DNA of 63,364 bases, the filler included, from Sluysia triapertura (taxonomy: Eukaryota), in the NCBI GenBank assembly GCA_046118255.1. It is 4 parts of 4 records of this genome, joined end to end, with 100 filler letters (N's around TTAATTAATTAA, not from the genome) between each part and the next. Parts side by side here need not be neighbours in the genome. Positions count along the whole stretch, not along the records: positions 1 to 26,179 come from JBJNIA010144165.1; positions 26,280 to 39,964 come from JBJNIA010025285.1; positions 40,065 to 52,237 come from JBJNIA010132179.1; 1 more part is not named here. One strand, 5' to 3'. The stretch's first letter is position 1, and each line of letters begins with the position of its first letter. The position numbers were made by a program, and so were the translations under genes. Of the stretch, positions 1-63,364 are shown piece after piece. Under the pieces are notes generated by a model, which saw only the letters and a program-made list of their open reading frames with translations, searched no databases and was not told the DNA's origin.

Positions 1-70
1 AAGTAATTTCGAAAGTAGTAATTTCGAAAATTTTTTATTAGATTTGAAAATTAATTCGGGCGACAAGAGG
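1..70. mobile_element. piggyBac-type element terminus (remainder lies outside the window)
   Basis: Ends ...AATTCGGGCGACAAGAGG followed by TTAA (71-74). The reverse complement resembles the TTAA-CCCTTTCAGCCCCGAATT end at 63255. Confidence 0.45.
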
Positions 71-1109
71 TTAAGATATATTAAAATCTATTATAATTTT
101 GATAAAAATGTCTACAATTATTTTAATCTATTATAATTTCGATAAAAATGTCTGCAATTAAAATGTTTGGACTTTTAGATTAATTAACTTTAGATTAATT
201 AATTAATTAATTAGTCATAAAATAAAGTGTAAATTGTTAATTAATTAGCCATAAAATGAAGTGTAAATTGTTTATTATCTACAGTATACAAAGTGGAATG
301 AAATTTAATTATGTAGTACATTGGCGTATCCTACAAAATTATGTAAAATCAGGAGCAACTGTTTGTAAAATTCAGAGAGAGGTTAAAATATACTGAATAT
401 AAACTCCGGAAAAAATTATACAAGTTTAAAAATAATCCTCTTTATGGTGTTGGTATCTTTCCTAATTACTCAACAATTATAGTTTTTATAATTTATGGGT
501 TCGCCTATAATTTACGGTTTAAATCCCAAGGAATGACAGTCAAAAAATATTCTGCGATAAGGAGTCCTTAATCTTTAGTGTACAATTTATTATTTAAAGT
601 CTAATTCTTTAACAATTGGCAGAGGGTCTGTTAATTAATCTGTTAGCACAAAATATCTTTCAATTTATCTTAACTCAAATATCCTTTATTTTACTTAACA
701 CTAATCTACGTTATTGAACTATAACAAATTACTTTTTAGTCAAAATTAAAGAAAAACTCAGTTACCTCCCAAATATATATTATGAACAAATTAGATAAAT
801 AGGTTAAATACAAAATAAATATGATAAATATATAATGGTATATATTCTAGGATTTCTCCTAAGATAAATTAATATGCATAAGAATTTTAAGATGATTTTA
901 ACCCAGGTGAATACTTGGGCTTGGAAAATGTTTATGTTAATTTACGTATGTATTAACACAAAAATTATTGTGAACAACTTATAATAAATAGCTTACGATT
1001 TCATGGATGCTTGAAAAACAAAGTGTAATGTTGGCTGCTAGAATAAGTAGAATCCAAATATAATCGGTCCACGAGATGTATATTCCAAATCAGGTTTAAT
1101 AGCTGATAC

Positions 1110-1395
1110 AAATTTACCACGAATAATCCCACGAAGTTTTGTGATGTCTCTCTTTTAATTGTGACTCAAATTTACCACGAATATTCCAACGAAGTTTTGA
1201 GATTTCTTTCTTCTAATTGTACTTTAAAATTGTGTTTTTAAAATTGTGAGTTTTAGCCAGAAATCGCAATCTATTTATACTAATTCATCTCTTTTAATTG
1301 TGCCGTAAACTTTAAAGTTTACCGGCAGTAAAATATGATAAAAATTTAATTAATAAACTTTTAATATACCGGCAATAAAACATGATAAAAATCGA
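1110..1395. repeat. Short direct repeats upstream of the polymerase relic
   Basis: AAATTTACCACGAATA..CC.ACGAAGTTTTG occurs twice about 58 bp apart; ACCGGCARTAAAAYATGATAAAAAT occurs twice. Confidence 0.7.
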
Positions 1396-1681
1396 TTAAA
1401 TTCTTTTACTATTTCATAAAATTAATTAGTTTGATAGAATTAATTAGTTTTTGCTTTTAATTAATTAATGAAATTGTACTATTAAATTATATAATTTTTA
1501 ACTAAATTAAATATTTTTTTAAAATTATTACAAAATTACTAAACAAAATTATTCACAAATTATTAAATAAACATTATTTTCAAATCATATTTTCAATAAC
1601 TTTCAATATTTACAATGGTAAGACTGTTGCCGTACAAATGTAAAATTTTTTGTACACAAGAAAGCAAATATTAAGAATTCA

Positions 1682-2243
1682 ATGAAAGTTACTGATGATT
1701 TAATTGCAGTTTTACTTGGAAAAGAAGATAGACCAAGATGTGTAGGAAAAACTAAGAATGTATCAATTACAATATGGAAAATTGGAAAAATATCGTCAGA
1801 AATTTAATTGTAAGATTGAAGTTATGATAAGGATAGTTTCTTTTTAAGATGTACCAATGTTAATTTTAATACTTTATTAAATGAAATGATTAAAGATGAA
1901 TTATTGGATGCGTCAAATCATGATACAAACCATCGAATGTATAATATTAAATTTCAAGATATCATAGGTAAAATTTAAAGACGAAAGTCAAGGTAAAGTA
2001 AAATATAGTGAATGGATATTTTTGAGGCCCAAATGATGCTTCTTATTATCTTTTATTAGTGAATGCGATAAGGCTAAAAGAGTGACTCTGAAAATAGTAC
2101 AATATATTCTGCAGATCAAACCAAAATTGGTTCCAAAAACGATCAATTATGTATAATCAAATTAAATAAAATTGCATTCTCCAACAACTATGGCTAGAAG
2201 TATTGGCCGGAGAAGAATCAAAGTACAGCTTACAGACACTATT
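1682..2243 (+). pseudogene. Protein-primed family B DNA polymerase, C-terminal part (Maverick/Polinton-like), degraded
   Basis: Frame-hopping translation gives YDKDSFF (cf. YxDTDS), LDASNHDTNHRMY..DIIGK/FKDESQG..EWIFLRPK, KAKRV and NKIAFSNNYG*KYW..STAYRHY. These follow the order of pPolB motifs GKFKDE, LRxKMY, KAKGV, KIALSxxDDKR and AYGHY. Multiple stops and frameshifts. Confidence 0.8.
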
Positions 2244-3719
2244 TTCTTAATAATGAGAATGATGATGTTTTTGATGACGAATTTTACGATGACTATGTGC
2301 TTTTTTCCGATTTTGATGACAATTTTTAATAAATGTATTTATTTGCTTTTTTCTTGTGTTGTTGATTTAATGCTAACATACATATACACATATATAATCG
2401 ATAAAAATTAAACCTTTTTGCCTTATATTAATAATTATATGAAAATAATAAAATAAACCTGGAGGTATAGTAATACTTTATTAGCGCTGTATAATGTTGT
2501 TATCCAATTAATATTTCCAGTATTTGATATAATAATACTGACTATAATGAAGCGTGCTATTCCCCAGACTCGAATCACAAGTACAGATATGTTAACGAGA
2601 AATAATAACTTCGAATCAGTTTTGACATTCCATTTAAGTGAATTCAAAAAGCCAGGATTTCCATCCATTGATGTACCAATACCATCATTTCGAAAAAATT
2701 TCTCCTTAAAATTAATATTCCAATATTATTAAATATTCTTATACAAAAGAATATTAAAATTGCTCAAAAGTAATGTATATTTTAAAAATATTCCAAAAAT
2801 ATTTGAATGCAAATTATATATTTATTATTCAAAGTATAATCTAAACAGTCGAAGGAGGAAGACCTGGACTATAAGCTGATTGTAAAATTAATTCAAATGC
2901 GCCAAGGTCATACATTAATTTCTTTGTTTTTTAAAATGTGAGGTTTGACCAATTCCGGATAAAGATAAACTTTTTTTAGCTTATTAAAATGTAGATCAAA
3001 GTTGATAGACTGAACTTAACTGAATCTCCAAAATTTCAGTGCTACTATGTTTAATGAGCGGTTGACCAATTATGTCTTTATCCAATCATTCTTTTTTTCT
3101 TTATTGCAATAATAAATCACTAATAACAATCCATACAAAAAGTTTTAGATCGTTTGTGTATTTCATCAAATATTTACAAATCTATAATCTTCCTTTTCTT
3201 TGTTTTAAATAGTCTTTCTTAGAAATACTCTTTCGAGAATTATGAAGCTTACTTAATACTCTTCGAGTATTTGGAATTGCTTTGTTTCAGTGGCAGTCTG
3301 TATATGTGGCGTTTTAGCAAACATTTATATTTTTGTCTTTGACATTCAAGACTATTTCAATACAATTTGTAATTTTACATATCATACTACATATGTCTGA
3401 ACGTGCCACCTATTACAATTCTTTCAATTTCTATGTTTGTGAGATTTTTAAAAATTAGTTTAAATAAATAATTAAATAATTAAAATAAAAAATGGGATTT
3501 TGTTTGTAGTAGAATAAACAATATCAAAATATCTTAGATTTCGCACAAATAGAAAGTGATGTCATCTCTAATAAAGGTATTGCTGAAAATGTAAAAACAC
3601 ATAACAATATAGATACGATAATTAAAGCAAATGAAGAATTAAGCGATGATGATAAACTAATTGTAGATCCAGTTCCACAATCCAAAGAAACATTTATATA
3701 GAACTAAGTGGAACTACGC

Positions 3720-4283
3720 CATGACTCTGGTATCAAATTGGTTAGCTAAATTTCGTGTAGGTAATTTTGACCTCACAAATGAGCCATGCGGTATCTACGA
3801 ACTAAAGATCACATTGAGTTTGACCCATTTCATAGTGCTTGTAAATTATTGTTGAAGTTTGGCGTTAGTAAACTATATTAACTCATTTAGTTGGATAAGT
3901 GGATTTCACATGAACTGATGACAAACAGAAACAAAAGCGTTTGGAAGCTTGCAAAGATGTTGCTTTCTCGTCACAGTTCTGATCCATTTTTGAATCGAAT
4001 TGTCATTTGTAATGAGAAATGGATCCATATGATAATCACAAAAATTCAGCACAATGAATTACTAAAAGAAGGTGAAGGTGTGATCCATTATGATTTCAAG
4101 AGATGTGGCACGTCGATCGCAGCAGTCATGTACTGCAATTAGCTGGACAAAATTATACGAAACTTAAAATTAAACATCCTAGATTGGTTAACAGATCGAC
4201 TCATATCTTATTGAATGACAACGCTAGACCTTAAGTGCACAAACGACTGTGGTAAAACTACATTATTTGGAGTTTGAACTGTA
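3720..4283 (+). pseudogene. mariner (Tc1/mariner) transposase remnant
   Basis: WLAKFRVGNFDLTNEPCG, DPFLNRIVICNEKWI (cf. FLxRIVTGDEKW), GVIHYD and LLNDNARP* (cf. HDNARPH). Internally deleted; no terminal inverted repeats seen. Confidence 0.9.
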
Positions 4284-5103
4284 ATCACTGACTTTATATA
4301 TTAATTATGTATATATTTGATTGCAGGGAGCCAACACCTTATGCTTTCATTAATAAACCTCTAACATCCGTCAATTCTTCTAAAAAGCTAAGTTCAATTT
4401 AAATATTTACTTAACAGCAGTTCCAAAGGTTCCTAAAGAATTAAATCTATTTGTATCTTAATATTATTATTGTCAATATTATGGTTAAATTTTCTTAAAT
4501 TTCTTGTGCAGATAAATGTTAGAAGTATTTTTTCATCAAATGTAGTAGAGGTTTATGGTCTCATTACTCGTTCATAAACATGGTAGCGAATTTCCGAATT
4601 CATCAGAATTATGAAATAATGAACGTCACGTTTTATTGCTTTATCGAGGAATATTGCTCCTGAATTTTGGGATATTTCAGATATATCAACTTGATAGTAT
4701 CAGTGAATTTGTGCATAATTTAAAACCAATTATTCATCAAACATTTTGTTAGTGATATCTTGTGAAATAAGAGATGGTTTAACATAGAAATAATGCAAAT
4801 TGATTGTTATATAGACTTATTTTTTTATTTTGATGCTTTTTGGTTGTTATAATTTGTAACAAGAACCAATAAAATAATGTTAATTTTAAGTTTAAAATTA
4901 AAAACTGAACTCGTAAATTTTGTTATAGCATTACACAAAATTGATTTTCTTATTTCATTAATTTTATTAATTATTGATCTTTTTATAACTAATTAGTCGT
5001 CCGGACTACCAAAAAATGTAATAAAACAATTCAAATATTACAACTAACTTTGTTATGAAGTACGTATCTCAAAAATAAGTACAACGCTACATTAACTATA
5101 AAA

Positions 5104-5271
5104 ATGAGTAATTCGAAGCCTCGATTAAATAAAGTCATAAATGTAATACGCTCAGTCACTGTTTCATTAGCGGAAATCCAACACCAACCACTAGTTGCAG
5201 CTCCTTCGTCATTACCAAGTGCGCCGTATAAAGTCGGGATTAATGTTAAGAAAACTGAACACGAAAAAGTG
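5104..5271 (+). CDS. Possible first exon of an unidentified gene (status unknown)
   Basis: ATG-initiated ORF with higher GC than its flanks, followed by candidate donor sites and a ~50-nt GTAAG...TTAG intron-like segment at about 5416-5467. No homology recognised. Confidence 0.3.
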
Positions 5272-7671
5272 GTTTCAGTAAAATTATCGTGTTATAAAAA
5301 TAATTTCACATTTTATTTATATTAGAATTGATAATATTTATACTAAAATTTATTTATATATCTAACATTTAAATTTGAATTATCTTATTTAATTCAAGAC
5401 AAATATACACTTAATGTAAGTTTTTTATTTGTTGGTCAAATACTATTTTTAATCAATCTTTTCTTAGGAAAATTTTACTACTGATAGTAGTAAATTATTG
5501 TGTAATTAGTTTAATTTTGTAAACATTAAATATTATTATTTTATTGATTTTCTTTTTTATTATTTTACAATATTTCTTAAAAAACACAATTTTTGCATAA
5601 TTTAATATTTTAATATTTAGAAAGAAAAAAAGATGTCTGGAGTTATGAAATGATAAAGGGTTAGGTTTAAATTGCAAGATGTATAAATCTACTGAATTGT
5701 GCTATAATATAACTTGATATTCAAAGATGAGGCTGAAGGTGATCCATATGATTAGAGAGTAATTATGTATTATCTTTATTTCTCTTTTTGGTATTTAAAT
5801 CAGAAGATCTTACATAAATGAAACAATAAATTAATTGAAAATAAAAATGAAAGATTATATGATGATTTTTGAGCTTGATTGAGAATGTAGTTTGCTAGGT
5901 GTTCTGTTGAATCGTTTTGTATTGAATTGGGAATTTAGGCATACTCTTTGTGTCTGACATTTAATTCTTCTTAAACGATCTTATTGTTAAAACTAAACTT
6001 ATTGTTTGGTGTTTGTCTGGGGTAGGAATGTTTTTAAGAAGATGTTGTTATGAAGTGCGTTAGTATTATGATATATTATACACGATTTAGTGATTTCTAA
6101 CTGTATGATACGAAGTGGATTTACTGAATTGTGATTTTGTTCAACGAATTTCTGCAAAGCGTAGAATTTATTTTGTTAAATGTTGTTATTCGGTATTCTA
6201 GAAACTTGTGGATTATGTTGTAATATTACTTTAATATTGTACTTGGGTTTGCAAATAATTTGAATGGTGAATTTGTCTAGTGTAATGTTATTGTGAAATA
6301 ATAGCATAATATATTTCATAAATATCAACATAATATTCATAAAATATTTTAAAATACTTATAAAATAATGTAAATAAAATTGTATGTGTCAGAATGCCTG
6401 GAAATACTATATGATACTTTAATATTGACTAAAATAAAATTATTTTTAGTATGAATATCTAAATGCTTTAAAATACTCGATAATTAAATGAAAAAGTAAA
6501 ATGCCTTAGAAATGCGTGAATGTTTCAATAATAAAATCATATTAAATAGAAATTCTATAAAAACCATATAAAATTAAAATTTAGAAACATTGAACCTCAT
6601 TATCATAATTGATAAGATCATTCTAAACTAAGATTAGATATAAATAATATGAAATTAAAATTTAATAGTATTATTTTAAATTAGTTTAAAATGAGATTTA
6701 AATAAGCTCTAGACAAAATTTCAAATTATAATAGACATGAGTACTTACCACTATTATGATTACGTATAATTTTTTATTATGATATTTAATTCTTTTATTT
6801 ATGAAATTTAGTTTTTATATTTAATAGTTTATATTATAAACAAGAAATTTAAAATGTTTGCTTGGATAACGTTGTAATTTGTTTGATTGTGAAGGTTGTA
6901 AAATATAGAATGAATTGATTAAGCAATATGTGTTTTAAATTGAAAATTTTGTTGTACTGATTTTGTAATAAAATTAGAAGTAATGAGTTGGATCACCACA
7001 ATACTATCAATCATTGCGTTCAAGATGATCAATTAAAACAACATTTTAAAAGTAATTCAAGCTTCACTTGTATCTGACTACAAGAGAAACCTTTATATAT
7101 GAAGATATTCCATATTATTTTTGTTAATAAATTATAAGAAGATGAATACCAAGCCCTTGTTTCATTTTGTCATGTTATTAATAATAAGAATGAAGATCGA
7201 TCATTCCTAACTCCATAAGGTTCCATTTTCTAAAAAATGAACAAAAACTCAATTTTTTAATTAAAATTAATATTTAAGTATAAAAATATAATTTTTGGGA
7301 ATTAAATTTTGTCTGAAAATTACACAATATTTTATCAATTGAATAATATATAATATATAATACAAATAAATAATAATACAGATACAAAGTTTAATCTAAA
7401 TAAACAGTTAAAGCAATTTTTATAAAATTTTCATGTAATAAAGAATGAATAATAATATAATATGACAAAACTATAATAGGTGCTTAATTTTAATCCGCTA
7501 CTTTGTCAGCACAAGGTCTCGACTATATTTTAGAATATTTGGGAATAGATATAATGAAATCTCGTAAAATAAGCAAAGTAATTATAATTTGAGGAAATAA
7601 AAACGGTGCATCAATGTACTTACCTTATCTCTAAAGAAAAATAGATAATCATAGCTTATTTAATATAATAC

Positions 7672-7830
7672 TGTTAGACTTCGTAAAATGGACTGACCGG
7701 AGATCGAAGTCGAGACCATCGCTGCGCAGTTCGAATGCTCTACCACTGAGCTATCAGCCCCGTCTAACAATTTCATTTTCAATATATTCAATTATACTAC
7801 TTGGCACTTTATAGGCCTTTTACCCCAACA
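7672..7830 (-). mobile_element. tRNA-cored ~160-bp element, copy A
   Basis: TGTTAGAC...CCCCAACA with TSD ATAC (7668-7671 and 7831-7834). The minus strand carries GGGCTGATAGCTCAGTGGTAGAGCA...TTCGATC...TCAGTCCA then TTTT. Confidence 0.92.
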
Positions 7831-8474
7831 ATACTCTCGCCGTAATATTTTCCCGAGTTATTCCAATGTTATCCGAGGTATCTCGAGCTTGGTTCTTAAG
7901 GACTTAAGACATACCTGTTTTCAGATAAAATGATTAAATGATCAAATAAATAAGCACGCCTGTGTTATTGAACTTACGAGAATCCTCATAAAACAGATAA
8001 TAATTACTAATTCAACTCTTCTTAAAGAAGTAATTCAATATTGTTCTACAATTAATTAATAAATAAAATGATTAAAAACTTCGCCAAAAATTATTTTATA
8101 AAATAACAAAAATTAAATTATTCAAATAATAAATTCAAATTCTACCAGATGTATGGATCTTCAATCTGCGGAATCATATCAGCATTCCGTGAATTTTACT
8201 GGTGTTAATAAAATTTTTTGTAGAGTATTCCTCTTTTTGCTTTCTCAATCAAGCATTCTATCACACAAATCATCACAACATTCTTTGAAAATTAAACAAA
8301 TAATAATAACTTTAACAATTCATGGTATGGTTTATCAAACTTTATTAAGTACAGAACACAAGAATTTGATTAATGATCAACCATTATTTTCATTTACTCT
8401 GTTCAATCTTCTTTTACTTAAATTACTTCTCATATTAAAATAACAATAACCAGTAGTGTTAACATGCATAAAAA

Positions 8475-8604
8475 TGTCAGACTTCATAAAATGAACCCGG
8501 TACTTCTCGCTGCGCAGCTTGATGCTATCAGCCGCGTTTAACAATTTTTAGTCAATTATTATAGTCAACAATACCAAATGGAACTTTAGGCCTATGTCTC
8601 AACA
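8475..8604 (-). mobile_element. tRNA-cored element, copy B (internal deletions)
   Basis: TGTCAGACTTCATAAAATG...CTCAACA with AAAA on both sides. Keeps CTGCGCAG and GCTATCAGCC; the D-arm and the 3' part of the tRNA are deleted. Confidence 0.8.
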
Positions 8605-9579
8605 AAAATAGTGAATTTAATTTTAGTTTATAGAATTTATACCCAACTTTTTATTAAAAAATGTTGAAGGTTCTCATTCTCGAACAAACCACTCTACAAA
8701 CATTTCGAACTCACTTCTACATTCTCCTCTTTCATAGCAATAATCTCATATTCAATTCATTATTTTTTCAACATTCGAAGTACAAAAATTCAACATTCCA
8801 CAATTAAGAAATAATTAAAATTTGGCTTTGCTCAATATCAAGACTTTCCTTGTATAAACTCGGTCAAAACATACCTTCATCGAACGGTCTTTTTAAAACA
8901 ATTACGTACGGAGTTTCAATTTTGACACAGTATTCCGCATTCAAACGTTATTCACAAAAACGTATCTTTTATTAACTAATTTACTTTTGGACTTAATCTT
9001 ATTTAATGTTTAAAGGTGTGATTAATGTTCTAAAGTTATTTAGTACTTTTTAAGGCACTCAGGGTTCTAGATGCTTACATCTTCACCATTCTGATTTCTT
9101 TTTTTACGTCTTTGTATTAATTATCAATGCATGAAATTAATCCTTATTATTACTAATAATAATTCCATTTTTCAAATGTTTTAAAGATTTTTAATAGTTT
9201 TTGAGTGCTTATGAAGGTTTCAAAATACTTAAGGGTCAATAAGGTCTTAAATAATCTCAAGATTCACAAGTTCAAGGAATTTTCCTGTTTCAAGCCTACA
9301 TAAGGTATTCCTCAGCTCTCAACAGCACTACAGATGTTTTCATCTTCATCATTTATCATGTTCTATCCATCACATAGTTTTAATTCCTCCTAGATTTTGC
9401 AATTCCATGTTTCTTACTCGTTTTTTATTCCACATTTGGGTAATCCCAACATTCGAACAACCCGCAAAACATCAATTTTTAAAATCATACATGTTAGATT
9501 AATCTTTAATGTGATATAAGTGTATTAAAAGTTGAAACCTCAGTTTGTTTTATTTTTATTATGTCTTTAAAGTGTAAAA

Positions 9580-9690
9580 CTTGAGTCTCTGGTTATGGTT
9601 TTCTAACACTTATTATGATAAACTGGCGGTTATCGTTTAATCATCTCTGTGATAAGAGATGGAAGTGTATTTTTGCTTAATAAGGTTACA
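9580..9690. repeat. Dispersed repeat family (other copies at ~55520-55630 and, inverted, ~13160-13385)
   Basis: Shared TTCTAACACTTATTAT.ATAA.CTGG..GTTA...TAAG.G...GGAAGTG core in three places. Confidence 0.75.
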
Positions 9691-11524
9691 GTTCAATTTC
9701 TTTTCTTTACCTTTAAAATAAAACTAAGTAAAATAAATTAATCCATACCTTATTTACTCTAAAATTAGTTTATACAGAACTAGACAGATTGGAATAAAGT
9801 TATTGATAAAACGCTTTTGACAAAAATTAATTTATAAAAATGCAATAAGAATAATACGAAACGCAACTATTAATTTTCTTTACAACTACAAGTTATAATT
9901 TTGTTTAGAAATTTTTTTATTAATTCAAATGTTATTCTAATAATAAAATAATCAAAATTAAAATAATAATCAATAATAAAATAAAATAATCAAAATTTAT
10001 AAACATTAGTGTTTCCAAAATTAGTGTTAGTAGAAAATATCAAATAAACACCTTTTCTTGAATAATAAAATTGATACTTTTAGTAAACTTCTTCAATAAA
10101 CTGTAATCAAATATTGTAATAGTACTTTCAATAAACTGTGATGTCCATTTATATTGTTGGGATTAGTGAAGGATAAGGAAAAATACAATGGTTATAACTC
10201 AAGATAATATAATAAAATAGACATTGAAGAATTAAGATAAGGTTTTACGATAAAATGTAATAACAAAATAAGCACATAAAATAATGGAATCAAGACAAAC
10301 GAGTTAAAGATATGAAGAAATAAGCCTTTAAAAAGTTTTGTTTGTTAAGGTATTAAAGTGTATTTGTTAATTAATTTCATTAAAATTTGTTTAATTTGAT
10401 AACTTAATAAAATGTTTGCTCACAATAATATAATATTAGGTTTAGTGTATAATGATGAATTTTATTAGTATTTTTAATGATAAAATGTTACGAAGCATGT
10501 CGACTTAGATAACGTAATAAATAGTTATTTTAATTATTTTTTATAATTTAAAATTAAAGTTAAATACCTTCTGATATTTGATGAATATACCGATTCAAAT
10601 ATGTTATTGAACTTGAAATGCAACGGTTGATTTCTGTGAAAAATAAATTTATCATTTCATAAAATGTATCCTTAATTTAAGTTAATAAACGGCGTCATTG
10701 ATAGAATAGCTATATAAGAATGATATTAAATTTTAATTTAATGATGTTGAAAAGATAAGGGATTGCTTATCACAAATCTCATTATCTTTAGATAATTAAA
10801 AGATAATGAATTTTGACAGAGGCGGAAATTACTGTTGGAATTTAATCATTAAAATATGTCGGCTAAAAAAATGAACAGCTTAATTTTCGTCTTGCCCAAT
10901 TTTCAATCTCTTAAATGATCATAAAACTCCTATATAAGCAGTTATATTTTTGCAGAAAAATCAGAAAAAAACAAGGAAAGATAAAGAAGAAATTGAAGAC
11001 TTATCAGCTTTAGGGACGCTGTCTCAATTCATTTGTGGAAAACAGTGAAAATGAGGCTTATTCTTCAGCAGTCCGCCAAAATACGTTTTAATGGGGATCT
11101 AGAAAGAATTAGTCATCTGTTTATTTTATTTGTTATTTTTTAGTGTTGTTAATGCGAGTGCCACCATAGTAGTGATTTTTTAATATTTAGAGTTTTATAA
11201 TTTTGAAGTAATAATAAAATTATATATTGAAGTCATTTTGTTAAAATAATTAATTTTATTTATATAATAGAATTTATTATAAAAGAATTTTCATTGTATA
11301 ATTGTGATATTTTAAAGACTATATCGAGATTCAAAATTTTTTTAGTTATGGGGTTGTAATTTGATAATTTAAAATAAAAGTATAAAAGACACATTGCTTT
11401 TCTTTTTTATAGCTTCCATAGTCTCTTTGAATTATTATTTTATTATTATATCCAGCATATTACTCCAATTATACTGTTATTACTTTTTATAGTCAATTTA
11501 ATTATTTTATAATAACAATGGTAG

Positions 11525-11683
11525 TGTTAGACTTCGTAAAATGGACTGACCGGGGATCGAAGTCGAGACCTCTCGCTGCGCAGTTCGAATGCTCTACCAC
11601 TGAGCTATCAGCCCCGTCTAACAATTTCATTTTTAATATATTCAATTATACTACTTGGCACTTTTTCGGCCTTTACCCCAACA
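11525..11683 (-). mobile_element. tRNA-cored ~160-bp element, copy C
   Basis: Nearly identical to copy A, with TSD GTAG (11521-11524 and 11684-11687). Confidence 0.92.
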
Positions 11684-12734
11684 GTAGTTTACTTTAGATT
11701 ATTTGTCTTATTAATATTTTTTAATTTTTTATAATAATTTATAATTTTCCATTGTATTATTAGTTAAAAGCAAAAGAATAGTAAACAAAAAAATGATTAA
11801 TGATTAAACAATTATTCTCTAATGTTTATAACAATGAAAATTATTCTAATCTTTGATGTTAACAATTATTCTCTACATTATTCTCTTTTTTGATGTTTAT
11901 AATGCAATAATAGATTAACATTTATTCGTTACATATACATATTAAAAGGATTACAAAGGTTTTTGTATATTCTCTTTTGTTTTACACATGCATAGTGTAA
12001 TTTTGTGAATATACTGCGTAATAAAAATATTATTAGTGTTTCATTGCGTTTTTGTTTATAATTCGACCATCTATAAAATCATTTATAAAAAATTCTGTGC
12101 AAAAGGCTACGTTCAGTTAAAAAATTTTACTGCAACCAAACCCACTGACAACATTTACACTTGATAGTATGTTACAAGTAGAATCACAGCATTTAGAAAT
12201 ATAGAAAAAATTAATTTGTTTCAGTTTCTTCTAAGAAATAAGTGAGAGAAGTGTCAACTGTTCCGAATTTAAGAACACGAAATATTTAGGTTTGTTGCTC
12301 TATATCAAAAGACAGAGTTTTAAAATAGGTTCAACATAGTAAAATTTAGTAGTTGTATATATGTAAAGATTATTTATTAATATTAAAGTTTATTTGTGAA
12401 ATTATCTAAAATATAACTCTATTAAAAAAACTCATAAAATTACTATTAAAGTTATAATATAGAAAAATATAATATAAATTAAAAATTAAGACTAAAAGTA
12501 ATAACATAATAGTAAACAATAAAGTGAATAAAATAATAGTAATTAAAATTAAGAAAGAAAAATAATAACATATGTACTATAAAATAATAGCAAACTATAG
12601 TGTAAATGAAATAACATCAAAAAAGTAATTTTACTATATATTTCTGTATTGCAAAATTTAGAAAATGTCGGTATTATGTAAAAAATCGAATATAAATAGA
12701 ATCATTCTTTTCAACCATTACAGTTATTGATGTA

Positions 12735-12925
12735 AGTTGTTGGTTGAAGGTGTTTGGTATTGAAGTTATTAATCGACAATATTTGGTACTTGGTATTCGA
12801 TTATTGTTCCAGTTATTTATTGAAGGTATTTGGTATTCGATTTCAATTATATGAAGAAGTTATTTGCTGAAGATATTTTACATTTGGTATTCGACTGCTG
12901 TTCCAGTAAAGGGAAGGTATTTGAA
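12735..12925. repeat. Degenerate minisatellite
   Basis: Recurring GAAGGTATTTGGTATTCGA and GTTCCAGT units. Confidence 0.55.
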
Positions 12926-13235
12926 TAAGTAACATTTTATAATTTAAAATACATTAATATTTAACTTTGAATATTTATCTGAATAACATTTACAATAATT
13001 AAAATGTTAAATTTAAACTTAAAATAAATTTACAAGCACCGAAAATATACTACATGTGGTATATTTTATATTGCAAATATTATCCGAATTATTTTGTAGA
13101 CTTTGTACGTTTGATAAATAATTTTTTGATCGGTACAGTTTATATTATTTGAATTTTGACATTAATCAAACAAAATTGCACTTCCGTCTCTTACACCAGA
13201 AACGAGTTAACTGTAACCTCCAGTTATTATTATTA

Positions 13236-13362
13236 TGGACTGACCGGGGATTAAACCAGGGACTTCTCGATGCTCTACCATTGAGCTATTAGCCCCGTCT
13301 AATAATTTTTAAATTAGAATAGTCAACCATATCAAGTGGCATCTCAGGCCTATATCCCAACA
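13236..13362 (-). mobile_element. tRNA-cored element, copy D (ends at the tRNA 3' end; anticodon loop deleted)
   Basis: TGGACTGACCGGGGAT...CCCAACA flanked by ATTA on both sides; interrupts a copy of the 9580/55520 repeat. Confidence 0.8.
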
Positions 13363-13392
13363 ATTATAAGTGTTAGAAAATAATTATCTTAA

Positions 13393-13622
13393 CCCCTTCC
13401 CGGTTTATGCCGTATATTTACGGCATAACTAAAACTGACCAGAACATAAAATGCCGTATATATATGGCACCAAAACAATCAAACGAAAAATAAGTGTAAT
13501 CTTCGTAATATTTATAAAACGACGTCGGAAATATCTTTATACACTACTTTTGTTTTTTTGTTAATAAAAAAAATAGCCAGTTTTCGACCATACACTTGAA
13601 AAATAAATAAACCGGGAAGGGG
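13393..13622. mobile_element. piggyBac-family MITE, 230 bp
   Basis: Perfect 16-bp TIR CCCCTTCCCGGTTTAT/ATAAACCGGGAAGGGG, TTAA on both sides, and internal palindrome TTATGCCGTA..TACGGCATAA. Confidence 0.95.
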
Positions 13623-14435
13623 TTAAAGTGATTTTGTAATTAGCCTTAATCACCAACTGAAAATTAAGTATTTTGAGTAAAGATTTCAACTCTGACGAGT
13701 TTTCACTTTATTTAGAATACTTCAAACGACTTATTATAAAGATCCACTTTTTTCTTTTAATCAGCCAATTGTCATTAATATTTTTGTAGCATGTGTTCCA
13801 CTTGAAATTAAATTGCGCACTGCATGACTAAAAGTTATTTACTGAGAAGTTAAACAGTATAATTTCAGAGAATTAAAAACAAAAGTTTCGCAAAGTTGAT
13901 ATGTTTATAGTTTACAAATAAGTCTAATTTGTAAAGTAATTGACAAGTTATCAACACAACTTAATGCACAAGTAATAAACCACACTATTGAACAATGTTT
14001 ACGAAGTTAGAATGACAATACTGATATGCCATATCATCGAAACATCATAAAAAATTTTTAATGTATAAGTTTATAGCAACAAATCAATGTACTTTGTTTA
14101 AATAAATCGCTTCATTTAATTTTGCATTTTCACATTTTTTGTTCCATAAATATCTTACAAAAGAATTTCTTTATTATATTTTAATATATAGATTACAAAA
14201 ATTTCACAAACAAATTCAAATTTTATTTCAAAAATAGAAAAGCTATATATACATATATTCATGTTTTAATAATGCTGTTATATATTATTTTGCATTGATG
14301 CAACATATATAACATCTATAAATTGTCAACGTTAAAGTGCATTTTTTTAAAATCTCTTGATATTAAAGGTCACAATATAACTGAAATAATTATATCAAAT
14401 GTTAATATTATTTTTAGTATTATCATCTCAAAACA

Positions 14436-15700
14436 ATGAAATTTGAATTAGATTGTAACTTTAGAGCGATACCAATTTCAAATGATGAAAACATAAAAAG
14501 TAATGTTTTTCGGTCTAATGCAATTGATGATGGAAGTTTGGAAAGTGTATTTTGGTTAAAAGAAATGAAAAATATTCAAACATGTGTCGAGTTACGAGAG
14601 GCGAGAGAATTTCATCAGGATTCCAAATTAAATACTGTTTATGAGACGACGGGTTCAACAATGATTGATTCTGAAGCCAGTAGTGAGCCTTGTCGACGGT
14701 TTCATTAAAAATTTTTTGATTTCTTTTATTACATGAAAGTCATACGTCGCATGTATCTTAAATGGTATATTTTAAATTATATATCAGACAAATGTGGTGA
14801 AGCTCATTTAGATGAAAGCAAAGGTTGTGTTCTGAATTTAGTCATGTTTCTGATATTGTTGAGTTAAATGAATTAAATACAGAAATTAGTGAACGATTTA
14901 TCAATGCCAAAAAGACTCAAGTTATTAAATCCGTAATTGATGGTGATGCGAATGATGTGGTTTTCAATTTAATCGATTTTGAACGAAGTTTTTCCAAAGA
15001 TGAGACACCGATTGCTAGACGTTCATTAAATTTGTCTTTTTTAAATGACATTGTAGAAGATACAATTTACCGTGATATATTTTCATTAGGTATAGTTTTA
15101 GCTGAAGGGTTTTTAAGTCGTGACGAATTTTATAGTTTTGATTTTTTAAATGATTCAATTAAATCATTTCATCTAACTTATGATGATGAATATATACTTG
15201 AATTTATAAATGATTTTAATGGCAAGAATGTTATTGAAGTTAAAGTAGTTGTAGATGGAATGATTAACACTTTAAGTAGGTTAAATAAACTGTGGCATGA
15301 TATAAATTACTTACCTGATGAAACTATTTCCCAAGATTCATTTGGTGATCTTGTTTATTATAATAGTGTTTATCAGTTAGAACTGTTTCAAAATATTATC
15401 ATACACAGTGTTGAAATTTTAAAAGTTCTTCAAGATTTAAATTTAGATTTAGTATTGCACGAATTTTTGATACAAACTCAGAATATTCTTCCAGATCATG
15501 ACCGGATTCTTGAAGTTTTACCAGAAATTCAGAAACCTATTGGTAGATTAGAACGTCAGTCATCAATCCCTCATTTAACAGCTGATTATTTAAATACTTG
15601 CAATTCAAATTATCGATTGCTCAATATTGTTTTCTTTAGTGAAATGTATGGGCTTTGGAAGTTTAAATTATTATATTTTTATAAACTTTTGTGTAATTTA
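14436..15700 (+). pseudogene. Intronless divergent protein-kinase-like gene, broken by one stop and one frameshift
   Basis: ORF 14436-14708 reads on past a single TAA (KFFDFFYYMK...) and then shifts into ORF 14825-15859. Motif-like segments appear in kinase order: IDDGSLESVF (Gly-loop-like), LIDFERS (DFG-like) and DIFSLGIVLAE (subdomain IX). No HRD motif. Confidence 0.45.
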
Positions 15701-15913
15701 AATGTGAATCTAATTTTTAAATATAAGTACAATCACTATTTTGTTTATTTCTTTTGTTTAATCTTTAATGATTTAAAGGTAATAAGTATTAATCATAAAT
15801 TTTATTTCAAATTTAATTACAATTTTAATAACCACATACACCGGCCACCCAAACAGTAAGCTCGTGTATAATAACTAAGAAAAGAAATTTATGCAATTTT
15901 TTCCTTTTTCTTT

Positions 15914-15916
<3 letters not shown>

Positions 15917-15958
<42 letters not shown>
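15917..15958. repeat. (AAT)n microsatellite
   Basis: About 14 AAT units. Confidence 0.95.
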
Positions 15959-15959
<1 letters not shown>

Positions 15960-16032
15960 TTGTTATTGTTATTATCAAATTATTAAATTAATTATCAATT
16001 AAATTTTTATAAAATACCACAATTAGTTACTA

Positions 16033-16201
16033 CTATCACCAGTGTTGACATTGCTCATCACAATCTTTATTATCGTGTCAACACTGATGATGGCCAACCA
16101 TCAGTAATCATTGTTTTGTTGATCAGTTTGTTCTTTGTACCTGTCATCCAATCAGGACTAATTTTATTAAACTGTATACTAGGAAACCCTGATTGGATGA
16201 C
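16033..16201. other. Double inverted-repeat module
   Basis: Arms 16033-16050 and 16076-16093 (16/18 match), and 16143-16156 and 16188-16201 (14/14, GTCATCCAATCAGG). Confidence 0.85.
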
Positions 16202-16424
16202 CAAGCACGTTTTTATAACTAAGAGTACTGCTAAAAATAGGCATCCTAAAAATAAATAGTTGTGCTAAATTTTGTTTATTATAAAGTAAGACAACTACTT
16301 AATATTATTTTAGTAAATAATGCAAACATATGATGTTGAATAGTTTGATAAAAAGAAATGGCGAAAGGTAATTTTTAAATATGAAACTAAAAGAAGAGTT
16401 AAATCATATATTTATATACATATA

Positions 16425-16961
16425 ATGGAACTAGAAACCAGGAAAACTATTGTATTATATCAGTTATTTGGTTGTAATTCTACAAGTGATGAGAAAATTA
16501 TTGTTTTATTTAGTAAAAATGACTTTTTTGATTTCCTCGAAATCGTTAAAGTTGCGGATGAAATTATATGATGAATTAAATAAGTATATCCCAAGTAGAA
16601 ATGACTACGTTGAAACAGAGGATTTTTCAAAACAAAAAGACTATCGAATTAGACAAAAAGCAGAATTCTTTTGTCTAATTTTTCAGAACAAAAGCTGTCT
16701 ATTACTAAAAGATGGTTTATGCATGATCTAGCTGACGTAAGATTGGAACTTGATAAACAAAATATTAAATTAGATACAATTAAAAATTCAAAAGGTGTTT
16801 TTAAAGTTTTACCAAAATCAGTAGACAATTCAAAAACTCTACTGCGAGTATTTCCAAGTAATTCAAAGCATCGAAATCATGACGATTCATCTTTATTTGT
16901 AAAAGTCAATTTTCATATGATTTTTGTATATAAAAATAAATATCTTTATCAACCAAAATAG
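16425..16961 (+). pseudogene. Frameshifted intronless orphan gene
   Basis: The ATG at 16425 (MELETRKTIVLY...) joins ORFs 16450-16731 and 16671-16961 through two frameshifts. No recognised homology. Confidence 0.45.
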
Positions 16962-18869
16962 AAAATTTTGTTATATTTGCTTTACAAAAGTTTATTTCAT
17001 ATAATTTTCAGTTAACACATCAAATTTTGTAGTTGGCAGCATAACATATTATTATTATTAATTTAATCAATAGACATATTAAGTATAATTTTTAATTTTT
17101 ATTATCATAATTTGGATTTTGCATTTTAATCCTATCTTTTTAAATAATTTATATTGCATTTCACCATTAACATTCGTTAATTTATGCAAACATTCAGTAT
17201 TTATTTTAATCAATTTTAAAACAATTTTAGCTTTACACATTTATAACATTTAGATTTTAAATCTGGTTTAGCACTAAGTACTACTAAGTAGAAATATTGG
17301 CTCGTTATTAACTTAATTAAATAACATTAAACATTTTATTTATTTCCAATCAAACATTTCATTAAGAAAGTATCCATCGCTCATGGTTCAAAATATTTGT
17401 CAACCATTTATTTAACACATTGAATGCCATGGGGGTCACCGGTGAAGCCAAAATTAGTAGAAACACATACTGAGCAATTCATTTTGGCAAGACGGGCAAG
17501 CCATGTAAAATTAGCGTGTTAATCCACAATTCTATTAAAGTTTTTGTAATGAATGGTTAACATTTACAAACATTTAATTTATTTATCAAACATTTATTTT
17601 ACATATAGACAAAATTATCAATAAAAAATAGTGATGCATCATGATGGTGCAGAATGCATATTTATTTCTGAACAATTACTTGTTGATAATTTTTCTTATT
17701 TTTACTTTTTTAATTATTATTGTTTTTAGGTAATTCAGTTATACAAAAGTAAAGCACAGTAAGCTTTCTATTTGTTTGTAAACTATAGTTTTATATTATA
17801 TTCACTTAGCTGTTTATTTTACTTATAATCTTACAGCAAACTAACAATTACTTATTTTTAAAAATTGTTATTTTAGTAACAACTTTTGCAAATACTGGAT
17901 TGATTATCCCTTTCAATTAGTGCGTTTTCATTTAGATGTGATGCGTTTTTAGTCAGACGAGTATTAAATCTTGAATGCAAAATGAGCAAGTATTTAAATT
18001 TTATTTTAATGCCGGTTATTATATCCAAAGACTGTGTGAGCAGCAACAAGACCAGCTTCACACCGATTTGTAAGCTCTGTGAATGACTAAGCAAGTAGGA
18101 ATGTCTGCTTTGAAGCCGATACTAATCACTGATTGAATTTCCTCATGAATATAGTGCTTCGTCACAGGTGGCTCATCGCGAAAAGTGAGGTATTATCGAG
18201 ATCATTCCAGTTAATGGATGGAATCTTCTTTTGTGACTGTTGATGTCACTGTTCTGTTACTCATATAGACTCTTCTAAATTTTAGGTTTCTAAACGTAAT
18301 GTCACACCCTCTCTTTACTGTATTTATTCTCTGACTGTGTTATCTTTGAAATCAAATTCTCAAATAGCATTCTGTATAAAGAGTGTATTATTCCTAAGCA
18401 AATTGACACCTACCAATACATTACTCGTTAAGTTGTATAATCTAATGTAGTATAATGTAAATATACAAATTAATTGAAATTTTATTTTAAAATAAAGGCA
18501 ATTTTCGCATTAGGAAATTAATTTTGAAAATAATAAACATTTTTTATAAATAAATAATTTTGGAAACGTAAAAAATTTTTATTATAATTTATGTAATAAT
18601 TTATACTTAATTATTAGAATTTGTTTAAATCTAGACCTTCAGGTCAAATTTATATTATAAAAGCTAAGCATGTACAACAAATGACACACTTAAAGTGAAT
18701 CAGAAAAGGTTCTATACGATCAAGATTTTTAGAAAAATTTGAGTTGAATTTATATGATGAAATCATTATATAAGGTATTTTTTTACAAATTTCATAATTT
18801 AGATCGTATTCTGAATTAGTAAAATGTGTTAGTTTTAATTATTAAATATAAATTAATTATTAAAATTAA

Positions 18870-19197
18870 AATTTTGATGATGAGCATTCTGTGTCAAAAT
18901 GAGCGTTCTATTCATATTTATACGTAAAACTAAGAATGAAATTGATAAATAATACAAATAAATTGATATTATATCATTATAATAATTATTATTATTATTG
19001 TTGTTGTTGTTATTGGTTGTTAAGCAAATCGGATTTATAAGAAGAAAATTACCAAAAGCATTTATATATAATTTACAGAGGATTATCAAAACTATAAATG
19101 CTGCCACTGCTGGTGTTGCTACTGCTATTTGCACTAGAACTTTTAGTAATAATATTTAAAGACTAACTTTACGCCTGTGAATGTGAAGCTAATTGGT
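18870..19197 (+). pseudogene. Ubiquitin-activating E1 (UBA1-like) fragment
   Basis: RIIKTINAATAGVATAIC/LELL resembles [23 protein letters not shown]. It is preceded by FDDE and by an intron-like segment, and ends at a GTAA donor. Confidence 0.4.
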
Positions 19198-19352
19198 AAA
19201 GCTTATTCAAAAGAAAAGATGAATAAGGAAACGCATTTATTAGTATCCTGAAATTACAGATGCACATTATATGATATTTAGAAAATTATTTATCATTTCG
19301 ATATTTGAACATCACTGTAATAGATTAAAACTTTATTTAACTCATTGCTGAC

Positions 19353-20150
19353 TGTAGTGGTCAACCTATCACTTTGAGAATTTTATCCCTTTTACATACA
19401 CTAAAACATTATTCTAACCTTATCAAAACAACCCTATTTCATAACCTTACAATATCAAAATTACATTTCTTCACACTACACAACAACCTTTTTATATTTT
19501 ATTCTTTTCATCCACAAAACCAATTTCCATATCAAAAAATTTAAAATCCACATTCTTATAACATTGAAACCACGATGATATTCAAAACTATCAATTTACA
19601 TTAAAAAATTCATCTAAAATATTTTATCCTTCAATTCATAACAATTCAATTACTACCACATTCGAAATTAACTACTAGACACCTTCAAATCAATTCAAAC
19701 ATTCCAAATTCATAATTCTTTATCATTCAATCTCTAACATCACAGAAAGACAATATTACTTAAAATATCAAGAAAATAAATCACATTTTCAACCTTTTGA
19801 ACATACCAAAAGCTAGACTATAACTTATCTTCTTTTTATACACTAAACTCTTTTCAATACGTGTTAAGCCACACCTCCAAATAGCTAAACATTACTTTCA
19901 TTCAAAAACCAATTTAAACCAATTTAAACATTCATATTATTTCAAAATATTTAAATCATAACTTTTCAATACTCAAACTCATCTTCAGTCAGAAATATTA
20001 ATTGGAATTTAAAAATTCATAGTAAACATTCTACACATTATCGTACAGCATTATAACCACAATCGCACCTTAAAACATCAAGCATACATTTAAAACTAAT
20101 TCAAAACGTCTTAAATCATAAATTCTCAGCATTCAACCTTCCAGATATGT
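19353..20150 (+). repeat. G-poor-strand repeat family beginning TGTAGTGG (relatives at 41593-41960 and, inverted, ~5620-6300, ~6850-6998, ~32690-32937, ~57460-57642)
   Basis: TGTRGTG-like starts, a degenerate internal AAACATTTTAAAYTCATAATT unit, and no G at all between 19379 and 19565. Confidence 0.6.
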
Positions 20151-21112
20151 AAAAACATTAAAGCTTTAAAGATTTAAATATGTTCAGAAATATTCAAAGA
20201 ATTTGAAAGGAAGCTTGTGTTGTAATTATTCAAAGATTTTATGCGTTTCATGATAATAATAACAATGATAATATCATTATTGTTATTATCATTTTTATTA
20301 TTTTTAATTACATAAAAATTATTTTGGTATCTGTCATCATCAGTAATGACATTTTTAATTCGCATATATAGTTTAATGTCACTGTTGATAATGGGTGTGA
20401 TCATAGTTCGGAGTATTTGATTTGTTTGGAGTATGTATGCAATTTTATTCATAAATTAATGAGATTGTCAGATATGCTAAAATTGTAACACAATATACAT
20501 TACACACATATGTATTTATTACTAGTCTTACTATCGCTACTCCTGCCAAGTAAAAAATAGTAACATAAAAAGTTATTTTTAGAAGCAATTCACATTGTAC
20601 ATTATATAATCATTTATAATTACTTACATTTAACACATTAAATTTTTCATAAAAGATAATTTAAAAGTTAAATTAAATGATTGAAAATGAGTTAATTATA
20701 GAATACCTGAAAAGATCTATACTAGTCATATTAACGTATAAAGAATGTTGAAACCTTCAAGAAATTTCAGATTTTATTTATTCATTTAATTTCTGTTCTG
20801 CCATAGAAGCAATAGTATTTTCCGAAAGTTTAATAGACCCAAGCTGATTTTTGATTATGAATTTTGTACAGTTATAAAAGAGATAATTTCGAAAGTTTTT
20901 TTTGAATACCTGCATGATGAAAGTAATCCTGTTACAAATGTTGGTTATAGTGGAATTTGGATTCGGCACGCTATTGGTGAATCAACATTAAATTGTTATA
21001 TTGAATCCCTGAAACTTATTACGAAAATTTTGAATCGTTTTTAATCTGAGAATTCACTTCTAAGAGATCTTGAAATGTTTGAAACATTTTTTGGATTATC
21101 AAAATCGATTAA

Positions 21113-21170
21113 CCCTTTCACTACCAAACCTTTTTTGGTCCCATTTTATAATATTAACTTAATTGGCTAA
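21113..21170. mobile_element. piggyBac-type terminus fragment
   Basis: TTAA followed by CCCTTTCACTACC; partner end not found. Confidence 0.5.
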
Positions 21171-21559
21171 TAACTATATGCATTGCAGTGTGTCAAAACT
21201 CAAAGCTATCCAATTTACCCAGAGTAACATTTAAAAATCATCACATGCGGCTACTTATTAATACATCCTCATATCATTTCATATCATTAACAATATTTAT
21301 ATTATCTTTATATCTTCTACAATTTCATCTTACATCAACCTAAACTGAAGTCGTAATTTTAAATCAATTATTAAAATTAAGTGTGTGTTATCATTATATT
21401 ATTATTGCGTTACTTTTATTATATTTTCGTTATTTTGTTTTTTATCATTAAAAATAAAATTTTTTATTGTGTTTAAAGAATAATTAAGGCTTTTACCGGT
21501 GAATACAAAAATTTTTCAATTTAAATTTACAATTAATTACACGTGAAATATCAAAATTT

Positions 21560-22060
21560 TAATGAAAAATTTATAAAAGTTTACATTTGTAAGAAACAAA
21601 AATTACTGAATAAGATCATTGGTGAAGATGAAAATAAAAATGAAAAAACAAAAACTTTGTTACGTTGACGCATAATTTTTTCCTAATCATTCATTAAAAA
21701 CAAAATTGGCAGTTATAGCCGAACTTTGCGGCAACATGTTAATAATTTTTCAGATAGATTAACTGAACAGAAATCAAAAATAAATTATGATCTACTGAAT
21801 GATAAAATAATAAATACGGTTGCTTTGACAACTTTTCTGACTTCTGTTATCGATAAATTGTCATTAAAGACAAAGTTAATGAATATTTAGAAGCTGGCAA
21901 ATTATCACAGATTGTCATTATTACATATGAACTTTACTCTCTTGAGAGTCAACGAAGATTCAATAAACCAGAATTAAGACATAACATTTTAGAAATTACC
22001 ATGCATCTAATTCAACATGAAATATAGTGTTTACTGGATCATGAAATAGGCATACATTTC
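21560..22060 (+). pseudogene. MATCAP/KIAA0895-like (DUF1704) metallocarboxypeptidase fragment
   Basis: VNEYLEAGKLSQIVIITY...*CLLDHEIGIHF (cf. GMLRHEIGTHY), followed by a GTTAGT donor-like site. Contains stops and frameshifts. Confidence 0.6.
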
Positions 22061-22205
22061 GTTAGTGTCATTAAATTTACTACCGGTCATGTGACCGGTA
22101 CCTATAAAAACCTAAATTTCGGGTTAATTCAATGTTAGTATATTAAATAAAGTTAAAGTGTGAAGGGCATTATTATTATTTTTATTTTATGTAACACTAC
22201 TTTAC

Positions 22206-22856
22206 TCAAACAAAACTATTTAGATCTATTTTATTTTTATTCACGAAAATGGGCTTAAGGCCCGAATTGATTAAAAACGAACTAATAATTTGAATATTTA
22301 ATGAAATGACAAGATTGAACAACATGATATTATTTATAAAAAAGTATATTAAATATAATTCTTTTAAATATAAAATAAACAATAAACAAATAAAGTTTTG
22401 AACATTTAACATAAATCGCATACTTCTAACAATAAAAATTATAGCTTCTTTTCTTTCTCCTTTTTCTGCAGCTGCACGTTGATTTAATTGTTTAGCATAA
22501 TCAGAATCGTTTATCATCGTCAAATGTTCTAAATTAAAATCCATTTCTGTTTTATTTTCATCAGTAACACCAGAACCAGGAGGACCACCATCGACAGCGA
22601 CAGCAATATTATCGTCACCATCATTTGCGGAATATTTATGACCGTCGTCAGCATCAATTGAAAGATGTGTTGATTCATAACTTGTGTAATTAGCTTTTTC
22701 ATTCAAATATGTAATTAAATTAGATATTTCCGTGTAGTAGAAACTTTTCGTGATGCCTTTTTTTGATGAACAAATGTTTGATTTGCAAAATAATACCGTA
22801 AAAGCAATTCTCTTTATGAAGAGCATTACTTGTCTTCCAGAATATAAATGTAACAA
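22206..22856 (-). CDS. Orphan ORF; probably starts near 22950 with an in-frame stop
   Basis: 216-aa ORF with a GC-richer acidic/Gly core (DGGPPGSG); the hydrophobic tail is probably AT-rich read-through. Confidence 0.4.
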   Translation of the reverse strand: MLHLYSGRQVMLFIKRIAFTVLFCKSNICSSKKGITKSFYYTEISNLITYLNEKANYTSYESTHLSIDADDGHKYSANDGDDNIAVAVDGGPPGSGVTDENKTEMDFNLEHLTMINDSDYAKQLNQRAAAEKGERKEAIIFIVRSMRFMLNVQNFICLLFILYLKELYLIYFFINNIMLFNLVISLNIQIISSFLINSGLKPIFVNKNKIDLNSFV

Positions 22857-23119
22857 ATAACATTAAAACCAATAAAAATAATACGAAAATTGCAAGACCA
22901 AAGCAGTTATAAACCGAACATCGTGATCAAACATTGCTAGTGTTATATTCATATTTCCAATGGCAATAAATATTGATTTTATTTTCAATTAATTATTTTA
23001 TAATATATACGATTATGTATAAAAGATAATTATATAATAAAAGTATAACGATAAAGACAATACATTATAGTGTATTATAATTATGTATTCAAATTTTGTT
23101 TTTAGTATTTTAATTATTC

Positions 23120-25975
23120 AAACATAGTCTTGCATGGTTTCAATATACATCGACATTTTATCATGCATTGGAGATGTTACACTAAATTTACAAATAGTCA
23201 TGAATACAAATTTAATATTTCATGTGATAAAATATTGTGAACATTCGAACATATTTCTCTCGAATATATCCATTCGTTTTATAACAATGTCGATGGTATC
23301 ATTTAAACTTTCCAGTTGTGTTACAATTTCTTTAAGAAAAGATGATAATATTGATTCGGTATTTTTCAGACTTTGACTTAAAGGTTGTACACGATCTAAA
23401 AGATTACTATAACTTACTGGACATTTTTGTTGATAGTTTGTTTGGAAAAAATAAATATCGTCATCGTTGTCATCAAAATCAAAATAATTTGTTTGTGTTT
23501 CTGTACAATAAAGGATTTTAAGTAGTTCTTTCGATTTTTCCATATCTTCACATTCGTTAGGTTCTACAAATTTCGTTTGAATGCTTGATTTGTTTTTCTC
23601 GGATTGTTTTTGTGAAATATTTTTCAATATAGAAATATCTTCAAACGAAACACCTTGAAAACTGTTACAATTTTCTGATGATTGTAAATTTTTCACAATT
23701 TTATCAGCAACAATTTCACTTTTCGTTTTTGGTTTAATTGAATTATTTTTTGTCAACTCCAAACTTAAATTTGATACTTCATTATTTTGATCAGACAAAA
23801 TATTTTCAAGTTTTGACTTTATTACTATATTCTGGTTATTAGGTAATACATTAGAACCTTCTAAATTTTCATTTTTGTGTCGATATTTGTTTGTTTTTTT
23901 ACTTTAGAATCTTTTGACGGTTTTCGTTTTTTATCTGATTTTTTAGATGATTTTCGTTTTTTTTCTTTTTGTTTTTGAATATTTCTTCGTACATCTTTTA
24001 CGTTTTTTATAAGTTGAAGATGAAGTGGTAGTAATTGTAGTAGTTGTGGTAGTAGACGTAGGTGAACTAGATGTCGAATATTTTGACGATGTTTCAGAAT
24101 ATGAGCTAAATGATGACATTGATTCAGTTGAAAATGAATTAGTTCGGGAAGGTAAATTGGATATTATTGTTTCTCTTTTTGATTTAATGTTTTTATCTAA
24201 GTTACTGTTTTTACTATCACGTTTTTGATTGGAAGCATCTGTTTCTTTGAACTTAGTCGATTTTTCTTTTTGTACATCTTTAGGATTTTCTTTATCAGTA
24301 TTTAATTTTATTGGTGGTGGTAACAAAGTTATTTGCTCTTGATTTTCTTTGGGCATTACAGAAACCTTATTTATTGGTTCGTACTTTTCTAATATTTTTC
24401 TATCAATTGAAGGATTAGCCGACTTTTTACTTTTCAAAAAATCCAATGGTTTGTTACGAAATTCTTCAAGACTCATTGGTTTTTCCGGTTCTTCAGGTGG
24501 TGGTGTAGGCGCCTCAGGTAAGATTCCTTTAATTTTACTCTCGACAGGTTTAGGTGTTTTTTTGCGTTGATATCGTTTTTTAAAATTATAATTCAATGCA
24601 TCAAATAAGCTATATTCCGGATAATCAGTATTGTTTGGATTGTCGTTGAATAGTTTACTAATTAACCTTGAAGAATCATGATTATCAAATGCTTGAATTT
24701 CCAATTGACGTTCTTTGCGTAGTCGAGCTGCTTCAATTGTCATTTCTTTGGCTTTTTTACGGTCCTCTTCTCGGCGAGCTATTTTCCGCTGTTTCTGTGC
24801 TTCAATATATTCATTTACTTTGGGTTCTTCTGTTGGTTCTTCCTGCTTTTTTATTGTATCTGTCATATCTTCTGAAACTCTTGTATGCTGAAGAAGATTT
24901 TTTAATGGTGCTATACGTTGAATATCATCACTTATTACAAATTCTGAAATATTATCATTATTTAGTATATCTTCTGGTACATCATTTAAACTATTGTTAT
25001 TATACTGGGATTTTATTTCTTCAAGAATTACAACTTCTTGAATATCATGATTTAAAACTTTATTATAATTATAATATTTGTCATTATTAATCTGATACTT
25101 TGGTGGTTTCATAATTAAATTTGATTCATGATGAGGTTTGGAACATCTAACTGTTATACTACTACTGTAATTAAGGTGTCCTGAATCTGGCGGAATTATA
25201 AATTTATTTTGCGGTATAACAAATTGAGGCTGAAATTGTTTTTCAAATGTTGAAACAAAATTGTGAACTGATTTACCAGTAATATTATTAGTAGCATTTA
25301 AATCCATATAAACATTTCTATATTCTTCATACAATATTATTACAGCACTATGAAATAATTCCAAATTTTCTCTATTAGTACAATATAAACAAATGCATTT
25401 TTTACGACCAACTATTTCATCAATTACAAATTTAAATATTTTCATAATCAAAAATTGTTTATTTTGTAAAACGTTTACTTTTGCTAATCGTTTTCTAAAT
25501 TTATTTTCCAAATCTTCATCAAATTCTATAGTTTTAGTAACATAATCTAGAAAATTTTGCTCATATAAGTCAGCATAATCTTCAAAGACTTCAGAATTGA
25601 TATCATCACTTGTTATTTTTGTTTTAGCTTTTGAATGAAATAAATTTGATATTTTATCTCGAAATTTATTAATAAAATCCATAAATTTGTTATTTTGATT
25701 TTCATTATTATAATTATGATTATTATTAATATTAAATTTAATTGTTTTTGGTAATTTTAATTGTCTTTGTTGATTATCAAATGTAGTGTTTTCAAAATAC
25801 AAATCATAATAATGTTCATATAATTTCTTATATTTGTCATAAAGTTTATTAAATCCGTCAGCTTGGGCATTTAAAATCAATCCATAACTACACAATGATT
25901 TACATTTGCAAGGTCGTATTATTTTATTTTCTACTAATCTTTTATCGTAATCTTGTTGCTCTTTATTATTATATA
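23120..25975 (-). CDS. Large intronless orphan gene (~900+ aa) with frameshifts; includes ORFs 23943-25895 and 23220-23798
   Basis: A 650-codon open frame is not expected by chance at this AT content. The frame extends upstream through IIRPCKCKSLC, and the 145-bp spacer to the 192-aa ORF is bridged by coding-like frames across A-runs. Contains a charged helix, a Pro-rich patch, a Ser/Thr run and a basic NLS-like tract. Confidence 0.65.
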
Positions 25976-27338
25976 ATTATTACATACAATATAGCATACA
26001 ATTTAGTACATATAATATAGCATAAGTTGGATATGGCCATGAGTAATAGTATGAGGTGTTTAAGAAGAATTTCTAAATTCAGCTATCATATAATCATTAA
26101 ATGAAATTGAAGGAATTGGTCTAAAAATGATAAATGGAGAAGTATGATCTGCGTCTTTTCGATTTATTTGCCAATGGTTNNNNNNNNNNNNNNNNNNNNN
26201 NNNNNNNNNNNNNNNNNNNNNNNTTAATTAATTAANNNNNNNNNNNNNNNNNNNNNNNNNNNNNNNNNNNNNNNNNNNNGGCATTGTCGCTATTTTTATT
26301 ACTGAAGATTATAAATTCTGACTTTTCTTCATTGATTTTCAAGTATTTATTTCCAAGTATTTATTAAATAATTTTATTTTTACATTTTTTTTGGAGTTAG
26401 GGATCCTTTAGAGAATTTCTACAATTGTTTTTATTAATTTTTTATTAGTAAGCATGAATTAAAAAGAATTAACACAAAAACAAAGTTAAATATTTATTTT
26501 TACGAATTTCATAAACAAGAAAATAAATAAAGTCATTCAGTTTAAATGAATTTTGTAGATAAAAACATTGAAATTAAAACATAACTAAAATTAAAATACA
26601 AAAGTACATTTTTTTTATTTTAAATACAAATAAAGATTTATATATGCACAAGCAAATATACAAATACAAAAATTTTTTCAAATTGATGTTCATGAATAAT
26701 TTGCAATGGATATACATTATCTAAAAATTCGTAAAAGTACAAACATAGCTTAGCATTTTTAACATAAGCTAATCATAATGTTAGTAAAAGCTAATGTAAA
26801 AATATATGCTAAGAGTACACCTTTTTATTAAATATTTTAATATATATTGAACAATGTTTAATGCAATACAAATATAATTTGATTGATATTTATATTAGAT
26901 AAATATATAGATTTATTTATTAAAAAACAAAAAACAAGTAAATTATGTTGACAATTAACAAATGATGAAAGAAATATTTAGTCGGACAATAGATATATTT
27001 TTATCAATAAAAGCTTTTCATTTAATTTTCGTAAATTACATTTAAATACAATCATCATAAAAACTAAGTAATGCCACATATAGTAAAATGAAAATTATCA
27101 GTAAAAAAATTGTTTTTTTTCATAATTACTTTAGTGTATGCATAATTAAGTACTTCGAAGGTATATTTTATGAATATGGAATAAGCTATTGTTATTATTT
27201 TTCCTGTAACATGTGAATACTCTTCATTATTTAATAAAACAATATTACAATGAAAACTATATTTTAAATGCTTATTATTTTTATAAATTAAAACTTGTTT
27301 AAAAATTAATTACATCTAGGAATAATATATCGCATTAA

Positions 27339-28462
27339 ATCGTGTAAACGACAACGTATTGACTAACAATTGATATTTAAATCGATTAACAATAGGTATA
27401 ATAGTAAAAAAAGACGTATCTGAGTCAGAGACGAAGATTTTTTAATTACATTCTTGCGTTTATGGCAAAAAATTAAATTTATTTAACATGTTAATCGCCA
27501 CAATAATTTCAACAAAAATTTCATTTGGATCATAATTTTATTACATAATTTAGGTACTATATTTTGAAAAAATTTAACTTTTTTTCACCAAATTTTTCAG
27601 AAAACACTATTTTTTGTGACAAATGTATATGAATGACATGGGTATGAATAAAGCTCCTTTTCTGTACAAGATGTGCCATTCATATATGTGAGACGTTAAG
27701 TTGTGTACTTCAGAAGGATACGCCTGAGCAAGTAAGTCTGAGTTTTTTGATAAAAATTACGACTTAGCCGCAAAAGTTTGCGAGGATTTATCAAAAAGGC
27801 CTCTAAATAAAAGTAGAACGTTATATATGGACAACTTCTATACCAGCTATCCGCTAGCATTGGCATTTATTCGTCAAATGGCGCATGTTGTAGGAACTAT
27901 AAGAAGTCTACGCCAAAGGAAGTTATGAACGCTAAATTAAAGAAAGGATAAATGGCTATAAATTCGAAATTTAGAGTATTAACAACAAAACATATCCGCC
28001 AGCATAAGTAGATAAAGAAGTAACAAACAAAACCACTTTCAATATGTGCTTATAATAAAAGTAAAATAGGGTCAGATATTTCAAATCGAAATGGTTCTTA
28101 TGCAAATAAAACAGTACCCAAGTTAAGAATAATTGGAATACAGTCTGTGCAAAGCAATATAGGAATTAGGCAATTTCGTGAATTTAGGTTCGAACATAAC
28201 TGATAAACTAAGAACTTCAACTCATACACCAAAAACAACTATTAGTTCTGAAAAGATGAATATTATGTCCAAATGAAAGAAGCAGCTAAGTCTATATTAT
28301 TTATTTTTTCCTACTAAACCAGCAATTTTCATGTTTTGCTTCTGGTAGGTTTAGGTTTGAAAGATATAACAAATTTATCGTTTTCGTCGAATATCATTGA
28401 CGTATATGTATGACATGGCTCATGTAGAACTTCTTAGTGTCAAACGTAGCGGTTGACGCGTT
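27339..28462 (+). mobile_element. Degraded piggyBac derivative with transposase remnant
   Basis: RTLYMDNFYTSYPLALAFIRQMAHVVGTIR (~27815-27905) and AYNKSKIGSD; degenerate ~19-bp TIRs. Confidence 0.85.
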
Positions 28463-28861
28463 CATGTTCATGTTCATATTGTATCAAAGCTATAAGATGC
28501 GTAACATATAATTACCAAATTTGAACTGATCCAATTGTAAGGGTACAAATAATAATCCTTAAAATGGTAAAGCCGGAGTAGTAATAAAAACGATTGCACA
28601 TCATATTTCAAATTTTCTAGTAATGCTTGCATGAAAAATATTTAATTGCAAATTTGTTCAAATTAATACAAGATTATGGAAAAAAATACCATTACAAATT
28701 AGGCATAAAAATATTTAATTTTTATTCGAGAGTGTGATTTCCTGGCCTTTTACTATTACTAATAGATTGATAAAAATGTAATTGGTTGATGTAAAAGTAC
28801 ATATTAATAATAATGATAATAATATAAATATTGTTGAAAATATTTAACTAAAATTATATAA

Positions 28862-29153
28862 TAGGGGTGGCCAAACTGCGGTTATTTGAAGAATTATTTG
28901 TGGCTCTCCATAAAGGCATCCGAGTTCCCTTTTCATCATATTTTAAAAAATTATTATCGTTCCGCATGTATTTCAAAACGTCTTTTAAATTATTGACAAA
29001 TAAATTTCATTTCGGTCCAAGTTAAGAATGACATGACTCATCGAAAATTATTATTTTAATACCCTTTTTGCGTACTTTTTTAATACGTACTTAATTGCGA
29101 CTCGCGAAAAATTTCAAAACTCCTTGGACTATCAAGGAGTTTTGCAGCCCTTG
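28862..29153. mobile_element. hAT (Charlie-like) MITE
   Basis: Imperfect TIR TAGGGGTGGCCAAACT/AGTTTTGCAGCCCTTG and 8-bp TSD TTATATAA (28854-28861 and 29154-29161). Confidence 0.9.
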
Positions 29154-30344
29154 TTATATAAAATTGTACTGCACGCACATTCGCTTTACAACTTTAAAAT
29201 GTCTAAAATATCAAAAGGTGCCTTCATAACCTTATTCAGGAATACAGTTAAACAACAATGGCTTAAGCCCACAATAATAATATAAATTAATTAATTAAAC
29301 TNNNNNNNNNNNNNNNNNNNNNNNNNNNNNNNNNNNNNNNNNNNNNNNNNNNNNNNNNNNNNNNNNNNNNNNNNNNNNNNNNNNNNNNNNNNNNNNNNNN
29401 NNNNNNNNNNNNNNNNNNNNNNNNNNNNNNNNNNNNNNNNNNNNNNNNNNNNNNNNNNNATTTTATAAAAAAGGGCACAATGCCTAGTGATTAAAAATGT
29501 GGGCGTAATTGGAATTAGTACAAATAAGTAACGATATTCAAAAAATATTACTTACGAGTATGCGATAATGATTAATAATCAACAGCTGTCAGTACAAATT
29601 AGTGATTCAGACGTTCCAGAATTAATATCAATATAAATTTGTATTTATCAAACATTTCTTTAAGTGTGTATTCAATCCTTGTAATCGTAAGTCATATTTT
29701 GATATGTTTTTCCTTAAATAAATTAAGGCTTTATATGTTAAATTAAAATCTTTTGTAATCTTTTTGGTAGTATCAAAGTCATTAATAAAATCATAATTAT
29801 TAAGAGCAGTCGTATAAATCATTTGTATATTATACATTTTGCTTATAATAATCAATTTTATTTTTAATAAAAGTTTGGAATATATCATTCATTTTTCCTT
29901 TAATTAATTTGAAGAATTTTCGTTCGAGTTCAGTTGAGATTTAGCAGAATAAAAGTGGTAACAAATAGTTTTTATTATGTTAAGCATAAACATTTGCTTT
30001 TTAAGAAATTCGTAAGAAATAAGGTGCTACAGTTCAAGATTAGCCTTAGCATTGAAGCACTATATTGAATCACATAACGTCTTCTTTGTGGACGTAAACC
30101 GTGTATTTTAGGTGAACACAGAGAGTTTATTATTTTGTAAGATAGTTTTTATTAAAGAAAGCACTTGTAAACGCAAATGACTATGAAATATAGAAAATCT
30201 GCTAAATGAATAAAGGACTTGAGCCCATACTATAAACATAGTACTTCTACCACTTATCAAACGACAGTCGAGTCTAAAGAATTCACGGTAACTCAAAATT
30301 ATAATCATAAAGTTTAATATATTGATTCGATGTGGTTCTCTTAA

Positions 30345-30420
30345 CTCTCAACCTACAGCAAAATAAATTTTAGCAGTGCCTGGCTTCATTATACGACTTA
30401 TGACGTGAAGTTGGCGTAAC
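30345..30420. mobile_element. piggyBac-type terminus, same family as 37144
   Basis: TTAA-CTCTCAACCTACAGCAAAATAAATT versus TTAA-CTCTTAACCTAAGGCAAAATAAAATT at 37140. Confidence 0.5.
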
Positions 30421-33400
30421 TAAAATGATAGCATTCAAAGTAAAAAATTTATCTTAATTTTTAAAGCTCCTGTAACTTCTTTCAATTTATAACTAGATAT
30501 GTGTAGAGGGTCTACTTAACTTCTATTAATTTTTTTCTTATTTATTTATTTATTTAATTCAATTATGTCACAAAAATAATTAAAATAAAACTCGAATTAT
30601 AAAATTATATTAAACAAAATTTTGCAAATAAAGAAATATTTCAATATACTAAGTAGATGTTATTCAATTAGCAGCAATAAAATTAATTAGTTTAAAATCA
30701 AAATCACTTGAGCATTTAATTTAACTTTTAAAGATTTTAAATGAATTTCTCCACTCATTAAATCGGGTTTGAGAAAAATGTACTAAAATAATTTCGATAA
30801 TAATTGTGACTAAATCTTTGTTATTATACTGTTAAAATAAAATGATACTAAATTATTAAATTGAAATTTTAAATGATTCGTGAAATTATTATTATTTTAA
30901 GGGTTGTAATTGAAGTAGTGTAAAGATAACCATAAACTTAAAGTAAAATATAGAGTTATAAAATACCTCGAACTAATAATAATACTTATTTTTATAAATA
31001 AAAATGTTAATAATAAAATATATTCTTAAACAAATAGATTCTTAAGTACTTATTTACTGAAAAAAACTTTTTATTATTTTTAGAGATTTATCGCATTTTA
31101 ATTCTTTTCTAATATTTACATTTTATGATTTAGTCTTCTGTTATACAACACTAATAAGTTTAATTTTCGTGTCGTCCATAGTTTGTCAACTTTCGCTTTA
31201 TAATGTCAATTATATTTACTTATCACACAAAAATTAAAATACTGAATTTTTTCTACTTTGCAATAAGGAAATATCTTCTATAAAGCAATGCTTGATTTAT
31301 ATTTCTCTGATGTTTAAATAAAGATTTAATATATCAAATTGCAGAAAAATATTATATTTATTGAATTAATTTTTTTATAAAACTGTGACACATTTTTTGA
31401 AACTTTTGTTATTATCGGAGACACTTAAGTCACGTGCTCTCCCATGGTATACATTAATTTTATTAATCCAATATTGTCAATATTTAAGGATGTTAATAAC
31501 TATTTCTGTTGAGTTTTGATACATGATACTATTTTAAGTGAAAAAATATTTTGCTGTTCTAGTATTAAATTTTCAGTTTCATATATGTCTAGAGATGTAA
31601 AAATACAAACAAATGTTATATATGTATGTTATACGTTTTCCTATGCATTAATTTGATTGGTTTGTTTAATGTAACACTAAACCTAATCGATTTACGAATT
31701 CATAGAGTAACTTACGAATTGTAAACTAATTCTAATTCATATTTATAAGTTTCAGCCTTAATAAAATTAAAAATTAAAATTAAATGTGAATTACAACGAA
31801 TGAATAATTTCACATTTCTTCGATAAATTAAGTTTCACTCAATGTTTTGGAATATCCTCAAATAATGTGATTCAATGCAAGATACTAATTCTTCATCAAA
31901 AAGATTATTAAATAAAACAGGTTTAAAATACTTTTGAAATCCTTCCTGATTTTACACCAACATTTTGATTTTTGATTTTAGGGTATTTTGTAAAATTACA
32001 AAATGTAACGTGATTTAATTTTATTAAAAGTTTATCTCCATTGTACAAATTATAAACTTTATCACTTTCACAAACCAAAGAATGACGGAAAGTGATACTC
32101 CATCATTTTTTACATTTTGATTCAGTTTTCTGGGTTTTTGTACAGCAAAATTCCTGAAACCAAATTTTTGCTTAATCTTAACTTATAAATTATAATAATG
32201 ATTTCAACACCATATTGTATCATAATGACGACAAACATGAACTCCAGTTATAACCCAAATAGTTGTATGACAGAACTTCACTTTTAATCCAGTGATGCTC
32301 TTTTAAACATCATTTGTTCTTTAATTGTTGTCAAAACTCATGTTGTGTTTCTGTAAATACTCTACAAAATATTTATCAAGTTTTTATGCTTTTATATTAA
32401 TAAAATCTTTTTCAAATCATGATGTTTGATTATTGAATTTATGAAATTTATAAGATTTATTACTATTATTCATTATGTTAATTATCAATTTCTTAAGTTT
32501 ATAATCAAGAATTTTATTATCATCTCCGTATTTTGGACTCTGACAAAAAGCAAGATACATCATTTAGTAGTGCGATTACAAATCGAGGATTGTACAACCA
32601 AGATGACACGAACAATTGAAGTTATGAAAGAAACTATAAAAAAATTTTTCTCGAGTTCTTACAGGATCTTTATGAAAATATAAACATAATAAAATAAACA
32701 TGAGCAAAATGATAACAATGATGTGATGACAGTGACGGTTATATTTATTGTAAAGGTTGGATTGTGGTAACATTAACATTATTAACTTAGAGTTTAATTT
32801 TAATCTATGATTTTATAATTCTATGGATTTTGTAGTTGAGTTGTATTAGTGAAAATGTGGGGTTTTATGGCATGTGATAAAGTTTTCGTGTCTGTGAGTG
32901 GTGTTATTAATATAATATAATCGGCTGAGCCGCCACAGACAGATATCGTATTTAAAATTTCATTATAATTATTAAAAACATTCAAATGACGTTAAATCAT
33001 TTTTAATCTATTTGGAGATTTTGGAATTTTATATACGCCACTTGGGGCGAAGACTATATCAAGTGCATTTGAAAGTTTAATGTCAATTTAATCATTTCAA
33101 TCAATATTGTTTGGCATTTAGTCACGTAGTCTTAAAATGGCACCAATTAAAAGGTCACAGGTATCTCTCAAGGTATGAAAGTTTTTCCCACATCCGAAAT
33201 CGCAAGATAGCCGTTGCAAATGATAATTTAATAATTGAAAGCCTTTTCATGTGTATCATTCCAGATAAATTTTTAATTAATTTTTCTTTTTCATAAATGT
33301 TCGTCTATTCTTCCTTTATTAAAGTAAAAGATATTCGCTTTTTTCTTAGTTTCTATTTGTGCCTTCTTTAGCACTCATTTTAGTACTCCGATCTTTTGAT

Positions 33401-36400
33401 TTTGAATTATTTAATTACCAATTCTTATTCGTAAATTTGAGGTAATAAAATCGAATATCTAGAACTTAAATATTACTTCTGTATATGAAACAAGAATACA
33501 CTAAAGAATCCTTTTTTCGGTAATGTTTCATTAAGAACAATTAGCTCAAACCGACATAATTGATGCTCACAATTTTTAACACATCAATTTCTGTGATAAT
33601 AATTTTACATTAATTTTCCTCTTAGGTCAACCTGATCCTCTCCCATAGATATTATTATTGCAAGATGAGGTATTACTTCATTAAATTTCTCAATCAAAGG
33701 AATGCATTTTTATGAATTTCTTTTTATTGTGCCGTAAAATAATGTTCTCCATTATTCTCTTATTTCTTATTTTTCTTTCTGTTTCCTTCGTTTCACTGTC
33801 TCTAAAAAACGTATTGAAAATTGTTGAAAAATTCCAAAGAAAGAGGTATGTAATCCTGTAGAAATTATTTCCGAAAATTAAGCATAAAAATAAAGCAAAA
33901 ATCAACGGTTGTATTTAGTTACAGAAAAGCAGTAACAGATTTTCAACAATCTTGAACCTACTTTTTCGAACTAAGGAAATTGTTGCTATCATAAATCGCT
34001 GTATAGATCATTTCAATGTTGTTATAATCATAAAATTGCTTTTACGATTAGAATGACAATGTTTAAACTCGAAAAAAGTTCTAAAATGAAACAATATACT
34101 TGTTATTTTTGGGTATCATTTAATAATAAACAAATTTCAGTTTTTCCAAATCAAGTTCGAGTGATCCTCAAAATAAAATGAATTTTCAAAAAGTAGGCCT
34201 CTTGAAGAGTTGGGAACTATCTTTTAAATTCGAAAACTTTGCGTTTTAAGTTATTGTAAGTGTTGATTATTATTATCTTTATTTTTTAATCGATAATCTT
34301 TACAAATATTTAAAATCTCATGTTGTTTCATAATTTTGTTTCATTTAATTTATTGTCTTTATAGTCATTACCATTATTCAGAATCTCACTACGTTGCTCT
34401 TTTGTTTCATTTCCTTTATTTGCCATTTTTCTTTATTATATTTTATATTCGCTAAACTTTTATTTGCCTTTTAATATCAATTGAACTTTATTTATTTCTA
34501 TTAATAGCTGCCAGTCATCTTTCTCTTTGTTAAAATTTTGTTACTTACATATAGAATCATACCATTGGTTAAAAATCACTTTAATATTTTATACACTGTC
34601 ACCTTTGTAGGATGTATTTTTGGCTTTAGCAAATGAAATATGTTTAAGTTTGGACATAGACTATATAAATTAATTTGGTAGCCATGTTTGATTNNNNNNN
34701 NNNNNNNNNNNNNNNNNNNNNNNNNNNNNNNNNNNNNNNNNNNNNNNNNNNNNNNNNNNNNNNNNNNNNNNNNNNNNNNNNNNNNNNNNNNNNNNNNNNN
34801 NNNNNNNNNNNNNNNNNNNNNNNNNNNNNNNNNNNAAAATAAAAATGAATAAGTTCAACGCATCTTCTTTAATATTTATTATTGCTTCGGAGATTTTCAC
34901 CGCTTTATGCAATTTTCTTTATCTAAGATTTCTTGTTTTTTTTGTAACTTCACGTTTTTTAATCTCATTTTTATTGTTTTTCATTTAATAATAACATTGT
35001 GGATTTTCATATTTTTATGTTTAATTGAATTAGAAAACTAAACATAGTATGGAATTGGCCCAGAAGACATTTCCTGAACTGCTTAAACAAAAGAACTGTC
35101 TTTGTTTGTTGATAATATTAAATCCGACTAAACCATTCTTAGTAAATATTCTTCTTTGCAATGTATAGGTATTTTTTCATTGGCGAACTCAAATTTTCCA
35201 TAACAGACAATTAGTTAATTAAATATTTTGATATATTATTGGGATATTCTAAAAATGAACAATGATGTAATACAAAAATGAAATAGAAAAAAAATGAAAA
35301 AGAAAATGCAAGAATGAATACAGATATTAAGAAATAATGGTTTTGGACATTTGAGGTTTATACCAAATATCTTTGGATTTTAAATCGAAAATAGAAGATT
35401 TTGTCAATGAATTTTGTATGATTGCATGTAAACGAGATTTTGATATTTACATTTGTATCAGAGTAAAGTATAATATAGTTCTGATGAAATTCTTTCTTTA
35501 TGTAGATAGACATTGATCTTTTGTTTAAACTTTAGCCTATAAAGTTGTGTCAACTATACGTCTTCCCAGTTGTTCATTATAGTAATCGCAGTATTGTTCT
35601 ACTGAGTGATCCATTGCGAGTATTTCTTGTTTGTTGGTTTCCTCAGCTTCAATACTTGCTATCTTGTGATTAATCAATCCATTCAATCCATCCTTAATAC
35701 AGCTTTACTTCTTCTAAGATAGCTTAAATAAATTCACTTAAGTAAATTTTTAGCTTAAATTAATTTATCTAGAAGTGTCATATCGGATACTCGTTCCGAT
35801 GACCTGGAATGAAAATGCTTTAATTTAATGTTGTTTAGATTTAACTTCAAGACTATTTTATCGTAATGTAATTGAATTTATATATATATATATATAGGAA
35901 CACTTAGAATTAGTTTGATTTATTTTATTTTATGTTTTTCCTTTGAGTACTACTTTCGACGAACAAATAAAAATAAAAATAGGTTAAATTCAAATTACTT
36001 ATTTATTAAGTACAGCANNNNNNNNNNNNNNNNNNNNNNNNNNNNNNNNNNNNNNNNNNNNNNNNNNNNNNNNNNNNNNNNNNNNNNNNNNNNNNNNNNN
36101 NNNNNNNNNNNNNNNNNNNNNNNNNNNNNNNNNNNNNNNNNNNNNNNNNNNNNNNNNNNNNNNNNNNNNNNNNNNNNNNNNNNNNNNNNNNNNNNNNNNN
36201 NNNNNNNNNNNNNNNNNNNNNNNNNNNNNNNNNNNNNNNNNNNNNNNNNNNNNNNNNNNNNNNNNNNNNNNNNNNNNNNNNNNNNNNNNNNNNNNNNNNN
36301 NNNNNNNNNNNNNNNNNNNNNNNNNNNNNNNNNNNNNNNNNNNNNNNNNNNNNNNNNNNNNNNNNNNNNNNNNNNNNNNNNNNNNNNNNNNNNNNNNNNN

Positions 36401-37182
36401 NNNNNNNNNNNNATATATATTTTTCCGGAATTATTATTGGTTGTAAGCAATACATTTCATCGTCCCCTTATGAACAGTCACGCAATGTTTATCAATAAAT
36501 GCACTTGTAAATTGACATTGATATTTACATTACGATTCACGGTATCCATTTATCCAATCATTTACTCCATTAAATTCCCACAGGAATATTATTATTATCA
36601 CATACTTGACAAGCTTTAGCCACAGATTACCTTTATTATGTTGATGTAAATAAAATTTTAATAATTCATATAGATAATTTAAGGTATATACAAATAAATA
36701 CTTCAGAAGACGTTTTTAATATGAAATATTTTCAAAGTTTTATAATAATATAATTTTATATTGAAATTAAACCCATTAGATGTAAGATGCATGGAATATT
36801 TCACAGATGTTTTTTTAATTTACCATTTGAATATTATCCAACAAGAAAATTAAATTATTTGTTTCTAAATTTTCTAAATAATGAGTCCTGTATTTATCAT
36901 TATCATTAATTCGAGCCACGGGTTTTCATTTATTGTTAATCTAAATAACTTTTAATCTCAATTGTTATGACTAAGCCTTTCTTTATCTGAATTTTCAGAT
37001 CCTTAATTAATTCTTCATAATTTTGATTAATCAATCAATACTAAATAAAAATCCAATATCTATTAATTAAAATAACAATTTAAGATAATACAGATATCAA
37101 TAAATAATATAAAATATATTTACACTTTTGTGGTTTTTCTTAACTCTTAACCTAAGGCAAAATAAAATTGAGACGTGTAGTT

Positions 37183-37259
37183 GGTGTCTCTGCAACCTGT
37201 TGAAATTGAAAGGTGTCTCTGCAACCTGTTGAAATTGAAAGGTGTCTCTGCAACCTGTT
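37183..37259. repeat. 29-bp tandem repeat (about 2.7 copies) next to a piggyBac-type end
   Basis: GGTGTCTCTGCAACCTGTTGAAATTGAAA starts at 37183, 37212 and 37241. Confidence 0.95.
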
Positions 37260-40200
37260 AAGGTGATACATTCACTTAAAAAATACGTTTAATGATTTTT
37301 AGAGGGTAGAAAAAGTTTATATTTTTAATCAATTTGTTTTTCAAAAATTAACGACTAAAAATCACAAAATTTTATTAAAAATACAATAAATAACTTATAC
37401 ATTTAATCAATAAAAAATTCATATAATTTAAAATTAAAATTCCTAGCATTATTTAATTATGATTACTGAAAATTTGCTTCATTAGATCGGTGTAAAAACT
37501 AATTAACTAAAATAATTTTACGTAATATTTTATAATTTTTATCTTCTCTGGGAAGATAAAAATTCCTTATAAAAAAATAATTTATCGCATTCATGGAATT
37601 GAGAATCAGTTTTGATTTTTGAAAATACTTGAGCAGAATAACTAAAAATGGATACCCAAAATGGAATGAAGCAGCTAAACAAAGAATAAAGCAAGTAAGG
37701 AAATATGGTAAAGTAGTGAAATTGATGCTAGTTTATATCCTAGTCATCAACCAATAGAATGTTCCTTTCTATTTTTAGTAGGAAATTTTATTTTTTAGAA
37801 ATAAAGTTATTTTATTGAAAAATTAGTGGGGTAAATTGATTTTTCGGAATCTAAAGAGTGCCGTGATGAAAAACTAACAAAAATATTAATTATATTGCTT
37901 AATATTAAATCAAAGAATTTAAAGCTGATTTTAATTCTAGTTTTAAACTAGGAGCAATAAATTTAGTGTATTTTAAGTCTTCTCTCTTAAGGAAGACAAA
38001 ATTTAACCATATGAAGCTTAATGTATTTCATGTGTAGATATATTTCACCGAATAATGTTTGAAATATTCTTGAATATTGTGAGATTTCTTTACAAGAATC
38101 AAATATAGCTCCTTTGATATGTTTGACCATTCTTCGAATAGTTTTTGAATAATTGGTAATATTTTGATATAGTGGAATATTGTACGAATATAACCGTTGA
38201 CTTTTGTCACTGTATTATTTTGAAATTCTGCCATAAGCTTTATATTATTTTTAGGTACGGAATCAGGTTATAATTTATTTATTTCAATTAATATAAGCCT
38301 GTTGTTTATTTTAAATAATTAATTTCTAATAATTTATTTACCAATTAACTTATTTTTAAATGACTAAATGACGTATTAATCTTTTTAACAAAATTAATTT
38401 GTAAAGCACTTCCCCAATAATTACTTATTTATTGTTATTATGATTATATATTATTACTATTACCATTATTATATTATTTTAGATCTTAGTTTAAACAAGA
38501 CAAGAAACTTACAACTATAATGAAACTTACAAAAATTAGCCTTCTGTAAATCAGGAATTGAAAACTCGTGTATTATACAATATCACAAGCTGCATCAAAT
38601 GACAGTAAACGAGCTCGAGCTCGAACTACAAATATATTAGCCAATTTTTAAATACGAAATATTTTCTGATTCGTTTAACTGTTAATTGTGTGTTAATTTA
38701 CAAATTTGTTATAATATAGCGTCTGCTGTGGTGTAATTTTTTCATAATACTTAATAATTATTAATAATTTTTTATTGTCTAAAATAGTGTTTTTAAAACG
38801 CTTATGGAACAATTGTTTTAACATGGGCGTTACACTTTTAATATTATTTACATTTTTTGGGCTTTGCCCTTATTATTATTTCTTTATTTATCACTATATT
38901 ATATTATTATCAGATTATTATAATCATAGTTACTGTACTTAAATTATTATCGTTATTATGACTATATTGTCACTATACTTAGGACCTGACGTTATAAAAG
39001 TTATAATATTATTATTAACCATTATTGTTTATTATTATTATTGTAGATTTGTCATGGACAACGTTAAAAAAGCTTTTTCTAGCTAAAAATAGCATTAATT
39101 TAATAGTTTTAAGAAAATGTTAAAAATAATTAAATTATAAAACACTTACTTTAAAATACAATACCTTAATTAGTCTTTCAGTTTTAAATTTTTTTACGTA
39201 AAATACAGTTAAAAATTTATTTATATTAAACTAACCAAATATATCTTTAAATAGATAAGATCCAACAAACGACATAGTTATAACAGTTAATGGCAAAGAA
39301 TAATCAGCCATTAATTTTCTTTTAGATGTGTCTAAATATGGTCTGAAAAGGAAAATATGTGTGTGTCATATCAATTTTAATATTAATATTTAATTTAAAT
39401 ATTATGAATTAACAATATTAAAGTGCACATGAGTAAAAGTACACATCATTTGAAATATTATAATAAATAAAATTTAAAAAAACACTGAATCATTGTTACA
39501 ATTTAAAATTTCAATGTACTTAGTAACAGCTGCGTTGACAAAAATAAACTTAAGTACAAATTAATAATAATAATAATGATAATAATAGTAATAGTTTCGA
39601 AATTATAATTGATTAAATTCGTAAAAAAATTATAAAACAATTTAAGTAATTAAAGCAAAAGATATATTCAAATTGCATAATTATATTAATTAATAACATT
39701 TTATTATCCAGATAATAAATGAATTATATGGTGTAATACATTACAGTTTTCTATAAAAGTAATATTCGCTATGCAAGTGCTCAGACTTGCTTCAGATATA
39801 TTCATCTTTTCTTTTAATTTAATTTCTGTCATCAGTAACAATTCTATACAAATTTGCGTGTTAATTTCTATTATACAATTTCTCTTCTTGTATTTCTTTT
39901 CAAATCATTTTTATCACTTTTATTTCGTTAGAACTATTCTTAACAGTTTTATGAATCAATATATNNNNNNNNNNNNNNNNNNNNNNNNNNNNNNNNNNNN
40001 NNNNNNNNTTAATTAATTAANNNNNNNNNNNNNNNNNNNNNNNNNNNNNNNNNNNNNNNNNNNNTATTATATAATTATATTACTATCTTTTATCAACAAA
40101 TACAAATTATTATTGAAAAATGTAAAAAAATGGTAAACGTTTTATAAATAAAGAAATTCGTATTTACACCTTAAAATAGCAGTTAATACTCAAACATCAC

Positions 40201-40617
40201 AAGTAACGCCTTCAAGACTACTAAGTGACTTATTAAGATCTTGTAATAAAATTTGTTTTTAAAGTTCTTCGTAAGCTATCATATAAAACAAAACTTGATC
40301 TTTTATTTAATTTTACATTTTTTTGATATTTATCAGCTTTTTCTAGATTTGACCAGAACAGTATTGCGTAACACCTATCACACCTTCCTAAACACCACAT
40401 ACCTTTTACACCTTATCTAATTAATTCCCAAAATATAAATTTTCAAAAAATTGATCATCATTTCTACCGTTATTATTATCATTGGTGCAATTAATATTAT
40501 TATTATTATTAATCATTATTATTATCATTATTATTAAACTGCGAAAGAATCAAGCATGTACAAAAGCGAGCTATACAATTCGTAGGAGCACATTATGAAT
40601 CCTTCTTTTTATATATT

Positions 40618-40782
40618 TGTTGGAATACAGGCCTAAAAGTACTATAGAATAATGTTAGTATAACTGACAAATAAAAAACAAAATCGGCTGATAGCTCAGT
40701 GGTCAGAGCCTCAAACTCCGCAGTTGTGAAGCTAGAGGTGCCGGGTTCGATTTTCGGTCAGTCCATTTTAAGAAGTTTAACA
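40618..40782 (+). mobile_element. tRNA-cored element, copy E (divergent subfamily)
   Basis: TGTTGGAATACAGGCCT...GGCTGATAGCTCAGTGG...GGTTCGA...TCAGTCCATTTTAAGAAGTTTAACA with TSD TATT. Confidence 0.88.
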
Positions 40783-42300
40783 TATTAAAATCCTTGCTAT
40801 ATTATGTTTAATATTGCGAATTTTATATAAGCAAAAGTACTACAGAGTACACTTGTGCTAAAATTAGTGATGATATTTGCGATATATTTTGAAAAATAAT
40901 CAAAATATGTAATAAGAATTTAAAGGATCTTATTTTTTCATATGTTTTATGTTTTACAAACGTAACTGAATGTTTTAAGAAATTACGATACGCCTTTTAA
41001 AACAGTCTGGTAAAGAATGTGATGTTTTTATTTTTAATATATTATGTGTATTTGAATTCATTCGAATTTGAAGTTACTTTATCGGAAATTCGATTTTAGC
41101 TACTTGTTAATATTATGATAAATTATGTATTAGATGTTATGATTATATTGGTCTTGCTAAATTTGAACATTTAGTTTAAGACGATTCACTTTCCGAATCA
41201 TGAGTTTTCGTGATAATCATTCAGCTTTACATAAAGAGGACCACGAGTTCTATCGCGACAAATGTAGCAAACATTCACTGACTAAGGACCTAATCTTCTA
41301 AATAGTTCTTTTATTTGATGGTTAATCGAATTTTGTGTTACTTTGAATTCAAATTAGTTATATCAAAATACGCGTTAAGAGCACTTCCTGTTTAATCAAG
41401 AGTTAACTATTAAAATTATTTATATTCATTTGTGAAGTTCTATCATCATTAATTGTACCTGAGCATTAATTGTGCCAGAAACTTAGTTACCCTGATGATT
41501 TAGGAAATATCGAAATTGGTACAAATACGACAAATGATTACCCGCGATACCGATGAACTCTAATAATCAATAAACAAATAAATTTTGTCACTTGTGGTGG
41601 CTAACCTTTTTATCCAAAATTAAAAATCTTTATTTTACATGAAATATTACAATTATTAACATCTTACATTTTACCTTTCAGATCCATTAAAACCTTTTTA
41701 TATTCCAAAACTCTGTAAACTCACAATCTCAAAACATCAAATTATACTTACATTCAAAACCATTAATGTATATTTCAAATTTCATTTAAAACATTTTAAA
41801 CTCATAATTCCACACCATTAGAATCACAATTTACATCTTAAATTATTAAAGATACATATTAGAATCAATCCAAAGCATTCCAAGTTTACAATTATTCAAC
41901 ATTTAATCAGTAACATTAACGAAAAACATTAAATTCACACGTTAAAGTCATTCTAATCCAAAAAAGAACTTCATTTAAATTAATTTTACTTTTTTTGTAA
42001 AGAACTTTAAAAGAATAAGGATTAATATGTTAAGAAAGAATTTTTTTCCAAAAGAATTTCATTTATGTAATATTAATAAGAATTTTGTAGAGAAAGTAAG
42101 GAAAAGAAGTAAGGTTTGTGTATTTTTTATATATATTATTTTAATATTATTATTAGTAGTAGTATTTTATTTTATTTTTTATTTTATAATAATAATAATA
42201 ATTATTATTATTATCATTTTTATTATCATTATAAAATTATTATTATGATCATTTTGTTAGTAACAGTATTATCATTAATTTGTATCCTTCATTAAATAGC

Positions 42301-42367
42301 CTGTCATCAATCGACAGCGTAATTAAAACCATTTTACACGACTTTACGAACTGTCGACTGATGACAG
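42301..42367. other. Inverted repeat related to the 16033-16201 module
   Basis: CTGTCATCAATCGACAG / CTGTCGACTGATGACAG (16/17 match) with a 33-nt spacer. Confidence 0.85.
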
Positions 42368-42620
42368 TTGCTTAGTACGTCGGTGTGCTCAATGCTCCTT
42401 TCGTTATTTTGTTCTGTCCAATCAATCCTATTTTTATATTCTGCTATTAATTGTTACTATTAGACGTCTAATCAAGATTAATATTACTCTTTCACGGTTG
42501 ATAAGAATAGTAAAGCAACAATTTGGAAATTTGTAGCCAAAAATAATTAGTTTAAAAAAATTATAGTACCAAAAACAATTAAAAAGTTAAGTTTCGAGTG
42601 ATAAAAAATTTACTACTATT

Positions 42621-43821
42621 ATGAATCATATTAAATCCATTACAAGAAGTAATGTTAACGACAATAATGCAAGATATAATTTAAAAACAAATCATCGATG
42701 TCATAAACATTTTTCTATTAAAACTATTTATAATGATCTTGAACGAATAAATATTGATGCTTTTTCTAACATTATTATTTCTAATGATACACCTTTTTGT
42801 TCAAGAATTAAAAATGTGTCTTATCCTGAAGATCATTATTCAATTAACCATAAAAATATTGAAGATAATATGAGGTTACTTGTTGAAGAAAATTGTGATA
42901 CGAAACATTTAACAAAGTTAGTAAACTCCGGTATTTACAACATATTTATCAATATCCATATGATTGGTAACGATAATGACAATTATGATCAAACCTTAGA
43001 TCAATACAAAGACAAGATTGATTCTTTACTTGAACTCCTAAATGATACTCTTTTAGATAAAGTGTTTAGTTATAAAGCACTTCATAAAAATCAACATGAT
43101 AATATTCGAACTATTATTGATGCCGAAATTAATAAGCAGACTTATTTACTAAAAACATTATATGGTATTACAGTTTAATTGTACATAAACATGCTGAGGA
43201 ATGTAATGTGTTCAATCGTTCTTATTTAACAGTAATTCTAATACATAGCAGGAACAAATATTTAATTGATTTTACTTTTTTTGATCATAAAGTTACATCT
43301 AAATCCGTCAAATCAGTTATTAAAGTCTTAGTTAAAAATCTTGCTAATCGTAAACATCGAGTGTACGTAATTTATATTAGTAAAACTAAGTTATGTAAAG
43401 AGAATGGCATTTTTAAAAATTGTCTTCAATTAAAAAGCTTCGAAGATACGTAGAACCAGAGTATATGTATACCTTAGCGCGTTGTATAACGAAATTATAC
43501 ATTTAGATAATTTTTTAGAATTCATAACCACATACAACAAATCAAAAAAGTTATGTAATATCTAAAAATTATTATGATGAAGCTGCTATTAATCATATCA
43601 AGTCATCATTATTATTTCATTCAAAGCATGTTACTGATGTTCCATTACCTAGTCAAAGACTTATGGCACAATGCCCATATCAATCTGATATTTTTGGAGT
43701 GTGTACCATTTTCGGCAATTCATGCATGTTTTATCACAACATAGCTCAAATCAATAAAATGAACAAGAAGCGGAATATCAGAGGCAAAGACTCGATGAGT
43801 TTTTGGCATCAATACGTTTAG
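42621..43821 (+). pseudogene. Intronless orphan gene A (stops and frameshifts)
   Basis: ORFs 42621-43178 and 43208-43453 plus further coding-like frames up to 43821, including QRLMAQCPYQSDIFGVCTIFG. Confidence 0.55.
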
Positions 43822-43841
43822 TGATCTCCACAATTCCAGCT

Positions 43842-45386
43842 TCAGTAGTCTCCAAAATCATGTACAACATGGTTTGGATTTTTATCGTTGATGTTTAATT
43901 CTATTAAAGTTATGAAATTAAATTTTCGATTAAACTTTAGGATAGTTACATGAATAATGTTTTCATTGACTTTAAAAACAAAAATTATTGGATATAATTT
44001 GAATAATGTAAACATTTCATTTACGATTAGTAAAGATACAAGGTGAAACAACATAATTTATTGTCATTTTTATAAAATATTTACAAAATATTGTTAATTT
44101 TTCTGTCAAGATGACCAACAAGTTTGATTTCGGACATTCTACCATTCTTGCCAAATCAGATATTCGTCTAAAATATAAATTTAAATTTACATGTAGTAAT
44201 AAATTGTTGGTAAGACAGAAACATACCACACGTTTCGTGGTTCTAATGTGAAATTTGTTGACCTTTTGAATATCTTTGACTTCGTTGTTTCTTAATGATG
44301 CGATACTTTTGTTTATTCTATCCATATGTTGATTGAAATTGTCGTTTCCAGTTCCTCTGTGATCAATTCCTTTAATATCGTGATAATATTTGTATTTTTA
44401 CCAATCTTCACAGATATTCCTAATTCGTTAGTCTGAGAAGTACATTGTGCCAAAAGTTTGTGTAAAACAAGTGTTGTATTCGAACTAGTAATTATGGAAC
44501 TAATGATATCCTTTTTTTGCTTGTTGAAATCGATCATTGGATTAAATTTATTCCTTTGCTTTTATTTATCATAACTTGTTGCGGTTGGAAATTTGGCATT
44601 CTTTTAAACATCATAAATGCTCTTTTGACTTTACCGAACATTTGAGATGATGGGTACATTACATCTTCGTCTGTCATCTTGTTATCCAGAATAATGTGAT
44701 TACCATTTCTCACAATAATGTTTTGAACATTGAACTTAAGATCTAAACGATTTTGATAACTTAATGATTCAAATAATAGTTCAACATATGAAATATTATT
44801 TATTATAAATGATAAATTTCTGTGCGACATGGTAGGCACTAATTGTAGTAATCTAGACGTCAATTTGACTTCTTGTTGTTCTAAAGGTTTCTACATAAAC
44901 AATAACATAACATTTAAAAGTTTGTTTATTATTTCATCAGTAACATTTTGACAAGAAGCGCCGATGTGATTAATCATAACAAATCCAAATTCAGTCTGTT
45001 TTACATGAATACAAAGATCTACAACTAAAATTGCATCAATTGCCACATTCAATAGTTCTTATATTAACGTATTTGGTAACGTGATTTTAGATATAGATAT
45101 AAAATAATAAAGATAAACTAGATCGACTGCTGCGAGCGCTTTTTCTAATTTTTTTGAATCATTGGGGCGCGATTGTGGAATATATCATTCCAACATTAAA
45201 TTAAGAACATTTAATTTATCCCAATCTAATTTTGAATAAATTAATTTTGTCTCGCGATCTATCAGTGATATTATGGAATAATTACACAATAATTTCTTCA
45301 TCGTACTTAGTTTTTTCTGAATCATCATTTACTACAAAAGCTGTGATATTATTTTTAATAATTCTATTAAAATCAGATGCATTCAT
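43842..45386 (-). pseudogene. Intronless orphan gene B (~500 aa, frameshifted), convergent with gene A
   Basis: ATG at 45386 (MNASDFNRII...). Four abutting or overlapping ORFs (44534-44863, 44313-44537, 44017-44325, 43842-44054) form one chain. Confidence 0.6.
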
Positions 45387-46352
45387 ATTGTAGGGAAATT
45401 TTAAAGTTTTTGACTTACTATGACGAGTAAATGTTTCATATGATGTTAATAAAATTAATGTCGAAAACTCAACAATGTATTGACACTGATAAGGTATGCT
45501 TACCTATTCACATACTTTTACATTACTATCACTAAATTTTAATTGATGTAACATTGGTAAGACTAAATATAAAATAAAATCTTTTTGAGCTTGATTATTA
45601 CATTTTGGTTATTATACTTGATTACCCTTGGTTATTACATTTTTCTTCTAATTACATCAATAATGCATGTAATGCTTCAAGTACATAAGTTTTATCTATT
45701 CATTAGGCACAGGAATCATCTTTTTATTGATGAATAAATTATAAGTACGACACAAAATATGAGTAATGGCCTTTACTGTCCGCTGACCACGTTAACTGTG
45801 CGTTGTCGGTAGAGAAAAGGGTGATGTTTTATTATATTAAGTTTTATGTTTAATTTATTACTTTCAATTTTTTTTAATTTCACTAACATGATCTTTCTTT
45901 TTATCTACACTTATGCAATTAACTTATTATATAATTTTTCTTTTCAGTCAAATAACACCATCTTCATTACATTTTACCTTGTGTTCATTATGCAGACGAC
46001 CAATTCACAAATACTATGCAATAGCACCGTCTTCATTTCCGCTGTCTTTACTTTTTATTCGATACTGCCCAAACTCCTTTGCCTTCTTGCCCCATGTGCC
46101 AAGTCACGACTGAAGAATGTGATATTTACTTAGAAAAGTTTTTCGGAGGAGTTACGAGTTTACTGTAAAAATATACGAGATCCGATTCCAATACTGTTGT
46201 AGCTTATAACGGACTCCAGGAGAACGCTTTCAACTTCCTACTGTTTCTGAGGTTCAAATTTTGTAAAACGGATTTCAGCTGCCAAAACCTGATTATCCGC
46301 CGGAATTGACTAGATCACAAAAGCGTAACTACAGAAGACGCCAACTTAAAAG

Positions 46353-46512
46353 TGTTAGGGTAAAAGGCCTAAAATGTGCCAAGTAGTATAATTGAATATA
46401 TTAAAAATGAAATTGTTAGACGGGGTTGATAGCTCAGTGGTAGAGCAGACGGACTGCGCAGACGTTGGTCCCGGGTTCGATCCCCGGTCAGTCCATTTTA
46501 CGAAGTCTAACA
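46353..46512 (+). mobile_element. tRNA-cored ~160-bp element, copy F
   Basis: TGTTAGGG...GTCTAACA with TSD AAAG (46349-46352 and 46513-46516). Confidence 0.93.
46423..46495 (+). ncRNA. tRNA-Cys-derived tRNA-like Pol III cassette inside copy F (not a canonical tRNA)
   Basis: Acceptor GGGTTGA/TCAGTCC, D-arm GCTC/GAGC and T-arm CCGGG/CCCGG; A box TAGCTCAGTGG, B box GGTTCGATCC and TTTT directly downstream. The anticodon arm has only 4 bp and an enlarged loop. Confidence 0.8.
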
Positions 46513-46585
46513 AAAGATTGTGTAACAATCTCTTTTTGAAGTGTAAATAGTTATCTCCTAAATATTATTATTTATTATAACATAT

Positions 46586-46760
46586 TGTGTGGAGGGCGAT
46601 AAACGATTTAAATTAAACAAATTAATAACATTTTTATTGTTTTTAATCTTTTATTAGGAAAAATGAAAACATTAATTAAGAACAATTTAACTTCAATTTT
46701 ATAATTATTAACGAAATAGGCTTAAGACCTGTAAAAATTAACGAATTTTAAACAGTAACA
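46586..46760 (+). repeat. TGTGTRGAGGG-headed AT-rich repeat (relatives at ~30500 and ~51506)
   Basis: Shared start; 46586 and 51506 also share GAACAATTTAA...ATAATTA..AAC.AA.TAGGCTT.AG.CCT. Right ends uncertain. Confidence 0.5.
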
Positions 46761-47084
46761 AGTGTGATATTTTATTACAAATCAAATAAAACAAATAAAC
46801 AACGGATATAAACGAAGTCAAATATAAAACTAGCGGTACTACAAAGGACGTTTCTGTTTATATTTTTTCAGAAGTATTGAAATTTGGTAGTATAAGTGGT
46901 GACGTAAACATTATTAAACACATTAAGATATTTCTTGGTTAACTTTGCACAACGATCTACAATCACAAATCTCCTGTTCTATAATGAGTTCACGTTCATC
47001 ATCATTATAACAATTTTCGAATGGGTTACATATAACTTCACAACACGATACAATACTTCTTGAATTTGCTGTTTCCTGTAATTT

Positions 47085-47545
47085 ATTAGTAATCACTTGA
47101 TTGCTTGGTTGTCGAATATAAGCACTTCTTGGTACAATAAATACTTCTTGATCTATTTGATGAGTTACCACTGCAAGTCGATTTTCTTCTTTCAATTTGT
47201 GTGAAATTTCTTGTTTTTCAATTTCGTCTTTATCATTTTTCAATTCTTTTAATTCTATATATTTGAATTTCACACTTGGATCCCCTGTAGATCTTTCATT
47301 CAATAAATTACTTAGTTTTACATGTTCATCTGTAAAATCTGATATTAAATTCCAATTTAAGCAATCCTTGCTGTACAGAGTTCTTTTTTCATGCATTTAT
47401 GTGATTAATTTTGTGTGATTTCCCTACACAACTATTCGAATAATTCGAGATAAATTACTCGATTTTTGCAATAAAATCACTAATCGTTGTTCAGCGGTGT
47501 TTTAAAACCGCAAAGTAAAATCCAGGTAACATCTTCTTTATATAC
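47085..47545 (-). pseudogene. RSPH9: Radial spoke head protein 9 fragment, fused in frame to unrelated sequence
   Basis: KRTLYSKDCLNWNL, GDPS, KEENRLAVVTHQIDQEVFIVPRSAYIRQP match RSPH9 segments RKTLYSLNC.EWSL and KEE.RL...I..ID..V.I.PRGA. The N-terminus is degraded and similarity stops after VITNK. Confidence 0.85.
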
Positions 47546-47908
47546 ATTCCAGTTAAAATTTAAAGTTAATTTAGTAAAATAAATTTTTGAAATTTAAAAT
47601 AAAGATAATCCGATTATTTATAATATACATATTTATCATATTTATAATATAAATTTTGGTTAATATATTTGTACTTTAATATAAATTATTTTGTAGTGTT
47701 CATATTTTTCTCTATACTTAAAGTTTGTGTAGTTTTTGGTTCAATTATCGGTTCTTTTCAAAATCTTATCACATTATTTTTAAGAATTATAAGATCATTT
47801 AAAATTTAAGAGACACGAAATAAAGAGAAAAGAAATCTCAAAAAAGTTAAGAAACTCATTAAGGAAAACTCGCTAAGAACCTCACTGAGAAATTTGCTTT
47901 ATATTAAA

Positions 47909-47948
47909 CCCAACGGCTAGCCCTAACCGATAAGGCTAGTACGTTGGG
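47909..47948. other. GC-rich hairpin with recurrent ACCG(T)A..AGGCTA motif
   Basis: CCCAACG-GCTAGCC-(11-nt loop)-GGCTAGT-A-CGTTGGG; the loop and 3' arm recur at 48610, 50827 and 50873. Confidence 0.7.
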
Positions 47949-49924
47949 GACTCCCTTTTGTTCTTTTATTCTCGCTCATTAACTAAAATAAAATCTAGCA
48001 GGTAGAAATTGAGATAATACTAAACGGTTATAAGTAAACATAAATAATTTTTTGATCTCCATTTTTTCTTCGTAATATTAATATTGTGAGGGTGGCGGGC
48101 TATAGTCGACAATGGTTGCAAAAGACAGTGTGAAATTATAACATAATTTAATATTTGACATTTATATTATTTTATTATTTATCAATATTTGACATTATTT
48201 TATTACATTTATTTTATTATTATATTATTTATAAATTGTAATTTATTAAAATATTCATTTTTATTATAGCAAAGAAATAATATTAAAATAAATTTAATAA
48301 TAATTGAGATTGAATTGAAATTAAACATTTAAAATTTTCAAATTGTTTAAATTGTTTAAATGAATTATTTTAATATTTTAGTTGTTTAAACGAACTATTT
48401 TTGAAAAAAGCAGTATGGCTACTGTGAATTCTATATAAAAACTAATGAGTTTAACAGAATTCACACAGGTCATAAAGGTGAAAACTATCTAATCTTCTCT
48501 AACATTGGGTTTTTCAATACATGTACAAAGTAAGATTTTTACTGTTAAGTTTAATCTTCTCATCGTAACTGGGAGAAGTAAAATATATAATAATTTGTTT
48601 TATACTTAAACCGTAACAGGCTAAGTTAACTTTTATTTAAAATTTTTGTACTAAATCATTAAGATTTAAGTACTAAATTGTGTATTATTATTATATTGTA
48701 CTATATTATTAATTCTTGTTATTTGAAATTTTCTGTGTACAGAGGTCTTTTCAATAATATACCTTATAGGAAGTTTTGAATTATTTATTAAAAGATTAAA
48801 ATCAATTATCATCGCTAAACCGTATATAGGGAAATCATATAAAATTCATCACACGTCATCACATAAAAACATCACTTACTTACACAGAACATTAAACAAA
48901 CTACTAGACTCATTCAAAAAACAAACATAACCATTGTGCATAATTATCACGAACTATAGCTATTGTTATTATAATTCCAGTTGTATCACAATATATAATA
49001 ATTATTAGGATTATTGTAGTACAATATATTTACCACGATTGCCACAATAACTTTCATATTAACATTAACAATACCATTATTTTAAAACAATAATTATTAT
49101 TATTGTTATTATTATTTCTTTTATTCTTATTATCAACCTTTTTTCTTATATTCTTTTGTTGCTCCGAGTTTATATATTTGTGTATATGCTTATCTGAAAA
49201 GATATATCAGAATTTTTGCTATATTTTACTGTTGTAATGGATTTTTTCTTTACATCGATTTTTCCGTTTGGCACAACCAGTTTGTATTTGACAGAATTCA
49301 GTTATGTTACATCTCTTTACTGGTACGCATTATTATGTATATTCATTGTAAATTTTAATTTGTTAATACTTTTTGCCATATTTTTATGCGAATATAGTAC
49401 AAAGATATTTAATTTATTATTATTTCATACTTAAATTCTAATTCCACAAATATTATATATATTTTTTACGGTCGTATTCATTTTATGGATTGTTTTTTAT
49501 TATGATGACGAATATTTTTCCATCTTTTATTGTGGGTTGGATTTATGCAAATATTGAATCAGTAGAAAGGAAATTAAGATATAAATTAGAATTTGATGAC
49601 ACATTAGATTCTTCAAATTCAAAGTGTTTCGGTTTATCATTTAATTTTTTATGCCAATCTGTAGTAGTGTTTGTTTTTATTGGTGTAATAATTTTTACGA
49701 TTTTTTTAAAGATCAAGTAATTTTAATACTTCAACGTTACAATAAAGTCCGACGAGTTAGTTCACAAATGAAAAAAAATTAAATCACCATGTAGAAGTAG
49801 TACTCCGATTTCTAAACCAAACACAACTAATTCAGCTTTAATGAATATATTTTATCTTTATACAATGTTTCATATTATGAATACGTTTTTAATTCTGAAA
49901 GAAAGGTTTAAAACGTATTACTTG

Positions 49925-50168
49925 AAAAATTCTACGAAACTGTGTTACTGTTATCTTAGGTCCAAGTGGTTCAGGTAAATATTAGCTGGTAAATATTAGC
50001 TAATATTTAAATATTTAAAATATTAGCTGGTAAATGTACACCGACTAAAGGAGTTATTTTATTTAATGGTCGTGCAATATCAAATTATGTTACGGAAGCA
50101 GCTTCCTACGTCACTAGTGATTTTTCCAAAAAATTGTTTCCAATCTTAACAGTTCGAGAATATTCCGT
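49925..50168 (+). pseudogene. ABCG/white-type ABC transporter nucleotide-binding-domain fragment
   Basis: VTVILGPSGSGK (Walker A), a local duplication, then KILAGKCTPTKGVILFNG...SYVTSD...LFPILTVRE. Confidence 0.85.
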
Positions 50169-50394
50169 TTAGTTATTAATCAAAATCCATTAACTAGTAA
50201 TAAAAATTATTTAAAAAAATCAATACTTTGCTTTTATAATGTGTTGGAAACAGGAAATACTGTTTGTCTCATATTTATTGTTGTTGTATTTAGAAATTCG
50301 TATTATTCAATATATGGAGCTGCATACATTATTTGTGCTAAAATGTTTTTGAGAAACTAATTTTGTTAAATGCATTGAGTTTTGTCAAATTTGC

Positions 50395-50610
50395 ATGTAT
50401 TCAAATAAACCAGTAATTATAAAGTACTGTGTAATTCAAAATTCATGTCTTGCCATATTTGATGCTTGTAATTACACTGTTCTGTATGATTCATGTTTAC
50501 AGTGTTATGATTCAACTCGTGCAAATTATTCAACTGAACAAGGTACATTACCTTGTACAATTATGAATTATGGAGATTTGGTTTGTGAAGTAGGTGATAA
50601 CCTGTTTTAA
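50395..50610 (+). CDS. Cys-rich short ORF or terminal exon of unknown gene
   Basis: Seven Cys in 71 aa, coding-like composition, and AATAAA about 40 bp after the stop. Confidence 0.3.
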   Translation: MYSNKPVIIKYCVIQNSCLAIFDACNYTVLYDSCLQCYDSTRANYSTEQGTLPCTIMNYGDLVCEVGDNLF

Positions 50611-52129
50611 TCAGAGTTATATGTTTTTTAATTTTTATTTGCTGTTTTAATAAAAAAAATAAATTTAGTGGTTTTTTGTTAAAATTGCCAAGTTTTAATG
50701 TTGTTTTAATGTTGAATTTTAATTGTTTTTTATTAAAGAAATTTTTAAACTTTTTTGGTAAAGATATAAAAATAAATAAAAATAATTATAATTTATTAAT
50801 ACTAAAGAACAAAAAACCCTACCCACACCGTAATAAGGCTAGCTAAAAATCATATAAAGTTTTCTAAATTAGACCGTAAAAGGCTAATTTAAAATGTTTT
50901 ATTAAAGTTAGGCTAACTCAAAATCTTCTAAAATATATTTAATTTTTGATAATTATTAAATGCAGCCATTCATCTAACTAAACATTTTTAAAGTACGTGA
51001 CTCTTCTAAGTCAGATTTTATTACTTTTTCAAAGCCTAATAGACTGCCTTCGACGGATATAAGACGTTTCTGTTAGGTGAACTCACCTTCAGAGTTATAT
51101 TTTGCATTATAAGTCTAGAAATTCATTGCAATGTGTTGCAAAAAATCCTGTTGGCAAGCTGTTGTGGAAGTCCTGGATCACAGACCGATTCTTTGAATAA
51201 TTATCCAATAATCATCCTATACCATCTTCATTAAGAACTTCTATCATTGAATTACATTGAATTATAATATTTATTATATTATATTACATCAAAATTAGAA
51301 GAATTAAATTTAAGTAACATAAAACAATTAGCATTTGAACGTACCACGACCGGTCAAATGACCGTTTTTAGTTTTCATTTTGAAAAACTATGAAAATGTA
51401 CTGTTTTTTACCATTTTATAATTTGACTTTTAATTTTGTACATAAAAAATTAATTTACATTATTAAAAAATTATATTATAATAAATCTGATGATCGGTGA
51501 TGGTATATGTGGAGAGGGCTTCTCTTTTTAAAATTTAACAAATAATATAGAGCATTAAAATTTTCAATTAATATGGAACAATTTAAACAAAACTTAATAA
51601 TAATTAACAAAGTAGGCTTTAGGCCTTTAAAAGACAAAAATTATAATTAAATATGAACAAGATTTAAAGATTTATTAATGTAAATGATAAATGATGTATA
51701 AATAGAATTTTAATTAGTTGATAAATGATGTATAAATAGAATTTTAATTAGTAATGAGATGTTAATATAAAAATGTATAAATAAAATTTTAATTATTAAT
51801 TTTAACTATTTTAATTGTGTAAATATTTATTTTAATTGTGTAAATATTATAAATAGAATTGTATATTGATGCATATGAAAGTAAATGAAATTTAATAAAA
51901 TAAACAGAATGGTTAAAAATAGTTTAAACATTTAAATGTAAATATTGACAATTTTCTTAATTAAATATAATAAATAAAATAACCTTTGTAATTTAAAATT
52001 TTAATTTTAATATTTTTAACTATGCTACTAAACTATTCTACTAAAGAAACACATATATAAACAACTTACAAAAATCTTAAACACACATAAAATTATTCTT
52101 AAAAATCTTTAAAAACTTTATTTTGAGTC

Positions 52130-52237
52130 TGAATATTAGTTGGAACGTTGTTCGGTCAATTTTTGGAAATTGAATATTAGTTGGAACGTTGTTTGGTAAA
52201 TTTTTGGAAATTGAATATTAGTTGGAACGTTGTTTGG
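52130..52237. repeat. 41-bp tandem repeat running into an assembly gap
   Basis: TGAATATTAGTTGGAACGTTGTTYGGT.AATTTTTGGAAAT starts at 52130, 52171 and 52212. Confidence 0.95.
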
Positions 52238-52674
52238 NNNNNNNNNNNNNNNNNNNNNNNNNNNNNNNNNNNNNNNNNNNNTTAATTAATTAANNNNNNN
52301 NNNNNNNNNNNNNNNNNNNNNNNNNNNNNNNNNNNNNTCTTTAAAATAAATTTTTAATTTAATAAAACAAAATGTATAAATTTAAAATTTAATATTTACA
52401 AAAATTTAATAAATATTGAACATATTATTAAAAATAATATTTACAAAATATTAAACATACTATAATTGTCCAAAACAATAGTTATCCAAAATTTAGTAAT
52501 TATCCAAATTCTTTTTGTAAAACATTAAAAATCCAAACAATTTATAAATCACATAATTATCAATGTACATATAATGAAAATGCACACAATTACTCATAAA
52601 TCAATAAATAATCTCTAATTGTTATAACACACATGACACATAAGTTATTTATAGTAAAGTTAATTTGTATGTAC

Positions 52675-52722
<48 letters not shown>
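52675..52722. repeat. (AAT)n microsatellite
   Basis: About 16 AAT units. Confidence 0.95.
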
Positions 52723-52723
<1 letters not shown>

Positions 52724-53082
52724 TAAAATTTATTTTTATTATAATTTATTTTATTTTGTGTTTTCTATATTTTAGTTACTTCTCCCTTTTTAAATTAATT
52801 AAAAAACATTTTCTTTTGCATCTTATTAACTTATATGATGTAAGTTTAGCAATTTGTAACCTCGAATATTTTCTTTCAATCCCCAATTAAAAATTCAAAG
52901 ACTAAGAAAACAATAAAATTAAATAAAAACAAAATTACCAAAGAATGTCAAAACACTGGAATATTATGAAATATTTAAGAAAAACAAAATTCTTTTAATT
53001 TCAGAAATAATCAACGGTTTATATTAAGCGTTTTGAAATACTGATTTTTATAGTAGATATAGTAGTTCTAAATTATTATTAA

Positions 53083-54511
53083 CACTAAACACACCGTGCC
53101 GGGTCAATTGACCCATTTAAGGGTTATTATATGATTTTTTTACTAAACCACCAATTATATTAATTTTTTTGAAATGACTTTTCTTAAAGCATTAATTCTT
53201 TCTTTTTTCATGTAACGTTTTTTAAGAAAAAAATGCAACCTTGCATAAACTACCGTGACGGGTCAATTGATCCTGATTTAAATTCCGTGCAAACATGAGG
53301 TTTTCATTATGTTTTTATGTAACATAAGTATTTATAATGTTTACAAATGTAAAAAAATGTTAATAAATAATGTTATTACATATACATGTAGAAGTATAAC
53401 ACCCATTCATGTGCCTACTCAATAACAAAGTCTATGACGTTAATGTTTTTTACGACGTTTTTTATACTTGATTACTATGACTTCTTTTTTGTTGTATTAC
53501 TCATTCCAACGAAGCAAACGCTTAGAAACTGATAAATTTTCCTTGATTTCTGAAATATGGAATAAATTTATCCAAAAAAGCCAAGATTGTTTCAAACCAG
53601 GCGAACATATTACTATTGATGAACAATTGTTTCCTACTAAAGCACAACAAACCAGATAAGTTTGGCGTAAAATTCTGGTTGGGATCTGATATAAAGACCA
53701 TATCAGAATGGGGAAGGATGAAAACAGAATATTAGAATTTGTTGTTCTGAGACTAATTGAACTATATATAGGATGTGGTAGATTTGTTACCACAGATAGC
53801 TTTGTTACAAGTCCATCTCTGGCTGCAAAGTTACTGCAGAAAAGAACTACTCTTGTAGGGAATATCCGGGAGAACAAAAAAGAATTACCTAAGTTTCCCA
53901 AACAGTCGAAGAATAACATGTCCATTTATTCAAGTAAACTATTCAAATCAGAACATTGTACGCTCACAGTTTACAAAAGTAAAGCAAAAAAAGTTTTACT
54001 TAGTTCAAAGCATAAAACTATCAAAATTGAAGACACTAAAAAGTGTAAACCAGACACAATCAGGTTTATATGTCAGATATGTCAGATCAAATGGCAAGGA
54101 AATACACCGTAAAATCTAAATCACGAAGATGGCCGTTGCAAGTTTTTTTCAATATTTTGGATCTGGCAGGAATTAATGCATGGGTATTATATAAGAAAGC
54201 AACGGGTGAAAACATTTTGAGGCAAGTTTCTATTCAAACTAGTTTCTTTACAAACTTATCACATGTAAAGAGCTATTTATTTTTATTATTATCTGTTTCA
54301 ATATATTTTTGTTGTGTAAAATATTAACATTTTGTTATTGTTTTATTTTAAATCAAGATAAGGAAAAGCTATAATAATTTAATTTGATATAAATACAACA
54401 GTTTCAAATGAAATAATTGGATGTATAACATAAAAGATAGGATTTCATAGATGAGTCATTTGACTCGTGCTGGTAAGAATAGGTATAGATAGACCGACGG
54501 TGTGTTTAGTG
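53083..54511 (+). mobile_element. piggyBac deletion derivative with both ends intact
   Basis: Perfect 15-bp TIR CACTAAACACACCGT/ACGGTGTGTTTAGTG, TTAA TSD on both sides, and subterminal GGGTCAATTGACCC-type palindromes. Confidence 0.97.
53500..54240 (+). pseudogene. piggyBac transposase, deleted and frameshifted
   Basis: PGEHITIDEQLFP, KPDKFGVKFW, GRFVTTDSFVTS, TTLVGNIRENK and RRWPLQVFFNILDLAGINAWVLY. Confidence 0.95.
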
Positions 54512-56244
54512 TTAATATTATTCAATTTATTAACATTATTTAAATTCATTATTTGTAACTCATAAACAATATTTAGGTTTTACAATACATCATTTGTTTC
54601 TAAGATGAATTATGTTATTAAATATTTCATGAGAATTAATGAACTTTAACATTCTACTATGGTTTGTCGTTATTAATTATGATATTTAATAAAATAAATT
54701 ATAATATTATCATCTTATTTAAATAAATATCTAAATACAAAATTAGCATCCAATAAGAAAACTTGAAAAATAGTCAATTTTTAAAACAAAAATGACAAAC
54801 AATTAACATGTTTAATTATTAATAGTTTAAGTAAGCATAAATTCATTGTTATTCTATAGTGAAGCTTCGGGTTGTAAAATTTTAAATTTGAAGAATTTTT
54901 AATTTTTTCTACTTAATTTAACTTGATAAATTAATTAAGTATTTAAAAATATTTTTGATAAACTCGCAGAAAGTTTTATTTTTAAAATATACAAAATATT
55001 TAAGTTCAAATAATATAAATAAGTTGCAGCAAATCATTGGCAATTGTGTTATAAATTTTGTCGTTACTTTATGCTTGTCAATAATCGATGGTTCTTATTC
55101 ACTTTAAAAGTTACTCGTAAACTTTATGAAAATTTAGACTTAAATCCTATCATTAATGCAATGCTTGTACTATATATTTCCCGCAAGCATTATCGCATTT
55201 AAAATTTTTATTCGAAGACACGTTCTTATTAGACTTTTTCATTCGCTTTTTTCATCCTTTAAACATTTTAATCTATTATTTAATTAAAAACTATTATAAG
55301 ATTAATCTATTAAATGAAAATATAATTTTGGGTAGGTTTAAATTTTTTAAATTTTTTACTATTTCATTCACTTTTCTTATTACTTGTATTTGTAATAAAC
55401 ATGAATCATTAATAAATTTATTTAAATATTTTGTTAGATTATTTTTTAAGTTTTTATGTGCGATATAAATGTGCTAAAGGCTAAAGTTTGAGTTTATCTT
55501 TTATTGTATTCAAGATGCACAACTTGAGCTTACAGTTATGGCTTTCTAACACTTATTATAATAAGCTGGAAGTTATTGTTCACTTGTTCCTGGTGTAAGG
55601 GTTGTAAGGAAGTGCAGACTTATTTTATTGATGCAAAAAAGAAAATTCACGTCTTCTCCTAACTCAGAAAATGAAGTAGACTAAACTAGGTAAAATATTC
55701 AGCAATCAATATGACAATTGGGATAATAATAATTCAATACAAAGTACGTAGTTAACATAATAAAACTTAACTTAATAAAATTATTAAGATGTACAACACG
55801 TAATTATTAAGAAAATCTTTAATTAAATTCCAATTTTGTTCTGATTTTTTAAAAAGAAAACCAATTTATAATGACCGTTGGGCGTAGTTGTTGTAAATAT
55901 TGAAAAATTGCATTTAAATTTAAATTACAAAGAAAGTAGGACTTAAGGTCGTCCTGTATTACATCATTAAAGGAAAAATCAATTAAATAATTGTTGATCA
56001 AATAAATTTCGAAATAAAGTTATAAAAGCAAGAAAGGAAATAATCGAAAACATGCATTGACCACTTATAAATCGTAAAACTGTAAAAAAAACTTAAAAAT
56101 CACAAAACAATAAAATCTAAATCAGGGCATGAAATTCAAATTTTGTAGAGTTATAAACACGATCTGAATCGGTTCTGATATATTAAGAACAGGGATACGT
56201 TTTGGTAGCATGTATTTTAAACATTGGAGTTCATTACATAAATA

Positions 56245-57167
56245 AACGACTTGAGGCATTGACAACTGTTTTTGGTAGTGATTTGTAAAATTGTGATCGA
56301 GCTAGTAATTTACAAATTCGTGCCCAAGCAATAATCATATAATTAGAAGATTGATCATCTACACTTAAATTTGAATCAGAATGAACAATTTCTGTGTCCA
56401 ATTCAGTTTGACTTTTAAATAAGAACATTATGATATCTTGTCCATCGACTAAGAATGTATCTCGACCCACGGCAAGGTCCATAAGTGAAATACGTTCAAT
56501 CGTTTTACCTTTCAATAAACACGATTCATGCACAATACAACAATGTTTTAATTAGGATCATAAATTGATCTTAATAAGGCATAAATGAATCGCCACTTGT
56601 ATCAGCAAGAGCTGCTGATTACTAATTTGTTCGAATACTATTTTACAGCCATAATTAATCAATTCACTAAGTTTTAATTCAAGAACTTGGTGTAACTTTT
56701 CTGCTATTCTCGTTAAATAAATCAGATTTACATCTTTTGAAGTGGCTTCTAAGAAATTCGCAAAAGCTGAACCGCCATAAGCTTGCACTCAAGAATTTTC
56801 ATCATCAAGCACTTTCAGGAGATAAGGTACTACTTTGTTATGATATTTCTTTCGCAATTTATTTCCAAAATCAGTACATGCTGCATAACTTACACGAGGA
56901 TGTTCGTCTGACATCTATAACAGATCCCAACATACTTTCCATAAACCTTCATCACATGATGAAATAGCCATTAATCCAGCATGACGTTCTTGCCAATTTA
57001 CTCTTCTCACATATTAGATACTGTAGCCGCAATAACTTGTAATACTCGTTTGCCATGCATCGCACAAGATTATCTAAGGCTATTTCTGCCATAACACTAG
57101 GTTCAGATTCACCTTCGTCGATTTCAGTGTCCTGCATGACCCATAAAGGGTCATCATTTAGTAGAGT
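56245..57167 (-). pseudogene. IPO5: Importin-5 (karyopherin beta-3) central fragment, degraded
   Basis: DDPLW...SVMAEIALDNL, QAYGGSAFANFLE, LLKGKTIERISLMDLAVGRDTF and DDQSSNYMIIAWARICKLL match IPO5 segments [29 protein letters not shown] and DDPQISYMISAWARMCKIL. Confidence 0.92.
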
Positions 57168-58934
57168 TAAAAATTTTTAATAATTTTTTACTTTCATCGA
57201 TTTTAACACTCGGACACGTGGCATAAATATTTAATAAAATTTTATAGCATTTCGACATATTATTAAAAGTGTGCCGTATTACAACAAAAATAAATTTTCG
57301 TCAAAAACATAAATTGCATAAATTTATACATAATCTTTTTTAGAAAAAACTATACATCTTTAAATATAAATATTTACACCATAAGTTAGAATTTTAGAGG
57401 TGCTGCCAAGGAGGACGAAGAAAGGGATATCAGTAAGAAAGACTATAATTAATTTATAAATAATAAAACCTTTGTGTGTTGATGATTTAGTAGCGTGCAT
57501 TTTGTAAGTTGGGCGAGATATGATGATGTTATAAGATTGATAAAATGTTCGTGAATGATTTTGAGGTGATTGTATTTGTGCTTATGTTTGTGTTTATTAA
57601 TGGATAGATTTAACAAAATGATGTGTACATATGTGACACTACATAATTAATGTTAATGATATATTATCAATTCAAAGTAGTTAAATACCTGTACTTATCG
57701 TTAATTAAAATACCTTTCACGTTCAAATAAATTGTGACTATCTTCAACTTGAGTTAATTTTCTTGAATTGATTGTAATAAATTCTTCCATCTATTTGTAC
57801 TCGCATTTTAATTTTTGTATATAACAAAATTACTTTTTATCCACATTGTTATCTATTATTGTTTACATTAAAACTATTTTATTTAAATTATTGTCTATAA
57901 AATAGTGTTATTATTTTTTTAACTTAATTTTAGTTTATAATAAATTACTATACGTGATACTTTGTTTAATATAATCGACTCAATTGTTTTTTTACTTCCA
58001 TTAAATTAATTACGAAGAAGTTTTATATTAAGTTACAGTAAAATTATTCACAATAGTATTCTTTTTATTCTCATTTTATTCATGGTAAAAAACAATAAAT
58101 TTTTTACAATAAAAACCACTCACAATCACATTTATTTTGTTGTTTTATAAACTATTTACAGTAATATTCTTTACTTTATTTTATATTTTATTCCATATTT
58201 TACAATTTCATTCTGTTACATTTTCATTAATTTATTTGATTAATGACGTACTTTTGATCAGTAATCAAAAAATTTATTTTGATCTAAATGTTAATTTTAA
58301 CATTTTAATGTGTTTGTTTTTGTAAATTTAAATAGTAGTTTTGAGATTAAATCAGGTCATACTCAAAATTATTGTAATGATATTTATTAATTATAATTTA
58401 TGCTTAGAGTACACTAGTTTTGTAATAAGCACATAAATCTTTTCATATAATAGAAAATATTAACATAAATATTGTAAATAATAAAATTAAATTAAAAAAA
58501 TTATTACAAAATATCTATCTTAAAATGTCCCAAAATCAGAAATAAATAGAGTAACATAGAAATGTGACGCAAGAAGTGTAGATCTAAATGTGCTAAACTT
58601 AATTAGCAAGTCGGAAGAACGTAAAAAATTATAATTTTATTAAAATGGAAATGAAAAAATGAATGCTAACACGCACAAACCAAAATTAACCAACAAACTA
58701 CTAGAAAGTGAATGAATATGAACACATGTGCATATTTGTTTCTAATGTAGCCAAACAAATTTTATATTAGAAAATTAAATAATACGCAAATGAAATAAAC
58801 TGTAGAAATAAACTGGTCATATAATATAATTAATTATAGGCATATATTAACTATCGAATAGTTAGTGCAGCTAAAAATTAATTGGCTCTGATTTAAATGT
58901 AGTAGAAAATAGGTTAAAGTAAAGTGAGAGAAGA

Positions 58935-59070
58935 ACAACGACTAGAAGAGCTAAATAAAGACAAAAATTTTATGTATTGAAACTTTTCTGAACATGATGA
59001 TGGTGAAGTCAGTAGACCAAGGGAAATGGTAATTATAATGAAATATTAAATATCTAGGAAGTAAGGTCGA
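58935..59070 (+). pseudogene. Possible non-LTR reverse transcriptase scrap
   Basis: ELNKDK...KYLGSKV resembles LxxNxxK...KYLG; very short. Confidence 0.25.
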
Positions 59071-60460
59071 AGTTATTTTGTAATAATATGAAATTAAACC
59101 GAATAGATTTAACTTAAAAAACTTAAAAGAAAACTATCACTATTATAAAGTATACTAGGAATTTTAACGTTGGATTTGAACTTATACTTGTCAACGTATC
59201 TTTGGGATAAATTAAAATGATCATTGATAGCTTCATGATGAAGATTTTTACTTATGATTAATTGAAAACCGTATTTAATTTCAGAAATTTCGTTAATGAT
59301 ATGAGACATCTTAAAGTTATTCTAAGTGATATTTGTTAATACTTACTCTATCGTTATCTAAGTAACTTAAGTACAAATATATTTTAGAATTAAATACTTT
59401 ATAAGTATGACTAAAGTACATTTCAATCTTAATACCGGTTAGTAGAAAATGGCAGGAATTTCAATTCCTATAGCCAATTTTAATTCATCATTAAATTATA
59501 TCAGTCTTACTTTAAAATTAAACTTGATTTCATTATGATATGTAAATATGCGCAAAATTTTATACTTTAATAGCAAAAGGGAGTGATGTGCCCTTTGAAG
59601 AAAAAAAGTAAATATAAACTTAAATAGAATTCTTGTTAAACAAAAAATTATTTTTACACAAAATAAATAAATAAAATTTAAATATGATAAAATGTTGTTT
59701 TGCTTCAAATGTACTTGCATTCGTATTCAAGAAATTCGACACTTTATTGAAGAATCTTACACTTAGTGATGAATCTGATAATAACGTTTCGGAAACTTAT
59801 ATTAAATTCTTAACAATAATTTTATGATTTGGGAACATTAACATCTACATTTTTACCAGTTAATTGTAAATGAATAAAACAAAAGGTAGACTTCGGTTTG
59901 TAAGTGCGGATAAATCGAATAAAGGTTTCATTTGAATTTGTTCGATTAGAATCTGGATTCACCGTTCCTTTGAAACTTTGTCAATCTTTGCCAATAGCGT
60001 GACTGTGATCAGCGTGTGATGAATCTTTTTATAGTAACTTGATCTTTCTGGTTATAAACTAACGTAGACACTCGATTTATTTCATAGATATACTTTTGTT
60101 TATAAAAGTCAAACTTAACAAGTTGAAAATATTTTTAACTAACTAAAATCATTTATAACTAATGATAAAACTTTGAATGGAATATGTTGACTGATGCGTG
60201 ATACATGAATAAATATCACTAACAAATGTTGTTGGTTCATTCATAGTCATAAAGTCTAACCAGAACATTTTTTCTATCATTAAATTTCTCCAATATTTTA
60301 ACCATTACCAGTACATTTTTGTGAGACAATCGGCAGTTGGAACATGTGCCATGGGATTATTTTTACTACACAATTTTCTCCAGCAATAGAAAAAAAGTAT
60401 GATCATTTTTGGTTTTATTGGCCTTTAAATGTCCATATGGAGTCCGCTTAATTAAATTAA

Positions 60461-60965
60461 CACTATTTCTACCCAAGGTATCAAAAGACACCTTTTAACA
60501 TTTTAATTTGAAATTATTTTCTAAGTTTAACCATTTTTTCTCAATTCATCTTTTGACTTTTCGTATAATAATTGTTAAATTTATTTAGCAGTATAATTTT
60601 CCTTCAGCGCATCCTAGATCTAAATATACATATCTGGCAATATAAATAGGTATACACAAAATCGTAGTAGAAATGATAAAATCGTAGTAATGATAAAAAA
60701 GAATATATTTTCAAAGAAAAGTGAATTTAGATATTTTAACACTCTTATTATGATCAATGCATGAAATTTTCATATGTTGTTCATTTTAACAAACAACTTG
60801 TACATGTAACAATTTGTTGCAATTTTTCATGCACTTAACACACAAAATTTTTACAGTTCTTGCATGTTGTGTTCACCTTTTTATCACATTTCCGTGGACA
60901 CTGATATCTTCCACGTTTCTTAGGCAGATTTACTTTCTCAGGTTCAGGTTCTACAACATAATCTA
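60461..60965 (-). mobile_element. piggyBac 3' end with C-terminal cysteine-rich domain remnant
   Basis: TTAA-CACTATTTCTACC terminus; minus strand ~60830-60925 reads PKKRGRYQCPRKCDKKVNTTCKNCKNFVC*VH. Confidence 0.8.
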
Positions 60966-61647
60966 ATCCCACACTTGATGACAAGTCACAATATATTTAG
61001 ATTTAAAATACTTAAGCACGTAACTATAAATTCTTAGTGACAATTTTGCCGAAATGTGCAAATAAAGAAATTATTACAAAAATTGTATGTTTGGGGTTCT
61101 CAAGAAACCTTGCAAGGACATTTAAGAGTTATTATTTCTTTGAATTTGACATCTATAAACATAAATAATGTTTCTGTTTGCAAAAACTTTTAACAAAACA
61201 TTTTGAGCAACAACTCCAATATCGTGAGTATTTTAATGAAATGTTTCAATAGAAAGTACAAATTTCGGAAAACCAGCTATGGTACATTTTAAACATGAAT
61301 TATAGCATTTAAGTTCCAGTATAAAACATTTATTACGAAATGGGCATATTATACTAATTTGATCGTAACTTCATCTTTACCACCAGAGAAGAGTTAAGAC
61401 CAATCTCCAATTTTTGGAATAATACGATTCAAGAGTGGAAAATTGTAGACCATCTCAATCTAGACGGTAATAATAAATTCATTATTCAATATAAAGATGA
61501 AATCTTATTGAAAATCTTAGAAAATTAACAAACGAAAGTGTAAAATATCCCAATATAACAATATTGTACATCTAATACAAATGAAAATCTTTCATTATAT
61601 TTTTGATTTACTATTTTGTCTTCATTAATTATTAATAATGTTTTACG

Positions 61648-61650
<3 letters not shown>

Positions 61651-61697
<47 letters not shown>
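61651..61697. repeat. (TAT)n microsatellite
   Basis: About 15 units. Confidence 0.95.
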
Positions 61698-61700
<3 letters not shown>

Positions 61701-63254
61701 TAATTCAAAATTAAGTATATTTTGAATAATAAAATTTTTTAAAATATGCAACACTATTTTTAAAGTATTGTTTTTTAAAAATTTTCTTCAGTATAGAGTT
61801 CACAACTGTAAAGTTCAATAAACTTTAGGTACCTTAGTATTTCCCTCTGACATACAGCATCTGTCAAATATATTATATTACGGTGGAAAATAACTCCTTA
61901 AATAGTATTTTTCACTGATATCATATTACAGCCAAAAATTTTCTTAATGTCATTCTCCAATAATTTTTCTATAATAAAATATACACATTAACCTTCATGT
62001 ATTTTTACTTTTTATGGCCAATTTTCTTTGTATATAATGGTCAATTTTATAATTCTAGCCAATTTTTTTCCGCTTTATTTATCTGTTATTTTTTCTTTAT
62101 TATAGCTATATTTATATCTGTCTTGTTCTTAATTCAATTTTTACACATATATTATGTTCTTTAGTCTTTAGCACCTTTCCTGATAGGAACCCTCTTCATT
62201 ATTTTTCTTTCGTTATTTTTTGAGTCCAATTTTGAAATCCTTTTCCATTTTCAAATTTCTAAGTTTTTCTTAAGCTTATTAAAGTTATCGAGCAATTTAT
62301 TAAATACTTGTTTTAAGATTTAAACCCATTAATGCCCGTAATTCAAAAGTCATAATTTTACATAATTCATGATTATGTATTGTTACTTTTTTTATATTAA
62401 ACTGTTATTTTTGTTAATAATAAAAATGCTATCTCAGGCATGTTGAAAAGTTATATGTAAGTATATTTACTTAAATGTCACATCATAAGTGCGCTGTTTA
62501 ATAAATAAGTTGCCTGTAGATACTAATTGGTTAGCAATTATATGGTATTATCATAAATTTTATAATTCTCACTGGAATTTTTGTTCAGTACTCAATTGAC
62601 ACAAAATAATTTAATTTAATTTACAAAGTAATTGTTTCAATAAAATTGTTAAAGAAATAATTTTTTTATATTATTAAAATTTATAATTTAACACATTATT
62701 TAATGTTATGTTACGAAATCTTACATTTTTATTATATTAAAATCATCATTTATTTATATTAGGAGCAATAAGTATTTCGTAATTTTTACAATATTACAGT
62801 TCTTTTATTGTTTTTCTTATTACATTTTTGAATAATTATGACAATTAAAATTTGAAATTAATTTATATTTAAGTAATACAATTGATAAGTGTTAAGATTA
62901 ATATACTTAATTTATGAAGTTTGAATGTACATATTTTAATTGTTTAAAAAAATATTTAACACCATAACGAAAATTGCTATAAAAAGAATCTCTCAATCTT
63001 TGAATATCATAAATTTATTTAAATACACTAAATTTATAACTGTTTTTTTTCGTTTGAAAAGAAATCATCAAGGGAATCACTATTAATTTCCTTAACATAA
63101 ACAAAACAGGAAATTTTCATATCAATATTTAACAAATAAAATCGTCTGAATCGATAGAATATTAATGCAATATTAGTTTATTCACTTTCTTTGATACTGT
63201 ATTGCCAATTTCATTTCATACTTAAAATATACATATAATTTTAAGTATGTTTAA

Positions 63255-63364
63255 CCCTTTCAGCCCCGAATTTTTTTCCTTAAGATGTATGGTGATTTAT
63301 TGTCTTTATAGATGATGATTTAGGAAAAATGTATGAAAATTGTAAATATTGACGTGAAGTAAAA
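63255..63364. mobile_element. piggyBac-type terminus running out of the window
   Basis: TTAA followed by CCCTTTCAGCCCCGAATT. Confidence 0.5.

Follow-up and report, generated by a model that had tools for sequence, protein, structure and literature searches.

Dispersed tRNA-module insertions with 4-bp target site duplications in Sluysia triapertura: probable solo LTRs of a miniature retrotransposon of the Helenus type

The analysed stretch of Sluysia triapertura DNA (63,364 nucleotides, GC content of 24.8%, hereafter the window) contains short units built around a tRNA-like module, and the question that they raise is by what kind of mobile element such units have been spread. The six copies proposed in the first-pass annotation were re-located in the sequence, with all their coordinates and strands confirmed, and our profile search of the window recovered the same six (E values from 3e-51 to 7e-28) and no seventh copy. 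Full-length copies are 159-165 bp long, have no coding capacity, and occur at a density of about one copy per 10 kb of the window. No orphan element ends were found elsewhere in the window, and no tandem array overlaps any of the six copies. The window also includes an RSPH9 piece, whose HMMER matches are 28-59% identical; the named ones among ten looked up are all animal.

Where at least two subfamilies had been proposed, our comparison distinguishes three. Subfamily A comprises copy 1 (7672..7830, minus strand, 159 bp), copy 3 (11525..11683, minus strand, 159 bp), and copy 6 (46353..46512, plus strand, 160 bp). Copy 1, flanked by the target site duplication (TSD) ATAC (7668-7671 and 7831-7834), is a variant with an altered T-arm/B box and a tRNA match at 7689-7760 (Rfam tRNA, 33.1 bits); copy 3 (TSD GTAG; tRNA match at 11542-11614, 37 bits) represents the same variant and is 97% identical to it. 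In copy 6 (TSD AAAG at 46349-46352 and 46513-46516; 47.3 bits) both the A and the B box are intact. Subfamily B consists of two copies that have decayed later by small deletions, namely copy 2 (8475..8604, minus strand, 130 bp, TSD AAAA), which lost most of the D arm/A box as well as the 3' half of the T arm with the acceptor strand in two internal deletions, and copy 4 (13236..13362, minus strand, 127 bp, TSD ATTA), which lost the anticodon arm and the 3' 17 nt. Copy 2 resides in another high-copy repeat, and copy 4 in a second repeat family, other than that of copy 2. The only copy of subfamily C is copy 5 (40618..40782, plus strand, 165 bp, TSD TATT), with a longer anticodon arm and a tRNA match of 26.4 bits, under the Rfam cut-off of 29, accompanied by an ARAGORN call.

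The earlier claim that each copy has its own 4-bp TSD holds exactly in all six cases, with six different words (given above as read on the plus strand), none of which can be extended to 5 bp. At random sites in the window, 4-mers at this spacing are identical in 1.0% of cases, and the joint chance of six such TSDs is about 1e-12, with the element ends taken as given. The left ends are TGTT in all six copies, and the right ends are ACA in five, that of the sixth (13236) being deleted. The ends of TGT...AACA type that had been ascribed to five copies are present in four, as copy 8475 ends with GACA and copy 13236 is without its 3' 17 nt. In the absence of shared sequence, TGT..ACA ends and a 4-bp TSD are no evidence by themselves, because a generic scan of the window for this combination returned 96 candidates, mostly due to chance.

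Public contigs contain empty sites of two copies. In the case of copy 2, the joint 8469->8604 skips 134 nt, which is exactly the element and one TSD (130+4); at 8475, 122 contigs depart from the stretch and continue with letters resembling the right flank. The empty site of copy 4 is near-exact: the joint 13228->13363, found in six contigs, skips 134 nt (127+4+3), where the extra 3 nt correspond to one additional TTA unit in the window as compared to the empty-site contigs. Copies 2 and 4 are therefore true insertions of a high-copy family. Additionally, one X1 contig aligns to the right flank of copy 3 from exactly 11684, with 23 letters unaligned, which is consistent with an insertion-free allele; copy 3 may be young. 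The summed contig depth of 1.2e6 at 11588, compared to 14-26 for single-copy pieces, is not a copy number, but suggests thousands of copies or more even when up to 31-fold over-counting is allowed for. Scans with the element pattern gave no matches in metagenome contigs or in viral contigs; two metagenome matches obtained with a shorter pattern were rejected as chance ones, located in DNA of 61% GC without the element.

The anatomy of the element can be best described using copy 6 as an example. Its AT-rich, putatively U3-like 5' part (46353..46422) starts with TGTT and has the AGGCC motif at about +12, as do all six copies. It is followed by the tRNA-like module (46423..46495; A box at 46430-46440, B box at 46474-46483) and by a run of four T residues, resembling a Pol III terminator, with a 13-nt, possibly U5-like tail ending with AACA (46496..46512). 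The final 8 nt are reverse-complementary to positions 46414-46421, directly before the tRNA module, which is a feature of subfamily A. Conservation between subfamilies is higher in the tRNA module (68-84% identity) and the tail (82-88%) than in the 5' part (54-71%), a pattern to be expected of a Pol III module with a role in copying.

The placement of the tRNA cassette in the 3' half of the element, proposed previously, is correct, as the tRNA starts at about +70, while its proposed tRNA-Cys-like identity was not borne out. Rfam recognises only a generic tRNA, above the cut-off in four of the six copies, below it in a fifth (40618), and not at all in 8475, and ARAGORN calls a tRNA in two of the six, in both cases tRNA-Arg. 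Since the anticodon loop is of 10-11 nt, no isotype is meaningful for this module. If the copies indeed belong to an abundant Helenus-type family, too many genes will be predicted by tRNA finders in this genome. The TAGCT of the A box is present in six of six copies and the TGG that follows it in five, whereas the B box GGTTC is found in three (40618, 46353, and 8475 up to its deletion) and is altered in the other three.

A module that resembles a tRNA and has A and B boxes would also be expected of a common tRNA-derived SINE, or of tRNA pseudogenes scattered through the genome, and SINE2 elements share such an internal tRNA-derived Pol III promoter. However, SINE2 elements start with the tRNA head and end with a LINE-like tail, whereas here the tRNA begins at about +70, behind 70 bp of common sequence, and the element ends with AACA. 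The TSDs of tRNA-derived SINEs vary in length. The fixed TG..CA ends, the TSD fixed at 4 bp in six of six copies, and the lack of a tail and of 5' truncation support the first-pass annotation in setting these copies apart from SINEs, and make this explanation scarcely credible.

The same annotation left two interpretations, one of which was a MITE mobilised by a Ginger transposase. A Ginger2-like transposase would mobilise such a non-autonomous element as a whole, and the tRNA module would be its cargo. TGTNR ends and 4-bp TSDs are indeed Ginger features, and MITEs of Ginger2 have been described in which the TIRs are of 16 bp and the 4-bp TSDs are AT-rich (PMC2836005, PMC3845634). In subfamily A, the left ends agree with the Ginger2 MITE TIR at 11-13 of 16 positions, and a MITE of this kind would explain both the singletons and the spread of the variant with the altered B box. 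This interpretation fails on TIR length and on the target site. The perfect TIR in the five complete copies is only 3-6 bp, with 4-7 of 16 positions shared by the left and right ends; the right ends match the Ginger2 MITE TIR at 7/16 and the left ends of subfamilies B and C at 8-9/16, while the window has seven TGT sites, unrelated to the element, that match it at 12-14/16. Neither the 40-270 bp TIR and CCGG/CCGT TSD of Ginger1 nor the RTATAY/TATA-like target and 50-180 bp TIR (in MITEs, 16 bp) of Ginger2/TDD (PMC2836005, PMC3845634) is seen here: none of the six target sites fits RTATAY, CCGG/CCGT, or KHTM, and one fits WRTH (background of 16%). It also leaves the better preservation of the tRNA module relative to the 5' part unexplained, so that we consider a Ginger-mobilised MITE unlikely. 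Two other candidates were rejected as well, namely Troyka, described with a 3-bp TSD and CG ends, and IS481EU, described as a parabasalid element.

The other interpretation, that of solo LTRs of a Helenus-like miniature retrotransposon (TRIM), fits every testable feature, and we assign to it a probability of roughly 0.68. Layout, length, TG..CA ends, and the 4-bp TSD match those of animal Helenus LTRs, and the six elements are likely members of this kind; a real element of a new type they are probably not. The parent element would be composed of an LTR, a short spacer with PBS and PPT, and another LTR, about 400-450 bp in total. RNA polymerase III would transcribe it from the A and B boxes of the 5' LTR, and the transcript would read through the weak T4 run and be terminated by the T run of the 3' LTR. 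A putative Gypsy-type helper would package and reverse-transcribe this RNA, its integrase would insert the DNA with a 4-bp stagger, and recombination between both LTRs would leave a single LTR inside the original TSD.

None of the six copies is paired or adjoined by a PBS-like TGG or a purine tract, in agreement with the initial observation, and the absence of PBS and PPT beside them is as expected for solo LTRs. Among the 15 contig joints listed out of 697, from short contigs, none joins the element end to its start, and no agreeing loose end occurs at the 3' terminus of the element in seven likewise short X2 contigs (agreement of 0.53). The novelty previously argued from six singletons is weak, as published counts make solo copies common. 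The solo fraction that we derived from Table S3 of PMC10886601 has a median of 0.76 in 11 animal Helenus families and of 0.79 in all 39 families with both counts, and solo to full ratios of sugar-beet TRIMs reach 111. Six singletons are unremarkable against a median of 76% solo copies: as computed from the published counts, six solos of six have P > 0.05 in seven of the 11 animal families and P < 0.05 in four. What counts against the Helenus reading is the lack of paired copies and of joints from end to start, the P < 0.05 in those four families, the lack of Gypsy RT or integrase matches among the window ORFs scanned, and the folding and covariation results given below. The altered B box common to copies 1 and 3 also counts against it: they are yet separate insertions, copy 3 being possibly young, and a damaged promoter should copy poorly via RNA.

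An autonomous or large Gypsy element with a tRNA-derived SINE taken up into its LTR would leave solo LTRs with identical ends, TSD, and structure, and the module would then be a passenger and not a copying promoter; insertion of a SINE into an LTR has been proposed by Kojima as the origin of such modules (PMC10886601). However, the module makes up half of an LTR that is itself very short, and all three subfamilies have retained it. Helenus LTRs are reported to have no long sequence in common with autonomous LTRs (PMC10886601), and no Gypsy coding remnant was found in the window, none of the 74 ORFs scanned matching Gypsy RT or integrase. A passenger module thus seems quite improbable.

Alternatively, a monomeric retroelement could be envisaged, in which the single unit would be copied via a Pol III RNA (e.g., from tandem or circular forms) and inserted by an LTR-type integrase with no two-LTR parent. 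Six of six copies are singletons with intact TSDs, one of them (11525) is possibly a young monomer, the module is conserved, and in subfamily A the sequence directly before the tRNA is complementary to the 3' end. On the other hand, such a cycle has no primer site and no way to rebuild the 70-bp 5' part if the transcript starts at the tRNA, TRIM families commonly contain singletons, and our literature searches found no monomeric precedent, which makes it highly improbable. Only if the paired form does not exist would these copies represent a new kind of mobile element.

The enlarged anticodon loop of copy 6 contains the palindrome CTGCGCAG (46454..46461, plus strand), which occurs also at 7722, 8510, and 11576, is changed by one mismatch in copy 5, and is deleted in copy 4. 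Most of the published Helenus loops examined are palindromic by eye, a point absent from the available part of the paper that describes them (PMC10886601). We may speculate, tentatively, that the palindromic loop of the six copies pairs two RNAs for packaging, and, with similar reserve, that anticodon loops with self-complementarity serve Helenus generally as a dimer signal, so far unreported. A 160-bp unit moving as a monomer via an integrase, with the palindromic loop as its RNA pairing signal, appears unlikely. No covariation above that of shuffles was detected across the six copies, the folding z of the module is only -0.4 to -1.0, and the anticodon hairpin is missing from the predicted structures; hence folding gives no support to the palindrome as an RNA-dimer signal. 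Some palindrome of 8 nt or more is contained in 17-25% of shuffled modules. The palindromic loop pattern provides a cheap and testable idea for the packaging of such elements, and palindromic loops would explain why AGN, TGN, and CTA anticodons prevail among false tRNA calls (PMC10886601, Table 2).

Helenus (TRIMp3) is a TRIM kind described in 2024 by Kojima (PMC10886601). The layout of those of its LTRs that were examined, TGT-[5' part]-tRNA-T run-short tail-ACA (DataS1, PMC10886601), is the same as that of the elements described here, and animal Helenus families, for instance those of bivalves and nemerteans, likewise have a tRNA module with A/B boxes in the 3' half, a non-functional anticodon arm, and frequent solo copies. 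The length of 159-165 bp is within the range of bivalve Helenus LTRs (104-193 bp; the animal entries of Table S1 span 104-323 bp), and the 4-bp TSD is that of animal Helenus families (Table S1, PMC10886601). The full form of Helenus has two LTRs, whereas no two-LTR copy was seen in the window; some listed Helenus families are known from solo LTRs only (PMC10886601). Four diagnostic motifs had no match in the available supplement of that paper, in which line breaks can hide matches. The TGTT..AACA ends and, by eye, the 3' end of the T-arm/acceptor are closer to some fungal LTRs, e.g., Helenus-1_AmAr, in which the TSDs are of 5 bp. If the Helenus reading holds, these insertions represent a very abundant Helenus-type family, possibly of a host group not yet listed. 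Cassandra and Ajax also carry a Pol III module within the LTR, but in both it is derived from 5S rRNA and not from tRNA, and the TSD of Ajax is of 5 bp (PMC10886601, PMC7215508). Transcription from the LTR module of Cassandra is, according to these sources, the only validated case (PMC10886601, PMC7215508), and the use of Pol III by Helenus is presented as without an experimental test to date (PMC10886601); a family as dense as that of S. triapertura makes such a test easy.

The six stretches described in the first-pass annotation as singletons of about 160 bp, at 7672-7830, 8475-8604, 11525-11683 and 13236-13362 (copies 1-4, minus strand) and at 40618-40782 and 46353-46512 (copies 5 and 6, plus strand), were all located as described, and they form an alignment of 171 columns with a mean column identity of 76%. 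An exact 4-bp target-site duplication (TSD) accompanies each of them, as had been claimed, and a 5-bp one accompanies none (0/6); at that spacing, 4-mers match by chance at 1.0% of sites. A profile built from the six copies recovers these six alone in the window, and relaxed searches with their ends found no orphan element ends there. The window is eukaryotic DNA with a GC content of 24.8%. Ends and duplication alone are weak proof in such AT-rich DNA, because a generic scan of the window for this combination gives 96 candidates. The weight lies in the coincidence of the ends and TSDs with the borders of the sequence common to the copies, and the six-copy element is real.

Contigs of two public sequencing runs, X1 and X2, were compared with positions 8300-13700, which take in three of the six copies. 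In unique flanks, X1 shows 0-1 differences from the window in four pieces of 198-698 letters. The host site of copy 2 is another high-copy repeat; among the joints listed, one omits 134 letters, namely the element and one duplication, and six further contigs pass this copy by a joint from 8447 to 8604, while among the loose ends listed 122 contigs diverge at 8475 with letters resembling its right flank. Copy 4 is absent in six contigs, the 134 omitted letters corresponding to the element, the duplication and one TTA unit. A single-copy contig aligning from exactly 11684, preceded by 23 unaligned letters, suggests an allele without copy 3, which we treat as a hint. The summed contig depth of the element, which is not a copy number, is ~1e6 vs. 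14-26 in single-copy pieces and is taken only as a sign of a family of thousands or more. The six elements are genuine insertions belonging to a large family. No end-to-start joint occurs among the 15 of 697 joints listed, from contigs too short to decide on paired copies, and no agreeing sequence past the 3' end among the 12 of 3201 loose ends listed, also from short contigs. The stretches 8300-9030 and 10290-10650 are repeats of very high copy number in X1, where their summed depth is 2-4e5, and neither recurs in the window. The 3' flank of copy 3 (11500-11524) resembles 8430-8457, a part of the repeat hosting copy 2, and in two X1 contigs a flank of this kind is connected to the 3' end of the element (joint 8447->11525); this would be a nested insertion, or else hints at a shared internal region.

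A full copy opens with TGTT and continues with ~70 bp of AT-rich DNA, in which AGGCC lies near +12. The tRNA-like module, carrying A and B boxes, comes next, then a T4 run and finally a tail of 13 nt that ends in ACA. The tRNA score given to the module by Rfam is over the cut-off in four of the six copies (33-47 bits) and under it in one, and copy 2, which has two deletions, has no tRNA match; ARAGORN calls a tRNA in two of the six, tRNA-Arg in both cases. The anticodon loop has 10-11 nt in the copies, and therefore the modules, which may derive from tRNA-Cys, are not working tRNAs. The first-pass annotation proposed at least two subfamilies; more than one is indeed present, and we distinguish three: A (copies 1, 3 and 6), B (copies 2 and 4, both with internal or 3' deletions) and C (copy 5). 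Identity within subfamilies is 91-97% (A) and 80% (B), and between them 54-71% in the 5' part, 68-84% in the module and 82-88% in the tail. Most X1 contigs diverge from copy 3 in its T arm (loose end 11573, 73 contigs) and turn towards an intact B box, so that copies 1 and 3 represent a minority variant.

An ordinary SINE, already judged not to fit, is excluded by the fixed ends, the fixed TSD length, the 70 bp upstream of the tRNA and the lack of a tail. The suggested Ginger-mobilised MITE is unlikely. Ginger1 has terminal inverted repeats (TIRs) of 40-270 bp and CCGG/CCGT sites, Ginger2 has TIRs of 50-180 bp and RTATAY sites (PMC2836005), and even Ginger2 MITEs, with TATA-like sites, have a 16-bp TIR (PMC3845634), whereas the perfect TIRs here are of 3-6 bp and the target sites match RTATAY, CCGG/CCGT and KHTM in 0/6 copies each and WRTH in 1/6, against a background of 16%. 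In favour of Ginger, the left ends of subfamily A agree with the Ginger2 MITE TIR at 11-13 of 16 positions, but those of subfamilies B and C do so at 8-9, the right ends of the copies at 7, and seven unrelated window sites score 12-14.

We consider it about two-thirds probable that the copies are solo LTRs of a Pol III-transcribed element. Its two-LTR parent would be transcribed from the 5' LTR, the RNA would be copied by a Gypsy-type helper, the DNA would integrate with a 4-bp stagger, and recombination would then cut the inserted element down to a solo LTR. Direct observation covers the insertion with its TSD and ends, the tRNA-like module and the decay of copies; parent, transcript and helper are proposed by analogy with PMC10886601, where they are likewise inferred, Cassandra excepted. 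Two points are not explained by a two-LTR parent, namely how transcription would pass the T4 run and how the variant with the altered B box spread.

Among 74 window ORFs scanned, none matched reverse transcriptase or integrase families; of mobile-element enzymes, only broken piggyBac-type transposase pieces (Pfam PF13843) matched, at 53444-54324 and 27728-27925 (both plus strand). A piggyBac-type MITE at ~13389-13626, with TTAA on both sides and inverted ends of ~16 bp, is multi-copy in X1. In a second repeat family, at 9492-9700 (+), 55432-55650 (+) and 13120-13387 (-), a TGTTAGA..TCTAACA unit of ~118 bp precedes a conserved stretch of 60-100 bp; the repeat has its final 7 letters in common with the element's 3' end, and copy 4 is inserted in it. 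It may represent an LTR with its leader, belonging to a related LTR element and possibly to a helper lineage. Adjoining copy 6 on the left, 46000-46350 (+) is a GC-richer remnant with a cysteine/histidine motif, similar to the zinc knuckle at the C terminus of non-LTR retrotransposon proteins, and 3891-4231 (+) holds short frames that resemble a decayed mariner transposase; neither has a Pfam match. The 100-letter gaps at 26180-26279, 39965-40064 and 52238-52337, with a central 12-letter all-frame stop spacer, are an artefact, not biology.

The anticodon loop contains CTGCGCAG in four of the six copies, with one mismatch in copy 5 and a deletion in copy 4, and as RNA this word has a predicted self-pairing energy of -13.5 kcal/mol. 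By eye, a self-complementary loop word of at least 4 nt occurs in 25 of 26 fungal LTRs in one part of the PMC10886601 supplement and in 24 of 34 LTRs of another; a further part is mixed, such a word being absent in 3/3 brachiopod and 2/3 nemertean LTRs. These words vary by lineage (CTAG, CATG, GTAC, CCGG and longer ones), and in Table 2 of that paper seven of eight anticodon types start with AG or TG or equal CTA, as expected from such loops. Kissing loops have been reported to initiate dimerisation of Ty1 RNA (PMC5454406). The main text of PMC10886601 has no match to 'palindrom', 'dimer' or 'kissing', and our literature searches found no published link between Helenus-type tRNA-like loops and palindromes or dimerisation. 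A role of the loop as an RNA-dimer signal is a lead that we regard as rather unlikely: the families are related and hence not independent cases, tRNAs normally have CT ahead of an AG anticodon, an 8-nt palindrome is present somewhere in 17-25% of shuffled modules, the anticodon hairpin is not in the predicted folds, and the six copies show no covariation. The anticodon loop of tRNA-Cys is itself already a 6-nt palindrome, which also counts against this role.

As for the host, 46926-47396 (-) carries a piece of RSPH9 (radial spoke head 9), either a gene or a decayed copy, 28-59% identical to its HMMER matches; the top match is 50% identical, and the named matches looked up are scattered animals. 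A broken importin-5 copy at ~56100-57200 (-), nearer to human than to yeast, has frameshifts and stops and no evident introns, and is likely a processed pseudogene. Both pieces suggest that the host is an animal with motile cilia, possibly a host group new for Helenus. An open frame of 677 codons at 23946-25976 (-) matches no Pfam family, and a word-based search turned up no homologue.

In Helenus elements (TRIMp3), which are TRIMs, the LTR contains a tRNA-like sequence, and the two LTRs enclose a PBS and a PPT; those of animals have 4-bp TSDs and Gypsy-like PBSs, bivalve LTRs measure 104-193 bp, and several families are catalogued without a known internal part (PMC10886601, Kojima 2024). The solo fractions that we computed from Table S3 of that paper have a median of 0.79 over the families for which both counts are given (39 of 41) and of 0.76 over 11 animal Helenus families; with these counts, six solos out of six have P > 0.05 in 27/39 families overall and in 7/11 animal Helenus families. 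In sugar-beet TRIMs, up to 111 solos occur per full element (PMC13570524). Four diagnostic motifs of the element have no match in the PMC10886601 supplement, and as far as this search reaches the element therefore lies outside the listed Helenus families. The Helenus LTRs examined in that supplement have the same layout as the copies described here, and from these LTR features the six copies probably represent a new family of this known kind.
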